Positions 1 through 64,000 of a DNA stretch of 64,000 nt are shown piece by piece. Below the pieces are notes generated by a model. That model made no database searches, was not told the DNA's origin, and worked only from the letters and a program-made list of their open reading frames with translations. Both the position numbers and the translations under genes were made by a program. Numbering within the stretch: the stretch's first letter is position 1; each line of letters begins with the position of its first letter. Source of the DNA: Deinococcales bacterium (GTDB taxonomy: Bacteria; Deinococcota; Deinococci; Deinococcales; JAAFIG01); NCBI GenBank assembly GCA_043778225.1, contig JAYWGM010000070.1, positions 1 to 64,000 on the forward strand. The letters run 5' to 3'.

Positions 1-98
1 TTTACCCGACCAACGGGAGTATTAACGATACCGAATTTAACGCGAGAACGGCAGTTTGCCGTTTTTTGGCAAACGAGAGTGATTAAGTTAATTCGGTA

Positions 99-911
99 TC
101 ACTGGGCAAAAATTGGTAAGTTGGTTTTTTCAATCAATCCCAGCGCGGCGGCTCGAGCCAATAAAGTCTCGACTGCTCGTTGTCCAACCTCGCCAACATC
201 AAGGCTAAAATCATTAACGTACAAATCTATATGGGCTTGCATCACGCTGTCTTCCATCTCGAGGGCGTGTTGCCGAATGTAGGCTTTTGGCTCAGTCGGG
301 TGGCTGTGGGCATACTCGAGGCTGGCACGAACGGCAGCGTTTAATTTTTGTAAAGTCTCGAGTGGTAAATCGCGCCGTGCGAGGATTGCGCCAAGTGGAA
401 TCGGTAAGCCCGTGTCGGCTTCCCACCATTGCCCCAAGTCCAGCAGCTTGAGCAAGCCATGCTGAGCATAAGTAAATCTGGATTCGTGGATAATCAGTCC
501 AGCATCTACTTGTCCATCTTCGATGGCTGGCATAATCTGGTCGTAGCGCATAAAAACAGTTTTGACTTCTGGGTGGGCAATTTGCAGTAAAAGCTGGGCG
601 GTGGTGAATTTGCCCGGACTTGCCACAGTCTTACCGCGCAAATCCTCGAGTTTAGTTTTTGCCACCAACAACGGACCGACACCACGCCCAAGCGCTCCGC
701 CAGCCCTAAGCGCCACATACTTATCCATAACGTGTGCGTAGGCATGGTACGAAATTTTGGTTAGCTCGAGTCTGGTTTCTTGCGCCCAAAGGTTCAGTGT
801 TTCGACATCCTCGAGAATTTCTTGTATCGGTTGCTCGAGTGGAATTTTGCCATGGGTCAAGGCATAAAAAATATAGGTATCGTTGGGGCAAAAAGAATAA
901 CCAAGTTTCAT
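99..911 (-). CDS. mqnD: 1,4-dihydroxy-6-naphthoate synthase (futalosine menaquinone pathway)
   Basis: N-terminal GYSxCPNDTYIF, DVETLN, GLIIHESRFTY, DLGQWW and LPIPLG motifs typical of MqnD. Confidence 0.93.
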   Translation of the reverse strand: MKLGYSFCPNDTYIFYALTHGKIPLEQPIQEILEDVETLNLWAQETRLELTKISYHAYAHVMDKYVALRAGGALGRGVGPLLVAKTKLEDLRGKTVASPGKFTTAQLLLQIAHPEVKTVFMRYDQIMPAIEDGQVDAGLIIHESRFTYAQHGLLKLLDLGQWWEADTGLPIPLGAILARRDLPLETLQKLNAAVRASLEYAHSHPTEPKAYIRQHALEMEDSVMQAHIDLYVNDFSLDVGEVGQRAVETLLARAAALGLIEKTNLPIFAQ

Positions 912-1005
912 GACTCGAGATTACAGCAAGCCAAAAAAACGTTTGACTCGAGTGCGTTTATGTCTTTTTTGCGTTAAACTGTTCTCAAACCCTTTAGGAG
1001 GCTTT

Positions 1006-2667
1006 ATGTTGCAATCCACCATGATGGATGTTCCGTTGACGATTACATTTCTGCTCGAGCGTGCCAAAGCGCTGTTTGCTAACCAAAAAATTATTTCGTA
1101 CTTGCCAGTTGGCATAGACCCCGAAACCAAGCTGCCGATTTCGGGGCGACTCGAGCAAACCTATGGGCAAATGTACGACCGCACCCACCAGTTAATGCAC
1201 GCCTTATCCGAGGCTGGCGTACAACCCGGCGACCGCGTAGCCACTTTTGCAACCAATTCGTTTCGTCATCTCGAGTTATATTTTGCTGTGCCGTGCATGG
1301 GTGCGGTCTGCCACATGATTAACATTCGGCTGCCCGACGACCAAGTTGCCTACATTATTAACCATGCTGAAGATAAAGTTCTGTTTGTTGATAATTTCCT
1401 CGCGCCGCGCTTACCTGCCATTTTAGCCAAATGTCCAAATATCAAACTGGTGGTGATTATGGGGGCTGTGCCGGCTTTGCCGCCTGGCGCACAAGACTAC
1501 GAGGCATTTATTGCCAACAAAGCCACCAGTTATGAATACCCCGAGATAGACGAGCGCCAAGCCTCGGGGATGTGTTACACCAGTGGCACAACCGGAAACC
1601 CAAAAGGTGTGCTGTACAGCCACCGTGCGATTGTGCTGCATTGTATTACCTCTGCCATGGGCGAACTGATGGGTTTATCGGAAGAAGACACGGTCTTGCC
1701 AATTGTGCCGATGTTTCATGTCAATGCGTGGGGTTATCCGTATTTATGTCCAACCGTTGGCTCAAATTTGGTTTTTACCAGTTTATTTACCGACCCCAAA
1801 TTTTTAGCCAAAGTTTTTGAAACAGAAAAAATTACCCACACCGCCGGTGTGCCGACCATCTGGATGGGCTTACTCGATGAACTCGACCGTGCTAAAAATG
1901 CTGGAGTGCCACATAACACCTCGAGCATTGTTTCTTTGGTGGTTGGCGGCAGTGCTGCCCCTCGAGGTATGATTGAGGCTTTTGGCGAACGCCACAACAT
2001 TCATGTGATTCACGCTTGGGGCATGACCGAAACCACACCGCTTGGGACAATGAATTTCTTAAAACCAGAGCATTATTTGCTCGAGAAAACCGCCAAGTAC
2101 GACCAGATGGCATTAACTGGTCGTCCGACGGCTTTGGTGCAACTCAAACTGGTGGATGAACACGATGATGTTCTGCCCAATGACGGGAAAACCATTGGGC
2201 GTTTGTTGGTGCGTGGTCCGTGGGTCACAGCCAGTTACTACAAAGACCAAGCTGGCACAGCCGCCACTCAACAAAATGGCTGGTTTGACACAGGCGATAT
2301 CGCCACGATTAACCCCGAGGGTTATATGCTCATCCAAGACCGCGCCAAAGACCTGATTAAATCGGGTGGGGAATGGATTAGCAGCGTAGACCTCGAGAAC
2401 ACCTTGATGGGGCATCCGAGTATCCGAGAAGCGGCAGTCGTCGCCGTGCCGCACCCTAAGTGGGATGAGCGCCCGCTCGGTGTGGTGGTGCTGCGTGAAG
2501 GCTCGAGTCTGGATAAAAGTAACCTTGATGCGTACTTACTCGAGCATGGTTTTGCTAAATGGATGCTGCCCGATGCCTACGAGGTGGTAGCGGAAATCCC
2601 CAAAACCACGGTTGGCAAGTTTTTGAAGCGAGCCTTGCGTGAACAATTTAAGGATTACAAGCTCTGA
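1006..2667 (+). CDS. Long-chain fatty acid--CoA ligase
   Basis: YTSGTTGNPKG AMP-binding motif, WGMTET, DRAKDLIKSGGEWISS. Start moved to ATG 1006, which follows an AGGAGG SD. Confidence 0.9.
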   Translation: MLQSTMMDVPLTITFLLERAKALFANQKIISYLPVGIDPETKLPISGRLEQTYGQMYDRTHQLMHALSEAGVQPGDRVATFATNSFRHLELYFAVPCMGAVCHMINIRLPDDQVAYIINHAEDKVLFVDNFLAPRLPAILAKCPNIKLVVIMGAVPALPPGAQDYEAFIANKATSYEYPEIDERQASGMCYTSGTTGNPKGVLYSHRAIVLHCITSAMGELMGLSEEDTVLPIVPMFHVNAWGYPYLCPTVGSNLVFTSLFTDPKFLAKVFETEKITHTAGVPTIWMGLLDELDRAKNAGVPHNTSSIVSLVVGGSAAPRGMIEAFGERHNIHVIHAWGMTETTPLGTMNFLKPEHYLLEKTAKYDQMALTGRPTALVQLKLVDEHDDVLPNDGKTIGRLLVRGPWVTASYYKDQAGTAATQQNGWFDTGDIATINPEGYMLIQDRAKDLIKSGGEWISSVDLENTLMGHPSIREAAVVAVPHPKWDERPLGVVVLREGSSLDKSNLDAYLLEHGFAKWMLPDAYEVVAEIPKTTVGKFLKRALREQFKDYKL

Positions 2668-2688
2668 AAGTAAAGACCTATCCACCAC

Positions 2689-2712
2689 TTTTGACCCTTT
2701 GACCTTTTAACC
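2689..2712. repeat. Octamer tandem repeat (TTTTGACC/CTTTGACC/TTTTAACC) x3
   Basis: Read directly; same family at 14221-14260 and 41571-41604. Confidence 0.7.
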
Positions 2713-2771
2713 CTGCTTTTTCTTGTGTAGCACAAGAACTGTATTTTAGTGCATAATTGACTCGAGAATTT

Positions 2772-4961
2772 ATGACCCCTGAACCCCTCAATCCTTTGGC
2801 AACTCGAGTGAACAATTTTTCACGTCAGCTTTTTGGCTGGCTACTCGACCTTAAAATTTTTGCCAAGCTGAGTTTATTCAGCGCTTTGGTGCTGATTCCT
2901 TTTATCATCTCGATTATTTGGGTTTTTTATACCCAGTCTGGGGCAGTGGTCGAACGTAATGCTGGGGTTCGACTCAAGGATGCAGCCTTTAGCGTCATGG
3001 ATCGTTTGGACAGGTCTTTGGCAGAACGCGCTAACGAAGTACAGGTTTTTGCGGCTTCACCCGAAGCCCGTTCGATGGATGCAGGCGATATTCAAAAATG
3101 GATGAATACCGTCACCAAAGCCTATGCACCAGTCTACCGCATGATGATGGTGATTGGTTTAGAAGGTCAAGTGATTGCTGCCAGTGGTTTGGATGCCACA
3201 GGCAAAACTGGCACAGCCAAAACAGCCATTGGCTCGAGTGTGGCTGACCAAGAATGGTTTCAAACTTTGCAGGGTGAGTCCTTTACAGCCTCGCCAGATA
3301 CCGCCACGGCAGTCATTAAGAATTTAGCTGTTGATTCTTTGGTCGAAAAAGTCTATGGACAGGATTTAGCCCTGACGATTGGTTTTTCAGGATTTATTTT
3401 TGACGATACCGACAGCGTGATTGGTTTTTGGAGTACCCGCTATAATTGGCAAGAGACTCAGAAACTCCTCAAAGAAGTCGAAACTCGAGCCGCCAAAGAC
3501 AAAGCCGAAACGCTGCGTTTTGTGATTGTCAAAAATAATCAAGTGATTGAGTCCTCGCGCAAGGAAGATATTTTTAAGCGTGAGATTACCGATTCGGCTT
3601 TTGCCATCGAGACCAACCTCGATATTGGTTACGGGCGCGGCGTGGACTACAACCAACCCCAAGGACAAGGTGTTGGCATCGAAGGTTGGTTTAAGGCTCG
3701 AGGGGTTCTCAAGGACTTGGGCTGGCAAACACTAGCAAGTCAATCTTTAGCCGAAGTCAATCGAGAACGCGATACCACAGTTCAGGCTTTGGTTATTCTT
3801 GGCTTGGTTGGCATTTTGCTGATAACGGCGGCGATGTACTTGCCTTCTTGGTATATTTCTAATGGGATGCAGCGCTTGACCCAAGCCGCTTCTGGGCTGG
3901 CTCGAGGTAACTTAGAGCAGCGCATTGGGCAGTACAACAAAGATGAACTTGGAGCGTTGGCGCAGTCGTTTCGCAATATGCGTCAGTACCAGCGCGATAT
4001 GGCTGGCGTGGCAAATCACATCACCAATGGCGATTTAACCCAAGAAGTGGTGGTTCAGTCTGAAGATGATGTCCTTGGACAAGCCTTTACCGGAATGCGA
4101 AGCAACCTGCGCGATTTAATGTCCACAGTACAGTCGGGTTCAGTTGCCCTAGCCAGTGCCTCGAGCCAAATTCTGGCTTCAAGTGGGCAACAAACCAGCA
4201 GCGTCAGCAGCCAGTTGGCGGCGGTTTCCCAAACCACCGCTACGGTAGATGAAGTCAAAACCACCTCCGAACAAGCCGTGGATTTAGCCCAAACAATCAA
4301 CGAGCAAAGCCAAAGTGTCAATCGGGTTGCCACGGCTGGGGCAGAAGCCGCCAAAGCTGCCAATCAAGGAATGTCCGAGATTCGGGCTCGAGTCCAGCAG
4401 ATTGCTGAAAATATTTTGGCATTGAGCGAGCAAACCCAAGCCATTGGCGAAATTATTGCGACCGTCAACGATATTGCTGACCAAAGTAATTTGTTAGCCC
4501 TCAATGCCGCCATCGAAGCCTCGAGGGCTGGCGACCAAGGCAAAGGCTTTGCGGTGGTTGCCCAAGAAATTCGGTTGCTTGCCGAACAATCTAAAGGCGC
4601 AACCAGTCAGGTCAGGTCTATTCTTGGCGAAATTCAACGCGCCACCAACAGTGCCGTCATGACCACCGAACAAGGCATTAAAGTAGCCGATGCCGGGGTG
4701 GACAGCATTGCTCGAGTCTCGAGTGTGATTGACGAACTCCAAGCTGCAATTCAAAACGCGGCTTACAACGCCCAACTGATTTCAGCTTCGGTGCGCCAGC
4801 ACAGCATTGGTATGGAGCAAATCTCGAGTGCCATGGGTAATATCTCGACTGCCACCGAAGAAAATTTAATCTCGACCCGCCATACCCGCGATTCGGCACA
4901 AAGTCTGTCGGAATTGGCAGGGCGTTTGCGCCAACTGACCGCCAAGTACCGAACAGATTAA
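2772..4961 (+). CDS. Methyl-accepting chemotaxis protein (2 TM, Cache-like sensor, HAMP, MCP signal domain)
   Basis: [34 protein letters not shown] hairpin motif; DELGALA HAMP motif. Confidence 0.92.
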
Positions 4962-4967
4962 GGGCGG

Positions 4968-5014
4968 AGGAAAGAGGAAATCAGGGCTTTACTTCCTCTT
5001 TCCTCCTTCCTCCT
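4968..5014. terminator. Probable bidirectional terminator between convergent genes
   Basis: AGGAAAGAGGAA...TTCCTCTTTCCT inverted repeat built from heptamer-like units. Confidence 0.55.
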
Positions 5015-5024
5015 GTATTTTCCT

Positions 5025-6722
5025 TTAGTTGGCTAAATCCACCACTTGCAAGGCTCGAGTTGCGGTGCTGACAAAAACCATGCTCGAGCCATTTGGTGCA
5101 ATTTGCCAGTCGTCTACGGCTACTTTGGTTTTCAAATCTGCCAGTACCCTTTGACTTTGGCGGCGTAAATCCCACTCGAGCAACAGATGTGTTCTGGCGC
5201 TTTGCATCGGAATAAACACAAGTCGGTTGGCATCCCGAAAGCGATACGAGCCAAACCAAGGTAGGCGTTTTGTGCTTCCGACACGGGTATCGAGGACAAA
5301 TAAACCATTTTTGGCTTGGCTGTCAAAAGCCACGTAATAAACCACCGAACGCCCATCTGGAGCAATACTGATGCCACGAAAATTGATGGCGCTCGAGAAG
5401 ACCTTTAAGTTTTTTGTTTTCAAGTCCAGCCGCATCAATTCACGGTCTCGAGTTTCGGCTTTGCGTTTGCCGTTGAGTAACAATTCTTGTTCGTTGAGCC
5501 AGCCGCTTAGCCCACCGCCATACAAAACCGCTACGGCTCGAGTATTGGCTAAACTAAAACGTGGTGTTGTGACCAGATTTGCTACAAAAATCGTGGTTTG
5601 CACTGTGTCAAAACGGGCGCTTTGGCTCGAGACAGCCCATGCAACTTGCTGCTCAGAGGGCGAAAAAACAACCGAAGTGGCTGGAACACCAACCCGTTCG
5701 CCAGTCGCTAAACGCTCGAGCCGTGTGGTCGAACCATTGAGTACAGCGTATTTTTCTGAAGGCGAGAGTCGCACCACACTCGAGAATTCTTTTCTAGCAG
5801 CGCTTAGGTTGTTGGCATCGAGGCTGTACAAGGCGGCTGGATTAGTATCTGGCTTATCCAAGAACATCACCCTGCTCGAGTCTGCACTCCAAAACGGCGC
5901 GACACAACAACCCGCCCTCGAGATGGCTCGAGCCACACCAACTGGCGCATCGGAAATGGTTTTGGGCGCTGGGCTGGCACGATAGATTCGGCTTGGGTAC
6001 GATAAAGAACGGTCATTGGCAGCCACTGGAAAAGGCAGCGCATAGTTATTCAGCAATGCCCCACCGCGCCGTGCGGCAGGCTGGTCTTCGAGCGTTTGCC
6101 ATTGGCGCGGGTTGGCTAAATCTCGCTGATAGCCGCGTCCAAAACTGCCAAGCAGTGCCAGTGTATTCCAATCGGCATTGATGTAGCCGACTGGATTCAA
6201 AAAACGCTGATGGCTGCTGTCTCTGATTTCAAGGTGCAAGTGCGGCGCACTGTAACAAGTCAGTTGTGAATCGCCAGACAGTCCAATCGGCTGCCCACGG
6301 GTCACGCGCTGCCCAATCCGTAAACTCGAGCGGCGCAACAAATGCCCATACAAACTCGAGAGATTGCCCGCGTGTTCAATCACCAAATTATGCGGCGCAC
6401 TGCCGTGTGAGCCGTCTATTTCCGAGACCACACCGTCACCGATTGCCAACACTGGCGTACCGCACTTGGCGCTGATGTCCATGCCAAAATGAATGCCCTG
6501 CCCAGCCCGATAATCGGTATTTCGCCGACGGTATGCCCCTGTGGTGTTGCCATATAATTGTCCAAGCAACCAAGAATTGACACCGGGCGCACCGCCAAAC
6601 GGCATTGAAAATTGTTTTGCTGGGGCTGCCAGACGCGAAATTGGCACGGCTGGTGCAGAATGCGAGAAAGCAAAAGAAAAAAGGCTCAGTCCCAGCAATA
6701 CCAGCACGGCTCGAGGATTCAT
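5025..6722 (-). CDS. Secreted M23 metallopeptidase with C-terminal TolB/WD40-like beta-propeller
   Basis: Signal peptide; HFGMD, LYGHL and PHLHLE M23 motifs; repeated WSxD/FSPS/IAPDG propeller blades. Confidence 0.85.
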   Translation of the reverse strand: MNPRAVLVLLGLSLFSFAFSHSAPAVPISRLAAPAKQFSMPFGGAPGVNSWLLGQLYGNTTGAYRRRNTDYRAGQGIHFGMDISAKCGTPVLAIGDGVVSEIDGSHGSAPHNLVIEHAGNLSSLYGHLLRRSSLRIGQRVTRGQPIGLSGDSQLTCYSAPHLHLEIRDSSHQRFLNPVGYINADWNTLALLGSFGRGYQRDLANPRQWQTLEDQPAARRGGALLNNYALPFPVAANDRSLSYPSRIYRASPAPKTISDAPVGVARAISRAGCCVAPFWSADSSRVMFLDKPDTNPAALYSLDANNLSAARKEFSSVVRLSPSEKYAVLNGSTTRLERLATGERVGVPATSVVFSPSEQQVAWAVSSQSARFDTVQTTIFVANLVTTPRFSLANTRAVAVLYGGGLSGWLNEQELLLNGKRKAETRDRELMRLDLKTKNLKVFSSAINFRGISIAPDGRSVVYYVAFDSQAKNGLFVLDTRVGSTKRLPWFGSYRFRDANRLVFIPMQSARTHLLLEWDLRRQSQRVLADLKTKVAVDDWQIAPNGSSMVFVSTATRALQVVDLAN

Positions 6723-6881
6723 GGGCTTGGTTATACGATTTTTTATCTGGCATTGCATCGGTCTACGTTACGGATATACCTTCACAATTGGTTTTTGTAG
6801 TTCGGCTTACCTCGAGTAAATTGACAAGAATTGTAAACTAAATAAGTTGTGGTTTAATTGCTAAGCACTAAGGAGAAAAAC

Positions 6882-7736
6882 ATGAGTTACGTTCATCCAG
6901 AAGTTTTGGTCAGCACCGATTGGGTTCTCGAGCATCATAAAGACGCAAACATTCGCATTGTCGAAGTTTCCGAAGATTTTTTATTGTACGAACAGGGTCA
7001 TGTACCTGGCAGTGTCAAAATTGATTGGCACACCAACTTGCAACGCGAGGACATCCGCGATTTTATAGATGCGGCTGGCTTTGAAAAACTGGTTTCACAA
7101 TTTGGCATCACCAACGATACAACCGTGGTTTTTTACGGCGATAAAAACAACTGGTGGGCAGCCTATGCTTTTTGGTTTTTTAAGTACAACGGTCACGGCA
7201 AGGCAGTCCTCATGAACGGCGGACGTGCCAAATGGGTCGCCGAACAAAAGCCGCTCGAGAAAGAAACCCCAACTTATGCTGCGACCGAGTACAAAGTGGC
7301 TTACCGCGATGCCAGCATCCGTGCTTTTATGCCCGAAGTCCTCAAGCACCTGCTCGAGGTCAATGCTGGACGCGGCGCACTGGTGGATGTTCGCAGCAGC
7401 GATGAATTCAGTGGCAAGCTGACCCATATGGCAGACTACCCACAAGAAGGCGCATTGCGTGGCGGTCACATCCCCGGCGCGATTTCGCAACCGTGGGCGC
7501 AGACTGTTAATCCAGATGGCACTTTCAAAAGCTACGAAGAATTAACCACGATGTATGGCAACAAAGGCGTAACTGCCGAAAAAGACATTATTGCCTACTG
7601 CCGCATTGCCGAACGCTCGAGCCACACATGGTTTATTCTTAAATACCTGCTTGGCTTTGAAAAAGTTCGCAATTACGACGGAAGCTGGACTGAATGGGGT
7701 AATGTGGTTGGTCTGCCAATCGAAAAAAGCGCTTAA
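6882..7736 (+). CDS. Tandem-domain rhodanese / thiosulfate sulfurtransferase
   Basis: [19 protein letters not shown] active-site loop, [16 protein letters not shown]. Confidence 0.93.
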
Positions 7737-7746
7737 AAATATGGTT

Positions 7747-7779
7747 AAAAGGCGAAGGATTTCCCTTCGCCTTTTTTGT
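7747..7779 (+). terminator. Rho-independent terminator
   Basis: AAAAGGCGAAGG-ATTTC-CCTTCGCCTTTTTT hairpin with T-tract. Confidence 0.85.
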
Positions 7780-7839
7780 TTAAGCTCGAGTAGCTAGGGT
7801 TCTCATATCCAAATAGGGAATTTGCGCTAGGCTTATTTC

Positions 7840-7992
7840 ATGAGCAAAGTCGGGACAGCACCTCAAATAGAAGCACCAAAACCACCAAAAGCCCCTGAGT
7901 CGTTTCGCGGGTTTCAACGTAGCACTATCAAAGTCCTCAAACCCCACGCATTTGACCCGATTCAAGCTATCCGTTTACAACGAGAAGAGTAA
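7840..7992 (+). CDS. Small putative antitoxin (50 aa; absent from the ORF track)
   Basis: MSKVGTAPQIEAPKPPKAPESFRGFQRSTIKVLKPHAFDPIQAIRLQREE*; TAATG overlap with the PIN gene; TAGGCT -10 before the ATG. Confidence 0.65.
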   Translation: MSKVGTAPQIEAPKPPKAPESFRGFQRSTIKVLKPHAFDPIQAIRLQREE

Positions 7993-8477
7993 TGCTTCAG
8001 ATTGAAAAAGAACACTTTGTGATTGATGCGAATATTGTTTTGTTGTCTTTCACGCCAAAAAGCGCACTAAAAGTAGGCTCAGAAGCAAATGCAATTGCAG
8101 CACAACAATTTCTAAGCCGCGCTCAACTCGAGAATGCTGTACTTCACGTTCCAGAACTGTTCGATTCAGAAATTCGCAACGTAATTTACCGTGATGGCAT
8201 CAGCAAAAGCGTTTTCACTTTTGATGACGGCTTAACGCTGGCTCGAGAAATCTTGGCTGCAAATTGGCAACGCCATATTCCAAATACAGAATTGGTGTAC
8301 CGCTTACAGCAAGCCATGAACCGCACAAAAAGCACGGGTGATGCCGAGTTCCTAGCCGTCGCTCAAGAATTGGACTGCCCACTGATTACGGCTGATTCAG
8401 CTTTGATTAGCACCGTGCAAAATCAAAAGATTCCAGTGCAAGTTTTTGCCGTGACCCAACATCCTTGGGGAGAATAA
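7992..8477 (+). CDS. vapC: PIN-domain (VapC-like) toxin
   Basis: FVIDANI, E, DAEFLAVA and LITAD acidic PIN motifs. Confidence 0.8.
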   Translation: MLQIEKEHFVIDANIVLLSFTPKSALKVGSEANAIAAQQFLSRAQLENAVLHVPELFDSEIRNVIYRDGISKSVFTFDDGLTLAREILAANWQRHIPNTELVYRLQQAMNRTKSTGDAEFLAVAQELDCPLITADSALISTVQNQKIPVQVFAVTQHPWGE

Positions 8478-8513
8478 GCTCGAGCAAAGATAGCCCCTCA
8501 CTCGAGCAATTTT

Positions 8514-9899
8514 TTAATGAATGTCAATGCCTTTTTGGCTGCGGTAACGTTGCATGGCTGCCCAATCGGTGGTGACTTCGGGCATGGTGGCGCTAATTTC
8601 GCGCCATGTGATGCTTTCGCGTCCGCTTGGGCGTTCGACCATCGTGATGCAGTTGTCCACTGGGCAGACATTGGCACACAAGGCACAGCCAACGCAGTCG
8701 GCTTCGCGCACCACAGGCTGAGGGCGGTCGGCGGTGGCAGCAGCTTTGCCGTTCTCGCGCAAGTCGTAGGCATAGGGCTGGACTTGTAGCCCGTCGCTCG
8801 AGTAGAGGTCTATGCACTGATGGGCGGTGTCGTTGCAAGCCACATAGCAAAGGTTGCAGTTGATGCAAGTTTTCGGGTTAATTTCGGCAACCGCACGATA
8901 CGACAAATCAAAATCCTGAAATTGTGAGATTCGCGGCACGCTCGCGCCAATAATCTGGTTGACGCTCGAGTAGCCTTTTTCGTCCAGCCAATTCGATAAG
9001 CCGTCGCAAAGGTCGTCTATCAGGCGGTAGCCGTAGTGCATTACGGCGGTGCAGACTTGGAGTGAATGAGCGCCCAAAAGCAGAAATTCGGCAGCATCTT
9101 TCCAAGTGCTGATGCCACCCATACCACTGATTTTTGTACCCGCTTCTTTTAATTCTTGTAAGCCCGCAATTGAAGACAGCATATTTAAGGCAATTGGTTT
9201 GACGGCAGGTCCTGCGTAGCCACCATGTCCGCCTTTGCCACCGACGTTGGGTGTAATCGCAAAAGAATCCAAATCCACGCCAATAATGCTATTGATGGTG
9301 TTGATTAAACTGACTGCTGGTGCGCCACCTTTAACGGCGGCTCGAGCCGGATAATTAATATCGGTGATGTTTGGCGTGAGTTTAATAATAATCGGAATTC
9401 TCGAGATACCAGTTGTCCATTCCGAAATTTGTTCGATTAAATCTGGGTTCTGCCCGACTGCACTGCCCATACCGCGCTCGGACATCCCATGTGGGCAACC
9501 ACAGTTAATTTCGATACCATCCGCCCCAGTGTCTTCAATGCGCCGCACAATGTCTACCCATGCTTGCTGTTGGCATTCGACCATTGCTGAAACAATCACG
9601 GCACGGTCTGCCCAGTGTTTTTTAACATCGGCAATTTCGGCAAGGTTAAGTTCTATCGGGCGGTCAGAAATCAGTTCGACATTGTTAATTGCCAGCATTT
9701 TTTGTCCGCCATAATGCCAAGCGCCGTAACGGTTAGAAACATTCAGCACAGGCGAACCGATGGTTTTCCAAACTGCCCCGCCCCAGCCATACTCGAATGC
9801 CTTATGAATCTGAGCGCCCGAATTTGTCGGCGGCGCGGAAGCCAACCAAAACGGGTTGGGCGATTTGATACCGCAAAAGTCTATTGAAAGGTCAGCCAT
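8514..9899 (-). CDS. preA: NAD-dependent dihydropyrimidine dehydrogenase subunit PreA
   Basis: SPNPFWLASAPPT, NCGCPHGMSERGMG, KLTPN, C-terminal 2x[4Fe-4S] motifs. Confidence 0.95.
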   Translation of the reverse strand: MADLSIDFCGIKSPNPFWLASAPPTNSGAQIHKAFEYGWGGAVWKTIGSPVLNVSNRYGAWHYGGQKMLAINNVELISDRPIELNLAEIADVKKHWADRAVIVSAMVECQQQAWVDIVRRIEDTGADGIEINCGCPHGMSERGMGSAVGQNPDLIEQISEWTTGISRIPIIIKLTPNITDINYPARAAVKGGAPAVSLINTINSIIGVDLDSFAITPNVGGKGGHGGYAGPAVKPIALNMLSSIAGLQELKEAGTKISGMGGISTWKDAAEFLLLGAHSLQVCTAVMHYGYRLIDDLCDGLSNWLDEKGYSSVNQIIGASVPRISQFQDFDLSYRAVAEINPKTCINCNLCYVACNDTAHQCIDLYSSDGLQVQPYAYDLRENGKAAATADRPQPVVREADCVGCALCANVCPVDNCITMVERPSGRESITWREISATMPEVTTDWAAMQRYRSQKGIDIH

Positions 9900-9908
9900 A
9901 AATTTCTC

Positions 9909-11279
9909 CTAGTCGTTGGCGATTGCTTGTCGCTCGAGCATAGTGGTGATGCTTTTGGCGGCAATTTTACCATCCTGAACCGCCATCACCGTACTGGCAT
10001 CACCTTTTAAGCGCACGCAATCACCACCCGCAAAAACTTTGGGATTGCTGGTATGGTTGCCAGCATCAGTCACGATGTACCCATTTTGAAGCTCGAGTCC
10101 AAGAGCGGTCGCTAAATCGGTTTGCTTATTCTGCCCAATGGCTTTAATCACCATATCCACCTCGAGATGATGGTTGCTGCCCTGTACAACTTCGGGGCGC
10201 GGTCTGCCGCTTGAATCTGGTGCGCCAAGTTGCATGGTTACACACTCGAGACTTTTTACGCCACTCGAGTCGCCGTGAATCGCTACTGGCGTGGTCAAAA
10301 AACGGTATTCAATGCCTTCTTGTTTGGCAAATTCGTACTCAAAACCATAAGCCGTCATTTCGGCTTGGCTGCGACGGTAAACAAGAGTGACTCGAGCCGC
10401 GCCAAGCCGTTTAGCAATCGTGGCTGCATCTATGGCGGTGTTGCCCGCGCCAATGACCGCCACTTTTTTTCCAACTGGGATGCTCGAGTACGGGTTGGTT
10501 TTGGTCAGTTCGATAAAGTCTATGCCGTCCACCACGCCGCCCAAGTCTTCGCCAGCAATACCAAGTTTAGGCACATTGCCAAGTCCAGTACCGATAAAAA
10601 TCGCATCGTAGTCGCGCTCGAGGTCGGCAATTTGGATGTCTATGCCAACCGTGACCCCAGTTTTAATTTCCACGCCTAAACGCTTGACCATTTCGACTTC
10701 GGCAAGCGAAATTTCGACGGGTTCGCGGAATACCACAATGCCGTAAGTGCTTAACCCACCAGCCAAGTCTTTTTTCTCGAGGACAGTTACGCCATGCCCA
10801 AGTTTAGCCAGTTCAGCAGCGCAGCTTAGACCGGCGGGTCCAGCCCCGATGATCACAATTTTCTTGCCCGTTGGCTTGCCGGGCTTAAATAAATCCAGTT
10901 TGCGAGTTAGCACATAATCGGTGGCATAGCGTTGCAAGCGCCCAATTTCGATCGGTTTGTGGTCGCTGCCCAGCACACACGCCCCTTCGCAGAGTTCTTG
11001 TACTGGGCAAACCCGAGCGCAAGTGCTGCCTAAAAAATTACTCTCGAGAATCACCCGGGCGCTGCCACGGGTGTTTTCGGTGGCGATTTTTTTAATAAAA
11101 CTTGGTATATCAATGTGCGTTGGGCAAGCGTGAACACATGGCGCATCAAAGCAAAATAAGCACCTATTGGCTTCGATGACTGCTTCTCTGGGCGTAAGGG
11201 CAGGATGAATTTCTTGAAAGTTTTTCTCGAGTTGGTCAATGCCAAAAGGCGAAGTCTCGAGGCTGCTGGATGGTATCAT
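9909..11279 (-). CDS. preT: Dihydropyrimidine dehydrogenase subunit PreT (GltD-like flavoprotein)
   Basis: EANRCLFCFDAPCVHACPT, GAGPAG, GAGNTAID; adjacent to preA. Confidence 0.9.
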   Translation of the reverse strand: MIPSSSLETSPFGIDQLEKNFQEIHPALTPREAVIEANRCLFCFDAPCVHACPTHIDIPSFIKKIATENTRGSARVILESNFLGSTCARVCPVQELCEGACVLGSDHKPIEIGRLQRYATDYVLTRKLDLFKPGKPTGKKIVIIGAGPAGLSCAAELAKLGHGVTVLEKKDLAGGLSTYGIVVFREPVEISLAEVEMVKRLGVEIKTGVTVGIDIQIADLERDYDAIFIGTGLGNVPKLGIAGEDLGGVVDGIDFIELTKTNPYSSIPVGKKVAVIGAGNTAIDAATIAKRLGAARVTLVYRRSQAEMTAYGFEYEFAKQEGIEYRFLTTPVAIHGDSSGVKSLECVTMQLGAPDSSGRPRPEVVQGSNHHLEVDMVIKAIGQNKQTDLATALGLELQNGYIVTDAGNHTSNPKVFAGGDCVRLKGDASTVMAVQDGKIAAKSITTMLERQAIAND

Positions 11280-11353
11280 GTGACCTCCGAAAGAGAACGA
11301 AATGACCTTCGGGTGCAGCCCTCGCAGGAGCTATATTAACCTGTGTTTACACT

Positions 11354-12232
11354 TCATAGTTTATTGGGTGCGGCAGAGCCTGTCAAATTGATGATTAAAC
11401 CAACGCCACTTAAAATAATTAGGCAAGCTAAAACTTTGACCAGTGTGATTTGTTCACCCAAAAATAATGTCCCCCAGAGCATACTGAAAATTGGAATAAT
11501 CAGGGTCACGGTACTGGCTTTTTCTGCGCCTAGCTCGAGGATTAAACGAAAATATAATAAATACGCCACCGCCGTGCAGACCAATCCCAAGGCAAAAATA
11601 CAAAGAATCACGGTCTGATTCGGCAGACTGCGTGGTAAATCAAATGGCAGCACCAACGCCAAAGCAAGGCTCGAGGCAAGTTGTGAACCAACTGCCGCCC
11701 CAAGTGGCGGTGCGCCATTTAAGAATTTTTTGGTCAGATTGCTCGAGAGTCCATAGCAAAAAGTAGCAATCAGCATTGCCAGAATGGATAACGTGGTTTG
11801 TAGACTTGGCTCGAGTGGCGACCAGCCAACCAGCACCGCCACGCCAACCACACCAAGCAGCAAACCCAATCCTTTAGAGACCGTAAACTGTCCACCAAAA
11901 GCAATCGCGCCAATCAGCACACTCCACATTGGGGTGGTGGCGTTAAGAATAGCCGCCATCGAAGCGGTCAGTTTAAGTTGGGCAAAAGCAATCAGGGCAA
12001 AAGGAAAACCACTGTTCAGCACGCCAATAAGACCGTACTAACGCCACCGATGCCACTCGAGGTTGGCTCGAGTTACAGCCGCAAAAACCAACAAAGCCAC
12101 GCCAGCAATTAAAACCCGAGTTTCGGCTGTCCAAACTGCCCCAAGCACAGGGGCAATGACGCGGTAAAAAATAAAACTTGTTCCCCAAATGGCAGCCAGC
12201 AGTAAAAGCTGTACGGTACTGGCTCGAGTCAC
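11354..12232 (-). pseudogene. EamA/DMT transporter interrupted by an in-frame TAG at 12038-12040
   Basis: ORFs 12038-12286 and 11354-12022 share a frame; LLAAIWGTSF...WHRWR*YGLIGVLNSGFPF; GTG start overlaps the upstream TGA. Confidence 0.8.
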
Positions 12233-12615
12233 GAAACTGTACCCGCCGAAGCGGTTTGGCTTGGATTGACATAATGGGTGCGCCATTGTCCCTGAGCCAC
12301 CCCAAAAATCAGGGTGTCTTCAAAGCTGCCATCAAAATGCTTGGCATTGGCTGGTACAAGCAAATACGAACCCGCGCCATAAACCTTGAGCAAATCTGGT
12401 TCGTGTTGCTGACCATAGCCAAGGTGTAATGCGCCACTGACCACAAAAACTCGAGCCTCTTGGCTATGCCAGTGTGGTGCATCCCAAAAGCCGGCTGGAA
12501 TAAAAAAAGCATAACTGAATAATCCAACTTCACGCGAACCCTCGAGCAGCGCGTATTTTGTGCCATCCGTCCCGATTTCTTGCCAGACGATGTTATCGGT
12601 TTGCCATGCGTTCAT
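12229..12615 (-). CDS. Cupin-domain protein (DUF4437-like)
   Basis: PHWHS...VVSG...H cupin motifs; coupled to ogt by ATGA overlap. Confidence 0.75.
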   Translation of the reverse strand: MNAWQTDNIVWQEIGTDGTKYALLEGSREVGLFSYAFFIPAGFWDAPHWHSQEARVFVVSGALHLGYGQQHEPDLLKVYGAGSYLLVPANAKHFDGSFEDTLIFGVAQGQWRTHYVNPSQTASAGTVS

Positions 12616-13106
12616 AAAAACCTACTTTCATGCTCGAGCAACCATTTTTTGCGCTCTATCCCGCCAGCATAGCCCGTTAATTTGCCATTTGCACCAATCA
12701 CACGGTGGCACGGCAAAATTAAGCTAATTGGATTTAAGCCATTGGTCATGCCGACGGCTCGAGTGGCTTTTTGGTTGCCGATGTGGGTAGCCAGAGCCAA
12801 GTAGCTCCAAGTCTGACCGATTGGAATCTGCAAAAGTGCCTGCCAAACTTGTTGCTGAAAAACTGTGCCGCCAGTCTCGGTCGGGATGTTGTGTAACGCC
12901 TTGAGTTGCCCCGCAAAATAATTTTGTACGGTTTGAGTAAAAGCCAGTTCTCGAGGCTCGAGGTTGTAAACCCCAAAGCGTTGCTCGAGTAATTTAGCAA
13001 TACGTTCGGTGTTATCGGCAAAATCCAGTAACACCACAGCTTTTTCGTTTGCCACAAGCTGCATTTGACCAATTGGAGTCTCGAGAAAATCGGTGAATAA
13101 GTTCAT
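12612..13106 (-). CDS. ogt: Methylated-DNA--protein-cysteine methyltransferase
   Basis: PCHRV active site, RAVG, GYAGG..RKKWLL. Confidence 0.95.
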   Translation of the reverse strand: MNLFTDFLETPIGQMQLVANEKAVVLLDFADNTERIAKLLEQRFGVYNLEPRELAFTQTVQNYFAGQLKALHNIPTETGGTVFQQQVWQALLQIPIGQTWSYLALATHIGNQKATRAVGMTNGLNPISLILPCHRVIGANGKLTGYAGGIERKKWLLEHESRFL

Positions 13107-13143
13107 ATTCTACCCCTCAATAGCTAGGAAAGTCTTTGGTTTT

Positions 13144-13172
13144 TGTAGGGGCGAACCCCTGTGTTCGCCCTG
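13144..13172 (+). repeat. GTAG-type REP palindrome
   Basis: TGTAGGGGCGAACCCCTGTGTTCGCCCTG; near-identical inverted copy at 57933-57960. Confidence 0.8.
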
Positions 13173-13223
13173 TGAGACGATGTAATTTGAATTATCTTTG
13201 GAGAATGTTCTGAACTATCCTCT

Positions 13224-13286
13224 TCTGATACGACAGTTCATACAGCACCTCTGATACGGCAGTTCATACAGCACCTCTGATACGGC
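13224..13286. repeat. 26-bp tandem duplication of the adaA 3' end
   Basis: AGTTCATACAGCACCTCTGATACGGC at 13235-13260 and 13261-13286, plus a partial copy at 13224-13234. Confidence 0.9.
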
Positions 13287-13809
13287 GGTACTCAAGCGGT
13301 GGTACTTGCATCAAACGCTTAAAATTAGCATTGAACGCCGATAAACTATTAAACCCAACCTCCAAGGCAATTTCGGTAACGCTGTTACGACTCTGTTCGA
13401 GGTGCTGGCAAGCGGCTTCAATGCGTTTTTGGTTGAGAATTTCGGCAGGGGTGATGCCTTGGTGTTGCTTAAAAAGTCGGTAGAGTTTCGATGGGCTGAC
13501 GTGTGCTGCCAGCGCCATCTGACCAACGTTTTGAAACTCGAGTGCATTCTCGAGCAATGCCCTCACAATTTGGGCTTCGCGTTCAACTGGCGCGACGGCA
13601 TTAGGACGGCACAACTTACAAGCTCGAAAACCAGCCGCTTCGGCTGCGGATGGATTTTGATAGAAACGGCGTTGCTCGAGTTTGGGAATACGTGGTGGTT
13701 TACAACTTGGACGGCAATAAATGTGGGTGCTGCGAACCCCGACCACAAATAAACCATCGAGGCTCGAGTCACCACTAAAAGCACGGGAAAGCCAAAGGTC
13801 TTGTTTCAT
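13264..13809 (-). CDS. adaA: Ada Zn-binding domain plus AraC HTH regulator (AdaA-like)
   Basis: IYCRPSC and GFRACKLCRP Ada zinc motif; IALEVGFNSLSAF AraC motif. Confidence 0.85.
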   Translation of the reverse strand: MKQDLWLSRAFSGDSSLDGLFVVGVRSTHIYCRPSCKPPRIPKLEQRRFYQNPSAAEAAGFRACKLCRPNAVAPVEREAQIVRALLENALEFQNVGQMALAAHVSPSKLYRLFKQHQGITPAEILNQKRIEAACQHLEQSRNSVTEIALEVGFNSLSAFNANFKRLMQVPPLEYRRIRGAV

Positions 13810-13883
13810 GGTTTGTATTCTGAGGCTTTTGGACTTTGGGCGCTACCTGATTCTTGTCGGTAAATTCTGCTACACTCTGCGCC

Positions 13884-14213
13884 ATGAAGCTAATCGTGGT
13901 GATTGTCCAAGATACCGATGCCAATGCCTTAATCAAAGCCCTTGGTAAAGAGCGGCTCGAGGTCACAAAACTCGCCAGCACTGGTGGTTTTTTGCGTGAA
14001 GGCAACACCACACTTTTGATTGGGGTCGAAGAAGAACGGGTTGAAGCGGTCAAAACAATCCTGAAAGAAACCTGCCGTGCCAGAAAACGCCTTGTCATGC
14101 CAAATGCAGCTGTGGCGGAACACCCCGAACCAATGCTTTCTGAGCCAGTTGAAATACCTGTTGGTGGAGCAATTGCCTTTGTGGTCAACATTGAAGAAAC
14201 CTTTAAGGTTTAA
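13884..14213 (+). CDS. darA: PII-like cyclic-di-AMP receptor (DarA/PstA, DUF970)
   Basis: MKLIVVIVQD, TKLASTGGFLREGNTTLLIG, VGGA motifs. Confidence 0.88.
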   Translation: MKLIVVIVQDTDANALIKALGKERLEVTKLASTGGFLREGNTTLLIGVEEERVEAVKTILKETCRARKRLVMPNAAVAEHPEPMLSEPVEIPVGGAIAFVVNIEETFKV

Positions 14214-14220
14214 GAGCTAG

Positions 14221-14260
14221 GGTTAAAAGGTCAAAGGGTTAAAAGGTTAAAAGGTCAAAA
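14221..14260. repeat. Octamer tandem repeat GGTYAAAR x5
   Basis: GGTTAAAA GGTCAAAG GGTTAAAA GGTTAAAA GGTCAAAA. Confidence 0.8.
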
Positions 14261-14320
14261 GGTAGTTAGGATTTAATTTCACCTTGCCTTTGTTCTCATG
14301 CTTGGCTTTTATGCTGACTT

Positions 14321-16336
14321 ATGTTTTTAAGAATTTTGGCTTTACTGATAACACTTGTTTTCTCGAGTGCTACTGCTCAGAACTTGGCTTTTACTCGGCT
14401 CGAGAATGCTTTTTTGGGTAATCCACACCCGCAGATTTTGCCAGTGCCACAAAAAATAAAACTCGAGACTGGATTTTTGGCGCTTAAAGACTTGGGTATC
14501 AAACTCGAGGGCAACAACGAACTTTTAACTTGGGCAGCCCGAGACATCAATACAGAACTGAGTATGCGTGGTTTTACCGCGCTGTCGGGCGGTACAAAAC
14601 AAATTCGCATTGGCACACTCGAGAATGCAACCCTCAAAGCCGAAGCTGTGGCTCGAGGTTTAGTCCCAACCCAATCCGAGGGGTACGGGCTTTGGGTGGA
14701 CAGCACGGGGGTTGGTTTAATTGGTTTTGATGCGCTTGGCGCATACCGTGGAGCGCAGAGTTTACGGCAATTGCTTCAAAAAGACGGTTTTGGGTTTGCC
14801 AGTATTCTGGATTATCCAAGCCTACAAAGCCGCACGGCGATGATTTACCTCGATGCAGCCAGCCGAGGTGTCAACGATATTTTGATTCCCTTGTTGGCTA
14901 AACTTAAATTCTCGAGTTTGCTGGTGATGTCTAATTATGTGCGCTGGGAGAGCAGTAAAAACATCTGGCATCCCAACGGTGCAAGCAAAGATGAGGCGCG
15001 ACGCGTGGCAGAACTGATTCGCACCCACGGTATGAAAGCCATTCCTTTAATCGAAACGCCCGGTCATGCCCAATGGTTTTTTTACAACAACCAAAACCGT
15101 GACCTGATGCAAGACCCAGACTCCAAAGACCCTTACGCTTATAACACTTTGGATGAGCGGGTTTATCAGATTATTTTGCCGATTTTGTCCGAAGCGGTCG
15201 AGGTTTTTAAGCCCGAATTTGTGCATATTGGACACGATGAACTGGCGGCTCGAGACCGCTTCCCTGCTCGACCCGACGGTATGGCGCTTGGGCTTGGTAA
15301 ACTTTTTGCTGACCACGCGGTGCGCTTGTACACCCACCTTAAAAGCCTTGGGGTAGGTTCAATGATTTGGCATGATGTCGCTGCCACCGAAAGCCACCGC
15401 GAGACCATTTTGCCACTCTTGCCAAAAGACATGATTATCACTTATTGGAATTACAGCCCAGCCGCCGATTATCCACTTCTAGACTACATTCAAAAACAGG
15501 GTTTTCGGGTCATTGGCTCGAGTTGGTTTGCGGCTCGCAACCCCGAAAGCATGGCGAGCGCTGTGGCTCGAGTTGGGGCGTTTGGCGCACTGCAAACCCG
15601 TTGGAGCGGTTACTTTGGCAATGCCACGCTGCTGGATGGTCAAGTCGAACAGGGGATTGCTTATGTCCATGCGGGCAATGCTTTTTGGAACACCAACGCC
15701 CCAGCCCCCAAAGATAGTGCGGCGCGTTACCGCGATGCTCGGTTTCCAGCTAAAATTGCACCAGTGAGCGGCAAACTGATTGACCTCTCGAGCCTTGGCA
15801 CTCGAGGGCTGACCGACCCCGACGGAACACAATGGATTCAACGTGGCAACGAGATAGACCTGTCTGCCCTACCAATCGGTAAAAATGTTCGGCTGGGCGC
15901 ATATGCCTTTGATATTTCAAAAAGCATCATGCTCTGGGGGGCAAGACGCGAATGCCAAGACCTCCCCAAAAAAGTCAGCCTCGAGTTAAACCAAAGCGCC
16001 TCGAGTATTGCTTTTTTACATACGACGGGTTGGCTATCGCCTTTAACCAGCCCACGCACCAAAATCGGAGCGTACACCGTGCAGTACACCGATGGCACAA
16101 GTACAGCCATTCCGCTCGAGTACGGACGCAACATCAGCGCTTGGACTGAGCCACTGATTAAAACCACGCTTTTTGACCCTGTATGGTCTGGACAAACCAA
16201 AGGCGGCTTGGAAGTTGGCTTGGTGGTCATGCCGTGGCAAAACCCCAAGCCGAACGTAAGCATCAAAAGCATCACCCTCGAGAGTGCAGGGCTACAAAGC
16301 AACCCAATTCTGATTGGTTTAACGCTGCTGGACTGA
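14321..16336 (+). CDS. Secreted beta-N-acetylhexosaminidase (GH20)
   Basis: Signal peptide; IETPGH and VHIGHDE catalytic motifs; EGYGL GH20b domain. Confidence 0.85.
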   Translation: MFLRILALLITLVFSSATAQNLAFTRLENAFLGNPHPQILPVPQKIKLETGFLALKDLGIKLEGNNELLTWAARDINTELSMRGFTALSGGTKQIRIGTLENATLKAEAVARGLVPTQSEGYGLWVDSTGVGLIGFDALGAYRGAQSLRQLLQKDGFGFASILDYPSLQSRTAMIYLDAASRGVNDILIPLLAKLKFSSLLVMSNYVRWESSKNIWHPNGASKDEARRVAELIRTHGMKAIPLIETPGHAQWFFYNNQNRDLMQDPDSKDPYAYNTLDERVYQIILPILSEAVEVFKPEFVHIGHDELAARDRFPARPDGMALGLGKLFADHAVRLYTHLKSLGVGSMIWHDVAATESHRETILPLLPKDMIITYWNYSPAADYPLLDYIQKQGFRVIGSSWFAARNPESMASAVARVGAFGALQTRWSGYFGNATLLDGQVEQGIAYVHAGNAFWNTNAPAPKDSAARYRDARFPAKIAPVSGKLIDLSSLGTRGLTDPDGTQWIQRGNEIDLSALPIGKNVRLGAYAFDISKSIMLWGARRECQDLPKKVSLELNQSASSIAFLHTTGWLSPLTSPRTKIGAYTVQYTDGTSTAIPLEYGRNISAWTEPLIKTTLFDPVWSGQTKGGLEVGLVVMPWQNPKPNVSIKSITLESAGLQSNPILIGLTLLD

Positions 16337-17782
16337 AAAACTCCTCGAGACAAACCCAGCCAAATCCAGCGCCATTTGTTCTAAACTTGGTTTATGAACG
16401 TACATCATGTGTCCAGCCTCGTAATACTTGGTCTCGAGGTTCTGACGCAAATGGTTTGGGACTGCCAAGTGGTCAAATACATAGTCCGAAGCCCAATACG
16501 GGGTGGCGAGGTCGTAATAACCGTTTAAGACCATCACCCGTAAGTTTGGGTTCATGTTCATGGCTTTTCGCAAGGTCTCGGAAACATTGACGTATTTATT
16601 TTCAAATTCCTTGTATGACCACGGTTGCCAAACTTTCCAACTCAAGATTTCATAGACCACATCGGTTTCAAACCCAAGCTCGGAGCGCACATATTGGTTA
16701 AAGGCTGCCGTGTATGCACCATAAATCGCGGCGTAACTCGGGTCAAATTCAAAGTGCTGTCCTGCTGAATCACGGTCAGAAGCGGTAAACCTCGAGTCTA
16801 AGCGCCCGATAGTTTTACTTTTATGACGCAATAATTCTTTGCAAAAACGCATAATCTCGAGCCGTAAGTGCGAATGCTCAACAAATTCTTTAGAAATTCC
16901 GGTCAAACGCGCCACTTCTTTGACGACCCGCGTTCGTTCGTTGCCCTCGAGCCGATGCCCCTTAAATAAGGCGCTTTGGTAGGCACTTTGGGCAAATTCT
17001 TCGGCTTGGCGCAAATGTGACTCGAGCGATGCGCCTTTAACCTGACCATGGTAATGCGCCGTGGCAGCAAAAGCGGGCAAGTAAAGGGTGTGCGGTAAAT
17101 CGTTACCCAGTTCAAAACGAATCGTCGAAAAATCCAGCACCGTCGAAACCAGCACCAAGCCATTGAGGTAGACCCCGTGGCGTTCTTGCAAGTAACCCGC
17201 TAAACCACTGGCTCGGGTTGTGCCGTAACTTTCGCCAGCCAAAAATTTAGGCGATAACCAGCGCTGTTCGCGGCTGATAAACAAGCGAATAAAATCGCCA
17301 ACCGACTCTATATCCTTGGTAAAACCATAAAAATCTTTGGCTTTGCCGCCCTGCACGACCCTCGAGAAACCAGTGCCAACTGGGTCTATAAAGACCAAAT
17401 CCGAATCTGCCAATAAAGTTTGTGGGTTATCCTCGAGACCAAATGGCGGCGGGGTCAGTGCGCCAACATCGCCCATGACCACTTTACGCGGACCAAAGAC
17501 ACCCATGTGCAGCCAGACACTCGAGCTTCCGGGTCCGCCATTAAAACAAAAAGTAATCGGACGCTTGGCGGTCTCTGTGCCATTTAAGGTGTACGCCACA
17601 AAGAAAATCTGGGCTTGGGCTTGTTCGCCTTCCGAGACACCCTCTTTTTCGATTTCCGAACGCAGCACCATCGTGCCGACTCGAGCCGTGTACTCGAGTT
17701 TCTGCCCATGCAGCATCAGGCTGTGCTGGGTGGTGATGATTTTATCCTCGAGTGGCGGCACAACTTGGGTTTCTTCAGGCAT
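16319..17782 (-). CDS. Serine carboxypeptidase (S10)
   Basis: FNGGPGSSS, IDPVGTGFS, GESYG, YEAGHMMY. Confidence 0.92.
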   Translation of the reverse strand: MPEETQVVPPLEDKIITTQHSLMLHGQKLEYTARVGTMVLRSEIEKEGVSEGEQAQAQIFFVAYTLNGTETAKRPITFCFNGGPGSSSVWLHMGVFGPRKVVMGDVGALTPPPFGLEDNPQTLLADSDLVFIDPVGTGFSRVVQGGKAKDFYGFTKDIESVGDFIRLFISREQRWLSPKFLAGESYGTTRASGLAGYLQERHGVYLNGLVLVSTVLDFSTIRFELGNDLPHTLYLPAFAATAHYHGQVKGASLESHLRQAEEFAQSAYQSALFKGHRLEGNERTRVVKEVARLTGISKEFVEHSHLRLEIMRFCKELLRHKSKTIGRLDSRFTASDRDSAGQHFEFDPSYAAIYGAYTAAFNQYVRSELGFETDVVYEILSWKVWQPWSYKEFENKYVNVSETLRKAMNMNPNLRVMVLNGYYDLATPYWASDYVFDHLAVPNHLRQNLETKYYEAGHMMYVHKPSLEQMALDLAGFVSRSFSVQQR

Positions 17783-17790
17783 AAACCATT

Positions 17791-18246
17791 CTACGGCTTT
17801 TGGCGGTCGCTCGAGTCCATAATAATCGTGACTGGACCATCGTTGAGTAAACTAACTTTCATATCAGTTTGAAAAATCCCTTCTTGTACTTCCAAACCTT
17901 CATTCCGCAGTGCCTCGCAAAATTCACGGTATAAACGCCGTCCGTCTTCGCTGCTGGCGGCTTCGAGAAAACTTGGGCGATTACCGCCGCGAGTTTGGCT
18001 GTACAAGGTAAACTGCGAAACCGCCAAGACCGCGCCGCCAACTTGCTCGAGCGATACATTCATTTTGCCAGCAGGGTCGTTGAAAATCCGCAACTTGGCA
18101 ATTTTACGCGCCAAATAAGTGGCATCTTCTCGAGTATCCGATTTTTTAACCCCAAGCAGCACCAAAAAGCCCTGTTTGATGCTCGAGACAATTTTGTTGT
18201 CTACGGTCACACTGGCACTCGAAACGCGCTGCACCACCGCTCTCAC
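17791..18246 (-). CDS. dtd: D-aminoacyl-tRNA deacylase
   Basis: MRAVVQRV, SQFTL, NDGPVT. Confidence 0.96.
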   Translation of the reverse strand: MRAVVQRVSSASVTVDNKIVSSIKQGFLVLLGVKKSDTREDATYLARKIAKLRIFNDPAGKMNVSLEQVGGAVLAVSQFTLYSQTRGGNRPSFLEAASSEDGRRLYREFCEALRNEGLEVQEGIFQTDMKVSLLNDGPVTIIMDSSDRQKP

Positions 18247-18524
18247 GCTTGGGCTTTCTCGCCGCTCTCGAGTGGTATTTCTGCCAAAAGCTGGGTCAGG
18301 CTTTGCACCGCACTGGTCAAGGTGCTGGCTTCTTCGGCGTTTAAGTTACCTCGGGTTTTTTGGCTCAACATCTCGAGTAAGCGCAAACTGCGTTCGGCGG
18401 TGGCTCGATTGCGGCTCAGACCATCGCGGTTCATTCGGGCGGTCAGGGCGTTAAATTGTCCAAGGCTGGTTTCGGCAGCCGCCGTTAAGCTATGAATCAG
18501 ACCCAAAAAATCAGTATTTGCCAT
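18243..18524 (-). CDS. DUF1844 family protein
   Basis: LLEMLSQKTRGNLNAEE motif; ATGA overlap with dtd. Confidence 0.8.
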   Translation of the reverse strand: MANTDFLGLIHSLTAAAETSLGQFNALTARMNRDGLSRNRATAERSLRLLEMLSQKTRGNLNAEEASTLTSAVQSLTQLLAEIPLESGEKAQA

Positions 18525-18602
18525 GGCTTATAAATTAACAGTTTTTTTGCTCGAGCAATGGGCTTCTCGAGCCACCTATTTCTCGGGTACAATAGTCACA
18601 TC

Positions 18603-20450
18603 ATGACTCAATTTGTTGCTCCATCGGTACAAGCCGTCTTACCCATGCCAGTCGGTCAAACCCTCTCGAGGATGTTTTTAGCCACTGCCCAGCGCCGCCA
18701 GAATGCCATCGCCCTGCGCCGTAAAGAATTTGGGGTCTGGAAAGGTATTTCGTGGCTCGAGTACGAGCAACAAGCCAGAGCCGTGGCTGGGGCGCTGCTG
18801 GCTTGGGGCTTAGAAGCCAACCAAAGTGTGGCGGTGCTGGGCGAGAACCGTCCAGAATGGGTGATTGCTGACCAAGGCATCATGTTGGCGGCTGGCGTAA
18901 CGGCAGGTATTTATGCCACCAATGCCGCCGAGGGGGTGCAGTATGTTTTAGAGCATTCTGATTCGCGCTTTGTGATTCTCGAGAACATCGAACAGCTTGA
19001 TAAAGTCCTAGAAGTGCGTGCCAGTCTGCCAAAACTCGAGCGGATTATCGTCATGGATGTTAAGGGCTTACAAAGTTTCAAAGACCCCATGGTTTTGTTC
19101 TGGCAAGATTTTTTACAAATCGGTCTGGCATGGCTGCAAAACCCAAGCCACGCCGCCACACTGGAGGCACGGATTGCCAATCGCTTGCCCGACGACCCAG
19201 CGCTGTTTATTTATACTTCTGGCACGACTGGCAGACCCAAAGGCGCAATTTTATCGCATAAAAATTTGGTCTTTGCTTCGGGTTGTATGTCCAATCAGAA
19301 TCCGATGTACGAAAGCGACGAAGTGCTGTCGTTTTTGCCGTTGTCGCACATCACCGAACGAATGCTCAGTGTGGCGTTTCCAAGCCGTTATGGCTTTGTG
19401 GTCAATTTTGTTGAAAGCCCCGAAATGGTGCTGCAAAATATCTATGAAGTTCGTCCAACAATCTTTTTTGCCGTGCCGCGCATCTGGGAAAAAATCATGA
19501 GCGGTATCGAAATTCGCATGACTCGAGCTGATGCCTTAAAGCGGGTTGCCTTTCGCTGGGCGACGGCTCGAGGACGTGAGATGGGACGTGCCAAACTCGA
19601 GTCGCGCAGCCCAAGTGTTGCCAGTCAGATTGCTTATTTGGGGGTACTGCGAAGCCTCAAACAAAAACTTGGCTTAGACCGAGCGCGTTTTGTGCTGTCG
19701 GGTTCTGCACCAATTGCGCCCAGTGTCCTCGAGTTTTTTCATGGGCTTGGAGTCCAAATCCGCGAAGGTTACGGGCAGACCGAAGGCGCGGCTGCCGCCA
19801 CAATCCATCAGGGTTTTCCGTTTAAGCTCGGCACAGTCGGGCAAGCGCTGCTGGGTATCGAGATTAAAATTGCCACAGATGGCGAAATTCTACTGCGTGG
19901 CGACCATGTTTTTTTGGGCTACCACAAAGACGAACGCGCCACCCAAGAAACGGTTCAAAACGGTTGGTTACTGACTGGCGATATTGGCGAACTGGACGAA
20001 GCTGGCAATTTAACGATTACAGGGCGTAAAAAGGATATTTTTATCACTGCCGCAGGTAAAAATATCGCACCAGCCTATATCGAAAATAAGCTCAAAGCCA
20101 GCAGTTTTATCAACGATTCGGTATTGATTGGCGACGCTAAAAAATTCTTAACCGCGATTGTTATTGTGGATGAAGACAGTGTGTCCGAGTGGGCGCAAGC
20201 GCGAAAAATTCCCTTCACGACCTACACCGACCTTGTACAAAACGAAGACGTGGTTAAACTCATCGAGGGCGAAATCGAGACGGTCAATAAAACGCTGGCT
20301 CGAGCCGAACAGGTCAAAAAATTTAGGATTCTGCCAAAAAAATTAGCCCAAGAAGACGGTGATGTCACCCCGACCTTAAAAGTCAAACGTGCCAGCATCC
20401 TAAAAACCTATGCGGGTTTGATTGATTCCATGTACCAAGGCAACGATTAA
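18603..20450 (+). CDS. AMP-dependent long-chain acyl-CoA synthetase
   Basis: YTSGTTGRPKG, EGYGQTE, TGDIG, GRKKDIFITAAGKNIAP. Confidence 0.9.
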   Translation: MTQFVAPSVQAVLPMPVGQTLSRMFLATAQRRQNAIALRRKEFGVWKGISWLEYEQQARAVAGALLAWGLEANQSVAVLGENRPEWVIADQGIMLAAGVTAGIYATNAAEGVQYVLEHSDSRFVILENIEQLDKVLEVRASLPKLERIIVMDVKGLQSFKDPMVLFWQDFLQIGLAWLQNPSHAATLEARIANRLPDDPALFIYTSGTTGRPKGAILSHKNLVFASGCMSNQNPMYESDEVLSFLPLSHITERMLSVAFPSRYGFVVNFVESPEMVLQNIYEVRPTIFFAVPRIWEKIMSGIEIRMTRADALKRVAFRWATARGREMGRAKLESRSPSVASQIAYLGVLRSLKQKLGLDRARFVLSGSAPIAPSVLEFFHGLGVQIREGYGQTEGAAAATIHQGFPFKLGTVGQALLGIEIKIATDGEILLRGDHVFLGYHKDERATQETVQNGWLLTGDIGELDEAGNLTITGRKKDIFITAAGKNIAPAYIENKLKASSFINDSVLIGDAKKFLTAIVIVDEDSVSEWAQARKIPFTTYTDLVQNEDVVKLIEGEIETVNKTLARAEQVKKFRILPKKLAQEDGDVTPTLKVKRASILKTYAGLIDSMYQGND

Positions 20451-20470
20451 GGTGTTAGATTAGAGACCGC

Positions 20471-21556
20471 ATGGCAATTACAATTCAGTTACATAAGCAA
20501 ATGTTTAGCCAAACTCAACACAAGCTGCTCGAGACTCCAGATTTTCGAGCCGAGACTTTTTTATACCCCAGCGGAGTGCATGGTCTGCGGCTCGAGAACG
20601 CTCTTGGGCATTTAATCATGCTGCCGTTTCAAGGGCAGCAAATCTGGGATGCGGTGCTGCATGGGCGCTGCTTAACCATGAAAAGTATGTTTGAAGCGCC
20701 AAAGCCAACCCTGAGCTATTTAGAAAATTATGGTGGTTTATTGCTGCACTGTGGAATCACCGCCATGGGTGTGCCAAGCGCAACAGACTCCCACCCGCTT
20801 CATGGCGAATTACCCAATGCACCCTATCAAAGTGCTTATTTGCGTTTATCCCAAGACCAGCACGGGGCATATTTGGCACTTGGCGGCACATACCAGCACA
20901 CGGTTGCCTTTGCCCACAATTACCAAGCCATGCCCGAAGTGCGTTTTTATGCCAACTCGAGCCATGTGGCGGTACATTTTGCAGTTCAAAACCTCAAAAA
21001 CAGCCCAATGGAACTGATGTATCTGGCGCACTTAAACCTGCGCCCCAAAGACGAAGCCGAGTTATTGTACAGCGCTCAGGTTTCGCCACAAACGGTGCGA
21101 ATTCGCAAGACCATACCGGCTCATGCCCAATTCTCGAGCCAAGCGTGGCAACAACTTGAGCAACTCGAGCAGCACCCAGAATGGCATCATCAGCTTAAAA
21201 CTGGCGTAACTTACGACCCCGAAATTGTCTTTTTTATAGATTACCAAGCCGACCAAAACGGCTGGGCGCACAGCTTGCAGCAGCACCCGGATGGCACTGC
21301 CGACCATGTGATGCACCGCCCGAGCCAGTTACCTGTAGGAGTGCGTTGGCTGACCCGCACGCCAGACCAAGATGGGCTAGGACTGGTGCTGCCAGCCACT
21401 GCCGAACCAACTGGTTACAGCAGCCAAAAAGCGGCTGGGCGAATCGTTGAAGTCGCGGCTAAGGCAAGTTGGTCTTGCGAATACCATTTTGCGGTTCTCG
21501 AGCCACAAGAAGTTGCCCCAATTGAAGCTAAAATACAAGCGATTCTCGAGCAGTAG
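20471..21556 (+). CDS. DUF4432 / aldose 1-epimerase-like protein
   Basis: [35 protein letters not shown] motifs. Confidence 0.75.
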
Positions 21557-21564
21557 GAGGTCTT

Positions 21565-22569
21565 ATGGCAAGAAGTGTGACATTATTTACTGGGCAATGG
21601 GCAGATTTACCACTGGCAGAACTTGCGCCACTGGCAAAAAGCATGGGTTATGATGGTCTCGAGTTAGCGTGCTGGGGTGATCATTTTGATGTCCAAGCGG
21701 CTTTGGCTAGTCCGAGTTATCTCGAGCAAAAACACGCTCTTTTGGAACAACATGGTCTGACCTGCCACGCAATTTCGGCGCATTTGGTCGGGCAAGCCGT
21801 CTGCGACCATATAGACGAGCGCCACAAGGCTATTTTGCCGCCTCATGTTTGGGGCGATGGCAACTCCGAAGGTGTGCGCCAAAGAGCAGCCCTCGAGATT
21901 GCCGATACGGCTCGAGCGGCGGCAAAATTTGGAGTCAAGACGGTCAATGGTTTTACTGGCTCGAGCATCTGGCACACCTTGTATGCTTTTCCGCCAACCA
22001 GCCAAGCCTATTGGGAGGCGGGTTTTACCGATTTTGCTAAGCGTTGGCTACCGATTCTCGAGGTCTTTGACCAGCACGAGATCAATTTCGCACTCGAGGT
22101 TCACCCGACCGAAATTGCTTTTGACACCGCCAGTGCCGAACGGGCTTTATTGGCATTAAACCACCACAAACGCTTTGGTTTTAATTACGACCCAAGTCAT
22201 TTGGGCTATCAAGGCGTGGATTATGTGCGTTTCATTCGCACCTTTGCCAAGCAAATTTTCCATGTTCATATGAAGGATGTTTGGTGGGGACATGGCACGG
22301 GCGAAGCTGGGGTTTTTGGTGGACACACCAGCTTTGGCGACTCGAGGCGCTTCTGGGATTTTCGCAGTGTTGGGCGCGGCGATATTCACTTTGAAGAAAT
22401 TATTGTGGCGCTCAACGACATTGGTTACACAGGTCCGCTTTCGGTCGAGTGGGAAGATAGCCGCATGGACAGAATCCATGGCGCAACCGAAAGTGCCGCC
22501 TACTGTAAAAAACTCGATTTTAAGCCAAGCACCAGAGCTTTTGACAGTGCTTTTGAAAAGGAGCAATAA
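21565..22569 (+). CDS. Sugar phosphate isomerase/epimerase (xylose isomerase-like TIM barrel)
   Basis: [36 protein letters not shown]. Confidence 0.88.
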
Positions 22570-22572
22570 ATC

Positions 22573-23718
22573 ATGCAGCGTAAACTCAGGTACGGAATGG
22601 TCGGTGGCGGGCGCGATGCCTTTATTGGAGCAGTTCACCGTAAAGTCATGGCACTGGATGGAATGTATGAACTGGTGGCTGGCGCACTCTCGAGCCACCC
22701 CGAAAAAGCGATTTTATCTGGGCAAGACTTGGGTTTAGCCAGAAATTATGGCACGTGGCAAGCCATGCTCGAGTCCGAAATGGCACTGCCCACCGAACAG
22801 CGGATTGATGTTGTCAGCATTGTTACCCCTAACCATGTGCATTACCCCGTGGCACAGGCTTTTGCATCAGCCGGCATCCATGTGATTTGCGATAAACCCC
22901 TTGTCCACACTTCCCAGCAAGCCCAAAGCCTGCTTGAGACCGTCAAAAAGTCTGGCGTGGTCTTTGCTGTGACCTACAATTACACGGGCTACCCAATGGT
23001 CAAGCAAGCTCGAGAAATGGTGCAATCTGGGCAGCTTGGACAAATCCGCAAAATTATTGTTGAGTACAACCAAGGCTGGCTTGCCACCAAACTCGAGGAA
23101 TCTGGGCAAAAACAAGCCGATTGGCGCACTGACCCAGCCAGAAGCGGCGCGGCTGGCTGCATTGGCGACATTGGCTCGCACGCCGAAAACCTGATGCACT
23201 GCGTGACTGGACTCGAGCTAGAAAGCATCTGTGCCGACTTAACAACTTTTGTTGAAGGCAGGCAACTCGACGACGATGGAAATTTGCTGATGCGTTTTGT
23301 GGGCGGCGCAAAAGGGGTAATGATTGCTTCGCAAATCCAGATTGGTGGCGAAAACGATGTCCGTTTGCGGGTTTTTGGTACCCAAGGCGGCATCGAGTGG
23401 CATCAGGAAAACCCAAATTATCTCGAGTACAACCCAGTTAATGCCCCACGCCAAATCCTGACTCGAGGCTCTGGTTATGTCGGTGCCGCCGCCCAAAAAG
23501 CCAGTCGGATTCCGGCGGGGCATCCAGAAGCTTTTTTAGAAGCCTTTGCCAATGTTTATATTGGTGCTGCCGAAGCCATCCATGCCAAACTCGAAGGGCG
23601 CAGCCTTGGCGCACTCGAAGGCGATTACCCGACCCTCGAGGACGGCGCACGAGGTGTGAAATTTATTGAACGCACCGTAGAAAGCGCTGGCTCGCGCCAG
23701 AAATGGACAGCTTTTTAA
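22573..23718 (+). CDS. Gfo/Idh/MocA oxidoreductase
   Basis: GMVGGG, TPNHVH, CDKP, GDIGSH. Confidence 0.9.
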
Positions 23719-24902
23719 GGTTTAATTTTCTCGAGTATATCAGCAGCAATTCGGGCTGCACCACCCGCTAAGCCCATGCGTTCAAGCCCAACCGCTCGAG
23801 CCGCTGTCTGGTCGGCTTGGCGAATTGCCCTGACCAAATCCAAAGGGCTTGGTTGCTCGAGTAAGGTCAATCCAGCCCCAAGTAACCGAGCTTGGGCTTG
23901 GGCAAAATTTTTGGTGTACTGTGGTCCTTTGGTGGCAAAGCCAATTACGGGTTTTCCAAGTCCCACAGCTTGTTCGTTGCCTGTACCGCTCGTGCCAAGT
24001 ACGACCTGTGCTTGGTGCAGCAAAGCTGCAAAACTATGGGTGTGCATTAAAACCTGTGCTCCATTGGTGTGCAAGGCTGCTCGAGAGTTATCCACAGAAT
24101 CTCGAGTTATCCACAGCCAGTTTGTGGATAACTCGAGGCGTGAATCAAATTGCGTCAGGGCTGCAAAAGTCTGGTATTCGGGCAGCAGTGCCGCCACCTC
24201 AAGCATTTTTGGCAGGCTCTCGAGGTGGTCGTCACGTGTTCCGGGCAGCAGCAGCAGCACTGGCTGACCATTCAAAATAGGGCTTAAATCCAATTCTGGC
24301 TCGAGGCAATCCATCATCAGGTTGCCCAAAAAACTTGCGTGGGCTACCCCAAGTTCTTGCAGCCATTGGGCGGTGCGGCTATCCCGTGCATAGACATGGC
24401 GCACCATATTTTTCATCAGCCATAATTCTGGAGCAGTAAAACTGTCTACCGTTACACGGTTGAGGCGCTCGAGTTTATTCTTGGCGCTCATTCCGTCTTG
24501 GTAGTAGCGACTGACCAAGGGCTGAACCTGAAAAACAATTGGCTTGGCTTCCTTAAAAGCAAAAAGTTTGGTCACACCAAGCGCATAAATGTCGCCAACC
24601 ACAATCACTACATCGGCTTTGGCACGACGCACCGCCCAGTGTTGTTGGTGGGTCTGTTGGCGCATTCCGTCGCGCCAATCCTCGAGCAACCGCGCCAAGC
24701 TGGTAAAGGTAAACCCGCCTGACGGCGGTGACCAACGCGGACCCAAAACGCGCACCCCAAGCTGCTCATAAGGATTACCAGCCCCAACAATTGGTACAGC
24801 CTCGAGTTCAAAATCTGGGCGTAGCCTCTGAAATTCTTTTGCCAACCGAGCGCCAAGGGTATCTTCGCCGTGACCGTTGGAAATAAAAAGAATTTTGGGC
24901 AT
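23715..24902 (-). CDS. Lipid-A-disaccharide synthase-related glycosyltransferase (TIGR03492-like)
   Basis: [41 protein letters not shown]. Confidence 0.8.
24080..24137. promoter_or_regulatory. Cluster of three perfect DnaA boxes interleaved with CTCGAG (intragenic)
   Basis: TTATCCACA 24088-24096 and 24107-24115, TGTGGATAA 24123-24131; CTCGAG at 24080, 24101 and 24132. Confidence 0.7.
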
Positions 24903-24962
24903 AGGCGATATCTAGTTTACCTTGTGTTGTCACCGCGTAGCGCAAAAAGTAGACTAACAAAC

Positions 24963-25481
24963 ATGAACCCAGAGCGCCCAACGCTAGAAGAACACTTGCC
25001 CTACTTCTCGAGGTACATTGACCTTGTGCCGGAAGGCGACATCAATACCCTGCTCGAGTCGCAATTGATGCCATTTGAAGCCAAGCTCAGAGCTTTGAGT
25101 GCTGACCAGTTGCAGCACCGTTACGCCCCAGAAAAATGGAATACGCTACAAATCATAAAGCACTTGTCGGATACCGAGCGGGTTTTTTCGTATCGAGCCG
25201 TCCACTTTGCTCGAGGCGACAGCAGCCCATTGCCGAGTTTTGACCAAGATACATGGCTCAAACAGACCACCAGCCAAGACCTCGATAGGTTGTTGCTCGA
25301 GTGGCAAAGTGTGCGGCAGTCGGCAGTCTATCTTTTCTCGAGCTTAGATGGTGCTGCGTGGTTACGCCGTGGGACTGCCAGTGGTCATCCGATGAGTTCG
25401 AGGGCGTGTGCTTATATTATTGTTGGGCATCTGATGTATCACCAAGAGTTGCTGCGCCAAAAATATGGCTTGGCGGTTTAA
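24963..25481 (+). CDS. DinB family protein
   Basis: YAPEKW, HLSDTERVF, GHLMYH; TAGACT -10 at 24950. Confidence 0.85.
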   Translation: MNPERPTLEEHLPYFSRYIDLVPEGDINTLLESQLMPFEAKLRALSADQLQHRYAPEKWNTLQIIKHLSDTERVFSYRAVHFARGDSSPLPSFDQDTWLKQTTSQDLDRLLLEWQSVRQSAVYLFSSLDGAAWLRRGTASGHPMSSRACAYIIVGHLMYHQELLRQKYGLAV

Positions 25482-25637
25482 GCTAAGTCAAAACGCTAAA
25501 GACAAGTTGATTTTCACTTGAGTGAACCAGCCAAGATAATCCTTATTCTCGAGCCTCAACCACTGGCGGCGGTAGGCTTTCAGGTTGTTGCTGTTTAGGC
25601 AAGGCGCGGCTCAGTCGAGAATTGTTCTCTAAGCCCC

Positions 25638-25656
25638 TTGACATGGAAGCGCTTCC
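25638..25656 (+). promoter_or_regulatory. Putative -35 box (TTGACA) with adjacent LacI-family operator GGAAGCGCTTCC
   Basis: Perfect 12-bp palindrome with a central AAGCGCTT core, directly after TTGACA upstream of the pullulanase gene. Confidence 0.65.
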
Positions 25657-25738
25657 TCGGGAAACTGGTACATCCCTTGTCAAATATCCAGCTTTCGAGC
25701 CAAAACTCGAGTGCTTTTGACTCGAGTCTTGGAGGTTT

Positions 25739-28700
25739 ATGAAACAATTTTTGGTGGTCATCGCCCTGATGCTTGGTTTGGCTTTTGCGCTCTCGAGCGC
25801 CCAGAGTAACCGCGTCGTCACGCTGCCCGGCAGCATTCAAAAAGCCCTTGGGGGTAAAGAATGGGATCCGGGCGGCGAAGTCACCCGCATGACCGAAGTC
25901 AGTGCCGATTTATACGAATTTGTGGCGGCTTTCCCCAAAGGCAAATACGAATTCAAAGTGGCGGTTGGTGGCACTTGGGACGAAAATTACGGTAAAAACG
26001 GCGAAAAAGGCGGCGCAAATTTAACACTTGATGTCCCAGCCGACAATACGATTGTTAAATTTGTGTTTAACTACACAACGAAAAAAATTATGGATAGCCT
26101 AAACAACCCCACCGAAGTCACTGCACCCGCGACCGTTCCTGCTCGAGCCGCCCCCGTTTCTGCCCCGATTAGCGAAGGCACAACTCGCTTTATTGTGCAT
26201 TACAAGCGCACCAGAGGCGATTATGAAGGCTGGAATCTGTGGGTTTGGGCAGATGGCAGCGACGGTCAGAGTTATAAATTCAATGGCTCGGATGATTTTG
26301 GGCTGGTTGCCACGCTTGATTTACCTGTGGCGGTGGCAAAAGTCAATTTTATTGTCCGTTTGGGCGATTGGCAAGCCAAAGACACCGAAAGCGATCGCTT
26401 TGCAACGGTACAAAATAGCAAAGCCGAAATTTGGTTATTGCAAGGCAACAAAGAGGTTTTTGAGTCTCGAGCCAAAGTAGATACCTTTGCAGCCAGTGCT
26501 GCCCCGCCACGTGGCGAACCTGCCTTTTTGGACAGCCCAAGTGTGATTAAAGCCTGGATTCCAAAGGCACTGACCCCAGAAAGTCTCAACGGTAAAATTG
26601 CCTTAACCATCAATGGTAAACCACTGGCGATTAAATCCATTGGGGCTGGTGGTGCGCCTGTGCTGGCTAATACCGACAGTGTAGACCCCACCAAGGTCGT
26701 GCTGGCTGGCACAATCCAAGGCGCTTTGGGTGGCACAGACTGGAATCCCAACGGCGACATCACCCGCATGACCGAAATTGCTAAGGGTGTCTTTGAATTT
26801 GTGGCGGCATTCCCCAAAGGTAATTACGAGTACAAAGTGGCTCGAGGTGGGGCTTGGACTGAAAATTATGGAGCAGATTTTGCGCCAGACGGTGGCAATA
26901 TCGGTTTAGCGGTGGCAACCGATGGCACAATTGTGCGCTTTGTGGTGGATTTTAATACCAAAACCATTCAAGACAGCCTAAACAACAAAAATATCATTGC
27001 ACCTGCCACTGTTGTAGCCCGAGCCATAATCGCTAAACCAAGCACAGGACCAGTCCAAGTGCTGGCAATCAACCTCGAGAAACCAATGAGCCCCAAAGAA
27101 ATCAGTGGCTTGATCGAAATGAAAATTGAAGGTGATTTACCGCGCACGGTCTATGCCCGAGAAATCCTTGACGGCAAAGAGTACCAGTACAATAAAGACG
27201 ACCTTGGCAATCGCTACAGCAAAAACCAAACGGTCTTTAAGGTTTGGTCGCCAGTCTCGAGCAGTGCTGAATTGTTTATTTTTGATAATCTAACCGACGG
27301 ACCAAGCGAAATCATAGACTTACAACGTGGCTCGGCTGGGGTCTGGTTTGCAGTCGCCAAAGGCGATTTGCACGGCAAGTATTACCAGTACCGCTTTAAG
27401 TCTTATGGCGAAACTCGAGTGGCTGCCGATGTCAATTCTTATGCTGCCAGTAGCGATTCGAGCCGCAGCATGGTGGTGGATTTAACGCGCACCAACCCAA
27501 AAAACTGGACATTGCCTAAACCAACCCAACGCCCACAAACCGAAAGCATTTTGTACGAGCTTCATGTCAGGGACTTGACGAGCGACTCCTCGAGTGGTGT
27601 ACCCGAAAGCCTGCGTGGCAAGTACCTTGGCTTTGCCCGTGGTGGCACAAAAACCTCGAGCGGCGCAAGCACTGGCTTGGATTACCTCAAAAGCCTTGGT
27701 GTGACCGATTTGCACCTCCTGCCGATTCAGAATTTTAATCCAAAAAACAGTGGTGTTTATAACTGGGGTTACGAAACCAATTTGTTTAATATGCCCGAGG
27801 AACAGTACAGCACCGACCCAAACGACCCAATCAAAACCATTCTCGAGACCAAAACCATGTTCCAAGCGATTCGAGAAGCTGGTATGCGGGTGATCATGGA
27901 TGTTGTTTATAACCATACTGTTCCGGCTCGGGGCGAAGAAAGCGCTTTTTGGCAAACTGTGCCGTATTATTATTTTCGGACCAACGACCAAGGGCAAGTC
28001 TTGAACGAATCTGGTGTCGGCAACGCGCTGCACGATGACCGCCCAATGGTCCGTAAGTACATCCGCGAGAGTGTTCTGTTTTGGACAAAAGAATACGGCG
28101 TAGATGGCTACCGTTTTGATTTAATCGGGATGTTCACCAAAGGTACAGTAACCGATTTCACGGCTGCTTTACGCAAAATCCGCCCAGACATTGTGTTGTA
28201 TGGCGAACCTTGGACGGGTGGCGGACCGACCCGTTTTGGCAAGGGTTCGCAGCGCGGCACAGAATTTGCAGTTTTTAACGACAACATCCGCAATGCGATG
28301 CGTGGCGATTTGGACGGTACAAAAGCTGGCTTTGTGATGGGTGGCTTAACCAGCTTAACAGCCATCAAAAAAGGCATTGTCGGCAGCATTAATTACGAAG
28401 GTAGCATCGCGGATTTTACCGACAGCCCACTCGAGACGATCAACTATATTTCGGCACACGACAACCTAACGCTCTGGGATAAAATGGACAAAGCCATGCC
28501 AAACACCCCCATCGCCTTAAAAGCTCGAGCTGTGCAACTTGGTGGCGCAATTGTGCTGACCAGTCAGGGTGTGCCATTTCTCGAGGGCGGTGTGGAAATG
28601 GGGCGCACCAAAGGCGGCAACAACAACAGTTATAACGCTGGCGATGGTGCAAATAAATTTGACTGGAACAGAGCCGCGCAGTTCCCCGAGGTGCAAAAGT

Positions 28701-29029
28701 ATTACAAAGGTTTAATCGCGATTCGTAAAGCCCACCCAGCTTTTAAGCTGACCACCGCCGAGCAAATTCGTAAGCACCTCAAATTCTTACCCGACTCGAG
28801 CCTGCCCAGTGGCGTGGTGGCGTATACCCTCGATGGTACAGCCGCCAAGGACAGTTGGAAACGAATTGTGGTGATTCTGCATGGCACGAAAAGCGAACAG
28901 ACCATGGCGCTGCCAGCCGGCACTTGGAATATCGCTGCCAACGGCACAAATGCGAGTAACAGCAGCCTTGGTAAAGTCTCGGGTAGCCTCAAGCTCGAGC
29001 CACTGAGCGCTTATATTCTTTATCAATAA
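25739..29029 (+). CDS. pulA: Secreted type I pullulanase (GH13) with duplicated X25-like and CBM41-like modules
   Basis: YNWGY, DVVYNH, DGYRFD, YGEPW, YISAHDN; signal peptide; GGAGG SD. Confidence 0.92.
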   Translation: MKQFLVVIALMLGLAFALSSAQSNRVVTLPGSIQKALGGKEWDPGGEVTRMTEVSADLYEFVAAFPKGKYEFKVAVGGTWDENYGKNGEKGGANLTLDVPADNTIVKFVFNYTTKKIMDSLNNPTEVTAPATVPARAAPVSAPISEGTTRFIVHYKRTRGDYEGWNLWVWADGSDGQSYKFNGSDDFGLVATLDLPVAVAKVNFIVRLGDWQAKDTESDRFATVQNSKAEIWLLQGNKEVFESRAKVDTFAASAAPPRGEPAFLDSPSVIKAWIPKALTPESLNGKIALTINGKPLAIKSIGAGGAPVLANTDSVDPTKVVLAGTIQGALGGTDWNPNGDITRMTEIAKGVFEFVAAFPKGNYEYKVARGGAWTENYGADFAPDGGNIGLAVATDGTIVRFVVDFNTKTIQDSLNNKNIIAPATVVARAIIAKPSTGPVQVLAINLEKPMSPKEISGLIEMKIEGDLPRTVYAREILDGKEYQYNKDDLGNRYSKNQTVFKVWSPVSSSAELFIFDNLTDGPSEIIDLQRGSAGVWFAVAKGDLHGKYYQYRFKSYGETRVAADVNSYAASSDSSRSMVVDLTRTNPKNWTLPKPTQRPQTESILYELHVRDLTSDSSSGVPESLRGKYLGFARGGTKTSSGASTGLDYLKSLGVTDLHLLPIQNFNPKNSGVYNWGYETNLFNMPEEQYSTDPNDPIKTILETKTMFQAIREAGMRVIMDVVYNHTVPARGEESAFWQTVPYYYFRTNDQGQVLNESGVGNALHDDRPMVRKYIRESVLFWTKEYGVDGYRFDLIGMFTKGTVTDFTAALRKIRPDIVLYGEPWTGGGPTRFGKGSQRGTEFAVFNDNIRNAMRGDLDGTKAGFVMGGLTSLTAIKKGIVGSINYEGSIADFTDSPLETINYISAHDNLTLWDKMDKAMPNTPIALKARAVQLGGAIVLTSQGVPFLEGGVEMGRTKGGNNNSYNAGDGANKFDWNRAAQFPEVQKYYKGLIAIRKAHPAFKLTTAEQIRKHLKFLPDSSLPSGVVAYTLDGTAAKDSWKRIVVILHGTKSEQTMALPAGTWNIAANGTNASNSSLGKVSGSLKLEPLSAYILYQ

Positions 29030-29037
29030 GTAAAATT

Positions 29038-29070
29038 TGCAACCCCTCGAGACCGTCTCGAGGGGTTGCA
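29038..29070. terminator. Perfect inverted repeat / bidirectional terminator containing two CTCGAG
   Basis: TGCAACCCCTCGAGAC-C-GTCTCGAGGGGTTGCA between convergent genes. Confidence 0.8.
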
Positions 29071-29110
29071 GCTTGAAGGTCAAAAAATCTTATATTTTCC
29101 CAAGAAAAAT

Positions 29111-30436
29111 CTAATTCCAATTCTGTTGCAACTCGAGTAAATGTGGGCGGGTCTGGAGTGGCATATCAGTCTTCTCAAAGGTCGTGTCTATGCCTTGCAC
29201 CACCCGAATTGCCTTCTCGAGCATGAGGTCACGGGCGTTGGTCTCGAGGGCATCGTAATCTTCATTTTGGGCAAAATTGGGGGTCACTCGAGCCGGTAGA
29301 GCGATACCATTTAAGTCGAGGGTACGAACGGTCGTGATGCTTAGTCCACTGCCATCTTGCAACGCAAAAGTCAGCAGACCCGTATTCAAAATGCCATAAC
29401 TTGGTTCGCCAATCACTGCCGCCCGTTTGGCGTTTTGCAGCAGGGCTGGGGTGATTTCGGCACAACTGGCGCTGCCCTTATCGGTCAAAACTGCCACATT
29501 GCCCGTAAAATTGGCAACCTCGGAAATACCCGTCCGACCACCTGTGCTGGCGCTGACTGTGCCATTTTCATAGGTGTATTGGTTACGGCTGGTTTTGCTC
29601 GAGAAAATAACCCCATTTCGCCCCATAAACGCCCCAGCCACGCTGATGCAGTTGGTGGCTGCGCCGCCAGAGTTACTGCGAAGGTCAAGAATCAGGTTTT
29701 TTGCGCCGTTTTTAATCGCTTGATTGATTAATTTGTGGCTCAGGTCGGCAACTTGTGGTGGCAAATAATCTGGGATACGCAGCAGGGCGATACTCGAGGG
29801 TAGACCAGTCCAACTTTTGAGGCTTGGCAAGGCGGGTACAGTCGCCAATTTTCCAGTCACTTTGACTTCTCGGATTTTTCCTGCACGGCTGATGCCAAGG
29901 CTAAATTCTTGTCCACTGCGAACCAAATCACGCAAAGCAAGGGCGCTGGCTTCATCGCCTTTGGGCAGCAATTTTCCATTCAGGCTCTGGATGACATCAC
30001 CTCGGGTTAATCCAACACTCTCGGCTGCCATACCGGGCAGGCTTTCGGTGATTAAACGCCCACTTTCACGGTAAATACTACGAATGCCAAGTATCGCAAA
30101 GCTCCCACCTTGTCCACTTCTGGCGCGTTGCGATTCGGCAAATTGGGCTGGGTTCTCGAGAAAAGTGTGCGGGTCTTGGAGTTGGTCGAGCATCGCCTCG
30201 ACAACTGGTCGAGCCACTTCGGAGCTACAAGCACTGCCAAGACTCGAGCAGGCTTTTTGCAAATTGCTTTTACCTTGGCTCAGCACGGTGGGTAATTGCG
30301 GCAACGAAAACCCATAGTATTGTTGCTGCATCAGTTCGCTGACCTGATTAAAGACTTGTTCGGCTGGGCTATTTCCATTGCTGGCTGGGGCGCAAGCGGC
30401 AAGTCCAAACAAAGCCACAAAGATTATTTTTTTCAT
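29111..30436 (-). CDS. S41 carboxyl-terminal protease lipoprotein (PDZ)
   Basis: LAAC lipobox, DPHT, DLRSNSGG, SASCAE, IGEPSYG. Confidence 0.88.
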   Translation of the reverse strand: MKKIIFVALFGLAACAPASNGNSPAEQVFNQVSELMQQQYYGFSLPQLPTVLSQGKSNLQKACSSLGSACSSEVARPVVEAMLDQLQDPHTFLENPAQFAESQRARSGQGGSFAILGIRSIYRESGRLITESLPGMAAESVGLTRGDVIQSLNGKLLPKGDEASALALRDLVRSGQEFSLGISRAGKIREVKVTGKLATVPALPSLKSWTGLPSSIALLRIPDYLPPQVADLSHKLINQAIKNGAKNLILDLRSNSGGAATNCISVAGAFMGRNGVIFSSKTSRNQYTYENGTVSASTGGRTGISEVANFTGNVAVLTDKGSASCAEITPALLQNAKRAAVIGEPSYGILNTGLLTFALQDGSGLSITTVRTLDLNGIALPARVTPNFAQNEDYDALETNARDLMLEKAIRVVQGIDTTFEKTDMPLQTRPHLLELQQNWN

Positions 30437-30459
30437 GGTTTTAGCCTAGCATGAAATGA

Positions 30460-30486
30460 AAAACCCCCCAACAACTTTGGGGGGTT
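30460..30486 (-). terminator. Rho-independent terminator
   Basis: AACCCCCAA...TTGGGGGGTT stem with an A-tract on the + strand. Confidence 0.6.
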
Positions 30487-30499
30487 GCCATCTCGAGCC

Positions 30500-31429
30500 T
30501 TATGGTTTTGGCGTGTTGTTGATGGCTGGAGCAACACCGCAACCTTGGAAAGTAATCACAATTTTGGTTTTGCTGTCTTCAAAGCTAATCGAGCCTGCGG
30601 TCAAACGATTGCTGGCACAAGTTGCACGATTGCTGTAGACCAAGCCACTGCTCGAGGCGCTAAAGTTTCGTTCGGCTCGAATGCCGCGTGTCGATTTCCA
30701 GTTGCCACTCAAGACCACTGTGCCATTTGGCAGTTGGGCGTTGTTGCTGATTGTGCCACCCGCATCGGCGGTGTAGGCAAAGGTCAGTTGGTTTGTCCAA
30801 GCGATGCCGACCCCACTTGTGCCGTCCACACTGCGAACCGACGAGCCAGTCACCTTATGGACTCGAGACAGGGTTGTGCTTGTGCCTTGGGTGATGTTGC
30901 GTGAGCCATTGCGACTGGTTGTCCAAACCACACTTTTGCCGTTGATCGTGCGTGTCCAGATGGTCTCGAGGTTGGTCAGGGTCTCGGAGTGGTTGCGGTC
31001 GTTGCTGTTGCTGGTGTCGGCAATGGTTTTGCTGCCGCCCCGAGTAATTGTGCCACCTCCGGGCAAGGTGCGTAAGCAGTTGGTTTTGTCAAATGAAACC
31101 GTTACGCTGTCTGGGATATTATCGGCATCGGTGTCGGTCGCAAAAGAACCAGCCGTGACTGAGCGGCAACCACTGGGCAATGCCAACAGACCAATGTTTT
31201 GAACCGTCACACCCGTGCTAAAACCAACTGTAAAACTCTCGGAGAACCCCAAGGTATCGGCTAATTCTTCGCTGTCGTCGGCTGCCAAATCTGCCGAAGC
31301 CAGACTTTCCTCGAGAACCACAGGACTCGAGTTTGTTTCGCTCGGGGTGCTTTGCCCACACGCCATCAGGGTTGCACCAAACGCGATTGCCAATGCCAAT
31401 TGAAATGCTTGTTTACCAAATACGGTCAT
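30500..31429 (-). CDS. Hypothetical Ser/Thr-rich lipoprotein
   Basis: LMAC lipobox after a hydrophobic stretch; AGGAAAGG SD before ATG 31429. Confidence 0.7.
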   Translation of the reverse strand: MTVFGKQAFQLALAIAFGATLMACGQSTPSETNSSPVVLEESLASADLAADDSEELADTLGFSESFTVGFSTGVTVQNIGLLALPSGCRSVTAGSFATDTDADNIPDSVTVSFDKTNCLRTLPGGGTITRGGSKTIADTSNSNDRNHSETLTNLETIWTRTINGKSVVWTTSRNGSRNITQGTSTTLSRVHKVTGSSVRSVDGTSGVGIAWTNQLTFAYTADAGGTISNNAQLPNGTVVLSGNWKSTRGIRAERNFSASSSGLVYSNRATCASNRLTAGSISFEDSKTKIVITFQGCGVAPAINNTPKP

Positions 31430-31509
31430 ATCAGTACCACCTTTCCTAAGCCGCTTGGCTCGGTAGACATAAGGTACAAAGTGGGGCGTTCCAAGAATGT
31501 TCCAAGGGT

Positions 31510-31875
31510 TTAGCACGATTCTAAAACTACAGTTGCCACTGCATTCTCGAGGGTGTGCGACAGACTCAGGTGGGCTTTCCAGTGGTTCTCGAGCATGATT
31601 GTTTGGAGTGACTTAGAAACCCGAATAGCTGGTCTGACCCCTTCAAATTCAACCCAGACATCCTGCCAGCCATGGGCTTCAAACCATGTTTTTTGAAAGG
31701 CTTCTTTGGCGGCAAAACGGGCAGCAAGGCTTGGCACTGGATTTTTTTTGGACAAGCAATACTCGAGTTCTTGAGGCGTAAAGGTGCGCTCTAAAAAACG
31801 TGCTTGGCTGCTTGAATCAAGGATTTTTTGGATGCGGTGCAGTTCGATTAAGTCAACGCCAATAGCCACAATCAT
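31510..31875 (-). CDS. acpS: Holo-ACP synthase (4'-phosphopantetheinyl transferase)
   Basis: IGVDL, ARFAAKEAF, SLSH. Confidence 0.92.
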   Translation of the reverse strand: MIVAIGVDLIELHRIQKILDSSSQARFLERTFTPQELEYCLSKKNPVPSLAARFAAKEAFQKTWFEAHGWQDVWVEFEGVRPAIRVSKSLQTIMLENHWKAHLSLSHTLENAVATVVLESC

Positions 31876-31900
31876 ACTTGGAGTATACGATAGCCACCTC

Positions 31901-34639
31901 TCATACTTGGAGGATACGAGCTAAGGTACTGCTTTCTTTTAAGGTGCGCTCGAGTAAGCGCACCAAGCGCAATTCCAGATGCCCACTGTGAGCGCTGGCA
32001 TAAAGTTCGGCAAGGGCGCGTTCGAGCGTAAAGGCTTCCTTGTAGGTGCGTTTACTTTGCAGCGCGTCAAAGACATCGCAAACCGCAAAGATTCGAGCAG
32101 CCAGCGGAATATCTTCGCCAGCTAAACGGGTTGGGTAGCCAGTTCCATCCCAGCGTTCGTGGTGGTACAAAACAACGTGTTTGGTGGTCAAAGGCAAAAA
32201 AGGAATATCTTTAATCAGGTCATAACCATTTTGTGGGTGTTCCTGCATCACCATTCGTTCGCCCGTGTCGAGTTTTCCGGGCTTACGCAAGACCGAATCC
32301 GAAATTGCAAATTTGCCAACATCATGCAAATATGCCCCCCAACGAATCGCCCGAATCTCGGGGTCGGATAAACCCAAGGCGCGTGCCATCTGGACTGCCA
32401 TTTGGGTCACACGGTCGGTGTGATTGCCCGTCTCGAGGTCGCGCATTTCTAAGGATTTGCCAATCATGGCGAGTGAACCCTCATAGGCGGCTTCTAGGGT
32501 TTCTAGGCGCTCTAAACGCGATAACAGTGCGCCAATCATCCCACCAGCCGCTTCGATTAAAAATTTTTCGCCAGAATTCCAGCCGAGTTGATCAAAGCGG
32601 TAGACAATCAGCACGCCGCCACTGTCGAGCATTGAAGCCAGCATTGAGCGCACCCCGATTTGGCGCATCGTTAAACCGACAACCTCAGCGCTTAGCTCGA
32701 GCCGACGCTGCACAGGTTGGCGCACCCAGACCAGCAAAGGCTCGAGTTGGAGGCTCTGCTTAATCGTTTCGGAGGTGGGGGATTTACCAACTTCGAGTTG
32801 AATTTTAATCGCATGATTATCTAAACGCAACAACAGCGCCACGTCGGCAATCGCCAACTGCCGCACCCGTTCGAGCGCATTTTCAAGGGCTTGGGTATCG
32901 TTGCCTTCGAGCAAACGCGCTAAATTGAGGAGGTTACGGCTTTCAAAAACCTGACGCTCAAGGTTTTCGGATGCACGGATGCGCTCCAATGCCCCACCTG
33001 ATACCTTAGCAATCACTTCGGTCAGGCGTTGGTCCAGGTTGGTAAATTGCTCGGGTAAATTGCGAGCCACCAACAATGCTCCCAAAGGCGCACCGCTCGA
33101 ATCCAGAATCGGCACGGTCAGTTGGCAATGGGCAGCCACTTCTTCGGGCATAGGGTCATGGGCGCGGGGGTCGTGCAGCGCATCGGCAGAATAAATCGTA
33201 CCTCGAGCCTCAAGCGCCGCCCACGATAAACCAGAACCGCGTGGCACAGCCCCATTGATCATGTTTTGAAATAAACCTCGAGCCGACAAAATCCGCAGCA
33301 CTTGGTTATCGGTAGAAACCAACAAAAAACAGCAATGCGGTACATTTAAGAGCAGAATCGCTTGCTCGAGAACACTTTCGGCAATCTGATAAGGGGTTCG
33401 GGCATCGTGCAGGGCTTCGGCAACCGCCTCGAGCGAAGCAAATTCACGCAGCCTCGCCTCAAGTTCTTTGCGTTCACGCTGAGCGCTCATCAAAGCCCCC
33501 ATTTGAATTGCAAATTGTCGGGCAGCCCGAATCGAATCTTCGCTAAAAGCGGTTTCGTTGCTAAAACTGTCAAGGTTTAAGTCTGCCACCACTTCTGTAC
33601 CAACCACCACAGGTAAATAGAGGTTGGAGCGAAGCCGCTTGTTCTGCAAAATTTGTTGCTGATTTTTGACCAAACCAAAAAAAACTTCGGGCATACGGGC
33701 AATGCGCGGCTCACCACGATGCCAAGCCAACACATCGCCATGCCAGTCTTTGGCATTTTGTTCGTTGAGCTCGAGTGCCAATAAAGCATTGTCGTAACCT
33801 TGTTGGGCAACAAATCGAAAACCTACTCCCGACCGTAAACGCAAACTGCCCCCTTCTGCCCCCGGCACAAGCAGCACGGCGGTACTCAAGAGCCGCGTCC
33901 AGAGGTCGTTGTCTTGACTGCCGCTCGCCATAATTCGAGCCGTACCAAACAGGGTGGTCACCAAATCGCGTTCAACATTCTGGCGATGCTGGGTTGGATT
34001 TGCCAGTTGCTCGAGTGTGCCAAGTAAATTTTGGTAGGCGGCGACTTCGGCGGCGGGCATGGTTTGCCGTGGGTTACTGCGCTCAAGATAAATCGAAAGT
34101 GCCACAAAAGTTGCCAAAAGCAGCAATAGCTGTGGCTCGAGGCTGTAAGGACGTGCCAATAAACTCCACCAAACCCATGTGCCTAAAGGTAAAATTGCCA
34201 ACAGACTGATAATTCGAGTCAGCCCCAGCGATTTAAGAACCAAATCAATCCCTGTGACCGCCAAAGCAACGCCGATTAAAAATAAGCTGTGCCAAGCAAT
34301 TGAACTCTCAAAAGGCATGGTTATGGACAGGCTACCTAAAAAGTTGAGTTGCTCGAGTAAGGCAAAAACAGCCCCAGCCAATGCCGTGGTCAGCATCGTG
34401 ATGCGCCAAGAAATTGTTTTCTCGAGTAAGTAGTCGGCAATTAAAGCCGCCTGCATAATAAAATACAGACCATCAGTCAGCCAAGTTTGAGGATACAGTT
34501 GCTCGAGTAACCAGACAGCCGTGACCACAAAAGTCAGCCCGAAAAGAAACGGAACACGCCCCCAACTGACCCGACGGCTGTGTAACCAAAGCAAGACCAG
34601 CAAAGCGCTGATTGCGTACAGTAACTCGAGCCAATTCAT
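31901..34639 (-). CDS. Membrane-anchored GAF/HD-GYP cyclic-dinucleotide phosphodiesterase
   Basis: N-terminal TM segments, GAF domains, LHDVGK, HHERWDGTGYP, DVFDAL. Confidence 0.9.
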   Translation of the reverse strand: MNWLELLYAISALLVLLWLHSRRVSWGRVPFLFGLTFVVTAVWLLEQLYPQTWLTDGLYFIMQAALIADYLLEKTISWRITMLTTALAGAVFALLEQLNFLGSLSITMPFESSIAWHSLFLIGVALAVTGIDLVLKSLGLTRIISLLAILPLGTWVWWSLLARPYSLEPQLLLLLATFVALSIYLERSNPRQTMPAAEVAAYQNLLGTLEQLANPTQHRQNVERDLVTTLFGTARIMASGSQDNDLWTRLLSTAVLLVPGAEGGSLRLRSGVGFRFVAQQGYDNALLALELNEQNAKDWHGDVLAWHRGEPRIARMPEVFFGLVKNQQQILQNKRLRSNLYLPVVVGTEVVADLNLDSFSNETAFSEDSIRAARQFAIQMGALMSAQRERKELEARLREFASLEAVAEALHDARTPYQIAESVLEQAILLLNVPHCCFLLVSTDNQVLRILSARGLFQNMINGAVPRGSGLSWAALEARGTIYSADALHDPRAHDPMPEEVAAHCQLTVPILDSSGAPLGALLVARNLPEQFTNLDQRLTEVIAKVSGGALERIRASENLERQVFESRNLLNLARLLEGNDTQALENALERVRQLAIADVALLLRLDNHAIKIQLEVGKSPTSETIKQSLQLEPLLVWVRQPVQRRLELSAEVVGLTMRQIGVRSMLASMLDSGGVLIVYRFDQLGWNSGEKFLIEAAGGMIGALLSRLERLETLEAAYEGSLAMIGKSLEMRDLETGNHTDRVTQMAVQMARALGLSDPEIRAIRWGAYLHDVGKFAISDSVLRKPGKLDTGERMVMQEHPQNGYDLIKDIPFLPLTTKHVVLYHHERWDGTGYPTRLAGEDIPLAARIFAVCDVFDALQSKRTYKEAFTLERALAELYASAHSGHLELRLVRLLERTLKESSTLARILQV

Positions 34640-34747
34640 GACAACCTGTCTTTCCTTTTGATAAAAAGCCAAACAGAACCAGATTCGTTCTGCCTCCCAT
34701 GGCTATTCTATTGCTTTGCTCACATCTTTGTCCAATAGGCTAGAAAA

Positions 34748-35701
34748 ATGTTTACTTTTAAGAAAAAAATTCCAGTCACGGTGGTGGGTGGCTTTTTAGG
34801 CGCGGGTAAAACCACTTTGGTCAATCATTTAATCAAAACGGGCGGTAAACGCTTTGGTGTAATCGTCAACGAGTTTGGCGATATTAACGTCGATGGCGCA
34901 CTGATCGAAAATATGGACGAAGACGGCGTGACCGAATTTTCTGATGGTTGCCTCTGTTGTGCTGGGCGCGATGACCTCGCCGAAGCGATGCTCAAGTTAT
35001 CTTTGCGTAAAAATCCGCCACAGCATTTACTGATTGAACTCTCTGGGCTTGCCGACCCCGTACCCGTGGCACAGACGGTTCTCGAGCCACAACTGCGCCA
35101 TATTTTTGATTTGGATGGGATTATTGGGGTTGCCGATGCCCGCAATCTCGAGCAAACACTGCAAGAAGTTCCCGAAGGCGCAGTCCAACTTGCCTATGCC
35201 AGCAGCATTATCCTGAATAAAACCGACCTTGCCAGTCCCGAGCAATTGCTGGTTTCGCGTGGCTTGCTGCGTCAACTTAATCCGCTTGGGGTGGTCACTG
35301 AAAGCATCAATGCGACTGTGGCGGCGGCTGCCCAACTCGAGCAGGGCGCATTTGATTCCGAATGGCAACCGAGCAACCACGAACACACCCACACCCAAGG
35401 AATCGCTACCTTTACTTTGCACCAATCAGAACCCTTGGATGCGATGGCGTGGAATGCTTTTATGGAAGAAAAAATTTTGGCACGACCAGGCAATGTTTTT
35501 AGAGCCAAAGGATTTTTGGCGTTTCGGCAAATTCCCGATGAAATTATTTTTCAGGCGGTGCGCGAAATTGTCAAAGTCACCAAAGGCGCACAACGCCATG
35601 AAAATCGCTCGAGTTTGGTGGTGATTGGGCGCGGACTCGAAGAGAGCGAATACCGCGAGGCATTTGCGAAACTGCATTTGCCCTTGATGTCACGGCGCTA
35701 A
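34748..35701 (+). CDS. CobW/COG0523 metallochaperone GTPase
   Basis: GFLGAGKTT, NEFG, GCLCC, ELSGLADP, NKTD. Confidence 0.92.
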   Translation: MFTFKKKIPVTVVGGFLGAGKTTLVNHLIKTGGKRFGVIVNEFGDINVDGALIENMDEDGVTEFSDGCLCCAGRDDLAEAMLKLSLRKNPPQHLLIELSGLADPVPVAQTVLEPQLRHIFDLDGIIGVADARNLEQTLQEVPEGAVQLAYASSIILNKTDLASPEQLLVSRGLLRQLNPLGVVTESINATVAAAAQLEQGAFDSEWQPSNHEHTHTQGIATFTLHQSEPLDAMAWNAFMEEKILARPGNVFRAKGFLAFRQIPDEIIFQAVREIVKVTKGAQRHENRSSLVVIGRGLEESEYREAFAKLHLPLMSRR

Positions 35702-35851
35702 ATTATTAAAGATGTTGCCAAAATTGGAATCATACCCACAAAATAATTAAACCCAGCGCTCTAAAGTTCTCGAGGGCAACGACCGTGCCATGCGCCTTTC
35801 CCAAAATGCCAAAATGCCAGCCGCCGCCAGCGATTAAAAAATAAGCTCGAG

Positions 35852-35884
35852 AAAACCCCCAAGTTACGGCTTGGGGGGTTCTTT
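35852..35884. terminator. Hairpin / terminator
   Basis: AACCCCCAAG...CTTGGGGGGTT. Confidence 0.6.
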
Positions 35885-35914
35885 GTATTCAGACAACACT
35901 GCTATACTTTTTGT

Positions 35915-36124
35915 ATGAAAACCCTAACCGTAACACTCGAGAACGAACTTGAACAACGCATAACCGACTTAGCGCAACTCGAGCAACGCAGCGAAACAGA
36001 AATTATTCTTGAGGCAATTAAAGCCTACACCACACCAAAAATCCCAGATTGGGTCGGCATTGGCGCATCTGCCCAAGCCTTATCGGTTCGAGACGAAGAA
36101 ATTCTTAAAGCAGAGTGGAAATGA
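35915..36124 (+). CDS. Ribbon-helix-helix antitoxin
   Basis: KTLTVTL...RSETEIILEAIKAY; ATGA overlap with the PIN gene; TATACT -10 at 35903. Confidence 0.8.
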   Translation: MKTLTVTLENELEQRITDLAQLEQRSETEIILEAIKAYTTPKIPDWVGIGASAQALSVRDEEILKAEWK

Positions 36125-36525
36125 AAGTCTTGGTGGATACCAATGCCATTTTAGCGTTGCTAAACAGCCAAGACCCAAATCACCAAGCAGCCTTGGGTGT
36201 CCTGCCAATTCAATTTTTATTACCAAGCCTGATTCTCCCCGAAGTGGATTATTTGACATCAACAAGATTAGGGACAACTGTTGCTAAGACATTCCAAAGA
36301 GCCATTGTACGCGGTGATTTTGAAATTATAGACAACACCGCCACCGATTACGCTCGAGCGCTCGAAATTCAAGAGCAGTACCAAGACTTGGCATTAGGAC
36401 TGGTGGACTCGAGCTTGATGGCAATTGCCGAACGCCTGCGAAACCGGCGGATATTTACATTTGACCGACGACATTTTTTAGCGGTGAAACCTTGTAACCT
36501 CGATTATTTTGAGCTACTGCCTTAA
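36121..36525 (+). CDS. vapC: PIN-domain VapC toxin
   Basis: VLVDTN, DPNH, LGLVDSS, FTFDRRHF. Confidence 0.9.
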   Translation: MKVLVDTNAILALLNSQDPNHQAALGVLPIQFLLPSLILPEVDYLTSTRLGTTVAKTFQRAIVRGDFEIIDNTATDYARALEIQEQYQDLALGLVDSSLMAIAERLRNRRIFTFDRRHFLAVKPCNLDYFELLP

Positions 36526-36551
36526 CATTCAAATCGTTTCAAAATGATCAT

Positions 36552-37433
36552 TTACCCCTCGAGAACCCCACGAATCCGTTCTGGTAAATGCCGCCATTCT
36601 TTGGGTGTGATGCTGCTTAATGCTTGCTCAAGCCGAATCGCTAAGTACGCCTTAGCCGTTAGCTCAAGGTAAAAACGCATTTCGCTGGCGTTCTGGGCTA
36701 GAATTTGTAGTGCCAGCGTCTCGAGTTGACTTTGCAGGTACTCGAGTGCCAAAAATTTAGCGCAGTTCATCAGGTCGTCTGGCTCGCTGTGCCTTAGTAA
36801 AACATCTGGGTTGCGGACAATTTTTGAACTCCATTGTTGGGTCAAGGGTTGGCGCAAGGTTATTCGGCAATGCGTACACGGTTTATGGTTTTCGGTCAGG
36901 GTGCTGCAAATTGGACATGGCACAAAACCAGCCCGTATCCGCTCGAGTCGCGCTCGAGTCATGGATTCAGCCACAACTTGTAAGGTGCTGCGAAGGCGCT
37001 CTGGTGTATTCTCGAGACTCTGGGCAATACGTTTTTGTTCGGCAGGTGTTAATTTAATTGGGCGGTGCTTAGTGATTTTACCGATTTTCTCGAGTGCGCC
37101 AACCGTAAATTGCAATTGGGTTGGGGCAGCCGTTCCTAAGACCCCACGCAGTTTCTCGAGATACAACGGGGTGTTGAGGCTAAAGAAACTGGCGGCGGTG
37201 TTATCCTGTACCCGAATGACCATGATTGTTTCTTTGGATTCACGGTTTTTACGCCATTCGATGGCTTTGGTGGTGCGTGCCAACTGATGCCCAACCGCAT
37301 CATCCCAAGCTGCTAAAAGCCGCGCTTTTTCAAAACTGCGTTTCCAGCCTTTGCGCTCTACAATTCGGTCAAGCACCCCAGAAATCTGGCGTACACCACC
37401 GGCTCTGGAGCGCTGAATAACTTTAGAAGGCAT
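36552..37433 (-). CDS. DUF721 / DciA family protein with a C-terminal Cys4 module
   Basis: WDDAVGHQLARTT DUF721 motif; CPIC...CTHC; TGATG coupling to recF. Confidence 0.78.
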   Translation of the reverse strand: MPSKVIQRSRAGGVRQISGVLDRIVERKGWKRSFEKARLLAAWDDAVGHQLARTTKAIEWRKNRESKETIMVIRVQDNTAASFFSLNTPLYLEKLRGVLGTAAPTQLQFTVGALEKIGKITKHRPIKLTPAEQKRIAQSLENTPERLRSTLQVVAESMTRARLERIRAGFVPCPICSTLTENHKPCTHCRITLRQPLTQQWSSKIVRNPDVLLRHSEPDDLMNCAKFLALEYLQSQLETLALQILAQNASEMRFYLELTAKAYLAIRLEQALSSITPKEWRHLPERIRGVLEG

Positions 37434-38482
37434 CAAATCACCTCGAGTGCGCCATCTTGGATATGCAAAGACTTGTCGGCTCGTGGTGGGGCTTCTGTGC
37501 CGGTCACAATCGCTTGAGGGGCGGCGGCTGCCATGGTCAGTAAATAATCGCGGCGGCTCGAGTCCAGTTCGGCAGTAAAGTCGTCGATTAGCAATATCGG
37601 GGCTTCCTTAAATTTCTCGGAGAGCAGTATAAATTCGGCTTGGCGCATCGCCAGCGCAATCGTTCGGGCTTCACCTCGAGAAGCGTAATCGGCAGCTTTT
37701 GTACCCGCCAGCCTAATCTCGAGGTCGTCGCGGTGTGGTCCAATAGCCGTGCTGCCACGGGCGATTTCTTCACGGCGTTTTTCTTTTAAGTGGGTTTGTA
37801 AATCATCAAGTCGGGCGGTCTCGAGTAATTTTAATTCCAGAATTTTATTGTTGCCAGCTAAATTGGTGTGCGATTCCTTGGCGATTTCGGTTAAACGATT
37901 CATCGCACGGCGGCGCAAACGCATGATTTCGCTGGCATACTCGAGCAGTTTTTCATCCCAGACCTCGAGCATCCAATCCTCGACTCGCTCGAGTTTTAAG
38001 ACCGCATTGCGCTGCTGCACGACCCGTTCGTACTGCCCTAACAACTGCCCGTAACGCGGCGACACCCTCGAGACCAGCGCATCCAAAAAGCCACGCCGCA
38101 GCCCTGGATTGCCATGAATCAAATCAGCATCTTCGGGGCGAATTAAAACCGCACTGGCATGACGTGCCAATTCTGCCACCCGCACCGTCACACCATCCAC
38201 TTTGGCACGTTTTTTGCCGGGCGCAAGTCCAACCTCGAGTTTAGAAATACCATCCTGACGCTCAATTTCTGCGCCAACAAATGCCTCTTTTTCGCTCAGT
38301 TGTACCACGGTCTCGAGTTTAGAAACTTCTAGCACACCTGTTAGGCACAAAAAAATCGCCTCGAGTAAATTGGATTTTCCCATGCCGTTGCCCCCCACAA
38401 TGGCAGTAATACCGGGCTTAAACTCGAGTTTACCCGCCTTTAAGTTACGGAAATTGAGGGTCGAAAGCGAACGGAGTAACAC
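37433..38482 (-). CDS. recF: DNA replication/repair protein RecF
   Basis: NFRNL, GGNGMGKSNLLEAI, GPHRDDL, ASRGE, LLIDDFTAELD. Confidence 0.96.
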   Translation of the reverse strand: MLLRSLSTLNFRNLKAGKLEFKPGITAIVGGNGMGKSNLLEAIFLCLTGVLEVSKLETVVQLSEKEAFVGAEIERQDGISKLEVGLAPGKKRAKVDGVTVRVAELARHASAVLIRPEDADLIHGNPGLRRGFLDALVSRVSPRYGQLLGQYERVVQQRNAVLKLERVEDWMLEVWDEKLLEYASEIMRLRRRAMNRLTEIAKESHTNLAGNNKILELKLLETARLDDLQTHLKEKRREEIARGSTAIGPHRDDLEIRLAGTKAADYASRGEARTIALAMRQAEFILLSEKFKEAPILLIDDFTAELDSSRRDYLLTMAAAAPQAIVTGTEAPPRADKSLHIQDGALEVI

Positions 38483-38605
38483 GACAACAGTTTACAGGCT
38501 TTGAGTCCTGCGAAGCCACAAAGCGCCAGTCACAATTTTGGAGAGATAAGTCACAAGACCCAAATAAATTAAACTAAAATCTCCACTTCGTCTGTTATAG
38601 ACCCA

Positions 38606-38980
38606 CTATTTTCTTAATAAATCGCGGATTTCAGCCAATAAGGCTTGGTCTGGAGTCGGTCCAGTTGGCGCGACCACGGCTGGCTTTCGCATTTTTTCCA
38701 TTGGCACAACCACAAAAAAGTAAACGGCGGCTGCCACCATCATAAAGCTAATGATTGAATTGATGAATTTTCCAATCATGATTCCACCTTTTCCGTCTGC
38801 TCCCGCTCCAAGCACCATACTCGAGAAGTCTGGCGCACCAAACAACATCCCGATAAGCGGCGTAAAAACATCGGCAACCAAAGAAGCCGTAACCGCTCCA
38901 AATGCCCCACCGATAATCACACCAACAGCTAAATCAACCACATTGCCACGCATCAAAAAATTCTTAAAACCTTCAATCAT
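38606..38980 (-). CDS. mscL: Large-conductance mechanosensitive channel
   Basis: FLMRGNVVDLAVGVIIGGAF, LLAEIRDLL. Confidence 0.97.
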   Translation of the reverse strand: MIEGFKNFLMRGNVVDLAVGVIIGGAFGAVTASLVADVFTPLIGMLFGAPDFSSMVLGAGADGKGGIMIGKFINSIISFMMVAAAVYFFVVVPMEKMRKPAVVAPTGPTPDQALLAEIRDLLRK

Positions 38981-39064
38981 GAGTTTACTCCCTTTCGTAC
39001 AAAAAGATTGTAAACAGTTCTAAGCCTAAAATAAACTGTGCTAAAGTTTAGCTTAAATTACAGT

Positions 39065-40450
39065 TTAAGCGCGGCGCTCTTTTTGGGCATGAGCGCTATA
39101 ACCAAACTGTGGCAGACTGCTTTGGGCATTCTCGAGAATCACACGGGCAAGTTCGCCTAAGTTTTTACCACCCGCCCGAACATCCATTTTTAAGTTCTGC
39201 CGTAAATCGCTCAGGCTGACATCATCGAGCATCAGTTCTGTGCCATAGCGCAGGGTACTTGGACTGACCAGCAGCAAATCGGCTTCGGCTGGCAGCACAT
39301 TCTCGAGAAAACAGCGCCCCGTCAGTAAGCCAGAAACAGTCGTGACTGTACCAAAGGTCTTATTTTCTAAAGCCCGCACCTCGAGATGCAGACCACGAAT
39401 TTGGCGCAGAGGCTCGAGGGCTAAATCAAGGATTGGCGCGAACAATTTACCTGTGCCAAGAATCACTTTTGTACCGGGAACAGCTTTAGGCAGAGGTGGT
39501 AATGAGCCGCTTAAAAAGTCGCGCACCATGCCAACTCCGTTCTCGAGCATCGGATACCCTTCGTAGGCTTCCTCGGGCGGCAATGGTATACCCGCCAAAA
39601 TATAGAATTCGTCGGACGGAAAAATAAAGCGTGTGCCACGTTCAGCAAGCATTTTCTTTTGCCATTTGTGGGCAATGTGCAACACGGCGGCAGCTTCTTG
39701 TTGGTTAAATGGGCGCAGTTCGGGCAGATTGCGGCGGTGGTCGGTTAAACCAAGCGGCACACAGGCGACTGATAAAACGTTGGGTAAACTGCTCAGGTAG
39801 GTTAAACTGTCCTCGAGATGCACCCCATCGTTGCGATTGGGTAGCAGCACCAACTGGGTGTACAAATCTATAGACTCGAGCCGCTTTAAGGTTTCTTGAA
39901 TTTTGGTGCTTTCGGGGTCTTTGACCTTTAAGCGCCACCATTTCATCATATCGGCACGCAAGGCTTGGTCGGTGCTGTGAACACTGACATAAAGCGGCGA
40001 AAGATTCTCGGACAAAATACGATCAAAATCTTCTTCGGCTAAATTGGTCAGGGTCACAAACGAGCCATACAAAAACGACAAACGGTAATCGTCGTCCATC
40101 ACATAAAGGCTTTTGCGAAAACCCTTGGGCATCTGATGGACATAGCAAAATTCGCATTTGTTGGCACAAATTTTTATGCCGTCAAACAAAACCTCGCTAA
40201 ACTCGAGACCGGGGTCTTCCCAAGAAACCGCAAAATGTAGGCTTGAGCCATCAATGCGTTGCACTTCGAGGGTCACATCGCCAACCTCAAGTTCACGGCG
40301 GTAGGCTAAAATATCGGTGATGGCTTTGTTGTTGACCCGCAGCAAAGAATCGCCCGCTTGGACACCAGCTTTAGCGGCGGCGGAATCAGCTTGCACCCTC
40401 GAGACCAAGGCAGGATGGAGTGTGGACATCATGGCTGTACTGTACTTCAT
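39065..40450 (-). CDS. PDZ + radical-SAM-like DUF512 protein (TIGR03279-like)
   Basis: CANKCEFC, DDDYRLSFLYG, ENGVGM. Confidence 0.88.
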   Translation of the reverse strand: MKYSTAMMSTLHPALVSRVQADSAAAKAGVQAGDSLLRVNNKAITDILAYRRELEVGDVTLEVQRIDGSSLHFAVSWEDPGLEFSEVLFDGIKICANKCEFCYVHQMPKGFRKSLYVMDDDYRLSFLYGSFVTLTNLAEEDFDRILSENLSPLYVSVHSTDQALRADMMKWWRLKVKDPESTKIQETLKRLESIDLYTQLVLLPNRNDGVHLEDSLTYLSSLPNVLSVACVPLGLTDHRRNLPELRPFNQQEAAAVLHIAHKWQKKMLAERGTRFIFPSDEFYILAGIPLPPEEAYEGYPMLENGVGMVRDFLSGSLPPLPKAVPGTKVILGTGKLFAPILDLALEPLRQIRGLHLEVRALENKTFGTVTTVSGLLTGRCFLENVLPAEADLLLVSPSTLRYGTELMLDDVSLSDLRQNLKMDVRAGGKNLGELARVILENAQSSLPQFGYSAHAQKERRA

Positions 40451-40472
40451 TAACTCGAGTATGCTCTAGGGC

Positions 40473-41576
40473 ATGAAATTGGCTGGTCAAATCCTGACCC
40501 CTCGAGGTTGGCACAGTGGCGAACTCGAATTTGGTTCGCAAATTCTGGGCATTCGTTCAAAATTAAGTGCCCCCAACCGTTTTATCGCGCCTGGCTTTAT
40601 CGATGTTCATGTCCATGGCGGTGGCGGTGGCGACACCATGGATGGACTCGAGGGCATCAAAACCCTAGCTGAGTTTCATGCCCAGCATGGCACAACGGCG
40701 CTTTTAGCCACGACCATCACCAACCCTTGGAAAAAAATTATCAGCGCCCTCAAAAACATTCAAAAAGCCATGAAATTAACAACAGGCGCAAGAATTCTTG
40801 GAGCGCACCTCGAAGGACCGTTTGTTTCGCCGCATAAACTTGGCGCACAACCGCCGTTTACGCTCGAGCCAACGCCAGACCGGGTGCAAAAAATTCTCGA
40901 GTTGGGCGTGGTCAAAGTCGTGACTCTCGCCCCAGAAATACCTTCGGCGCTGCAAGCTGCCCAGATGTTTCTCGAGAACAATGTGCGGGTTAGCCTTGGA
41001 CACACCATCGGTACTGCCGAAGATGCCAACATTATTTTTGCACTTGCCAGCTGCTTAACCCGAGCCTCTCAAGTCAGCGGCACACATCTTTACAATGCCA
41101 TGGGCGGACTTGAGGGACGCAACCCCGGCGTACTTGGAGCGCTCTTGGCAAACCCCAATGCCTATGGCGAACTGATTCTGGATTTTCAGCACGTCCATGC
41201 CTCGAGTTTTCGGGCGGCTTTTTTTGCCAAACCCGAAAAACTGATGCTGATTACTGACGCGATGCGTGCCGCCGGAATGCCAAATGGTCTGTACGACCTT
41301 GGCGGGCAAATGGCAACCCTCAAAGATGGCGCAGTCACCCTACCCGATGGCACATTGGCGGGCAGTGTTTTAACGATGCTCGGAGCGGTTCAAAATGCAG
41401 TCAAAGCTGGACTGGCGCTCGAAGTCGCCTTAAAACTCGCCTCGAGCCACCCAGCCCAGTACCTAGGACTGACCGACTGTGGCAAAATAAGCAAAAACGC
41501 TCGAGCCGATTTGGTGGTGCTGCGCTCAGACCTGAGTCTCGAGGCAGTCTACATTGGCGGACAAAGGCAAGGTTAA
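40473..41576 (+). CDS. nagA: N-acetylglucosamine-6-phosphate deacetylase
   Basis: PGFIDVHVHG, HLEGPF, TLAPE, THLYNAM, ITDAM, LAGS. Confidence 0.95.
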   Translation: MKLAGQILTPRGWHSGELEFGSQILGIRSKLSAPNRFIAPGFIDVHVHGGGGGDTMDGLEGIKTLAEFHAQHGTTALLATTITNPWKKIISALKNIQKAMKLTTGARILGAHLEGPFVSPHKLGAQPPFTLEPTPDRVQKILELGVVKVVTLAPEIPSALQAAQMFLENNVRVSLGHTIGTAEDANIIFALASCLTRASQVSGTHLYNAMGGLEGRNPGVLGALLANPNAYGELILDFQHVHASSFRAAFFAKPEKLMLITDAMRAAGMPNGLYDLGGQMATLKDGAVTLPDGTLAGSVLTMLGAVQNAVKAGLALEVALKLASSHPAQYLGLTDCGKISKNARADLVVLRSDLSLEAVYIGGQRQG

Positions 41577-41604
41577 AAGTTTTGACCCTTTTAACCTTTT
41601 GACC
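41571..41604. repeat. Octamer repeat family copy
   Basis: GGTTAAAA followed by TTTTGACC-C-TTTTAACC-TTTTGACC. Confidence 0.7.
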
Positions 41605-41610
41605 TAGCTT

Positions 41611-41922
41611 TCACTCGTGATTGATGTGCATTAGCCAAGTTCCAATCGCAAAACTCACGGCGGCTGTTCCTAGTTTCCAGAGCATCGCTTCGGCTGTTAA
41701 TTCTTTGCCGGGAAAAAAAGAATCGGCTGTCCAGTAGACAAAAAAAGCAAATGTGCCATTGCCAATCAGCCAGCCAGCTAGGCGCTTTGGGTCAGATGGA
41801 ATGTTTAAGAAAGCAATTTTTTTAGCGTCAGACGGTTGCATGAGCATCAGCATAGCGGCAGGCGGAGGGACATTCAATATCTCGAGAGAATTTGAGTTGG
41901 CTTTGGGCAGACTCGAGTCCAA
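41611..41922 (-). CDS. Small hypothetical membrane protein (start uncertain)
   Basis: ORF with two hydrophobic segments filling the gap between genes. Confidence 0.45.
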   Translation of the reverse strand: MDSSLPKANSNSLEILNVPPPAAMLMLMQPSDAKKIAFLNIPSDPKRLAGWLIGNGTFAFFVYWTADSFFPGKELTAEAMLWKLGTAAVSFAIGTWLMHINHE

Positions 41923-42071
41923 AACCGCAATTTAGAACGTTTCCAACAGTAAAAATTAGGCATCAAAAATTATAAACGACTTGACCGACACAAGTTTTTG
42001 CGGATTTCAAGATTTTAAGGCTCGAGGACGACTTGCAACGCTTGTGAAAATCGTGTGCTATGATTCTACAG

Positions 42072-43664
42072 ATGCGATTCAATTCTTTGCGCCTTCTTGT
42101 AGCGGTTCTTGGCGTTGCTGCGCTGCCCAGCGCATTGGCGCAAACTGCCTCGTCTTCTTCTGGTTGCGGCGACGTGAGGGCTTTACAAGCCTCGCTAACG
42201 TCAAGTCCGCAAAGTGTATCAGCCTTGGTCAAACTTGGCGAAGCCCAGTTGTGTCTGGGGCGAACGCAAAAGTCTCGAGCTTTTTTGGTGGCTGCCCGCG
42301 ATAACCTCGAGTCGGCTTCAAATATAGATGGTAAAAACTTTGAAGCCCGTTTTTTATTGGGGCAAGCCTATTACGAACTTGGCGATTTTGATGCAGCCAT
42401 CCTCGAGTTTACCCAACTGACCAAACTTTTCCCAGACCGCGCCGATGCGTTTTACCAACTGGGTGTGGTTCATGCCCGAATCCGTAAAACCGATGATGCG
42501 ATTGCTGCCTTTAATAATGCTGCCCAACTTGCAAAAAGTGGTCGGCTCGAGATTGCTTTTCAGCGCGATGTCAATGTTGCGCTGGCGGGGCAACTTTTAG
42601 CCAAACGCGATTATGCCAGTGCTGCCGCCGCTTTTAAGGCAGCCCAAGAATTTGCCCCAAATGAAATCGACTTGCAGGTCAGCGAAGCCCAAGCCTGGTT
42701 TGATGCGGGTCGCAACACCGAAGCCCTTGAAGTGGTCAATCGGGTCTTGGCAAAAAACCGTGGCAACATTGGAGCGGCTTGGCTGATTGCCAGCATCTAC
42801 GAAAAAGAAAAACAACTCGACCGAGCAGTGCGCGAACTCAATCGTTCCTTGGCGGTGGTGACTGCACCAAAAGACCGCGCTGTTTTGCTGCTCAAACGCG
42901 GTTTGGTCGAAAGTACCCAAGGCAGAGCCGATGCCTCGCTCGAGACCTTGCGCCAAGCGGTCAGTAACGATGGCACACTTTTCGAGGCTCGCTATGCTTA
43001 CGGCTCAGCTTTGCTCTCGAGCAGCAAGCCTAACGCTCGAGCCGCTTACAGCCAATTTATCGAAGCCAATAAATTGCGGGCTGGCGATGGTGAAGTCCAA
43101 CTTGGGCTTGCCAATGCCCAAAGCCAACTGGGCAACCATGTCTCTGCCTATCAGAATGCCCAAGCTGCGATTCGTCTGTTAGCCACCGACCCTTCCCGAG
43201 TTGCTGCCGCCCGTTATGTGGCGGGACGCAGTGCCTACTTGGCTGGCTTAACGGCTTCGGCAGCCAAAGCTGATTTATTGCGTAAAGCCACAATCGAATT
43301 CCGAGCTTTGGTGGCTCAAGATGCAAGCAGTGCCGAGTACAGGTATTGGTTGGGTCTGACCTTGCTGCAACGTAAAGACTACACGCCAGCCATTGAAAGC
43401 CTGATTGAAGCCGTCAAACTTGCGCCCAACGACCTCGAGATTCGGATTGCCTTGAGTGCTGCTTATATTGGTGCAAAGCGCTTCTCGGATGCTGAAACTG
43501 TGGCTCGAGCCGTGGTCAAAGCTGCGCCGAACAATGCCGATGCGTGGTTTAACTTAGGTTTGGCGCTGCTCAACCAAGGACGTGCCGCCGAAGGCAAAAA
43601 AGCTGTTCAGAGCGCTGCCAAACTTGGCAATCAAGCTGCCCAAAATTTACTCAAGAAACTCTAG
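42072..43664 (+). CDS. Secreted tetratricopeptide-repeat protein
   Basis: Signal peptide and many TPR units (LGQAYY..GDFDAA, AWFNLG). Confidence 0.88.
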   Translation: MRFNSLRLLVAVLGVAALPSALAQTASSSSGCGDVRALQASLTSSPQSVSALVKLGEAQLCLGRTQKSRAFLVAARDNLESASNIDGKNFEARFLLGQAYYELGDFDAAILEFTQLTKLFPDRADAFYQLGVVHARIRKTDDAIAAFNNAAQLAKSGRLEIAFQRDVNVALAGQLLAKRDYASAAAAFKAAQEFAPNEIDLQVSEAQAWFDAGRNTEALEVVNRVLAKNRGNIGAAWLIASIYEKEKQLDRAVRELNRSLAVVTAPKDRAVLLLKRGLVESTQGRADASLETLRQAVSNDGTLFEARYAYGSALLSSSKPNARAAYSQFIEANKLRAGDGEVQLGLANAQSQLGNHVSAYQNAQAAIRLLATDPSRVAAARYVAGRSAYLAGLTASAAKADLLRKATIEFRALVAQDASSAEYRYWLGLTLLQRKDYTPAIESLIEAVKLAPNDLEIRIALSAAYIGAKRFSDAETVARAVVKAAPNNADAWFNLGLALLNQGRAAEGKKAVQSAAKLGNQAAQNLLKKL

Positions 43665-43671
43665 GCTATAT

Positions 43672-44679
43672 ATGGACTGGTTAAAACGCAACTGGGTGGA
43701 TGTGCTGATGGCAGGATTAATCCTTGCTGTCGTCGGTGGTTTTCTCACCCTTTTGTTGCGCGGTGGTGTTTTTGTCAATAATTCCCAACCTGTAGATAGC
43801 ACCACGACCCTAACCACTGTTCCAGCCCCAACAGGGACACCCAGTACCCCCACGTCGAGTACGCCAAGCTCGAGTACCTCAAAACCAGTTGTATCGCCTA
43901 AGCCCACAACTCCGCTCGATGTTCCAGATATTCCAGAAGCCCCTGCGACCATACCGTCGGCTACTGGTACAAGTGGTTCAACTTCAAATGCAAGCGGTTC
44001 AAACATAGGCAACTCAAGCACAGGAACGACCAACTCGAGTAGCACGACCACACCAACTCGTCCAACAGCAGCGATTGCCACAGCCCCCAGTCTTGGCAGC
44101 CAAAAAACAACTCCAGAAGCCACCAAGCCACCAAGCACCAAAGGCAGTTATGCCCGTGCCGATTTTCTACGTAATTATCGTGTGGCGGCTGGCTCATACT
44201 CGAGTCTTGAGCGAGCTAAAAAAGCGGTGACCCAATTGCGCGGTCGTGGCTTGCCCGCTCAAACCTTCCCAAGTGGGAATTCCCATGTGGTGGTGGTTGG
44301 ACCTTATGCCCGCGAAGCCTCGGCGCGGTCAGCTTTGAAGCAAGTGCGTCAATCGTTTCCAGACGCTATTTTGTATCGCCCAGATGGAACTCGAGAAGCC
44401 TCTGCCCGAGTGGTTGCGCCGCAAACTCCTGCGGGTGGTGCGGGTACACCAGCCACACTGACGGCTGATACGAGCTACTTACAAGTTGGAGCTTTTAAGG
44501 ATGTCAAAGGAGCAACTGCCTTGCTCGAGAAATTGCAAAATGCTGGTTTCAAGCCACTCACCAAAAACATCAGTGGTTTACTGCGAGTTCTGGTCGGTCC
44601 ACTCAGCAGCAGCCAATTAGAAACCACCCGCACCGACCTCAAGAATTCTGGCTTTGAAGCCTTTGCGGTTAATTTATGA
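43672..44679 (+). CDS. SPOR-domain cell-envelope protein
   Basis: N-terminal TM, S/T/P linker, two SPOR domains (YRVAAGSY, YLQVGAF..RVLVGP). Confidence 0.85.
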   Translation: MDWLKRNWVDVLMAGLILAVVGGFLTLLLRGGVFVNNSQPVDSTTTLTTVPAPTGTPSTPTSSTPSSSTSKPVVSPKPTTPLDVPDIPEAPATIPSATGTSGSTSNASGSNIGNSSTGTTNSSSTTTPTRPTAAIATAPSLGSQKTTPEATKPPSTKGSYARADFLRNYRVAAGSYSSLERAKKAVTQLRGRGLPAQTFPSGNSHVVVVGPYAREASARSALKQVRQSFPDAILYRPDGTREASARVVAPQTPAGGAGTPATLTADTSYLQVGAFKDVKGATALLEKLQNAGFKPLTKNISGLLRVLVGPLSSSQLETTRTDLKNSGFEAFAVNL

Positions 44680-45350
44680 GCCAAAAACCCCCTCTGAGCA
44701 TTCCCAATGCCACCATCTCGAGGATGGTCACCTATTTACGCATCCTCACGACCCTCGAAAAAGATGGAATCAATCGTACCTCGAGCGAACTGCTTGCCGA
44801 ACAAGCTCAAGTCTCGGCATTTCAAGTCCGCAAAGACCTTGCTTATTTTGGACGTTTTGGCACACGAGGTATGGGCTATACAGTCTTAACCTTACGCCGA
44901 GAATTACAACGAATTCTTGGTTTGAATCGGCGTTGGAGTTGCGTCATTATCGGTATGGGTCGTTTAGGACAAGCCCTCGCAGATTACCCCGGTTATATGG
45001 AGTCGAACCTGTATGAATTCGAGTTAAAAGGACTATTCGACATTGACCCCCACAAGGTGGGGATGCAATTGCGTGGCATCAGTGTGCAACATATCAGTGA
45101 ACTCGAGCAGTGCGTCCGTAGCCACGGCGTGGACATGGGATTTATCACTGTTCCAGTTGAAAAAGCTCAGGACGCTGCCGATGCGCTTGTCAAAGCTGGA
45201 GTTCGTGGTATTCTCAACTTCGCACCGACTGTACTCGAGGTTTCCGAAGAAATCGCCGTCGAGCAAGTGGATTTTATGGCTGGTATGAAACGATTGGCAT
45301 TTTATATCCTAAACCCGCACCTCAAAGCCCTTTCTGATCAGGAGGAATAA
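44676..45350 (+). CDS. rex: Redox-sensing transcriptional repressor Rex
   Basis: IPNATISR..YLR, QVRKDLAYFG..GTRGMGY, GMGRLG, ILNFAP. Confidence 0.96.
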   Translation: MSQKPPLSIPNATISRMVTYLRILTTLEKDGINRTSSELLAEQAQVSAFQVRKDLAYFGRFGTRGMGYTVLTLRRELQRILGLNRRWSCVIIGMGRLGQALADYPGYMESNLYEFELKGLFDIDPHKVGMQLRGISVQHISELEQCVRSHGVDMGFITVPVEKAQDAADALVKAGVRGILNFAPTVLEVSEEIAVEQVDFMAGMKRLAFYILNPHLKALSDQEE

Positions 45351-45354
45351 ATAG

Positions 45355-45813
45355 ATGAAAAAGATTTTAGCTGTTTTAATGTTGGTTGTACCGATGGCTT
45401 TGACCGCTTGTAACAACGACCTTGGTAATTATGTGGTTGGCGTACCAACCGTTTTTCCAACCTTTACGAAAGCCAGTGGTACTTACAATCCTTTGACAAA
45501 CCAGACAACTGGTGCCTATCAAGTTTCTTTCAAGGTTGCACCTGGCTCCCCAGGCGGTGTTGTTCAAGCATTTACTGCCGCCGATGGTACGTTATTACCC
45601 TTGGGGGTGTCTGTTCCAAGTTGCTCAGTTATGCTTGGCAGTGTTCCTCGAGTAGACCCCTGTGATGGGGCTGCCAGTGGTGATATTGGCTTTAGCGCTC
45701 CAGGTAGTATTGAAACACTACGGATAAAAGGCATCAAGGTACAAGGCTTTAATGGTTTGTCCAAGGATATTGTTTGGTCTGGACAAATACCTCTTGTTCC
45801 AATGAATCCGTAA
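45355..45813 (+). CDS. Hypothetical lipoprotein
   Basis: LTAC lipobox; AGGAGG SD. Confidence 0.7.
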   Translation: MKKILAVLMLVVPMALTACNNDLGNYVVGVPTVFPTFTKASGTYNPLTNQTTGAYQVSFKVAPGSPGGVVQAFTAADGTLLPLGVSVPSCSVMLGSVPRVDPCDGAASGDIGFSAPGSIETLRIKGIKVQGFNGLSKDIVWSGQIPLVPMNP

Positions 45814-45831
45814 TAAATATCTTCTAACTAT

Positions 45832-45869
45832 AGAGGAGGGGTCTTTGCGATGAATGAGACCCCTTCTCT
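45832..45869. terminator. Bidirectional terminator
   Basis: AGAGGAGGGGTCT...AGACCCCTTCTCT between convergent genes. Confidence 0.7.
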
Positions 45870-45876
45870 TAGTTAC

Positions 45877-46908
45877 TTAAAAAATCAATAGAAAGGATGT
45901 GGTGAGTGACTCGTTATTGGTTGTGAAGTTAAGATTAGCACGAATAAATACACCTTCAGGAACTGGTGGCTCAAAAGCCAATTTGATACAACCTGCACCT
46001 TGGGTTGAGTTGAAAATACCATTAAATGCACCTTTGAGAGCAAGAGGTGTTCCAGCAAATGAGTATGTTCCGCCTGTTCCTGATGAAACTTTAAGCATAT
46101 CAGCGTTTGTGATTGCTAAGCCAACCATATGAACTTTGATACCATTGGCTTTAGCTAAAGCAATGACTTCAGTAGGTGTTTTCATGCTCGAATTATCTTC
46201 ACCATCAGTGAGTACAATTGCCATCTTGTTTGGTGCTGTTTGTGTCATGGCAAGCTTGACAGAATCATAAGCTGCATCCCAGAGATTAGTACCACCATTT
46301 TCGGAAGTGGCGTTATCAATAGCAGTCCCTAGTAAAATTTTATCTGATGAAAAATCCTGCCACAGTTTCAGGGCAAGATTAGGGGATGTCGCAGGAAAGT
46401 CGCCTCCGCTTGAAAATGAACCAATAAGTGCAGTATCGGATACACTCATACGATTTACGAAAAGTTTACTGGCAGCATTACGACTGGTTTGGGTTTTGTT
46501 GCTATTAGGAATTGGATCATTGGTTGACATTGAACCAGTCGCATCTAATGCGATGACTGCAGCAATCGCTCCACTCGAAATACCCGAAATAGAACCACAC
46601 GTAGTAGCTGTGACTTTAGTTGGTTTATAGGCAGTTCCTCCAACTATGTTATTAGAAACAGTAAATGGGTATACAGAACCTAGTGGCACATTCGGGTTGA
46701 GCAATACAGCATTTTCCAATAAATTGCCATCTGGTTTCACTGCACTGACACTCAAATTAACTTGTTGCGCCACACTAGCAGAATCAAGATTAAAACCATT
46801 AACAATACCAATTAATTTAAGTGGTTCTGGCTTTGGTTCAGTCGAAGTACAAGCAGTTAGCGCGAATGTTACAATTCCAAACACAACACCAATTCTCAGT
46901 TTATTCAT
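45877..46908 (-). CDS. VWA-domain lipoprotein
   Basis: LTAC lipobox; MIDAS-like DATGSM, GGTNLWDA, LTDGEDN. Confidence 0.88.
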   Translation of the reverse strand: MNKLRIGVVFGIVTFALTACTSTEPKPEPLKLIGIVNGFNLDSASVAQQVNLSVSAVKPDGNLLENAVLLNPNVPLGSVYPFTVSNNIVGGTAYKPTKVTATTCGSISGISSGAIAAVIALDATGSMSTNDPIPNSNKTQTSRNAASKLFVNRMSVSDTALIGSFSSGGDFPATSPNLALKLWQDFSSDKILLGTAIDNATSENGGTNLWDAAYDSVKLAMTQTAPNKMAIVLTDGEDNSSMKTPTEVIALAKANGIKVHMVGLAITNADMLKVSSGTGGTYSFAGTPLALKGAFNGIFNSTQGAGCIKLAFEPPVPEGVFIRANLNFTTNNESLTTSFLLIF

Positions 46909-47029
46909 TTTGTTCTCCTCACTAATTTTGCCTATTAGGGCACGTCTGTAGTATATCTTAATAAATTACAAATCTGTGGTCAATTCCCGCACACTATTGC
47001 TTACATTTTATAGCTATAGTTACAGCATA

Positions 47030-47719
47030 GTGAATATCCTCGCAATCTTTGCCCATCCCGATGACGAAATCAGTTGCCTTGGCGCACTTGCTAAACACGC
47101 GGCTCGAGGCGACCATGTAAAACTGGTCTGGACAACTTACGGCGAACTGGCTTCGCAATTTGGCAATACACCAGCCGCCCAAGTCCAAGCCACTCGAGAA
47201 TCCCATGGACGTTTTGTGGCACAAACAATTGGTGCAAGTTATCAGTTTTTTGATATGGGCGATTCAAAAATGCTTGGTTCTCGAGAAGAAGCGCTGGCAT
47301 TGGCACGTTTGTATGCTGAGTTTAAGCCAGATGCAATCATCACTTGGGATGACTTTAACCGTCATCCAGACCACCGCGCCACCGCAAAAATTGCTTTTGA
47401 TGCCCTGACCTTTGTGCGGATTCCCAAAATCTTAAACGAAGGGCGTACCGACACACTCGAGCCACACCGAGCAGCGATTACTTTTTATCAGTATGTCTGT
47501 TCAGATTCTAACCGCCCTGTGGTTCATGTGGACATCAGCCATACTTTCGATATTGCCTTAAAAATTCGTGATTACTACGCCGAGTTTTACAAATGGACAT
47601 GGAGCAGCGACGATTTTAGGTCGTCTCGAGCCACTTGGGGGCAAGCCGTTGGAGTCAAATACGCTGAGCGCTTTACAATTCAACGCTCAGTCCATCCACC
47701 ACTCGAGTATCTGGTCTAA
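47030..47719 (+). CDS. PIG-L/LmbE family deacetylase (BshB-like)
   Basis: FAHPDDE and HPDH; GTG start. Confidence 0.88.
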   Translation: MNILAIFAHPDDEISCLGALAKHAARGDHVKLVWTTYGELASQFGNTPAAQVQATRESHGRFVAQTIGASYQFFDMGDSKMLGSREEALALARLYAEFKPDAIITWDDFNRHPDHRATAKIAFDALTFVRIPKILNEGRTDTLEPHRAAITFYQYVCSDSNRPVVHVDISHTFDIALKIRDYYAEFYKWTWSSDDFRSSRATWGQAVGVKYAERFTIQRSVHPPLEYLV

Positions 47720-47868
47720 ACGAGTCTGGTCTCGAGTACAAAAATTACTTGTTTCTTGTCAAGGACGGTCTAGGTCTTGATTTTAATGTCTCGTGTCTCG
47801 AGTCGGGTGACAACTTTAGCTCAGAAAGTTCACAGGCAATCGGCTACTGGCTTTGCTATGGTCTGGCG

Positions 47869-48468
47869 ATGTTGCTTAAACGCCTATTGATTGCTGCTTT
47901 GCTTTGCTCGAGTGCGGCGGTTGCCAAGACCTATACTGTTCAATCTGGCGATACACTTTATCGTATTGCACAAAAAAACAGCCTTAGCACCACGCGGCTC
48001 TTGATGCTTAATCCGGGCATTCAAGAAAATCTGCGAATTGGGCAGCAAATCAATTTGGGTGGTGTAGCCAGTCGTTCTACAATCAGCAGTAGTCGCTCAA
48101 GCAGCAGTGTCGTGCGTGTGGCATTCGCCAAAATTGGGGCAAATTACCGTTGGGGTGCAAGTGGACCTTATAGTTTTGATTGCAGTGGTTTTAGCAGCTA
48201 TGTGATGAAGCAAATGGGTGTAACCTTGCCACGCTCGAGCCGCGCTCAGTTTAATGGTGGTCGGGCAGTCTCGAGAAATGGCTTATTGCCTGGCGATTTG
48301 GTCTTTTTTCAAGGATTCAATGGACGCGGTGGAGTTGGACACGTTGGTGTGTATATTGGCAACAATAAAATGGTTCATGCCAGCACCCCAAGCACAGGTG
48401 TGATTATCTCGAGTTTATCGGAACGCTACTACCTCAGTCGTTACCTTGGGGCGCGTCGGTACTTATAA
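47869..48468 (+). CDS. LysM + NlpC/P60 peptidoglycan endopeptidase
   Basis: YTVQSGDTLYRIA, FDCSGF, PGDLVFF, HVGVYIG. Confidence 0.93.
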   Translation: MLLKRLLIAALLCSSAAVAKTYTVQSGDTLYRIAQKNSLSTTRLLMLNPGIQENLRIGQQINLGGVASRSTISSSRSSSSVVRVAFAKIGANYRWGASGPYSFDCSGFSSYVMKQMGVTLPRSSRAQFNGGRAVSRNGLLPGDLVFFQGFNGRGGVGHVGVYIGNNKMVHASTPSTGVIISSLSERYYLSRYLGARRYL

Positions 48469-48539
48469 ATAACCTGTCAAAAACAGGGTTCTAGCCCCAT
48501 TTCGCGGCATCATTTTGTTTTGGTGCTAGACTGTAGAAT

Positions 48540-49775
48540 ATGAAAGCTAAGTTACATAATTGGCACGCTGGGGTTCTCAGTTTTTTTTTACTCGCAGGCT
48601 TGGTGGCTTGTCCCACACCTGTTGAGCCTGTTGTGCTTCCCCCTGACAACGATGGTATCCCAGACAGTGCGGAAATGCCGGGCAGTACCTTTGCTGGCTT
48701 AGATTTATACGCTCTGGGCGCTCGAGTTGGTCAGCGCGACATTTTCTTAGAAATTGACCATATGGATTCAAGCGAAGCTGGCTTAAATCCACAAAAAGCT
48801 GCCTTCGATAAAATTGTGGCGGCTTTTGCAGCAAAAAACATTGTGCTGCACATTGATGCGGGTAATGTGTTTAGTGCTGGTTTTGACCCAAGCAATTACA
48901 ACCTTGGCAATACTGACCGCTTATTGCCCTACAATTCACGTATCGCTTTAACCCCTCAAGCTGGATATGCCAGTGTTCAAGAACTCAAAAGCCAAAATTT
49001 TGATCCCAAACGCAATCAAATTTTTTACTACATGGTGATGGGGAGTTCTCAAAACAGCGATGGTTCGGCTGGCTCGAGTGGAAGAGCCGAGATTCTGGGT
49101 AATGACGGCATGGTGACTTTTGGTAACTGGGCATTAAATAAATCCTCAGAGACTAAAATCAATCAATTGAACAACATCGTGGCAAGCACAATCATGCACG
49201 AATTTGGGCACAACCTTGGATTACGCCACGGCGGGAACGAAAACAAAAACTATAAGACCAATTACGTCAGCATCATGAACTATATGTACCAACTTGATTG
49301 CATTGGACCAAGCAGTGGGCAAGGGGTGGCTGACCGTTATTTTCGCAATTTCAATTCGGTCAAGTACCCAGAAAGCAGCTTGGTCAACAATGCCAGAAGT
49401 GCTGGTTGTGCAATCGACTTTTCAAATGGAAGCTCGAGTACCTTAAATGAAGAAACACTCAATGAAAATGCTGGTATGGGACGAGGGGCTGTTTTTGTAG
49501 ATTGGAATGACAATGGTACAGTTCAGAATAGTCTAAGCCTAAACTTAAATCCGCAACCGGTAAACCAAGGCGGCGACACCATTAAAGATACCCACGCCGA
49601 CCACGATGATTGGACAAATATCCGTCTGGGCTTTGCAAATCTCGAGGCAGTCGACATACGCCAACTCAGTACCCAACAATTACAAAAACCATTATCGAAT
49701 CTCAATCAAGAGGTCTCGGACGAAATACCGCCAAGTCCTGAATACTTTTTGAATTTACACCAAGAGACAAAATGA
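48540..49775 (+). CDS. Metzincin-type zinc metalloprotease lipoprotein
   Basis: LVAC lipobox; HEFGHNLGLRH (HExxHxxGxxH) and SIMNY Met-turn. Confidence 0.82.
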   Translation: MKAKLHNWHAGVLSFFLLAGLVACPTPVEPVVLPPDNDGIPDSAEMPGSTFAGLDLYALGARVGQRDIFLEIDHMDSSEAGLNPQKAAFDKIVAAFAAKNIVLHIDAGNVFSAGFDPSNYNLGNTDRLLPYNSRIALTPQAGYASVQELKSQNFDPKRNQIFYYMVMGSSQNSDGSAGSSGRAEILGNDGMVTFGNWALNKSSETKINQLNNIVASTIMHEFGHNLGLRHGGNENKNYKTNYVSIMNYMYQLDCIGPSSGQGVADRYFRNFNSVKYPESSLVNNARSAGCAIDFSNGSSSTLNEETLNENAGMGRGAVFVDWNDNGTVQNSLSLNLNPQPVNQGGDTIKDTHADHDDWTNIRLGFANLEAVDIRQLSTQQLQKPLSNLNQEVSDEIPPSPEYFLNLHQETK

Positions 49776-50362
49776 AGTACATCTCAGCCCTACTGCTGTT
49801 TTCGGCGTTGGCGTTAGCGCAACGCGACACCATAGGGCAAAGTATGGTAGTGCGTGGTGTAGATTCCGAGCCAACCAGAAGCCAAGTCAAAAGTATGCGG
49901 CTCGAGCAGCAGACCATGACCCTCGAGACCAACACAGGGCAAATCAGCATTATTGGCTACCCTGTTTGGCTTGAGCGGCAACAACTGGCGGGGACATCCT
50001 TGGTCAGCGATTCTTGGTTGCGCCCAGATGGTCCCGAAACTCGTTTAGAGTTTGCACGGACGTACTCGCCTTTTTTGATTCTTGGTTCACATACCAGTCC
50101 AAATTCTGGATTGCTCGGTGGTTGGCGATTCACCAGCCGCATTGCCGAAAAAACCGCCTTTGTGCAGTTGCTCGAGAAAACCACCGCCCTGCCACTCGAG
50201 CGCAATGTGTTGATTAAACAGGGTCTCCTGCTCTGGTGTGTGCGCCTAGCAGCCCTACACCTGCCACAAGCCACTCAACCCAATGTTTCCAACGAAGCCG
50301 AGACTCCGCGTTTTGACTGGGCAGCCCTGCGGGTTGGTAAAGCCAGCCTGTGCCATAATTAA
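49772..50362 (+). CDS. Hypothetical exported protein
   Basis: Signal peptide; ATGA overlap with the protease gene. Confidence 0.65.
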   Translation: MKYISALLLFSALALAQRDTIGQSMVVRGVDSEPTRSQVKSMRLEQQTMTLETNTGQISIIGYPVWLERQQLAGTSLVSDSWLRPDGPETRLEFARTYSPFLILGSHTSPNSGLLGGWRFTSRIAEKTAFVQLLEKTTALPLERNVLIKQGLLLWCVRLAALHLPQATQPNVSNEAETPRFDWAALRVGKASLCHN

Positions 50363-50366
50363 GGAT

Positions 50367-51179
50367 ATGAAGCTCGAGACCTACCTCAATCGAATTGCTT
50401 ACACGGGCGCTCGAGAACCGACGCTGACGGTTTTGAATGCCTTGCAGGAAGCTCATTTAAGTGCCATTCCCTACGAGAATCTCGATATTCACCTTGGGCG
50501 ACCTGTGCTGTTAGACCAATCTCGAGCCTACGAAAAAATCGTACTGCAAAAACGCGGTGGCTGGTGCTACGAAATGAACGTACTTTTTGCATGGGCATTG
50601 CGAGAAATTGGCTTTGAAGTCCAGTACCTTTCTTCGGGGGTTTTGCGCCCCAATGGACAAACCCCAGATGGCGACCACCTGATTTTATTGGTCAATCAGG
50701 CATACCTTGCCGATGTCGGTTTTGGCGATGGGGCGATTTGTGCTTTGCCAATCCTTCAAGGCACATACCAAGCTGGTTTTCTCGAGTACCGCATCAGCCT
50801 AGAAGACAATTGGACAATGCACAACCCAACCCAAAGCAACACGGCTGGGTTTGTTTTTTCGCTCGAGCCTCGGAAACTCGAGTTTTTCCAAGAGCGCTGC
50901 ACCGATTTACAAACCAGCCCAGACAGTGGTTTTGTTCGCACCACTGTTTGTCAGCGCATAACTCAAGAAGCGCTGTATACTCTGCGTGGTGCGGTGCTGA
51001 CCATACTGACCAAGACAGGTGAAAGCCGACGCACCGTTGAGAATCTTGAGGATTACCAAAAAGTGCTGCTTGAGCATTTTAAGCTCGAACTGCTTCAAGC
51101 ACCTGTGCTGTGGGAAAAAATCTGGACACGACACCTCGAATTTCAAGCAACTCGAGCTTTGTCTACGAGTGCAACTTGA
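50367..51179 (+). CDS. Arylamine N-acetyltransferase
   Basis: IPYENLD, RGGWCYEMN, H, DVGFG catalytic triad. Confidence 0.93.
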   Translation: MKLETYLNRIAYTGAREPTLTVLNALQEAHLSAIPYENLDIHLGRPVLLDQSRAYEKIVLQKRGGWCYEMNVLFAWALREIGFEVQYLSSGVLRPNGQTPDGDHLILLVNQAYLADVGFGDGAICALPILQGTYQAGFLEYRISLEDNWTMHNPTQSNTAGFVFSLEPRKLEFFQERCTDLQTSPDSGFVRTTVCQRITQEALYTLRGAVLTILTKTGESRRTVENLEDYQKVLLEHFKLELLQAPVLWEKIWTRHLEFQATRALSTSAT

Positions 51180-51212
51180 TTATTCTATCGTTGGCGCTTT
51201 AGACTCCTAAAT

Positions 51213-51968
51213 ATGGAATGGATTTCAGACCCCGCCGCTTGGACGGCTCTTTTAACACTGACTGCTTTAGAAATTGTGCTTGGCGTGGATAACGTCATTT
51301 TTATCAGTATCTTGGCTGCCAAGTTACCGCAAGAACAACAAGCCAAAGCTCGCCAAACTGGTTTATTGATGGCGGGTGGAATGCGAATTTTATTCTTATT
51401 TTCGATTTCCTTAATTTTACAACTCAAATCGGATTTATTTACTGTATTGGGGCAAGGTATTTCAGGTAAAGACCTGATTTTGCTGGCGGGAGGCTTGTTT
51501 TTACTTTACAAAGCCACCAAAGAAATTCACGATAAACTCGAGGGCGAACACGGCGAAGTCTCGAGTCGGGTAGCACCGACTTTTGCAGCCGTGATTGGTC
51601 AGGTTTTAATTCTCGATTTGGTTTTTAGTATTGACAGTGTGATTACTGCTGTTGGCATGACCACAATCGTGCCAGTCATGGTGATTGCCGTTTTGGTTTC
51701 GGTCGGGATTATGCTTTTTGCTTCTGGTGGCATTTTTAACTTTGTCAATCAGCACCCCAGTGTCAAGATTCTTGCGTTGTCATTTTTACTTTTAATTGGT
51801 TTTACCCTGATTGCTGAAGCATTTGAAGTCAAGATTCCTAAAGGTTATGTTTACTTCGCCATGGGCTTCTCGGTGATGGTTGAATTCCTCAACATTCGTG
51901 CCAGTACCCGTAAAGCCAAGCCGGTCGAACTGCATCAGCCAATCGTTGCAGAAAATCCCAAGGCTTAG
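51213..51968 (+). CDS. TerC family membrane protein
   Basis: LEIVLGVDN, DLVFSIDSVITAVG, IPKGYVYFAM. Confidence 0.93.
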   Translation: MEWISDPAAWTALLTLTALEIVLGVDNVIFISILAAKLPQEQQAKARQTGLLMAGGMRILFLFSISLILQLKSDLFTVLGQGISGKDLILLAGGLFLLYKATKEIHDKLEGEHGEVSSRVAPTFAAVIGQVLILDLVFSIDSVITAVGMTTIVPVMVIAVLVSVGIMLFASGGIFNFVNQHPSVKILALSFLLLIGFTLIAEAFEVKIPKGYVYFAMGFSVMVEFLNIRASTRKAKPVELHQPIVAENPKA

Positions 51969-52006
51969 CTGGCTGTTGGCTCACAGAAGAAAGGTGCGGA
52001 ATAAGT

Positions 52007-52198
52007 TCACAGATTGTCCTCGCGTTTGTCTCGTAATTCTCGGATACCCGTGCTGACCAGTTTCCTGTTGCGTGGAATAGTGGTTGGTAGGTGCGGCTCG
52101 AATTTTTGCATGGCTGGGTATGGAATTACTTTTTTAGGCTCGAGTCTGATTAACTGCCCAATAATCTCGTCTAAACTCGAGTCATACCGAATTAACTT
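52007..52198 (-). pseudogene. Possible antitoxin-like gene fragment
   Basis: C-terminus ...STGIRELRDKREDNL resembles VapB-type tails; no convincing start, since the 5' end runs into the TIR element. Confidence 0.3.
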
Positions 52199-52319
52199 AT
52201 ACCAAGTTAAGCTAATCAGTCTCGTATGATTCATCTCGATGAGAATATATTTGCTTGACTGACGCATTCGTAAAATTCATGAAAGATTTTTAAGTGAAAC
52301 GTACACCTTAACTTGGTAT
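52199..52319. mobile_element. 121-bp MITE-like element with 13-bp terminal inverted repeats
   Basis: ATACCAAGTTAAG (52199-52211) and CTTAACTTGGTAT (52307-52319). Confidence 0.5.
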
Positions 52320-52461
52320 GAGTGCTTTTGATTTTCAGGTTGAAATTGGTTGGATGGATTATGGTTTTTCGCTTCAAGGGATTGTGGGTTTAGACTTTTT
52401 GTTGAAAACCCGTGCAGTGATTGATCTTGCAGATTTGGAATTGCGGTCTGTCTCGAGCTAA
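52318..52461 (+). pseudogene. C-terminal fragment of a retropepsin-like aspartic protease
   Basis: MSAFDFQVEIGWMDYGFSLQGIVGLDFLLKTRAVIDLADLELRSVSS*; GIVGLDFL motif present, catalytic DTG half missing, in-frame TAA at 52309. Confidence 0.6.
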
Positions 52462-54752
52462 ACCCTTATATTGGCTATAGTCACGCCATGCCCGCCTTCG
52501 TTGGGGTTGGCATCGCTGTAACTCGAGACACGCTTGTCGGTTTTTAGGTAATCCCGCACCACACGCCGCAGTATTCCTTCGCCCTTGCCGTGCAAAATCC
52601 TGATTTGTCCTTCGCGCAGGGCTTGGGCTTCTGAAATAAAATTGCGAACTTCTTCAATCGCTTCTTCAACATGAGCGCCGCGTAAATTCAATTCTTTGGT
52701 GAAACTCGAGGGAGAGATATAAACCCCGCCACTGGCAGCCTTGACGGTTACACCTGTTGGGTTTTTGAGGCGCACATCGCGGCGCTTCAAAGTTACTTTT
52801 AAGAGCCCCATCTGTACCAGCACATCGTCGCCGCGCAACTCGAGAATTTTGCCATTTGTGCCGTAACTCGGCACTTCGACGCTTGCGCCGGCTTTTAAGG
52901 CTTCTGGTTCGCGTTGCACCGCACTCATTTGTGGGCGTTCAGCTTGGGCAGCCGCCCTGAGGTCGCGCAGTTCCTGCATCACTTTGGGGCGTTCGGTTTG
53001 TAAGTCGTTTTGGGTGCGGTTTTTAAGTTGCCGTACTTGCTCGATGGCACTGCGGTAAACGCTATCGGCTTTGGCTTGGGCATCGGTCAGAAACTGATTC
53101 TTTTGCTGTTCTAAACTCTCGAGTTTCTGGCGTAAGTCTTTTTGTTCGCGTTCGGCATTTTCTTTGGCAACTCGAGCCGCAGCAGCATCGGTCTCGAGGT
53201 TCTTGCGTTCTATTTCAAGGGCTTCGAGTAACTTTTCGACTTGCAGTCCTTCTGGTCCTAAAATCGTTTCGCCTCTGGTCACGACGCTGTTTGGAAATCC
53301 CAAGCGCCGCGCAATTGCCAAGGCATACGAGCGTCCGGGTGCGCCGATGCTTAATTTATAAGTCGGGCGAAGATTCTCAACATCAAAGCTCATGCTGGCA
53401 TTGACCACATCTTGGCGTTCGGAAGCAAAGATTTTTAGGGGCGTGAGGTGGCTTGTGATAATCCCCCTTGCGCCTTGGGTTAAAAGCTGTTCTATCATCG
53501 CTTGAGAAAGTGCTGCGCCTTCGGCAGGGTCTGTGCCGCTTCCTAGCTCGTCAATTAAAACGAGCGTGCCAGATTTGGCTCGCTCGAGAATTGTGGCTAG
53601 GTTTTTCAGGTGGGCGGCAAAGGTGCTTAGGCTCTCGAGTAAGTTCTGACCATCGCCAATATCGCACAGGATTTCTTCAACAATCGGTAATTTGGCGCTG
53701 TAGGCTTTGACAAATAAGCCGCTTTGGTGCATCGCAATTGCTAAGCCCAAACTTTTTAGGGTTACGGTTTTACCGCCCATGTTTGGACCAGTTATTAAAA
53801 GTAAGCGTCGCCTCGAGTCAAGGCGAAACGAATTGGGGATACAATCTGTAATTAAAGGGTGGCGAATATCGATAACTTCAAAGTCGCCTTCTGGGCTGAC
53901 ATCGGGGCGGGTTAAATCCCATTCTTTACACAAAGCAGCTTTGGCAGCAATCAAATCGAGTTCGGCAATCGCCCGCAAGGTTTCCCACAAGCCCGGTTCG
54001 TCGGCAACCATACGGGTAAGCTCGAGCAAAATTCGGGCGACTTCTTGTTCTTCTTCGATGACTGTGCGGGCAAGTTCGTTATTCAGTGGCACAACACTGG
54101 CGGGTTCGATAAAGACCGTTTGTTGGCTGGCGCTCGAGTCCACGACAATCCCGGGGACTTGATTTTCAAAACTCGAGCGGACTGGAATCACGTATCTATC
54201 GCGGCGAATGGTGATGATTTTGTCTTGCAGGTATTCGCCGTTTCTTTCCATGATGCGCGTTAAACTGTCGCGGATTTGGCTGCGAAGCGGTTCGATACGG
54301 CGGCGCAGTTGCCTGAGTTTTGGGCTGGCATCGTCGCGCACTGTACCATCACGGTTGAGTTTCTCGAGAACACTGCGGGTTAAAATCGTGTGCTGACCGA
54401 TGCGTTCGGCAACGTGCATCAATGGACCAACACTATGCTGACCGATGCTGCGCCGCAAGGTCATGGCAGCCTCGAGCGTATACGCCACATCGAGTAATTC
54501 TGGCGCGGCGACCAATTGTCCTTGGTTGAGTTTACTCAGCACCCCACGCACATCGGTAATCCCGCCAAGGTGTAAACTCGAGCCAATCAGGGCATCCTCG
54601 AGTTGTTCAATCATGGTGCGAATCTGGTAGGCATCAGAAGTTGGCATTAAAGCCAAAGCCAGTTCGCGTCCCATGGTGGTACTCGAGCGTTCCGCAATCG
54701 CTTGGCGAATCGGCTGAAACTCTAGAACTTCTAAGGCTCGGTTGGTTATCAC
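52458..54752 (-). CDS. mutS2: MutS2 endonuclease
   Basis: ITGPNMGGKT, STFAAH, DELGSGTDP, C-terminal Smr (LRG..HGKGEG). Confidence 0.95.
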   Translation of the reverse strand: MITNRALEVLEFQPIRQAIAERSSTTMGRELALALMPTSDAYQIRTMIEQLEDALIGSSLHLGGITDVRGVLSKLNQGQLVAAPELLDVAYTLEAAMTLRRSIGQHSVGPLMHVAERIGQHTILTRSVLEKLNRDGTVRDDASPKLRQLRRRIEPLRSQIRDSLTRIMERNGEYLQDKIITIRRDRYVIPVRSSFENQVPGIVVDSSASQQTVFIEPASVVPLNNELARTVIEEEQEVARILLELTRMVADEPGLWETLRAIAELDLIAAKAALCKEWDLTRPDVSPEGDFEVIDIRHPLITDCIPNSFRLDSRRRLLLITGPNMGGKTVTLKSLGLAIAMHQSGLFVKAYSAKLPIVEEILCDIGDGQNLLESLSTFAAHLKNLATILERAKSGTLVLIDELGSGTDPAEGAALSQAMIEQLLTQGARGIITSHLTPLKIFASERQDVVNASMSFDVENLRPTYKLSIGAPGRSYALAIARRLGFPNSVVTRGETILGPEGLQVEKLLEALEIERKNLETDAAAARVAKENAEREQKDLRQKLESLEQQKNQFLTDAQAKADSVYRSAIEQVRQLKNRTQNDLQTERPKVMQELRDLRAAAQAERPQMSAVQREPEALKAGASVEVPSYGTNGKILELRGDDVLVQMGLLKVTLKRRDVRLKNPTGVTVKAASGGVYISPSSFTKELNLRGAHVEEAIEEVRNFISEAQALREGQIRILHGKGEGILRRVVRDYLKTDKRVSSYSDANPNEGGHGVTIANIRV

Positions 54753-54948
54753 AAATACTCCACTCGAGATGAAAATAACATCTCAGCCGAGGATTATAAA
54801 TCCCATACCCACAAAAAGAATGCGCGTAACGGCGTAGTTTGTATTCTCATTATGGCGTAGGTCAAACGGAGTAGTTAAAATCTTGTTTTGGCGAATTTAA
54901 GTACGTTTTGTTTGTTGCATTTATTTCGATGAAATTCTATCATCAGGC

Positions 54949-55389
54949 ATGATTGCTGCTTTGCACATCCCAAGTCCGTCAGATAGCCAAATCGCTCAGG
55001 ATTCCCAAGCGGTCTTAGCCAAGCACAGAACTAAAAATCTTGAATTGCAAGTGGTAGGTTCAAGCGATAAACTAACGCTTTCGGTGGCTGCAACAAATTT
55101 ACTCGAGCAGATTCTACAAGAAATGGCAGGTGGTCGGGCGGTCAAACTCACCAGCCTCGAAGCCGAATTAACCAGTCAGCAAGCTGCCGATTTGCTTTTT
55201 GTTTCAAGACCCTATTTCATTAAACTTCTCGAGCGTGGCACAATCCCTTTTCGTAAAGTCGGTAAGCATCGGCGGATACAATTAGCCGATGTGATTCACT
55301 ATAAGCAGCAAACTGATTCATTGCGGCTTGAGGTATTGCGTGAACTGTCCGCCCAAGCTCAGGAACTCGGAATGGGTTATGAACTGTGA
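54949..55389 (+). CDS. Excisionase-like HTH protein, probable antitoxin
   Basis: ELTSQQAADLLFVSRPY..KLL, VGKHRRI, AQELGMGY; GTGA overlap with the PIN gene. Confidence 0.85.
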   Translation: MIAALHIPSPSDSQIAQDSQAVLAKHRTKNLELQVVGSSDKLTLSVAATNLLEQILQEMAGGRAVKLTSLEAELTSQQAADLLFVSRPYFIKLLERGTIPFRKVGKHRRIQLADVIHYKQQTDSLRLEVLRELSAQAQELGMGYEL

Positions 55390-55940
55390 TTGTGTTGCTG
55401 GATGCGAGTGTCTTATATCCTGCTCCATTGCGTGATTTATGGATGAATTTGGCATTGCTTGATGTGATACAAGCACGTTGGACAAGCGAAATTCATACCG
55501 AATGGATTCGTAATGTCCTCAAGAATCGTCCTGATTTAACACGCAGTCAACTCGAGCGCACCCAAACCCTGATGGATTTTCATGTGCGTGACGCATTGGT
55601 AACGGGGTACGAACATCTGCAAACTGGATTGCAGTTACCAGACCCAAATGATTGCCATGTTTTAGCGGCTGCAATTCAGGCTCGAGCCAAACTGCTTGTG
55701 ACCAGTAATCTAAAGCATTTTCCAAATGATTACTTGGTGTCATTTTCGGTTATGGCATGGCATCCGAATCAATTGGTTTTGTATTTACTTAAAACCAATC
55801 CAACTGGTTTATTGGCGGGATTACGCCAACAACGTGCTACTCTGCGTAACCCACCCATCACTACCTTGCAAATGCTGAAAATGCTGACAAAAGTTGGTTT
55901 AGTAGACAGTGCAACCGCACTCGGGGAATTCGATTTCTAA
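55386..55940 (+). CDS. PIN-domain protein (PIN_3-like) toxin
   Basis: LLDASVLYP, LPDPNDCHVLAAA, VTSNLKHFP. Confidence 0.88.
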   Translation: MIVLLDASVLYPAPLRDLWMNLALLDVIQARWTSEIHTEWIRNVLKNRPDLTRSQLERTQTLMDFHVRDALVTGYEHLQTGLQLPDPNDCHVLAAAIQARAKLLVTSNLKHFPNDYLVSFSVMAWHPNQLVLYLLKTNPTGLLAGLRQQRATLRNPPITTLQMLKMLTKVGLVDSATALGEFDF

Positions 55941-56815
55941 CGCAGCGCCGTCACGAGTGTGCTGATGTTGTGCTGAAAAGCCTTGAAATAAGTGTCGCCA
56001 CTCGAGCCAACCGCACCAAGCGCATCGGTGTATAAGGCTGGGGCAATTTTAGCCCCAGTTTCTCGAGCAATGGTTTGGGCAAGTTTAGCATTAAGTACAT
56101 TCTCGGTGAAAATAGCTTTGACTTTCTCGCGGCGAATAATACGGATTAAATCAGCCGTTTCTTTAGCACTTGGGGCGCGTTCGGTGCTGCCGCCAGGAAT
56201 CACTGTTCCCACCACCCGAAAACCATAGCGGTCTGCGAGGTAGCCGAGTGCATCGTGATTGGTCACAATTTTGCGGCTCGAGACTGGAATTTTTTGCACC
56301 TCGAGTTTTGCCCAAGCGTCCAGATTTGCCAATTGGCGGTTGTATAAAGCCGCGTTGTTCCAATACGTATTTTTGTTACTCGAATCGGCAATCGTCAGGG
56401 CATTGCGGATTTTATTGATATAGCTCATCATATGGATTGGATTCCACCAGATGTGCGGGTCGGACTCGCCAATTTCGTCGCCTTCGGTGAATTTACGGGT
56501 CGTTAAGCCTTTAGACAGTTCGATTATCTTGGCTTTGCCACCCGCATTTTTAGCCAGTTTTGCAAACCATGTCTCGAGTCCAAGTCCACTGATAAACACC
56601 ACTTTGGCTTGTGCAAGGGCTTTGACATCTTGAGCGCTGGGTTGGTAGCCATGGGCATCGCCATCTCGAGGGACAAAATTGGTCAGGCTGATTTTATCGC
56701 CACCAACATTCTTAACCAAGTCCTCGAGAATCGAGAAACTGGTGGTAACTTGCAGGGTTTGGGCGTAACTAAGGCTCGAGAGCAAAAAAAGAATAAGAGT
56801 GATAACACGTTTCAT
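55937..56815 (-). CDS. Zn/Mn ABC transporter substrate-binding protein (ZnuA/TroA family)
   Basis: DAHGYQP, DPHIW, NHDALGY, LYTDALG. Confidence 0.92.
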   Translation of the reverse strand: MKRVITLILFLLSSLSYAQTLQVTTSFSILEDLVKNVGGDKISLTNFVPRDGDAHGYQPSAQDVKALAQAKVVFISGLGLETWFAKLAKNAGGKAKIIELSKGLTTRKFTEGDEIGESDPHIWWNPIHMMSYINKIRNALTIADSSNKNTYWNNAALYNRQLANLDAWAKLEVQKIPVSSRKIVTNHDALGYLADRYGFRVVGTVIPGGSTERAPSAKETADLIRIIRREKVKAIFTENVLNAKLAQTIARETGAKIAPALYTDALGAVGSSGDTYFKAFQHNISTLVTALR

Positions 56816-56820
56816 AGCTT

Positions 56821-56841
56821 AATGATAATTTATTATCAATT
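56821..56841. promoter_or_regulatory. Fur/Zur-type operator
   Basis: TGATAAT-TT-ATTATCA inverted repeat a few nt upstream of the metal SBP start. Confidence 0.7.
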
Positions 56842-56857
56842 AGAAATATAGGGCAAT

Positions 56858-57889
56858 CTATGCCGCTTCAAAACCAAGCAGCACATTGACCGCATTGACT
56901 CCGATTTCCTCGACTGCATACCCGCCCTCCATTACAAATAAGGTTGGCTTATTCAGCTTGGCAATTCTCGAGCCAATGTGTAGGTAATCGGGACTCTCGA
57001 GCAAAAACTGTGAAATCGGGTCGCCCTTAAAGGTATCCACGCCCAGCGAAACCAGCAGCACATCGGGGGCATACGCTAAAAGCCGCGCACACGCCAACTC
57101 GAGACTCGAAAACCACGTTTCAAAGTTTGTCCCATGCGGCATCGGATAATTGACGTTAAAGCCCTCGCCAGCACCAACCCCTGTTTCGTCGGCGTACCCC
57201 AGAAAATATGGATATTCGACACTCGGGTCGCCATGTAGGTTGACCACCAGCACATCATCTCGAGCATAAAAAATGCTTTGCGTACCGTTACCATGGTGAT
57301 AATCAATGTCCAGAATCGCCACTCGAGCCGCGCCCGAATCCAGAAAATACTGGGCTGCAATTGCCACATTATTCAAGTAACAATACCCGCCCATATAATC
57401 GGCTGCCGCATGATGCCCCGGCGGACGGCACAGCGCAAACGCGCTGCCCGAGCCAGATTGCACCAACTCAGCACCAGTGAGCGCCACATTGACACTGCTT
57501 AAAATGGCTGTCCAAGTGGTTGGTGTAATTGGCGCAGCCGCATCCAAGCTGTAGAACCCAAGTTTGGCTTCGATTGCCACCGGTTCTCGAGCCTGATTCA
57601 TGCCCCGCACCGCCCATGTGTACGGCAGCGCGTGCTTGGCATGACCAGCCGCAATCCACTCCGCCCACGCATTCTCGAGAAAGCGCACATAGGCTGGCGA
57701 ATGCACCCGCGTAATTGGTGTGACTCCCAAATCCTTTGGCTCGAGAATTTCGCCAAGGTTCATTTTTTGGACTCGAGCCAGAATAATTTCTGCCCGACGC
57801 GGCATTTCAAAGACTGGCACAAGCCCATCGGCGACCAGTTCAAAATCGCCATGATGGAGTTTATGGGCTAGAGAGTAAATGGTTTTCAT
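56858..57889 (-). CDS. Acetylpolyamine amidohydrolase (HDAC family)
   Basis: RPPGHHA, GGYCYLNN, DIDYHHGNGTQ, MEGGY; downstream of polyamine ABC genes. Confidence 0.9.
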   Translation of the reverse strand: MKTIYSLAHKLHHGDFELVADGLVPVFEMPRRAEIILARVQKMNLGEILEPKDLGVTPITRVHSPAYVRFLENAWAEWIAAGHAKHALPYTWAVRGMNQAREPVAIEAKLGFYSLDAAAPITPTTWTAILSSVNVALTGAELVQSGSGSAFALCRPPGHHAAADYMGGYCYLNNVAIAAQYFLDSGAARVAILDIDYHHGNGTQSIFYARDDVLVVNLHGDPSVEYPYFLGYADETGVGAGEGFNVNYPMPHGTNFETWFSSLELACARLLAYAPDVLLVSLGVDTFKGDPISQFLLESPDYLHIGSRIAKLNKPTLFVMEGGYAVEEIGVNAVNVLLGFEAA

Positions 57890-57932
57890 GTTTTTCCTTT
57901 CAAAAAATAGCGAACTCGCGTATTCCAAAAAA

Positions 57933-57960
57933 CAGGGCGAACACAAGGTTCGCCCCTACA
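57933..57960 (-). repeat. GTAG-type REP palindrome
   Basis: Reverse complement reads TGTAGGGGCGAACCTTGTGTTCGCCCTG. Confidence 0.8.
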
Positions 57961-57976
57961 AAGACGTATAAATCAC

Positions 57977-58882
57977 CTACCTTTTCAAACGAGTCCAAAC
58001 CTTGTCCCGCAGAGCGATATTGGCACTCGAGCAGAGTTTATTGGCACGGAAACGATTGGTCAGGTTGGCTGGTGTGTTGACCGCAGGGTCAGTTTTTAAG
58101 GCAGCGTCAAAGAATTTATCTGCGCCTTTAATGCTGTTGTTGTAGCCCGTGAAATTGCTGGCAATTGCAATGGCTTCTGGGGTCATCATCCAGTTGATAA
58201 ATTTGATCGCTTCGGCTTTGTTCTTGGAAGATTTTGGCACGGCGAAATTATCATTCCAGAAAGGAATTCCTTCTCGAGGGTACACAAACACACCAGTTTT
58301 GAGTTTTTCTTTGGTGCGATGGGCTGCGCCATTCCATTGGTGGTGCATAATCACTTCGCCAGCCTGCATCCGCTCGATTGTACCGTCAGAATTATAAGCT
58401 GCCAAAAACGGTTTTTGTTTCTCGAGCAGCGCTAAGACCCGTTCGCCATTGGAAGCAACCGTGGTGCATTGGTCTATTTTGAGGTAAATTGTGGCAGCGT
58501 TCCACAATTCGGTCGGGTCGTTCAGTGCCACAATTTGCCCACGTAAGGCTTCGGGTGGTTCAAAAAACGATTTCCAAGAATCATCGAGTTTGCCGCCCGA
58601 AACTCGAGCCGAATCGTAAGTAAAGCCAGTCACGCCCCACATATACGGGGCGCTGTAGACTCGAGCCGCATCGAATGGTGGTTTAGCCGAGAAGCCTTGT
58701 ACATTCTTCCAATTGGATAATTTTGTGGCAAAAATTGGCTCGAGAATTTTCTCGTCAATCATGATTTTAACCATGTAATCGGACGGCACAATGATGTCAT
58801 AACCCGTTGCCCCAGCTTGAAGTTTTGCCAGCAGGGATTCGTTAGAATCGTAAACATCCAAATTAACCCGCACACCAGTATG
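57977..58882 (-). pseudogene. potD: Polyamine ABC substrate-binding protein lacking its N-terminus
   Basis: TGVRVNLDVYDSNE..YDIIVPSDYMV..PYMWG; no signal peptide or NW motif, and upstream DNA is potB. Confidence 0.8.
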
Positions 58883-59025
58883 TATTGCCCCCATTTCACG
58901 CCACCAAATTGCCCCGGCTCGAGCCATGACATCAAACCCATTAAAAGCATTGGTAAAACCATAAAAACCAAAATCAGAAGTCCAGCAGGGGAGAGCAGCG
59001 CCCAGCGCCCAAGGTTATTTTTCAT
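58883..59025 (-). pseudogene. potB: N-terminal fragment of polyamine ABC permease
   Basis: [48 protein letters not shown], then out-of-frame potD sequence. Confidence 0.75.
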
Positions 59026-60145
59026 TTTTGTCCTCGAGTATTCCCAATGCCTCGGATGGTTCGTGCGTTCCCAATGCCTCGGATGGTTCAAGTATCCGCA
59101 CCGCATCGGCTGGAATCAGCAATTGAACAGTTTCGCCAAGGCTAACCATTTTGGCTGCTCCACCCGAATTTTGCATTCGCACCTTAAAAACCTCAGATGC
59201 CAACTCGAGGTAGACCACAGTATCCGTGCCAACATAGACCACTTCGCGTACCTTGGCAGTTAAGCCCCTGCCTTCTCGAGCAATTAAAGCTCGTTCTGGA
59301 CGCACTGCCACATCCACACTTGAGCCAAATGTTCGGTTGTGCTGGGTCTCGAGCAATTGACCGTCTGATAAACGTAAGCCGTTTGTTTGTGCAATACCAG
59401 TTAAGAAATTGGTTTCGCCAATAAAATCTGCCACATAGCGGGTGCGCGGAAAATCATAAATTTCGGTCGGTGTACCAATTTGCTCGAGTTTGCCGTTTTT
59501 CATGACCGCAATTCGGTCAGACATGGTTAAAGCCTCTTCTTGGTCGTGGGTCACGAACACAAAAGTAATGCCAGTTTCGAGTTGTAAGCGCTTGAGTTCT
59601 AGCTGCATTTCTTTGCGTAACTTGGCATCCAAAGCCGAAAGCGATTCATCGAGCAAAAGCACTTTGGGACGATTTGCCAAGGCTCGAGCCAATGCCACAC
59701 GCTGTTGCTGCCCTCCCGAGAGTTGAGCAGGCTTACGCGCTCCCAAGTCCTTTAATTGCACCAATTCAAGCATTCCAGAGACAATTTTTTGCGTCTCCAG
59801 CTTAGAAAAACGCTGCATCTCGAGACCAAAGGCGATATTTTGCGCCACACTCATGTGTGGAAAAAGTGCGTAGCTCTGAAAAACCGTGTTCACAGGGCGC
59901 TTAAATGGCGGTAAACCCTCGAGCCTCTGCCCATACAGACTTATCGAACCGTTGGTGGGTTGTTCAAAACCAGCAATTAAACGCAGCAGCGTGGTTTTGC
60001 CACAGCCACTTGGTCCAAGCAAGGTAAAAAATTCGTTAGAATCAATCTCGAGACTGACCCCAGCCAAGGCAGTGACCGCATCTGCACCCGTACCGAAAAC
60101 CATTCCGATATTGTCAATCACAATGGCGCTTCGAGAAGAGGTCAT
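59015..60145 (-). CDS. potA: Polyamine ABC transporter ATP-binding protein
   Basis: [40 protein letters not shown]. Confidence 0.92.
59041..59089. repeat. 22-bp direct repeat (27-bp period) in the potA 3' end
   Basis: TTCCCAATGCCTCGGATGGTTC at 59041 and 59068, encoding EPSEALG twice. Confidence 0.9.
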
Positions 60146-60273
60146 CTTGGGCAGGAGTTCTAACCTAAAAAAGTTTAGGAATGGGCAGCAAAATCCACAT
60201 TTTTTGGAGGGTCTTGAAGTTCATTATTAAAATTTCGAGGTGAAATTCAAATCCATCCGTTATAATCAGCCAC

Positions 60274-61398
60274 ATGATTGCTTTCCTTCAAGAAATTCTG
60301 CGGCTCGAGAGTCGAACTGGTTCTGAGGCTGCTTTGGCGGCTCGAGTGGTTTCTGAAATGCAGCATCGTTCTTTTGATGCTGCTTGGATTGATTCAACTG
60401 GTAATGCGCTTGGTTTGGTGCGTGGTTCGGAACGTGGTGCGGCTACGATGCTTTTAACGCATCTTGATCATATTGATGTTGGTGATACAACCCTGTGGGC
60501 GCATCCGCCTTTTGCGGGTGTTCTCGAGGCTGGGGTGCTGCATGGGCGTGGTGCAGTGGACATTAAAGGTCCGTTAGCAGCACAACTTTTTGCGTTGGCT
60601 GGGTTGCTCGAGCAGGGTTTACGTCCTAAGCACGATGTGCTGCTGGCGATTCCTGTGGAAGAAGAAACGGGTGGGCGTGGCATGGCGGAACTGATGGCAA
60701 ACTTGCCAGTTAAAACTCCTTTTGGGTTGCTCGATCTCGGGGCGTGCGTGGTTGGTGAACCAAGTGGCAATAAGGTCATGCTTGGGCATCGTGGGGGGTG
60801 TCGTTGTACAGTGCGTTTTCATGGACGGGCGCATCATGCCAGTCTGGCTTTGCATAGCGAAAATCCGCATTTTGCTTTGGCAGTGTTTTTAGAGCGGTTG
60901 CGGCTCGAGAAGTTGTCAAGTCATGCCATTCTTGGGCGTTCGAGTATTTCGCCAACCATGATTCATGCCGATACGAGCAGCAATAATCTTACGCCGAACA
61001 CAATTACTTTAACGCTGGATTGGCGTACCACTTCAGAAGATGGCGCGGAGGTCAGGCGTATTCTCGAGCAATTACTCGAGGGTTTACCAGCTTCTTTTGT
61101 TTCGTTTAACGATTGGGAGGGTGGTGTGGATGGAGTCAAGTTTCCTGGTTTTATCACCGAACCGAATCATAATTTGGTAACGGCGATTCATGAGGCTCGA
61201 GATTCGCTGCTTGGCACGTCCGAGACGGGTATTTGGCAATTTGCCACTGATGGGCGTTGGGCGCATAAAGTTGGAATTCCTTGTGTTGGTTTTGGACCGG
61301 GCGCAGAAGAATTGGCGCACACCACCCAAGAACGCATCGAAGTTGAACAACTTTTGCAACACGTCAAAGTGCTGCAAAAGTTTCTGCTCGAGTATTAA
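60274..61398 (+). CDS. M20 family metallopeptidase/deacylase (ArgE/DapE-like)
   Basis: THLDH, GRGAVDIKG, EEETGG, GEP, FGPG..AH. Confidence 0.88.
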   Translation: MIAFLQEILRLESRTGSEAALAARVVSEMQHRSFDAAWIDSTGNALGLVRGSERGAATMLLTHLDHIDVGDTTLWAHPPFAGVLEAGVLHGRGAVDIKGPLAAQLFALAGLLEQGLRPKHDVLLAIPVEEETGGRGMAELMANLPVKTPFGLLDLGACVVGEPSGNKVMLGHRGGCRCTVRFHGRAHHASLALHSENPHFALAVFLERLRLEKLSSHAILGRSSISPTMIHADTSSNNLTPNTITLTLDWRTTSEDGAEVRRILEQLLEGLPASFVSFNDWEGGVDGVKFPGFITEPNHNLVTAIHEARDSLLGTSETGIWQFATDGRWAHKVGIPCVGFGPGAEELAHTTQERIEVEQLLQHVKVLQKFLLEY

Positions 61399-61403
61399 AA
61401 GTC

Positions 61404-62498
61404 CTAAGTCTGTGTCCAAGATTTGCGTTGTTGCTGCGTGTATTCTGCCGTTCGGCGCACTTCTTGGCTTGGGTCTTGGCTGAGTTGTCCAAGGATTTTA
61501 TCCGAAACTGCCCCGACATACGCCACTTGGTAACGAACATCTTCGTGTGGGTCGTTTGCCAGTCGCTCGAGAACCCACTCTGGCAATTTGCTGCTTCGGG
61601 CATAAGCCAAGGCACGCCTTATATCTGGATTGGTGTCTTGCAGTAGAATCTCAAAAATAGCCTTGGTTTGGTCTTCGCGGCGGGCAATAGACAAGCGTAT
61701 TTGGTCTATTGGGTCATTGGCAAATTTTGCCATCAAGGTTAAAGGGAGTTCATGATGCTCGGCTAAGGTTTGGCGTATTTTTTCGTCGGAATCAGCTACC
61801 AATTGACCATGAAATTCTTTAACCCAGATAAAAAGTTCGGCAATTTTCAGGCGAACTTCGGGGGCAGGGTCTTGAGTTAAAGCCAAAAGCAATGTAACTT
61901 CGCCGCGTCGTCGCAGGTTATCCACACTCGAGGCACGCACGGCTGCTGCTGGGTCAGTGGCTAGAATTCGCAGTTCTTTGGTTGGTACATTGGCATTGCA
62001 GGCGACCATATCCCGCACAGGGCTTTCTGGGTCGTAAGCCAGTTGCTCGAGTACCACCACTGGACAGGCATGACTCATGGCGACTGCCGAACGAACATAG
62101 GTTTCTAAATCTTGGCTGAGCAAGGTAAAAATGGCATCTGAACAAAGTGCATGGTTGGTCACGGCTTGGCGCACCTCAGCATCTGGATGCTTTGCCAGTT
62201 GCTCGAGCAGTTGCACGGGTGTGTTACGGCTTTGGGCAACAGCTAGACAAACCGAAAACTGTTTGTGTTTAGCCAATTTCTCGAGAATGGTTACACTGAC
62301 ATTTGGGTTCAGTGCCACGGCTTTGAGGATTGTCCATTTGCCATGCCCACTTAAATACTCGAGTGCCGCAACAGGCGCGTTGGGATGACTTGCTACAGCG
62401 TACTGCACCGTTGGGTCTGGAGTTTTGGCTAACTCGAGCAACCGCGCTGCAAGGGTTTTTCTGTTTTTGGCTTCTTTTTTAAGGGCAGCAATATCCAT
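61404..62498 (-). CDS. Leucine-rich-variant/HEAT repeat protein
   Basis: ~24-aa repeats LEQLAxDPxxxVRxAVAxNP. Confidence 0.8.
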   Translation of the reverse strand: MDIAALKKEAKNRKTLAARLLELAKTPDPTVQYAVASHPNAPVAALEYLSGHGKWTILKAVALNPNVSVTILEKLAKHKQFSVCLAVAQSRNTPVQLLEQLAKHPDAEVRQAVTNHALCSDAIFTLLSQDLETYVRSAVAMSHACPVVVLEQLAYDPESPVRDMVACNANVPTKELRILATDPAAAVRASSVDNLRRRGEVTLLLALTQDPAPEVRLKIAELFIWVKEFHGQLVADSDEKIRQTLAEHHELPLTLMAKFANDPIDQIRLSIARREDQTKAIFEILLQDTNPDIRRALAYARSSKLPEWVLERLANDPHEDVRYQVAYVGAVSDKILGQLSQDPSQEVRRTAEYTQQQRKSWTQT

Positions 62499-62514
62499 AG
62501 CTAAAATTCTAGCA

Positions 62515-62961
62515 TCAAAAACCAAATGCCTCGAGAACCACGGATGGAATTCGTTTTGGTCGGCTGGTGATTGGGTCTATCCAAACCCAGTTGGTTTTGA
62601 TTTGCACCAGCAGCGCATTATCCTCGAGTCGCCGCATTTCGTGGTAACGCACGGCTCTAAAACCCGCGCATTCGGCTGTCCAAGTGGTGTCCTCGAGTGT
62701 ATCGCCCAGCACCGCCGATTTGTGGTATTTGATGATGTGACCATGAACCACTGGCACAATCCCAAGGCTTTTCATTTTGTTAAATGCCATGCCTAGCCGC
62801 GCCGAATGAATAATCGCAGCCGTATCAGCATAGCGCAAGTACACACTGTTATTGACGTGTTCGAGTTCGTCTATATCGGCAGCTGCCACAATAAAGTCTT
62901 GTTTATGAAACCGACGCTCACTCAGGGTCGGGTCAAAGTCTTGGAATACGAATTCGGGCAT
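62515..62961 (-). CDS. Acyl-CoA thioesterase (4HBT family)
   Basis: DIDELEHVNNSVYL, IKYHKSA..GD. Confidence 0.88.
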   Translation of the reverse strand: MPEFVFQDFDPTLSERRFHKQDFIVAAADIDELEHVNNSVYLRYADTAAIIHSARLGMAFNKMKSLGIVPVVHGHIIKYHKSAVLGDTLEDTTWTAECAGFRAVRYHEMRRLEDNALLVQIKTNWVWIDPITSRPKRIPSVVLEAFGF

Positions 62962-62977
62962 TCTAGGCAGTCTAGCA

Positions 62978-63160
62978 TCATGAGCGGGTATGCTTGCGGT
63001 ACGCTGATGGCGATGTACCACAGGCTTGTTCAAAGGCGGCATAAAAGCGGCTGGCAGAACCAAAACCAGATTCAAAAGCAATCTCGAGGATGCTTTGCTT
63101 GGTTGTGACCAACAAACGCTGGGCATGGGCAAGGCGGTGCTGGGTCAGGTACTCGAGTAT
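62978..63160 (-). pseudogene. C-terminal fragment of an AraC-family regulator
   Basis: LEYLTQHRLAHAQRLL..ILEIAFESGFGSASRFY..SPSAYR; first HTH and sensor domain absent. Confidence 0.8.
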
Positions 63161-63248
63161 CGCCTGCCTGAGAATACAGGACAAAAACAGTATTTTTCGG
63201 GATGTTTTTATTGTTTTGTTGCGCTAGATTATTCCTAAGGAGAAAATC

Positions 63249-64000
63249 ATGTCATCCATGCCAGAAGTCTCAAACCCAGATGTTCGTGTTGTTCATGTGC
63301 CACCAATGCCCGTACCAACCGAGCAGCGCAGCCAATTTCATTTATCGCCAGAACAAATCCAGTTCTTTGACGATAACGGTTATTTGGTTTTGCGCGGCTT
63401 GATTAGCGGGCAGTTACTCGAGCGTTTACAAGCCGCAGGTTCGGGCTGGATTGAACGTGGACTCGAGACAACCCCACAAGACCCACACTACACCGATTAT
63501 CAATTTGCCAAGCGCAGCTACGGACAAGTCTTTTACCGCGTAGACTACTTACACAATAAATCCGAAGTGGCTTCGCTCGAGTTGCTTGGTTGCCCCCAAG
63601 TGCTGGGGATTGCCGAAAGCCTTTGTGGTCAAAATTTTGTGCCAACTTACGAGAGCATGGTTTTTAAGCAAGCTGGCGATGGTGAGCAAATTCCTTGGCA
63701 TCAGGACGCGGTACATCCACGGCAGTACCGTGTTTTTAACTTGGATTTATATTTGGATCGCTCGAGTATTGATGGTGGTGCATTGCGGGTTGTTCCGGGG
63801 ACACAGAATAAAATTCTTGATATTTGTGAAATTCAAGACCGCTTTGGTTGGGATGCGCCAAGTGTGATTCAAGTCGAGATGCAACCCGGCGATGTATTGC
63901 TGCACGATGTCATGGTGCTTCATGGCTCTGAACGTACCCAAGGACAAGCGTTGCGGCGCACGATTTACTATGAATTTCGAGCCGCTGAAGAAATTCTTGC
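63249..64000 (+). CDS. Phytanoyl-CoA dioxygenase family (Fe/2OG) protein, runs off the window end
   Basis: My translation: FFDDNGYLVL, PWHQD, GALRVVPGT, PGDVLLHD..LHGS; AAGGAG SD. Confidence 0.88.
   Translation, partial: MSSMPEVSNPDVRVVHVPPMPVPTEQRSQFHLSPEQIQFFDDNGYLVLRGLISGQLLERLQAAGSGWIERGLETTPQDPHYTDYQFAKRSYGQVFYRVDYLHNKSEVASLELLGCPQVLGIAESLCGQNFVPTYESMVFKQAGDGEQIPWHQDAVHPRQYRVFNLDLYLDRSSIDGGALRVVPGTQNKILDICEIQDRFGWDAPSVIQVEMQPGDVLLHDVMVLHGSERTQGQALRRTIYYEFRAAEEIL

Follow-up and report, generated by a model that had tools for sequence, protein, structure and literature searches.

What keeps a single 6 bp palindrome, CTCGAG, far above its chance frequency across a stretch of otherwise ordinary genes? 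The question is raised by a 64,000-nt window, the whole stretch of DNA analysed here (contig JAYWGM010000070.1 of assembly GCA_043778225.1, from an uncultured Deinococcales bacterium). The preliminary description of the window, made by eye, had counted about 48 copies in positions 1–7000 and extrapolated to several hundred overall; an exact listing returned the same 48 copies in that interval and 413 in the window. None of 100 dinucleotide-preserving shuffles reached 413 (mean 8.03, SD 2.66, largest 15), the excess being 51-fold. GC content was 46–51 % throughout and the gene content was ordinary, comprising housekeeping and metabolic genes (acyl-CoA ligases, MCP, pullulanase, MutS2, peptidases). 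No report of a CTCGAG excess in uncultured Deinococcales was found in the literature.

Table 1. Features of the 64,000-nt window
Feature	Position	Strand	Remarks
CTCGAG field, 413 copies, about 1 per 155 bp	1..64000		Extends across genes of unrelated function and spacers
Two CTCGAG 7 bp apart, CTCGAGnCTCGAG	4711..4723		Starts at 4711 and 4718; closest spacing that the genome allows
Second CTCGAG pair 7 bp apart	12950..12962		Starts at 12950 and 12957
MutS2 gene	52458..54752	-	MutS_V, Smr and MSSS domains; marker for finding relatives and one of the 10 orthologue alignments

Abundance of CTCGAG in the genome and in its relatives

The genome assembly (107 contigs, 89 % complete) contained 24,877 copies of CTCGAG in 4,029,277 bases, i.e. 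one per 162 bp or about 6.2 per kb, giving a zero-order observed/expected ratio (O/E) of 26.7 (about 27 times chance). CTCGAG was the top hexamer of the genome, about threefold ahead, and CGATCG was present in only 182 copies. Placement was near-Poisson (mean 18.5 and variance 24.5 in 3-kb windows) and 99 % of the genome was evenly covered; only eight CTCGAG-poor regions were found, summing to 39 kb and with GC contents of 0.34–0.45. Recently imported DNA, represented by these islands, is without the word, and a scarcity of CTCGAG can serve to flag such DNA in these genomes.

All 19 genomes of the uncultured Deinococcales family were CTCGAG-rich, the 18 others (five genera) carrying 12,028–35,442 copies each, and the trait was present over a GC range of about 42 % to 60 %; Deinococcus was not CTCGAG-rich. 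Among the relatives identified through MutS2, loci at 67–94 % identity were rich in the word, whereas Deinococcus loci at 53–56 % identity were not. MutS2 itself is assigned no role in the CTCGAG mechanism.

Coding and non-coding DNA were compared using a crude gene set of 3,475 greedily chosen, non-overlapping ORFs of at least 100 aa, covering 88.7 % of the genome. CTCGAG density was 6.17 per kb in coding and 6.21 per kb in non-coding DNA, with O/E values of 26.2 and 31.8, respectively. The coding copies were distributed over all three frames (13,000 in the frame that encodes Leu-Glu, 4,436 and 4,604 in the other two), the Leu-Glu frame accounting for 59 %. Shuffling of synonymous codons, with amino acids and codon usage preserved within each gene (10 replicates), gave an expectation of 2,320 ± 47 copies, compared with 22,075 observed (9.5-fold); the expectations per frame were 1,626, 380 and 313, compared with 13,010, 4,448 and 4,617 observed, every frame being in excess. 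The preliminary description had placed the word in all frames and between genes and had argued against a codon-pair effect, and it had named confinement to the Leu-Glu frame, or loss of the enrichment under an amino-acid- and codon-preserving shuffle, as outcomes that would speak against its view; the frame counts, the equal non-coding density and the codon-preserving shuffle agree with it on each point.

Within the Leu-Glu frame the effect extended to the proteins, as had also been suspected. CTCGAG encoded 69 % of Leu-Glu pairs, compared with 2.1 % expected from the use of CTC and GAG in other contexts (odds ratio 106), and Leu-Glu dipeptides were 2.3-fold enriched in the genome. The Leu-Glu excess was 1.9–2.3 in loci from the family and 1.09 in Deinococcus loci. 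The bias overrides codon choice and doubles the Leu-Glu content of the proteome. The logarithms (ln) of these CTCGAG ratios would correspond, by an argument of the Li–Bulmer type, to a scaled bias of about 3.3–4.7, which sets a constraint on any explanation: a force of scaled strength of about 3–5 is enough to reshape a proteome.

The predominance of the Leu-Glu frame among coding copies would be expected if CTCGAG passively reflected base composition, the choice of codons or dipeptides, or a family of dispersed repeats, and so would the milder CTCGAG excess of the sister families, which lay mostly in that frame. We regard this explanation as barely credible, however; it is refuted by the 51-fold excess over dinucleotide shuffles in the window, by the excess over the codon-preserving shuffle in all three frames, by the equal density in non-coding DNA and by random flanks, which show that the copies do not belong to a repeat element.

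Form and turnover of the word

CTCGAG was a strict hexamer, with near-random flanks and with all four of the palindromic 8-mers below expectation. Pairs of copies at a spacing of 6 were absent from the genome because GAGCTC, of which there were 24 copies genome-wide, would be formed, while 123 pairs were present at a spacing of 7, with a random middle base. The tandem pair that the preliminary description had reported at 4711 and 4718 was present in the copy listing; its placement of the word in hairpin stems was not supported as a general feature, since pair spacings of 8–20 bp fell below the random expectation of about 154 per bin. Depletion of other palindromes was widespread, 34 of the 64 hexamer palindromes having an O/E of 0.1 or less, compared with 84 of 4,032 non-palindromes.

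Turnover was followed in orthologue alignments of 10 genes with several relatives per gene, so that the aligned pairs are not independent of one another. None of 866 CTCGAG positions coincided with an indel, and the word therefore arises by point substitution and not by insertion. In genomes of the same genus CTCGAG was kept at 307 of 471 sites, against a baseline hexamer identity of 29 %, and only 43 of 560 aligned pairs with CTCGAG in at least one genome (7.7 %) differed by one letter (baseline 36 %). Of the hexamers one letter away from CTCGAG, 16 % were conserved, compared with the 29 % baseline, and their aligned counterpart was CTCGAG in 11.5 % of cases, whereas any given single neighbour accounted for about 2 %. 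Genome-wide, the transition variants among them were not depleted (O/E 1.16–1.41). In the alignments CTCGAG behaves as an attractor: its one-letter variants are short-lived and commonly turn into CTCGAG. Of 246 conserved Leu-Glu pairs, 173 were written CTCGAG in each of the two genomes, compared with about 153 if the genomes were independent; site conservation is largely a consequence of how frequent the word is at equilibrium.

These figures bear on selection acting at each site for a chromosome-level function, in which CTCGAG would provide the sites of a nucleoid protein, or an own-DNA mark read by a defence or repair nuclease and imitated by phages. Conservation above controls and the even coverage of 99 % of the genome are in line with it, and selection with a role in nucleoid structure has been argued for the cyanobacterial palindrome HIP1 (Xu et al., PMC5861425). 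We nevertheless consider it unlikely, given that conservation was mostly accounted for by equilibrium frequency, that the loss of one among about 25,000 near-Poisson sites should matter little, and that no reader protein was found. The version based on RecBCD and Chi is not available, RecC having been detected in none of 61 Deinococcales genomes.

Methyltransferases, repair and CRISPR-sampled DNA

The preliminary description had likened CTCGAG to HIP1, had offered an orphan methylase plus biased repair, or a DNA-binding protein, as a possible cause and had suggested that the genome be searched for a methyltransferase. The HIP1-like reading was borne out by the genome-wide excess, the frames and the conservation, but no support was found for the proposed cause. 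The search revealed about 24 distinct DNA methyltransferase loci (PF07669, PF01555, PF00145, PF02384 and PF02086), none of them conserved across the family, and no methylase orthologue common to the whole family was found among the five Pfam families. C5 methylases gave no match in genome G010 (91 % complete) or G002, and N4/N6 methylases gave none in G013 (a complete chromosome), G014 or G002. Matches to D12-class methylases formed 11 groups at 45 % identity, of which six had at least two members and none was universal. The seven methylases of G013 had no orthologue in the genome studied here (best matches 25–33 % identical), and the housekeeping genes adjoining them were 55–78 % identical to their counterparts. 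A methylase may still play a part, since unrelated enzymes, or enzymes of further families, may have CTCGAG specificity in common. Saturation can evidently be reached without a lineage-conserved methyltransferase of the five families searched, which constrains any model.

Repair within the cell would produce the same attractor if mismatches in near-CTCGAG sites were corrected towards CTCGAG, with or without a methylase, in the manner of very-short-patch (VSP) repair or of the ratchet, based on methyl-directed mismatch repair, put forward by Elhai for HIP1 (PMC4390886); all DNA replicated in such cells would then move gradually towards CTCGAG. The strict, symmetric 6 bp unit, of the kind read by type II enzymes, would suit such a mechanism, as would the origin by substitution only, the instability of one-off states, the approximately equal force on coding and non-coding DNA and the low CTCGAG content of imported islands. 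Against it, no Vsr was detected in the genome studied here (89 % complete), which also has no methylase orthologue in common with the complete chromosome G013; the gaps in the C5 and N4/N6 matches and the patchiness of the D12 class point the same way, and the transition variants were not depleted. VSP repair is known to shift word frequencies only slightly, compared with the 27-fold excess here. We regard biased repair as somewhat doubtful.

DNA sampled by CRISPR was also rich in the word. The 119 CRISPR spacers (4,065 bp in total) contained 21 copies of CTCGAG, compared with about one expected by chance, which is roughly the host density, and a phage-like contig targeted by one spacer of this genome carried 18 copies in 6.4 kb (2.8 per kb). 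Both observations fit biased repair, and word-rich invader DNA is likewise what mimicry by phages predicts under per-site selection. If most of the spacers are phage-derived, a repair bias in the cell itself explains their word-richness more simply than uptake does. In a comparison of 69 spacers from relatives (25–45 nt) with this genome, a single match to the chromosome was obtained, in which a spacer from a same-genus genome agreed with an ordinary gene at 30 of 31 positions.

The richness of the spacers also indicates that CTCGAG is not a restriction target; this, and the presence of the word in CRISPR-sampled DNA itself, likewise constrain any explanation. As would be expected if the word were the target of an XhoI-type restriction–modification system of the host, CTCGAG belongs to the classical type II sites and methylases are numerous in the genome. 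Restriction targets are avoided, however, as 34 of the 64 hexamer palindromes are here, and enrichment of CTCGAG in the host, in the spacers and in the phage-like target contradicts such a system, which we consider very improbable. The XhoI nuclease family (PF04555) gave no match in this genome, a weak result, since the model found nothing in the control genomes either.

A possible link to DNA exchange, and comparison with known systems

The reading that we tentatively prefer, and hold with less than even confidence, is that a lineage-wide fixation bias tied to DNA exchange holds CTCGAG at saturation. The bias acts on the DNA word itself and not on codons, peptides or RNA. CTCGAG would label own-kind DNA and, much as an uptake sequence or Chi site does, would favour the uptake of incoming DNA from conspecifics, its recombination, or both; word-carrying alleles would spread by gene conversion (molecular drive), a process that would need no per-site selection on 25,000 sites. 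The exact and symmetric 6 bp specificity suggests a putative reader akin to the type II enzymes of restriction or modification; the evidence so far speaks against a conserved methyltransferase belonging to the usual families. Heavy restriction traffic is typical of highly transformable bacteria, and the purged palindromes, together with the approximately 24 methylase loci, give a hint of a link to DNA exchange, as do the word-rich CRISPR spacers and the single spacer match to the chromosome. The competence channel ComEC was detected in 18 of the 19 family genomes; it was also present in the Deinococcus and Thermus controls, both of which lack the extreme CTCGAG trait, so its presence is only permissive.

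A bolder form of this proposal, which we put forward as distinctly doubtful, is that the whole Deinococcota family evolved a methylase-independent, 6 bp marker of kin DNA that drove itself to saturation through exchange among relatives, rewriting roughly half of all Leu-Glu pairs and also marking the mobile DNA in circulation within the lineage. If it were true, highly iterated palindromes would represent a general, convergent means of kin-DNA recognition in highly transformable, restriction-rich bacteria and not a cyanobacterial oddity.

To our knowledge, HIP1 has gone without an explanation for three decades and had been known only from cyanobacteria. The two words have much in common: HIP1 (GCGATCGC; PMC4390886, PMC5861425) is described as a short GC-containing palindrome that is over-represented tens-fold genome-wide, and both words are found in every frame as well as inside genes and in the DNA that separates them, are conserved among related genomes above controls, are scarce in imported DNA and belong to genomes rich in restriction–modification systems. 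CTCGAG showed the features of this class as regards an excess of at least 15-fold, occurrence in every frame and in non-coding as well as coding DNA beyond what codon usage explains, and conserved sites; a word-specific methyltransferase wherever the word is abundant, and the cyanobacterial host and word, were the class features that it did not show. It differs further in having 6 bp instead of 8, in being about six times denser (HIP sites are given as roughly one per kb; PMC4390886) and in its measurable effect on the proteome (Leu-Glu 2.3-fold). HIP1 and alternate HIPs are reported to accompany specific methylases (PMC4390886), whereas no cognate methyltransferase conserved across the lineage was found for CTCGAG in the five families searched. 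Natural transformation was up to >100-fold higher with methylated HIP1 sites, and a role in kin-DNA exchange is now proposed for HIP1, with a Chi-like role suggested (bioRxiv 10.1101/2024.09.10.611283); that effect depends on methylation, whereas no methylase common to the CTCGAG family was found among the five Pfam families. A correlation of HIP1 abundance with proteins of transformation and type IV secretion has also been reported (PMC13756078). CTCGAG provides a second, denser HIP-like case in another phylum, and explanations must now fit both lineages.

The uptake sequences of Neisseria (DUS) and Pasteurellaceae (USS) resemble CTCGAG in being over-represented on both strands and in all frames, in shaping peptides, in being absent from foreign DNA and in that molecular drive can explain them without per-site selection; the presence of ComEC in the family adds to the likeness. 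Uptake sequences are 9–12 bp long and non-palindromic, occur about once per kb and often form inverted pairs in terminators, whereas CTCGAG is a 6 bp palindrome, present about 6 times per kb and not enriched at hairpin-like spacings. The Dcm/Vsr repair system of Escherichia coli (CCWGG, CTWGG) likewise pushes near-cognate sites towards one word in a sequence-specific manner, but Vsr was not found here, C5 methylases were not universal in the family and the effect on CTCGAG is far larger. Chi (RecBCD/AddAB) is another over-represented short word, which marks own DNA in recombination and repair; it is asymmetric and orientation-skewed, whereas CTCGAG is a palindrome, and RecC was found in none of the 61 Deinococcales genomes.

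CTCGAG density could help to recognise plasmids, phages and metagenomic contigs that belong to this lineage. The sister families with their milder excess, some of which may be cultivable, could give an experimental entry point.

Abundance of CTCGAG and its independence from coding

The hexamer palindrome CTCGAG occurs 413 times in the window, compared with 8.03 ± 2.66 copies in dinucleotide-preserving shuffles, of which 0 out of 100 reached the observed number; GC content was 46–51 % along the length of the window. The hand count in the preliminary description (48 copies in positions 1–7000) agreed exactly with the motif listing, in which the pair reported at 4711/4718 was also present. The assembly containing the window, which spans bases 1–64000 of contig C70 (G000; 4.03 Mb in 107 contigs, 89 % complete), had a total of 24,877 copies, equivalent to one per 162 bp and 26.7 times the zero-order expectation, and approximately threefold above the count of the next most frequent hexamer. 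A maximum-order Markov model gave an observed/expected ratio (O/E) of only 1.16, which is uninformative because the conditioning 5-mers are themselves products of CTCGAG.

Coding and non-coding DNA were compared using a crude gene set consisting of 3,475 greedily chosen, non-overlapping ORFs of at least 100 aa, covering 88.7 % of the genome. On this basis the density was 6.17 copies per kb in coding and 6.21 per kb in non-coding DNA, with O/E values relative to local composition of 26.2 and 31.8, respectively. Within genes, the three reading frames contained 13,000, 4,436 and 4,604 copies. When synonymous codons were permuted gene by gene in 10 replicates, 2,320 ± 47 copies remained, compared with 22,075 observed, and an excess over the shuffle was present in all three frames. 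The earlier proposal that this is not a codon-pair effect was thus borne out, and the preliminary description's own refutation test, loss of the enrichment under a codon-preserving shuffle, does not refute it, since the excess persists in every frame.

Leu-Glu pairs were nevertheless strongly affected. CTCGAG spelled 69 % of the 18,842 Leu-Glu pairs (odds ratio 106), whereas outside Leu-Glu contexts CTC accounted for 9.1 % of Leu codons and GAG for 22.7 % of Glu codons. The composition of the G000 proteome is altered alongside the bias, Leu-Glu and Ser-Ser dipeptides being 2.33 and 1.59 times as frequent, respectively, as predicted from the individual residues. In loci from relatives, the Leu-Glu excess was 1.9–2.3 inside the family and 1.09 in Deinococcus.

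The bases flanking CTCGAG were near random, both in genes and in spacers between them, and all four of the palindromic 8-mers that contain it were rarer than expected, so that the unit is precisely the six-base word. One-letter variants occurred at roughly ordinary frequency (O/E 0.15–1.41), transitions being the commonest. Placement along the genome was almost random (mean 18.5 copies and variance 24.5 in 3 kb windows); the sole periodic signal had a period of three bases and mirrors the Leu-Glu frame. Only eight regions poor in the word were found, totalling 39 kb and all of low GC content (0.34–0.45). Very short spacings between copies were in deficit: a spacing of 7 was seen in 123 cases in the genome and a spacing of 6 in none, because the latter would create the reversed word GAGCTC, of which the whole genome has 24 copies. 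That CTCGAG is selected for a function at the level of the chromosome (compare Xu et al., PMC5861425) appears improbable.

Distribution among relatives and change by substitution

Relatives, as identified through the MutS2 gene of the window, were uncultured ‘Deinococcales bacterium’ metagenome-assembled genomes. Nine MutS2 loci (67–94 % identity, GC content 0.45–0.60) carried 4.5–7.8 copies per kb, and eight Deinococcus-type MutS2 loci carried 0–0.6 per kb. All 18 of the other family genomes, which represent five genera, contained between 12,028 and 35,442 copies each, with GAGCTC nearly missing (0–568 copies). The bias targets the DNA word itself and is common to the whole family, as is firmly shown by these comparisons and the codon shuffle. 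Single 20 kb samples per genome from the sister families f2, f4 and f5 (L342–L347) revealed a milder excess (O/E 5–8), mostly in the Leu-Glu frame. Leu-Glu was written as CTCGAG beyond the codon-usage expectation clearly in five of these six samples and marginally in the sixth, G063 (0.28 of Leu-Glu pairs, compared with 0.23 expected). In Deinococcus genomes the word was depleted. A full-text search of journals other than subscription titles found no published account of CTCGAG being hyper-abundant, or of any iterated palindrome, in Deinococcota.

Ten window genes were aligned at the codon level with their same-genus orthologues (nucleotide identity 79 %; 57 % at third codon positions); the remaining five of the 15 ORFs had no orthologue with sufficient coverage among the fetched loci. 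As each gene is shared by several relatives, the aligned pairs are not independent. CTCGAG was retained in 307 of 471 cases, compared with 29 % for hexamers generally, and codons were identical at 80 % of conserved Leu-Glu pairs, compared with 4–38 % for other Leu-X pairs. Both genomes had the word at 173 of 246 conserved Leu-Glu pairs, where approximately 153 would be expected if the two were independent; much of the retention follows from the high equilibrium frequency of the word.

Among aligned pairs with CTCGAG on at least one side, 43 of 560 (7.7 %) differed by one letter, whereas 36 % of pairs of other hexamers did so; with identical pairs set aside, the corresponding shares were 17 and 50 %. 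Hexamers one letter away from CTCGAG were conserved in just 16 % of cases (baseline 29 %), and their aligned partner was CTCGAG in 11.5 %, compared with approximately 2 % for any specific neighbour. Origin by insertion of the hexamer was ruled out, as none of 866 motif positions lay at an indel. One-letter states being fleeting and indels absent, CTCGAG therefore acts as an attractor reached via point substitution. From the log of the excess, we infer a scaled bias of approximately 3.3–4.7.

Methyltransferases and the restriction background

Approximately 24 distinct DNA methyltransferase loci, belonging to the Eco57I/N6_Mtase, N6_N4, C5 and D12 families, were identified in G000. The preliminary description had suggested an orphan methylase as part of the cause, which found no support: no methylase of the five Pfam families surveyed was conserved across the 19 genomes, some of which are incomplete. 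In this survey, neither G010 (91 % complete) nor G002 gave a match to C5 methylases, and N6_N4 methylases had none in G013, G014 or G002. D12 matches were found in 18 of the 19 genomes and formed 11 groups at 45 % identity, six of them with at least two members; the largest group spans seven genomes and is missing from G000. G013, a complete 5.09 Mb chromosome, has seven methylases, whose best matches in G000 showed 25–33 % identity, compared with 55–78 % for housekeeping neighbours. The 501 aa Eco57I-type methylase L020 was found in only two of the 19 genomes. L020 and a second methylase locus, L018, matched solved structures of M.TaqI, BseCI and BREX methylases (E-values 1e-7 to 1e-9) in the catalytic domain only, and so their specificity could not be assigned from these structures. 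Neither Vsr (PF03852) nor RecC (PF04257) was found; the XhoI nuclease model (PF04555) also gave no match, a weak blank as it matched no control genome either.

Palindromes other than CTCGAG were widely purged from G000. An O/E of 0.1 or below was found for 34 of the 64 hexamer palindromes, compared with 84 of the 4,032 other hexamers (median O/E 0.08 and 0.82, respectively), and thus CTCGAG is the single strong exception. Purged words included GGCC (131 copies), GATC (O/E 0.13), GGCGCC (three copies) and GACGTC, GGGCCC and AGGCCT (one copy each). This extreme avoidance accompanies the large complement of methyltransferase loci.

CRISPR spacers, phage-like DNA and dispersed repeats

CRISPR arrays were found in G000 and in four relatives.

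CRISPR arrays and associated features in the family
Feature	Location	Remarks
CRISPR array, type I-E-like, 44 repeats of 29 nt	G000:C80:16-2691 (L334)	start of contig, cut by contig end
CRISPR arrays of relatives (L330, L331, L332, L333, L350, L351)	genomes G009, G003, G006, G013	
Phage-like contig matched by G000 spacer 40	G001:C690 (L340)	6.4 kb, same-genus genome
Chromosomal site matched by G003 spacer	G000:C72:55233-55263 (L348:10233-10263)	
Approximately 100 bp repeat	window 1-104	

The 43 spacers of G000 (1,399 bp) included 10 copies of CTCGAG, and 76 further spacers from the relatives (2,666 bp) included 11; the latter count leaves out six irregular spacers of L327, the same array having been entered from a second reading. 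All spacers together thus held 21 copies in 4,065 bp, where approximately one would be expected by chance. The G000 spacers had no match elsewhere in their own assembly, and the G000 repeat was present in no other family genome. A BLAST search of the family for protospacers of the G013 array found further arrays only. Several repeats of the relatives themselves contain CTCGAG, at differing positions. The repeats of two G013 arrays read CTTTCGAG and CTCTCGAG, respectively, so that a single substitution at this point makes CTCGAG; one further position also differs between them.

Spacer 40 of G000 matched L340 at 31 of 33 positions. L340 has PHROG matches to a virion protein, a terminase fragment and an endolysin-type peptidase, and carries 18 copies of CTCGAG (2.8 per kb) and none of GAGCTC. 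It also encodes a RelE-like toxin adjoining the terminase-like fragment, and a search with one of its proteins found no true viral relative. Phage-borne copies are more simply accounted for by biased repair within the cell pushing DNA towards CTCGAG, a possible explanation that we consider only slightly less likely than the exchange-linked drive suggested below, although a search for the expected components found none.

A spacer of G003, which belongs to the same genus, matched an ordinary chromosomal gene of G000 at 30 of 31 positions. The targeted ORF (156 aa) has a cystatin-like domain and lies among genes for a tRNA synthetase, prmA, a MoxR ATPase and a sigma factor. The spacers and the phage-like target being rich in CTCGAG, DNA treated as foreign by these cells thus carries the word abundantly, and part of that DNA is the chromosomal DNA of congeners. 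CTCGAG as a restriction target is excluded by this CTCGAG-rich DNA that the cells treat as foreign. We tentatively suggest that the word may be upheld by a drive linked to DNA exchange, in which it would serve as an uptake or recombination tag. The spacer directed at a congener's chromosome, the presence of ComEC in 18 of the 19 family genomes, the restriction-rich background of G000 and recent work on HIP1, the iterated palindrome of cyanobacteria (bioRxiv 10.1101/2024.09.10.611283; PMC13756078), are consistent with such an exchange-linked drive.

An exact-word search with one spacer gave no viral match. Two pattern scans of viral contigs returned, among the matches listed, mostly high-GC phages in which GAGCTC was frequent too. 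Nine IMG/VR contigs (L278, L297, L313, L238, L252, L281, L289, L270 and L308), all of high GC content, had 3–7 copies of CTCGAG per kb (O/E 10–21), some being almost without GAGCTC. None of the CTCGAG-rich viral loci among the matches listed was similar to G000 or matched its spacers.

The repeat at the start of the window recurs at many places in G000 and in same-genus genomes with 83–100 % identity, and contigs such as C107, C75, C94, C67, C80, C99 and C2 illustrate its frequent location at contig ends; a small dispersed element at which assemblies break is the probable explanation. Members of the genus share little gene order: genes adjacent in window positions 1–20000 were scattered over different contigs in G001–G007, with nucleotide identity of only 71–87 %.

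Follow-up and report, generated by a model that had tools for sequence, protein, structure and literature searches.

Non-origin clusters of DnaA boxes are described in Bacillus subtilis and Escherichia coli as intergenic; here and below, statements on published systems reflect the accessible parts of the cited papers. In B. subtilis, DnaA-box clusters (DBCs) are dense groups of consensus boxes located away from oriC but mostly in its vicinity; a genome has several of them, and their neighbours change between species. Stable binding was scored there on four adjacent boxes, and the eight sites bound in vivo are all intergenic (PMC2533591). Loss of the oriC-proximal clusters leads to early initiation, the effect depends on their position and copy number, and such clusters are predicted in bacteria that lack SeqA and Hda (PMC3245932). 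In E. coli, datA is a non-coding locus with boxes of conserved sequence and spacing and a proposed negative role, which needs an IHF site between its boxes for the hydrolysis of DnaA-ATP (PMC5835720, PMC4585315). DARS1 and DARS2, also non-coding, promote initiation; their cores consist of three boxes, of which I and II oppose each other, and DARS2 needs IHF and Fis (PMC8682772, PMC4585315). Sites inside open reading frames (codV, rplB and others) are known from in vitro work on B. subtilis, where the strong site in rplB is unbound in vivo, possibly due to transcription, and where the accessible part of the report makes no case for conservation (PMC4447404). Finally, in Nocardia the hexamer CTCGAG is clustered at the origin, and an orphan methyltransferase accompanies it (PMC4752239), a situation that can be set beside Dam and GATC at oriC.

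The locus we describe is related to each of these and identical to none. It belongs to a Deinococcales bacterium (assembly GCA_043778225.1, hereafter G000; 4.03 Mb, 107 contigs, 89% complete), and the window, that is, the whole stretch of DNA that was analysed, comprises positions 1-64,000 of contig JAYWGM010000070.1 (C70). Inside a TIGR03492 gene of this window there are three perfect TTATCCACA DnaA boxes within 44 bp (Table 1). With the DBCs the locus shares dense consensus boxes outside oriC; in this family, too, a genome can hold several such clusters, which tend to be near oriC where the distance can be measured and whose neighbours differ from one species to the next, and SeqA and Hda were not found. 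However, a DBC lies between genes and is scored on four adjacent boxes, whereas the TIGR03492 cluster has three, is coding, shapes a protein and is found in Deinococcota. Because intergenic position and four adjacent boxes are both missing, we do not file it as a member of that class. The conserved sequence and spacing of its non-origin boxes and the negative role that we propose recall datA, but the 7- and 10-bp spacers would leave little room for an IHF site. Three boxes with one opposing pair (two on the plus strand, one on the minus strand) recall a DARS core, but this geometry is not kept in the other intragenic clusters of the family. The location inside an open reading frame is that of the B. 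subtilis in vitro sites, but here silent-site conservation and amino-acid changes indicate selection. As for CTCGAG, it stands beside DnaA boxes at this one site, but while the Nocardia hexamer is enriched at the origin, here it is spread genome-wide and depleted at oriC.

Table 1. Coordinates of the features discussed. Positions without a contig label are those of the window; C labels are contigs, of G000 unless another genome is named.
Feature	Position	Strand	Remarks
Host gene	23715..24902	-	TIGR03492 'lipid-A-disaccharide synthase-related protein', 395 aa, above curated cut-off
CTCGAG	24080..24085	.	2 bp from box C; apparently incidental
DnaA box C	24088..24096	+	codons 269-272; perfect in 5/6 same-genus orthologues
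CTCGAG	24101..24106	.	abuts box B; apparently incidental
DnaA box B	24107..24115	+	codons 263-266; opposes box A, 7-bp spacer; perfect in 4/6 same-genus orthologues
DnaA box A	24123..24131	-	in frame, Leu258-Ser259-Thr260; perfect in 5/6 same-genus orthologues
CTCGAG	24132..24137	.	abuts box A; apparently incidental
dnaA	C89:46354-47664		dnaN next
oriC	C89:45997-46347		between dnaA and dnaN; 11 boxes within one mismatch
Four-box module	C30:4162-4321		two inverted pairs about 120 bp apart
prmC boxes	G013:C1:334856-334950		20 kb from oriC
prmC boxes	G009:C116:9440-9805

The original prediction, made from the letters of the window, had described three perfect boxes interleaved with CTCGAG inside a gene, the last two units forming a perfect 15-bp inverted repeat, and had considered three consensus 9-mers in 44 bp improbable by chance. 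All of this stands. Boxes and hexamers lie at the positions and on the strands described, the inverted repeat is seen at 24101-24115 and 24123-24137 around a 7-bp spacer, and only 4e-6 triples within 44 bp are expected per genome, given 49 non-oriC boxes in 4.03 Mb (perfect boxes number 62 genome-wide, the other 13 being located around dnaA). Box C is in tandem with box B, 19 bp from start to start. The window holds four TTATCCACA boxes where 0.28 are expected, a number that 0 of 100 shuffles reach, and between 23700 and 24500 the three of the cluster are the only ones within one mismatch of that sequence. Given the protein, the codon usage of the genome would spell the three boxes with a probability of 7e-6; box B, for one, uses the rare codon ATA, which accounts for 9% of Ile codons. 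The cluster is not an assembly error, because a contig of a public run (Logan, X2), which may come from the same source sample, spans the site: it covers 15000-27867 with zero differences. The fourth perfect box of the window stands alone at 61918-61926, is followed directly by CTCGAG and lies inside a 390-codon ORF.

The host had been called a glycosyltransferase gene, which is acceptable as a statement on the fold and not as one on enzyme activity. An AlphaFold2 model of the protein (mean pLDDT 85) matches UDP-GlcNAc 2-epimerases (best E 4e-13, TM 0.63) and glycosyltransferases, a fold which we take to be GT-B, while a search of solved structures by sequence returned matches of E 0.07 or worse only. 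The protein is thus predicted to have a GT-B fold, and the name 'glycosyltransferase' refers to that fold. In the model, residues 258-272, which the boxes encode, form a loop and a short strand, and this region is the 11th least conserved of 375 windows when 18 boxless orthologues are compared. The cluster is located in the middle of the gene, about 770 bp from its start, and a scan for promoters and terminators around it remained at chance level, with no promoter-like match nearby.

The main evidence for a function at the level of DNA comes from relatives. Of the 40 that were searched, 32 have the TIGR03492 gene, and 29 of these loci were aligned to that of G000. Within the same genus (g1) six genomes have a gene match, G003 having none. 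Four of the six (G001, G004, G005 and G007) retain the complete set of three perfect boxes at an identical 16/19-bp spacing, G002 keeps two and has lost the middle one, and G006 has none. Over five genomes only 20 of 123 fourfold-degenerate sites are invariant (pairwise identity to G000 0.46-0.57), and the box region is nevertheless the top 15-codon window of the gene for third-position invariance (11 of 15, where the mean is 0.19). Indeed, some residues vary while the letters of the box stay constant (Leu/Val263, Thr/Ser266, Ser/Ala269, Asn/Lys272). G002 has further acquired three additional perfect boxes in the same gene through non-synonymous changes, which makes five in total, and one of these falls in a motif that is constant across the 10 other alignment rows displayed. 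DNA-level conservation in orthologues, which had been put forward as a check, is therefore found: because the boxes are kept although silent sites are near saturation, we conclude from sequence comparison that they are under selection at the DNA level.

Beyond the genus, the sister genus g5 carries TTGTCCACA at equivalent positions, with three such boxes in G011, two each in G014, G016, G017 and G018 and none in G015. No boxes are present at the TIGR03492 positions in five genomes of genera g2-g4, and no perfect box in 12 loci from other families. We also followed the footprints that boxes A and C leave in the peptide, which are proxies and not DNA, across 120 protein homologues. Both footprints are present in 18 of the 20 closest, in 1 of the next 31 and in 0 of the 69 most distant, and that of box C occurs in 18 of those 31. 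Codon by codon, the box region can be aligned to that of orthologues without boxes, the G000 version being four codons shorter, and we conclude that substitutions, not a duplication, created the boxes. The suggestion in the original prediction that one box-plus-CTCGAG unit had been duplicated locally must be given up, as G000 shows no insertion when compared with the boxless orthologues. The gene tree is compatible with a single origin of the boxes of g1 and g5 as well as with separate ones.

The hexamer is a different matter. CTCGAG occurs in 24,877 copies in this genome (6.2 per kb, about one per 160 bases, on every contig), of which 413 are in the window against 8 expected, and there are 284 places with three CTCGAG within 58 bp. 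The copy at box A is a Leu-Glu codon pair that is also present in the boxless G009, G012, G013 and G015, and it is lost in two of the five box-carrying relatives (G007 and G002) where the box is kept; this distribution indicates that the Leu-Glu codons are older than the box. The middle copy exists in G000 only and in 0 of the 5 box-carrying relatives of the same genus, and for that reason the 15-bp inverted repeat is also unique to G000. In G001 and G005 the third is 12 bases farther from box C, and G004, G007 and G002 have no copy at that place; a 4-codon deletion in G000 brought it close to the box. Mapping all boxes and looking for adjacent CTCGAG had also been proposed, and the outcome is mixed. 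Perfect boxes directly preceded by the hexamer number 4 of 62 (two at the cluster, one at oriC, one on C30; naive p 4e-4), but within 30 bp of boxes there are on average 0.37 copies, against 0.40 at random sites genome-wide. The 12 boxes with a 5' AG flank are all in clusters, and given this flank 4 of 12 have CTCGAG, which is not significant (p 0.07). Clustered boxes may simply favour a 5' AG flank, so that a word iterated throughout the genome ends up beside them. The CTCGAG copies interleaved with the boxes thus appear incidental.

In 16 genomes of the family, which as kin are not independent, the main oriC clusters together contain 8 copies of CTCGAG where 22 would be expected, and the hexamer flanks 3 of the 181 oriC boxes. 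Hence neither an enrichment of the motif at oriC, as in a Dam/SeqA-type system, nor a SeqA-type reader is found: SeqA (PF03925) was found in none of the five genomes searched (0/5), with a positive control matching in E. coli, and Hda did not exceed the cut-off in any of the five (0/5). Among 20 motif-positive ORFs in the methyltransferase search of G000, 12 were inspected and none was assigned to CTCGAG. Eco57I-domain matches are present in 11 of 12 genomes in ORFs of widely different length; G013, a single contig, has no such methyltransferase at E 1e-8, though it is rich in CTCGAG at the loci read. A search for the XhoI endonuclease family gave no match, and neither did its positive control. 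In the literature, a bioRxiv paper on a hot-spring epigenome reports, in its accessible part, CTCGAG methylation in other taxa with no tie to this Deinococcales family, and our searches returned nothing on CTCGAG as a 'highly iterated palindrome' or as overrepresented together with Meiothermus.

The real origin is on another contig. At oriC, tandem boxes adjoin a run of TAG trios (C89:46105-46145) and an AT-rich stretch is present, and within the wider region (C89:44803-47880) boxes are located upstream of dnaA, between dnaA and dnaN and downstream of dnaN. DnaA-trios and an AT-rich stretch beside tandem boxes constitute an unwinding module (PMC8287927). In the relatives that were read, TTATCCACA is the dominant origin box and TTGTCCACA a common variant, and the DnaA of D. 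radiodurans binds TTATCCACA (PMC7988490). The distance between cluster and oriC in G000 is at least about 48 kb. The ends of C70 are shared repeats that provide no unique link toward oriC, and Logan contigs proved too short to join it to other contigs. In G018 (genus g5), on the other hand, the TIGR03492 boxes are 9.6 kb from oriC; in G015 of the same genus the gene, at about 10 kb from oriC, has none of the three boxes; and in G013 the boxless TIGR03492 gene is 863 kb and the boxless fdhD 1.94 Mb away from oriC. As a way to place C70 relative to oriC, synteny is weak: pooled, it gave 5 of 10 bins (uncorrected p 0.033, from kin that are not independent), and against G013 alone it was not significant (p 0.30).

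Some features of the assembly may be mentioned here. A repeat family of about 100 bp breaks it at the ends of C70, C75, C107, C67, C80 and others, the two ends of C70 being inverted copies. With a parS consensus we found 18 matches per strand against 33 for the control, which is no excess. Two identical parS-like 16-mers, three mismatches from this consensus, are located at C89:47887 and C89:47948, upstream of dnaA and near parA/parB-like genes; within two mismatches this variant has no match on C70.

The TIGR03492 gene is not the only one of its kind. In G000, fdhD (C11:8585-8848) holds three perfect boxes, and G000 has a fourth beyond the three that are conserved. These three (two perfect, one with one mismatch) are found in all six g1 genomes with a match (6/6) and in 0 of 11 others, and silent positions are fixed here too. 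They are 9 kb from dnaA in G007, while in G006 they persist on a 160-kb contig without dnaA. Of 19 genomes, only two, G013 and G009 of genus g3, have tandem boxes in an expanded loop of prmC. The genes are unrelated, and their distribution indicates that TIGR03492, fdhD and prmC gained lineage-specific clusters independently. Modules like the one on C30 are found across the family with differing neighbours, at 6-9 kb from oriC in G013, G009 and G010, and the four non-origin multi-box clusters of G013 are 6.5, 20, 245 and 482 kb from oriC. An opposing pair with 16 bp recurs at another satellite cluster in g5. Closeness to oriC is thus neither sufficient nor strictly required, since G015 is boxless near oriC and G006 has its fdhD boxes on a contig without dnaA. 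We also observed that the fdhD matches in G001, G003, G005 and G010 contain one TGA and long open frames, which may reflect a fusion or an effect of the boundaries.

The cluster is likely a DnaA-binding site outside the origin, and this component of the original prediction, a candidate DnaA-regulatory site, holds in so far as the boxes match the oriC consensus of the family and resist silent-site drift. In our opinion, with a probability of roughly 0.62, it is a docking site within a gene that binds the initiator and damps initiation by analogy with the DBCs of B. subtilis. According to this reading, point substitutions would have created the boxes while the gene was near oriC, where extra boxes would be most useful because of early duplication, and the boxes would have been written into a loop of the host protein that is variable and tolerates them. 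DnaA would occupy the cluster in vivo despite transcription, and the cluster would either withhold DnaA from oriC or inactivate it, the effect being negative in both cases, through titration or inactivation.

Several other explanations have to be weighed against this. That the cluster has no DNA-level function, and is due to chance, to constraint on the protein or to a local duplication of one box with its CTCGAG, is largely refuted and in our view highly improbable. It is true that G006, G015 and a few further homologues have lost the boxes, and it follows that the cluster is dispensable; however, silent positions are kept against saturation, few parts of the protein are less conserved than the loop, boxless orthologues show no insertion, and the boxes gained in G002 came with amino-acid changes. 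A secondary or backup origin is barely conceivable. Perfect boxes including a tandem pair, and the multipartite genomes of Deinococcus (PMC7988490), might bring it to mind, but the cluster is not an origin, because it has no run of three TAG/TAA/TAT trios beside its tandem boxes and, with an A+T content of 0.48, no AT-rich stretch, both of which the dnaA-dnaN region has; besides, in g5 less than 10 kb separates the site from the real oriC. The original prediction preferred a gate in which methylation of CTCGAG controls the binding of DnaA in a Dam/SeqA-like manner, and we disagree with this component. The 4 of 62 boxes that are directly preceded by the hexamer would agree with it before conditioning on the flank, and so would the Nocardia precedent, but flanking copies are not conserved alongside the boxes, their frequency near boxes is that of random sites, oriC is depleted, SeqA was not found and G013 lacks an Eco57I-domain methyltransferase at the threshold given above. 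Such a gate has a very small probability, and a replication-gating role of the hyper-abundant CTCGAG is disfavoured in general, since the word avoids the origin.

Two further readings accept that DnaA binds and differ in what follows from it. The cluster could have a local role, a DnaA-bound roadblock or attenuator that couples transcription of the host gene or its neighbours to the level of DnaA and has nothing to do with initiation. DnaA does regulate genes beside some of the B. subtilis clusters (PMC2533591, PMC3245932), the boxes move with the gene through rearrangements, and those of fdhD remain on contigs without dnaA. Yet we consider this unlikely: the hosts are three unrelated genes, each in a different lineage, the neighbours differ between g1 and g5 and even between G000 and its genus, and the cluster is far inside the gene without a promoter-like match nearby. 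The other reading, a DARS-like reactivation core in which the opposing pair and the third box would free DnaA of ADP and stimulate initiation, we regard as improbable. Three boxes with an opposing pair, as in the cores of E. coli, at a fixed 16/19-bp spacing in two genera and with the 16-bp opposing pair found again at another g5 satellite, would suit it, but G002 does without the middle box and has added scattered ones, and the clusters in fdhD and prmC have different geometries. These differing geometries fit selection on the number of boxes better than selection on a single architecture.

A wider reading may also be considered, which we offer tentatively and at somewhat less than even odds. 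Selection near the origin would repeatedly write boxes into whichever gene sits there, as with TIGR03492, fdhD and prmC independently, by amino-acid changes and loop expansion, and intragenic clusters would represent a general level of initiation control that has been overlooked, as well as a fossil record of past proximity to the origin. It would be an important point that, if DnaA binds intragenic sites, searches restricted to intergenic regions miss part of the initiator-control circuit. The non-origin clusters of B. subtilis and E. coli are described as intergenic in the accessible literature, while the TIGR03492 cluster is intragenic with clear DNA-level selection. Our search of mainly open-access literature returned no paper on evolutionarily conserved intragenic DnaA-box clusters. 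As to the distribution of the host protein, one metagenome scan returned zero matches and another 8 distant homologues only, of 29-39% identity; the protein itself is present in a further assembly, on a contig of 241 kb.
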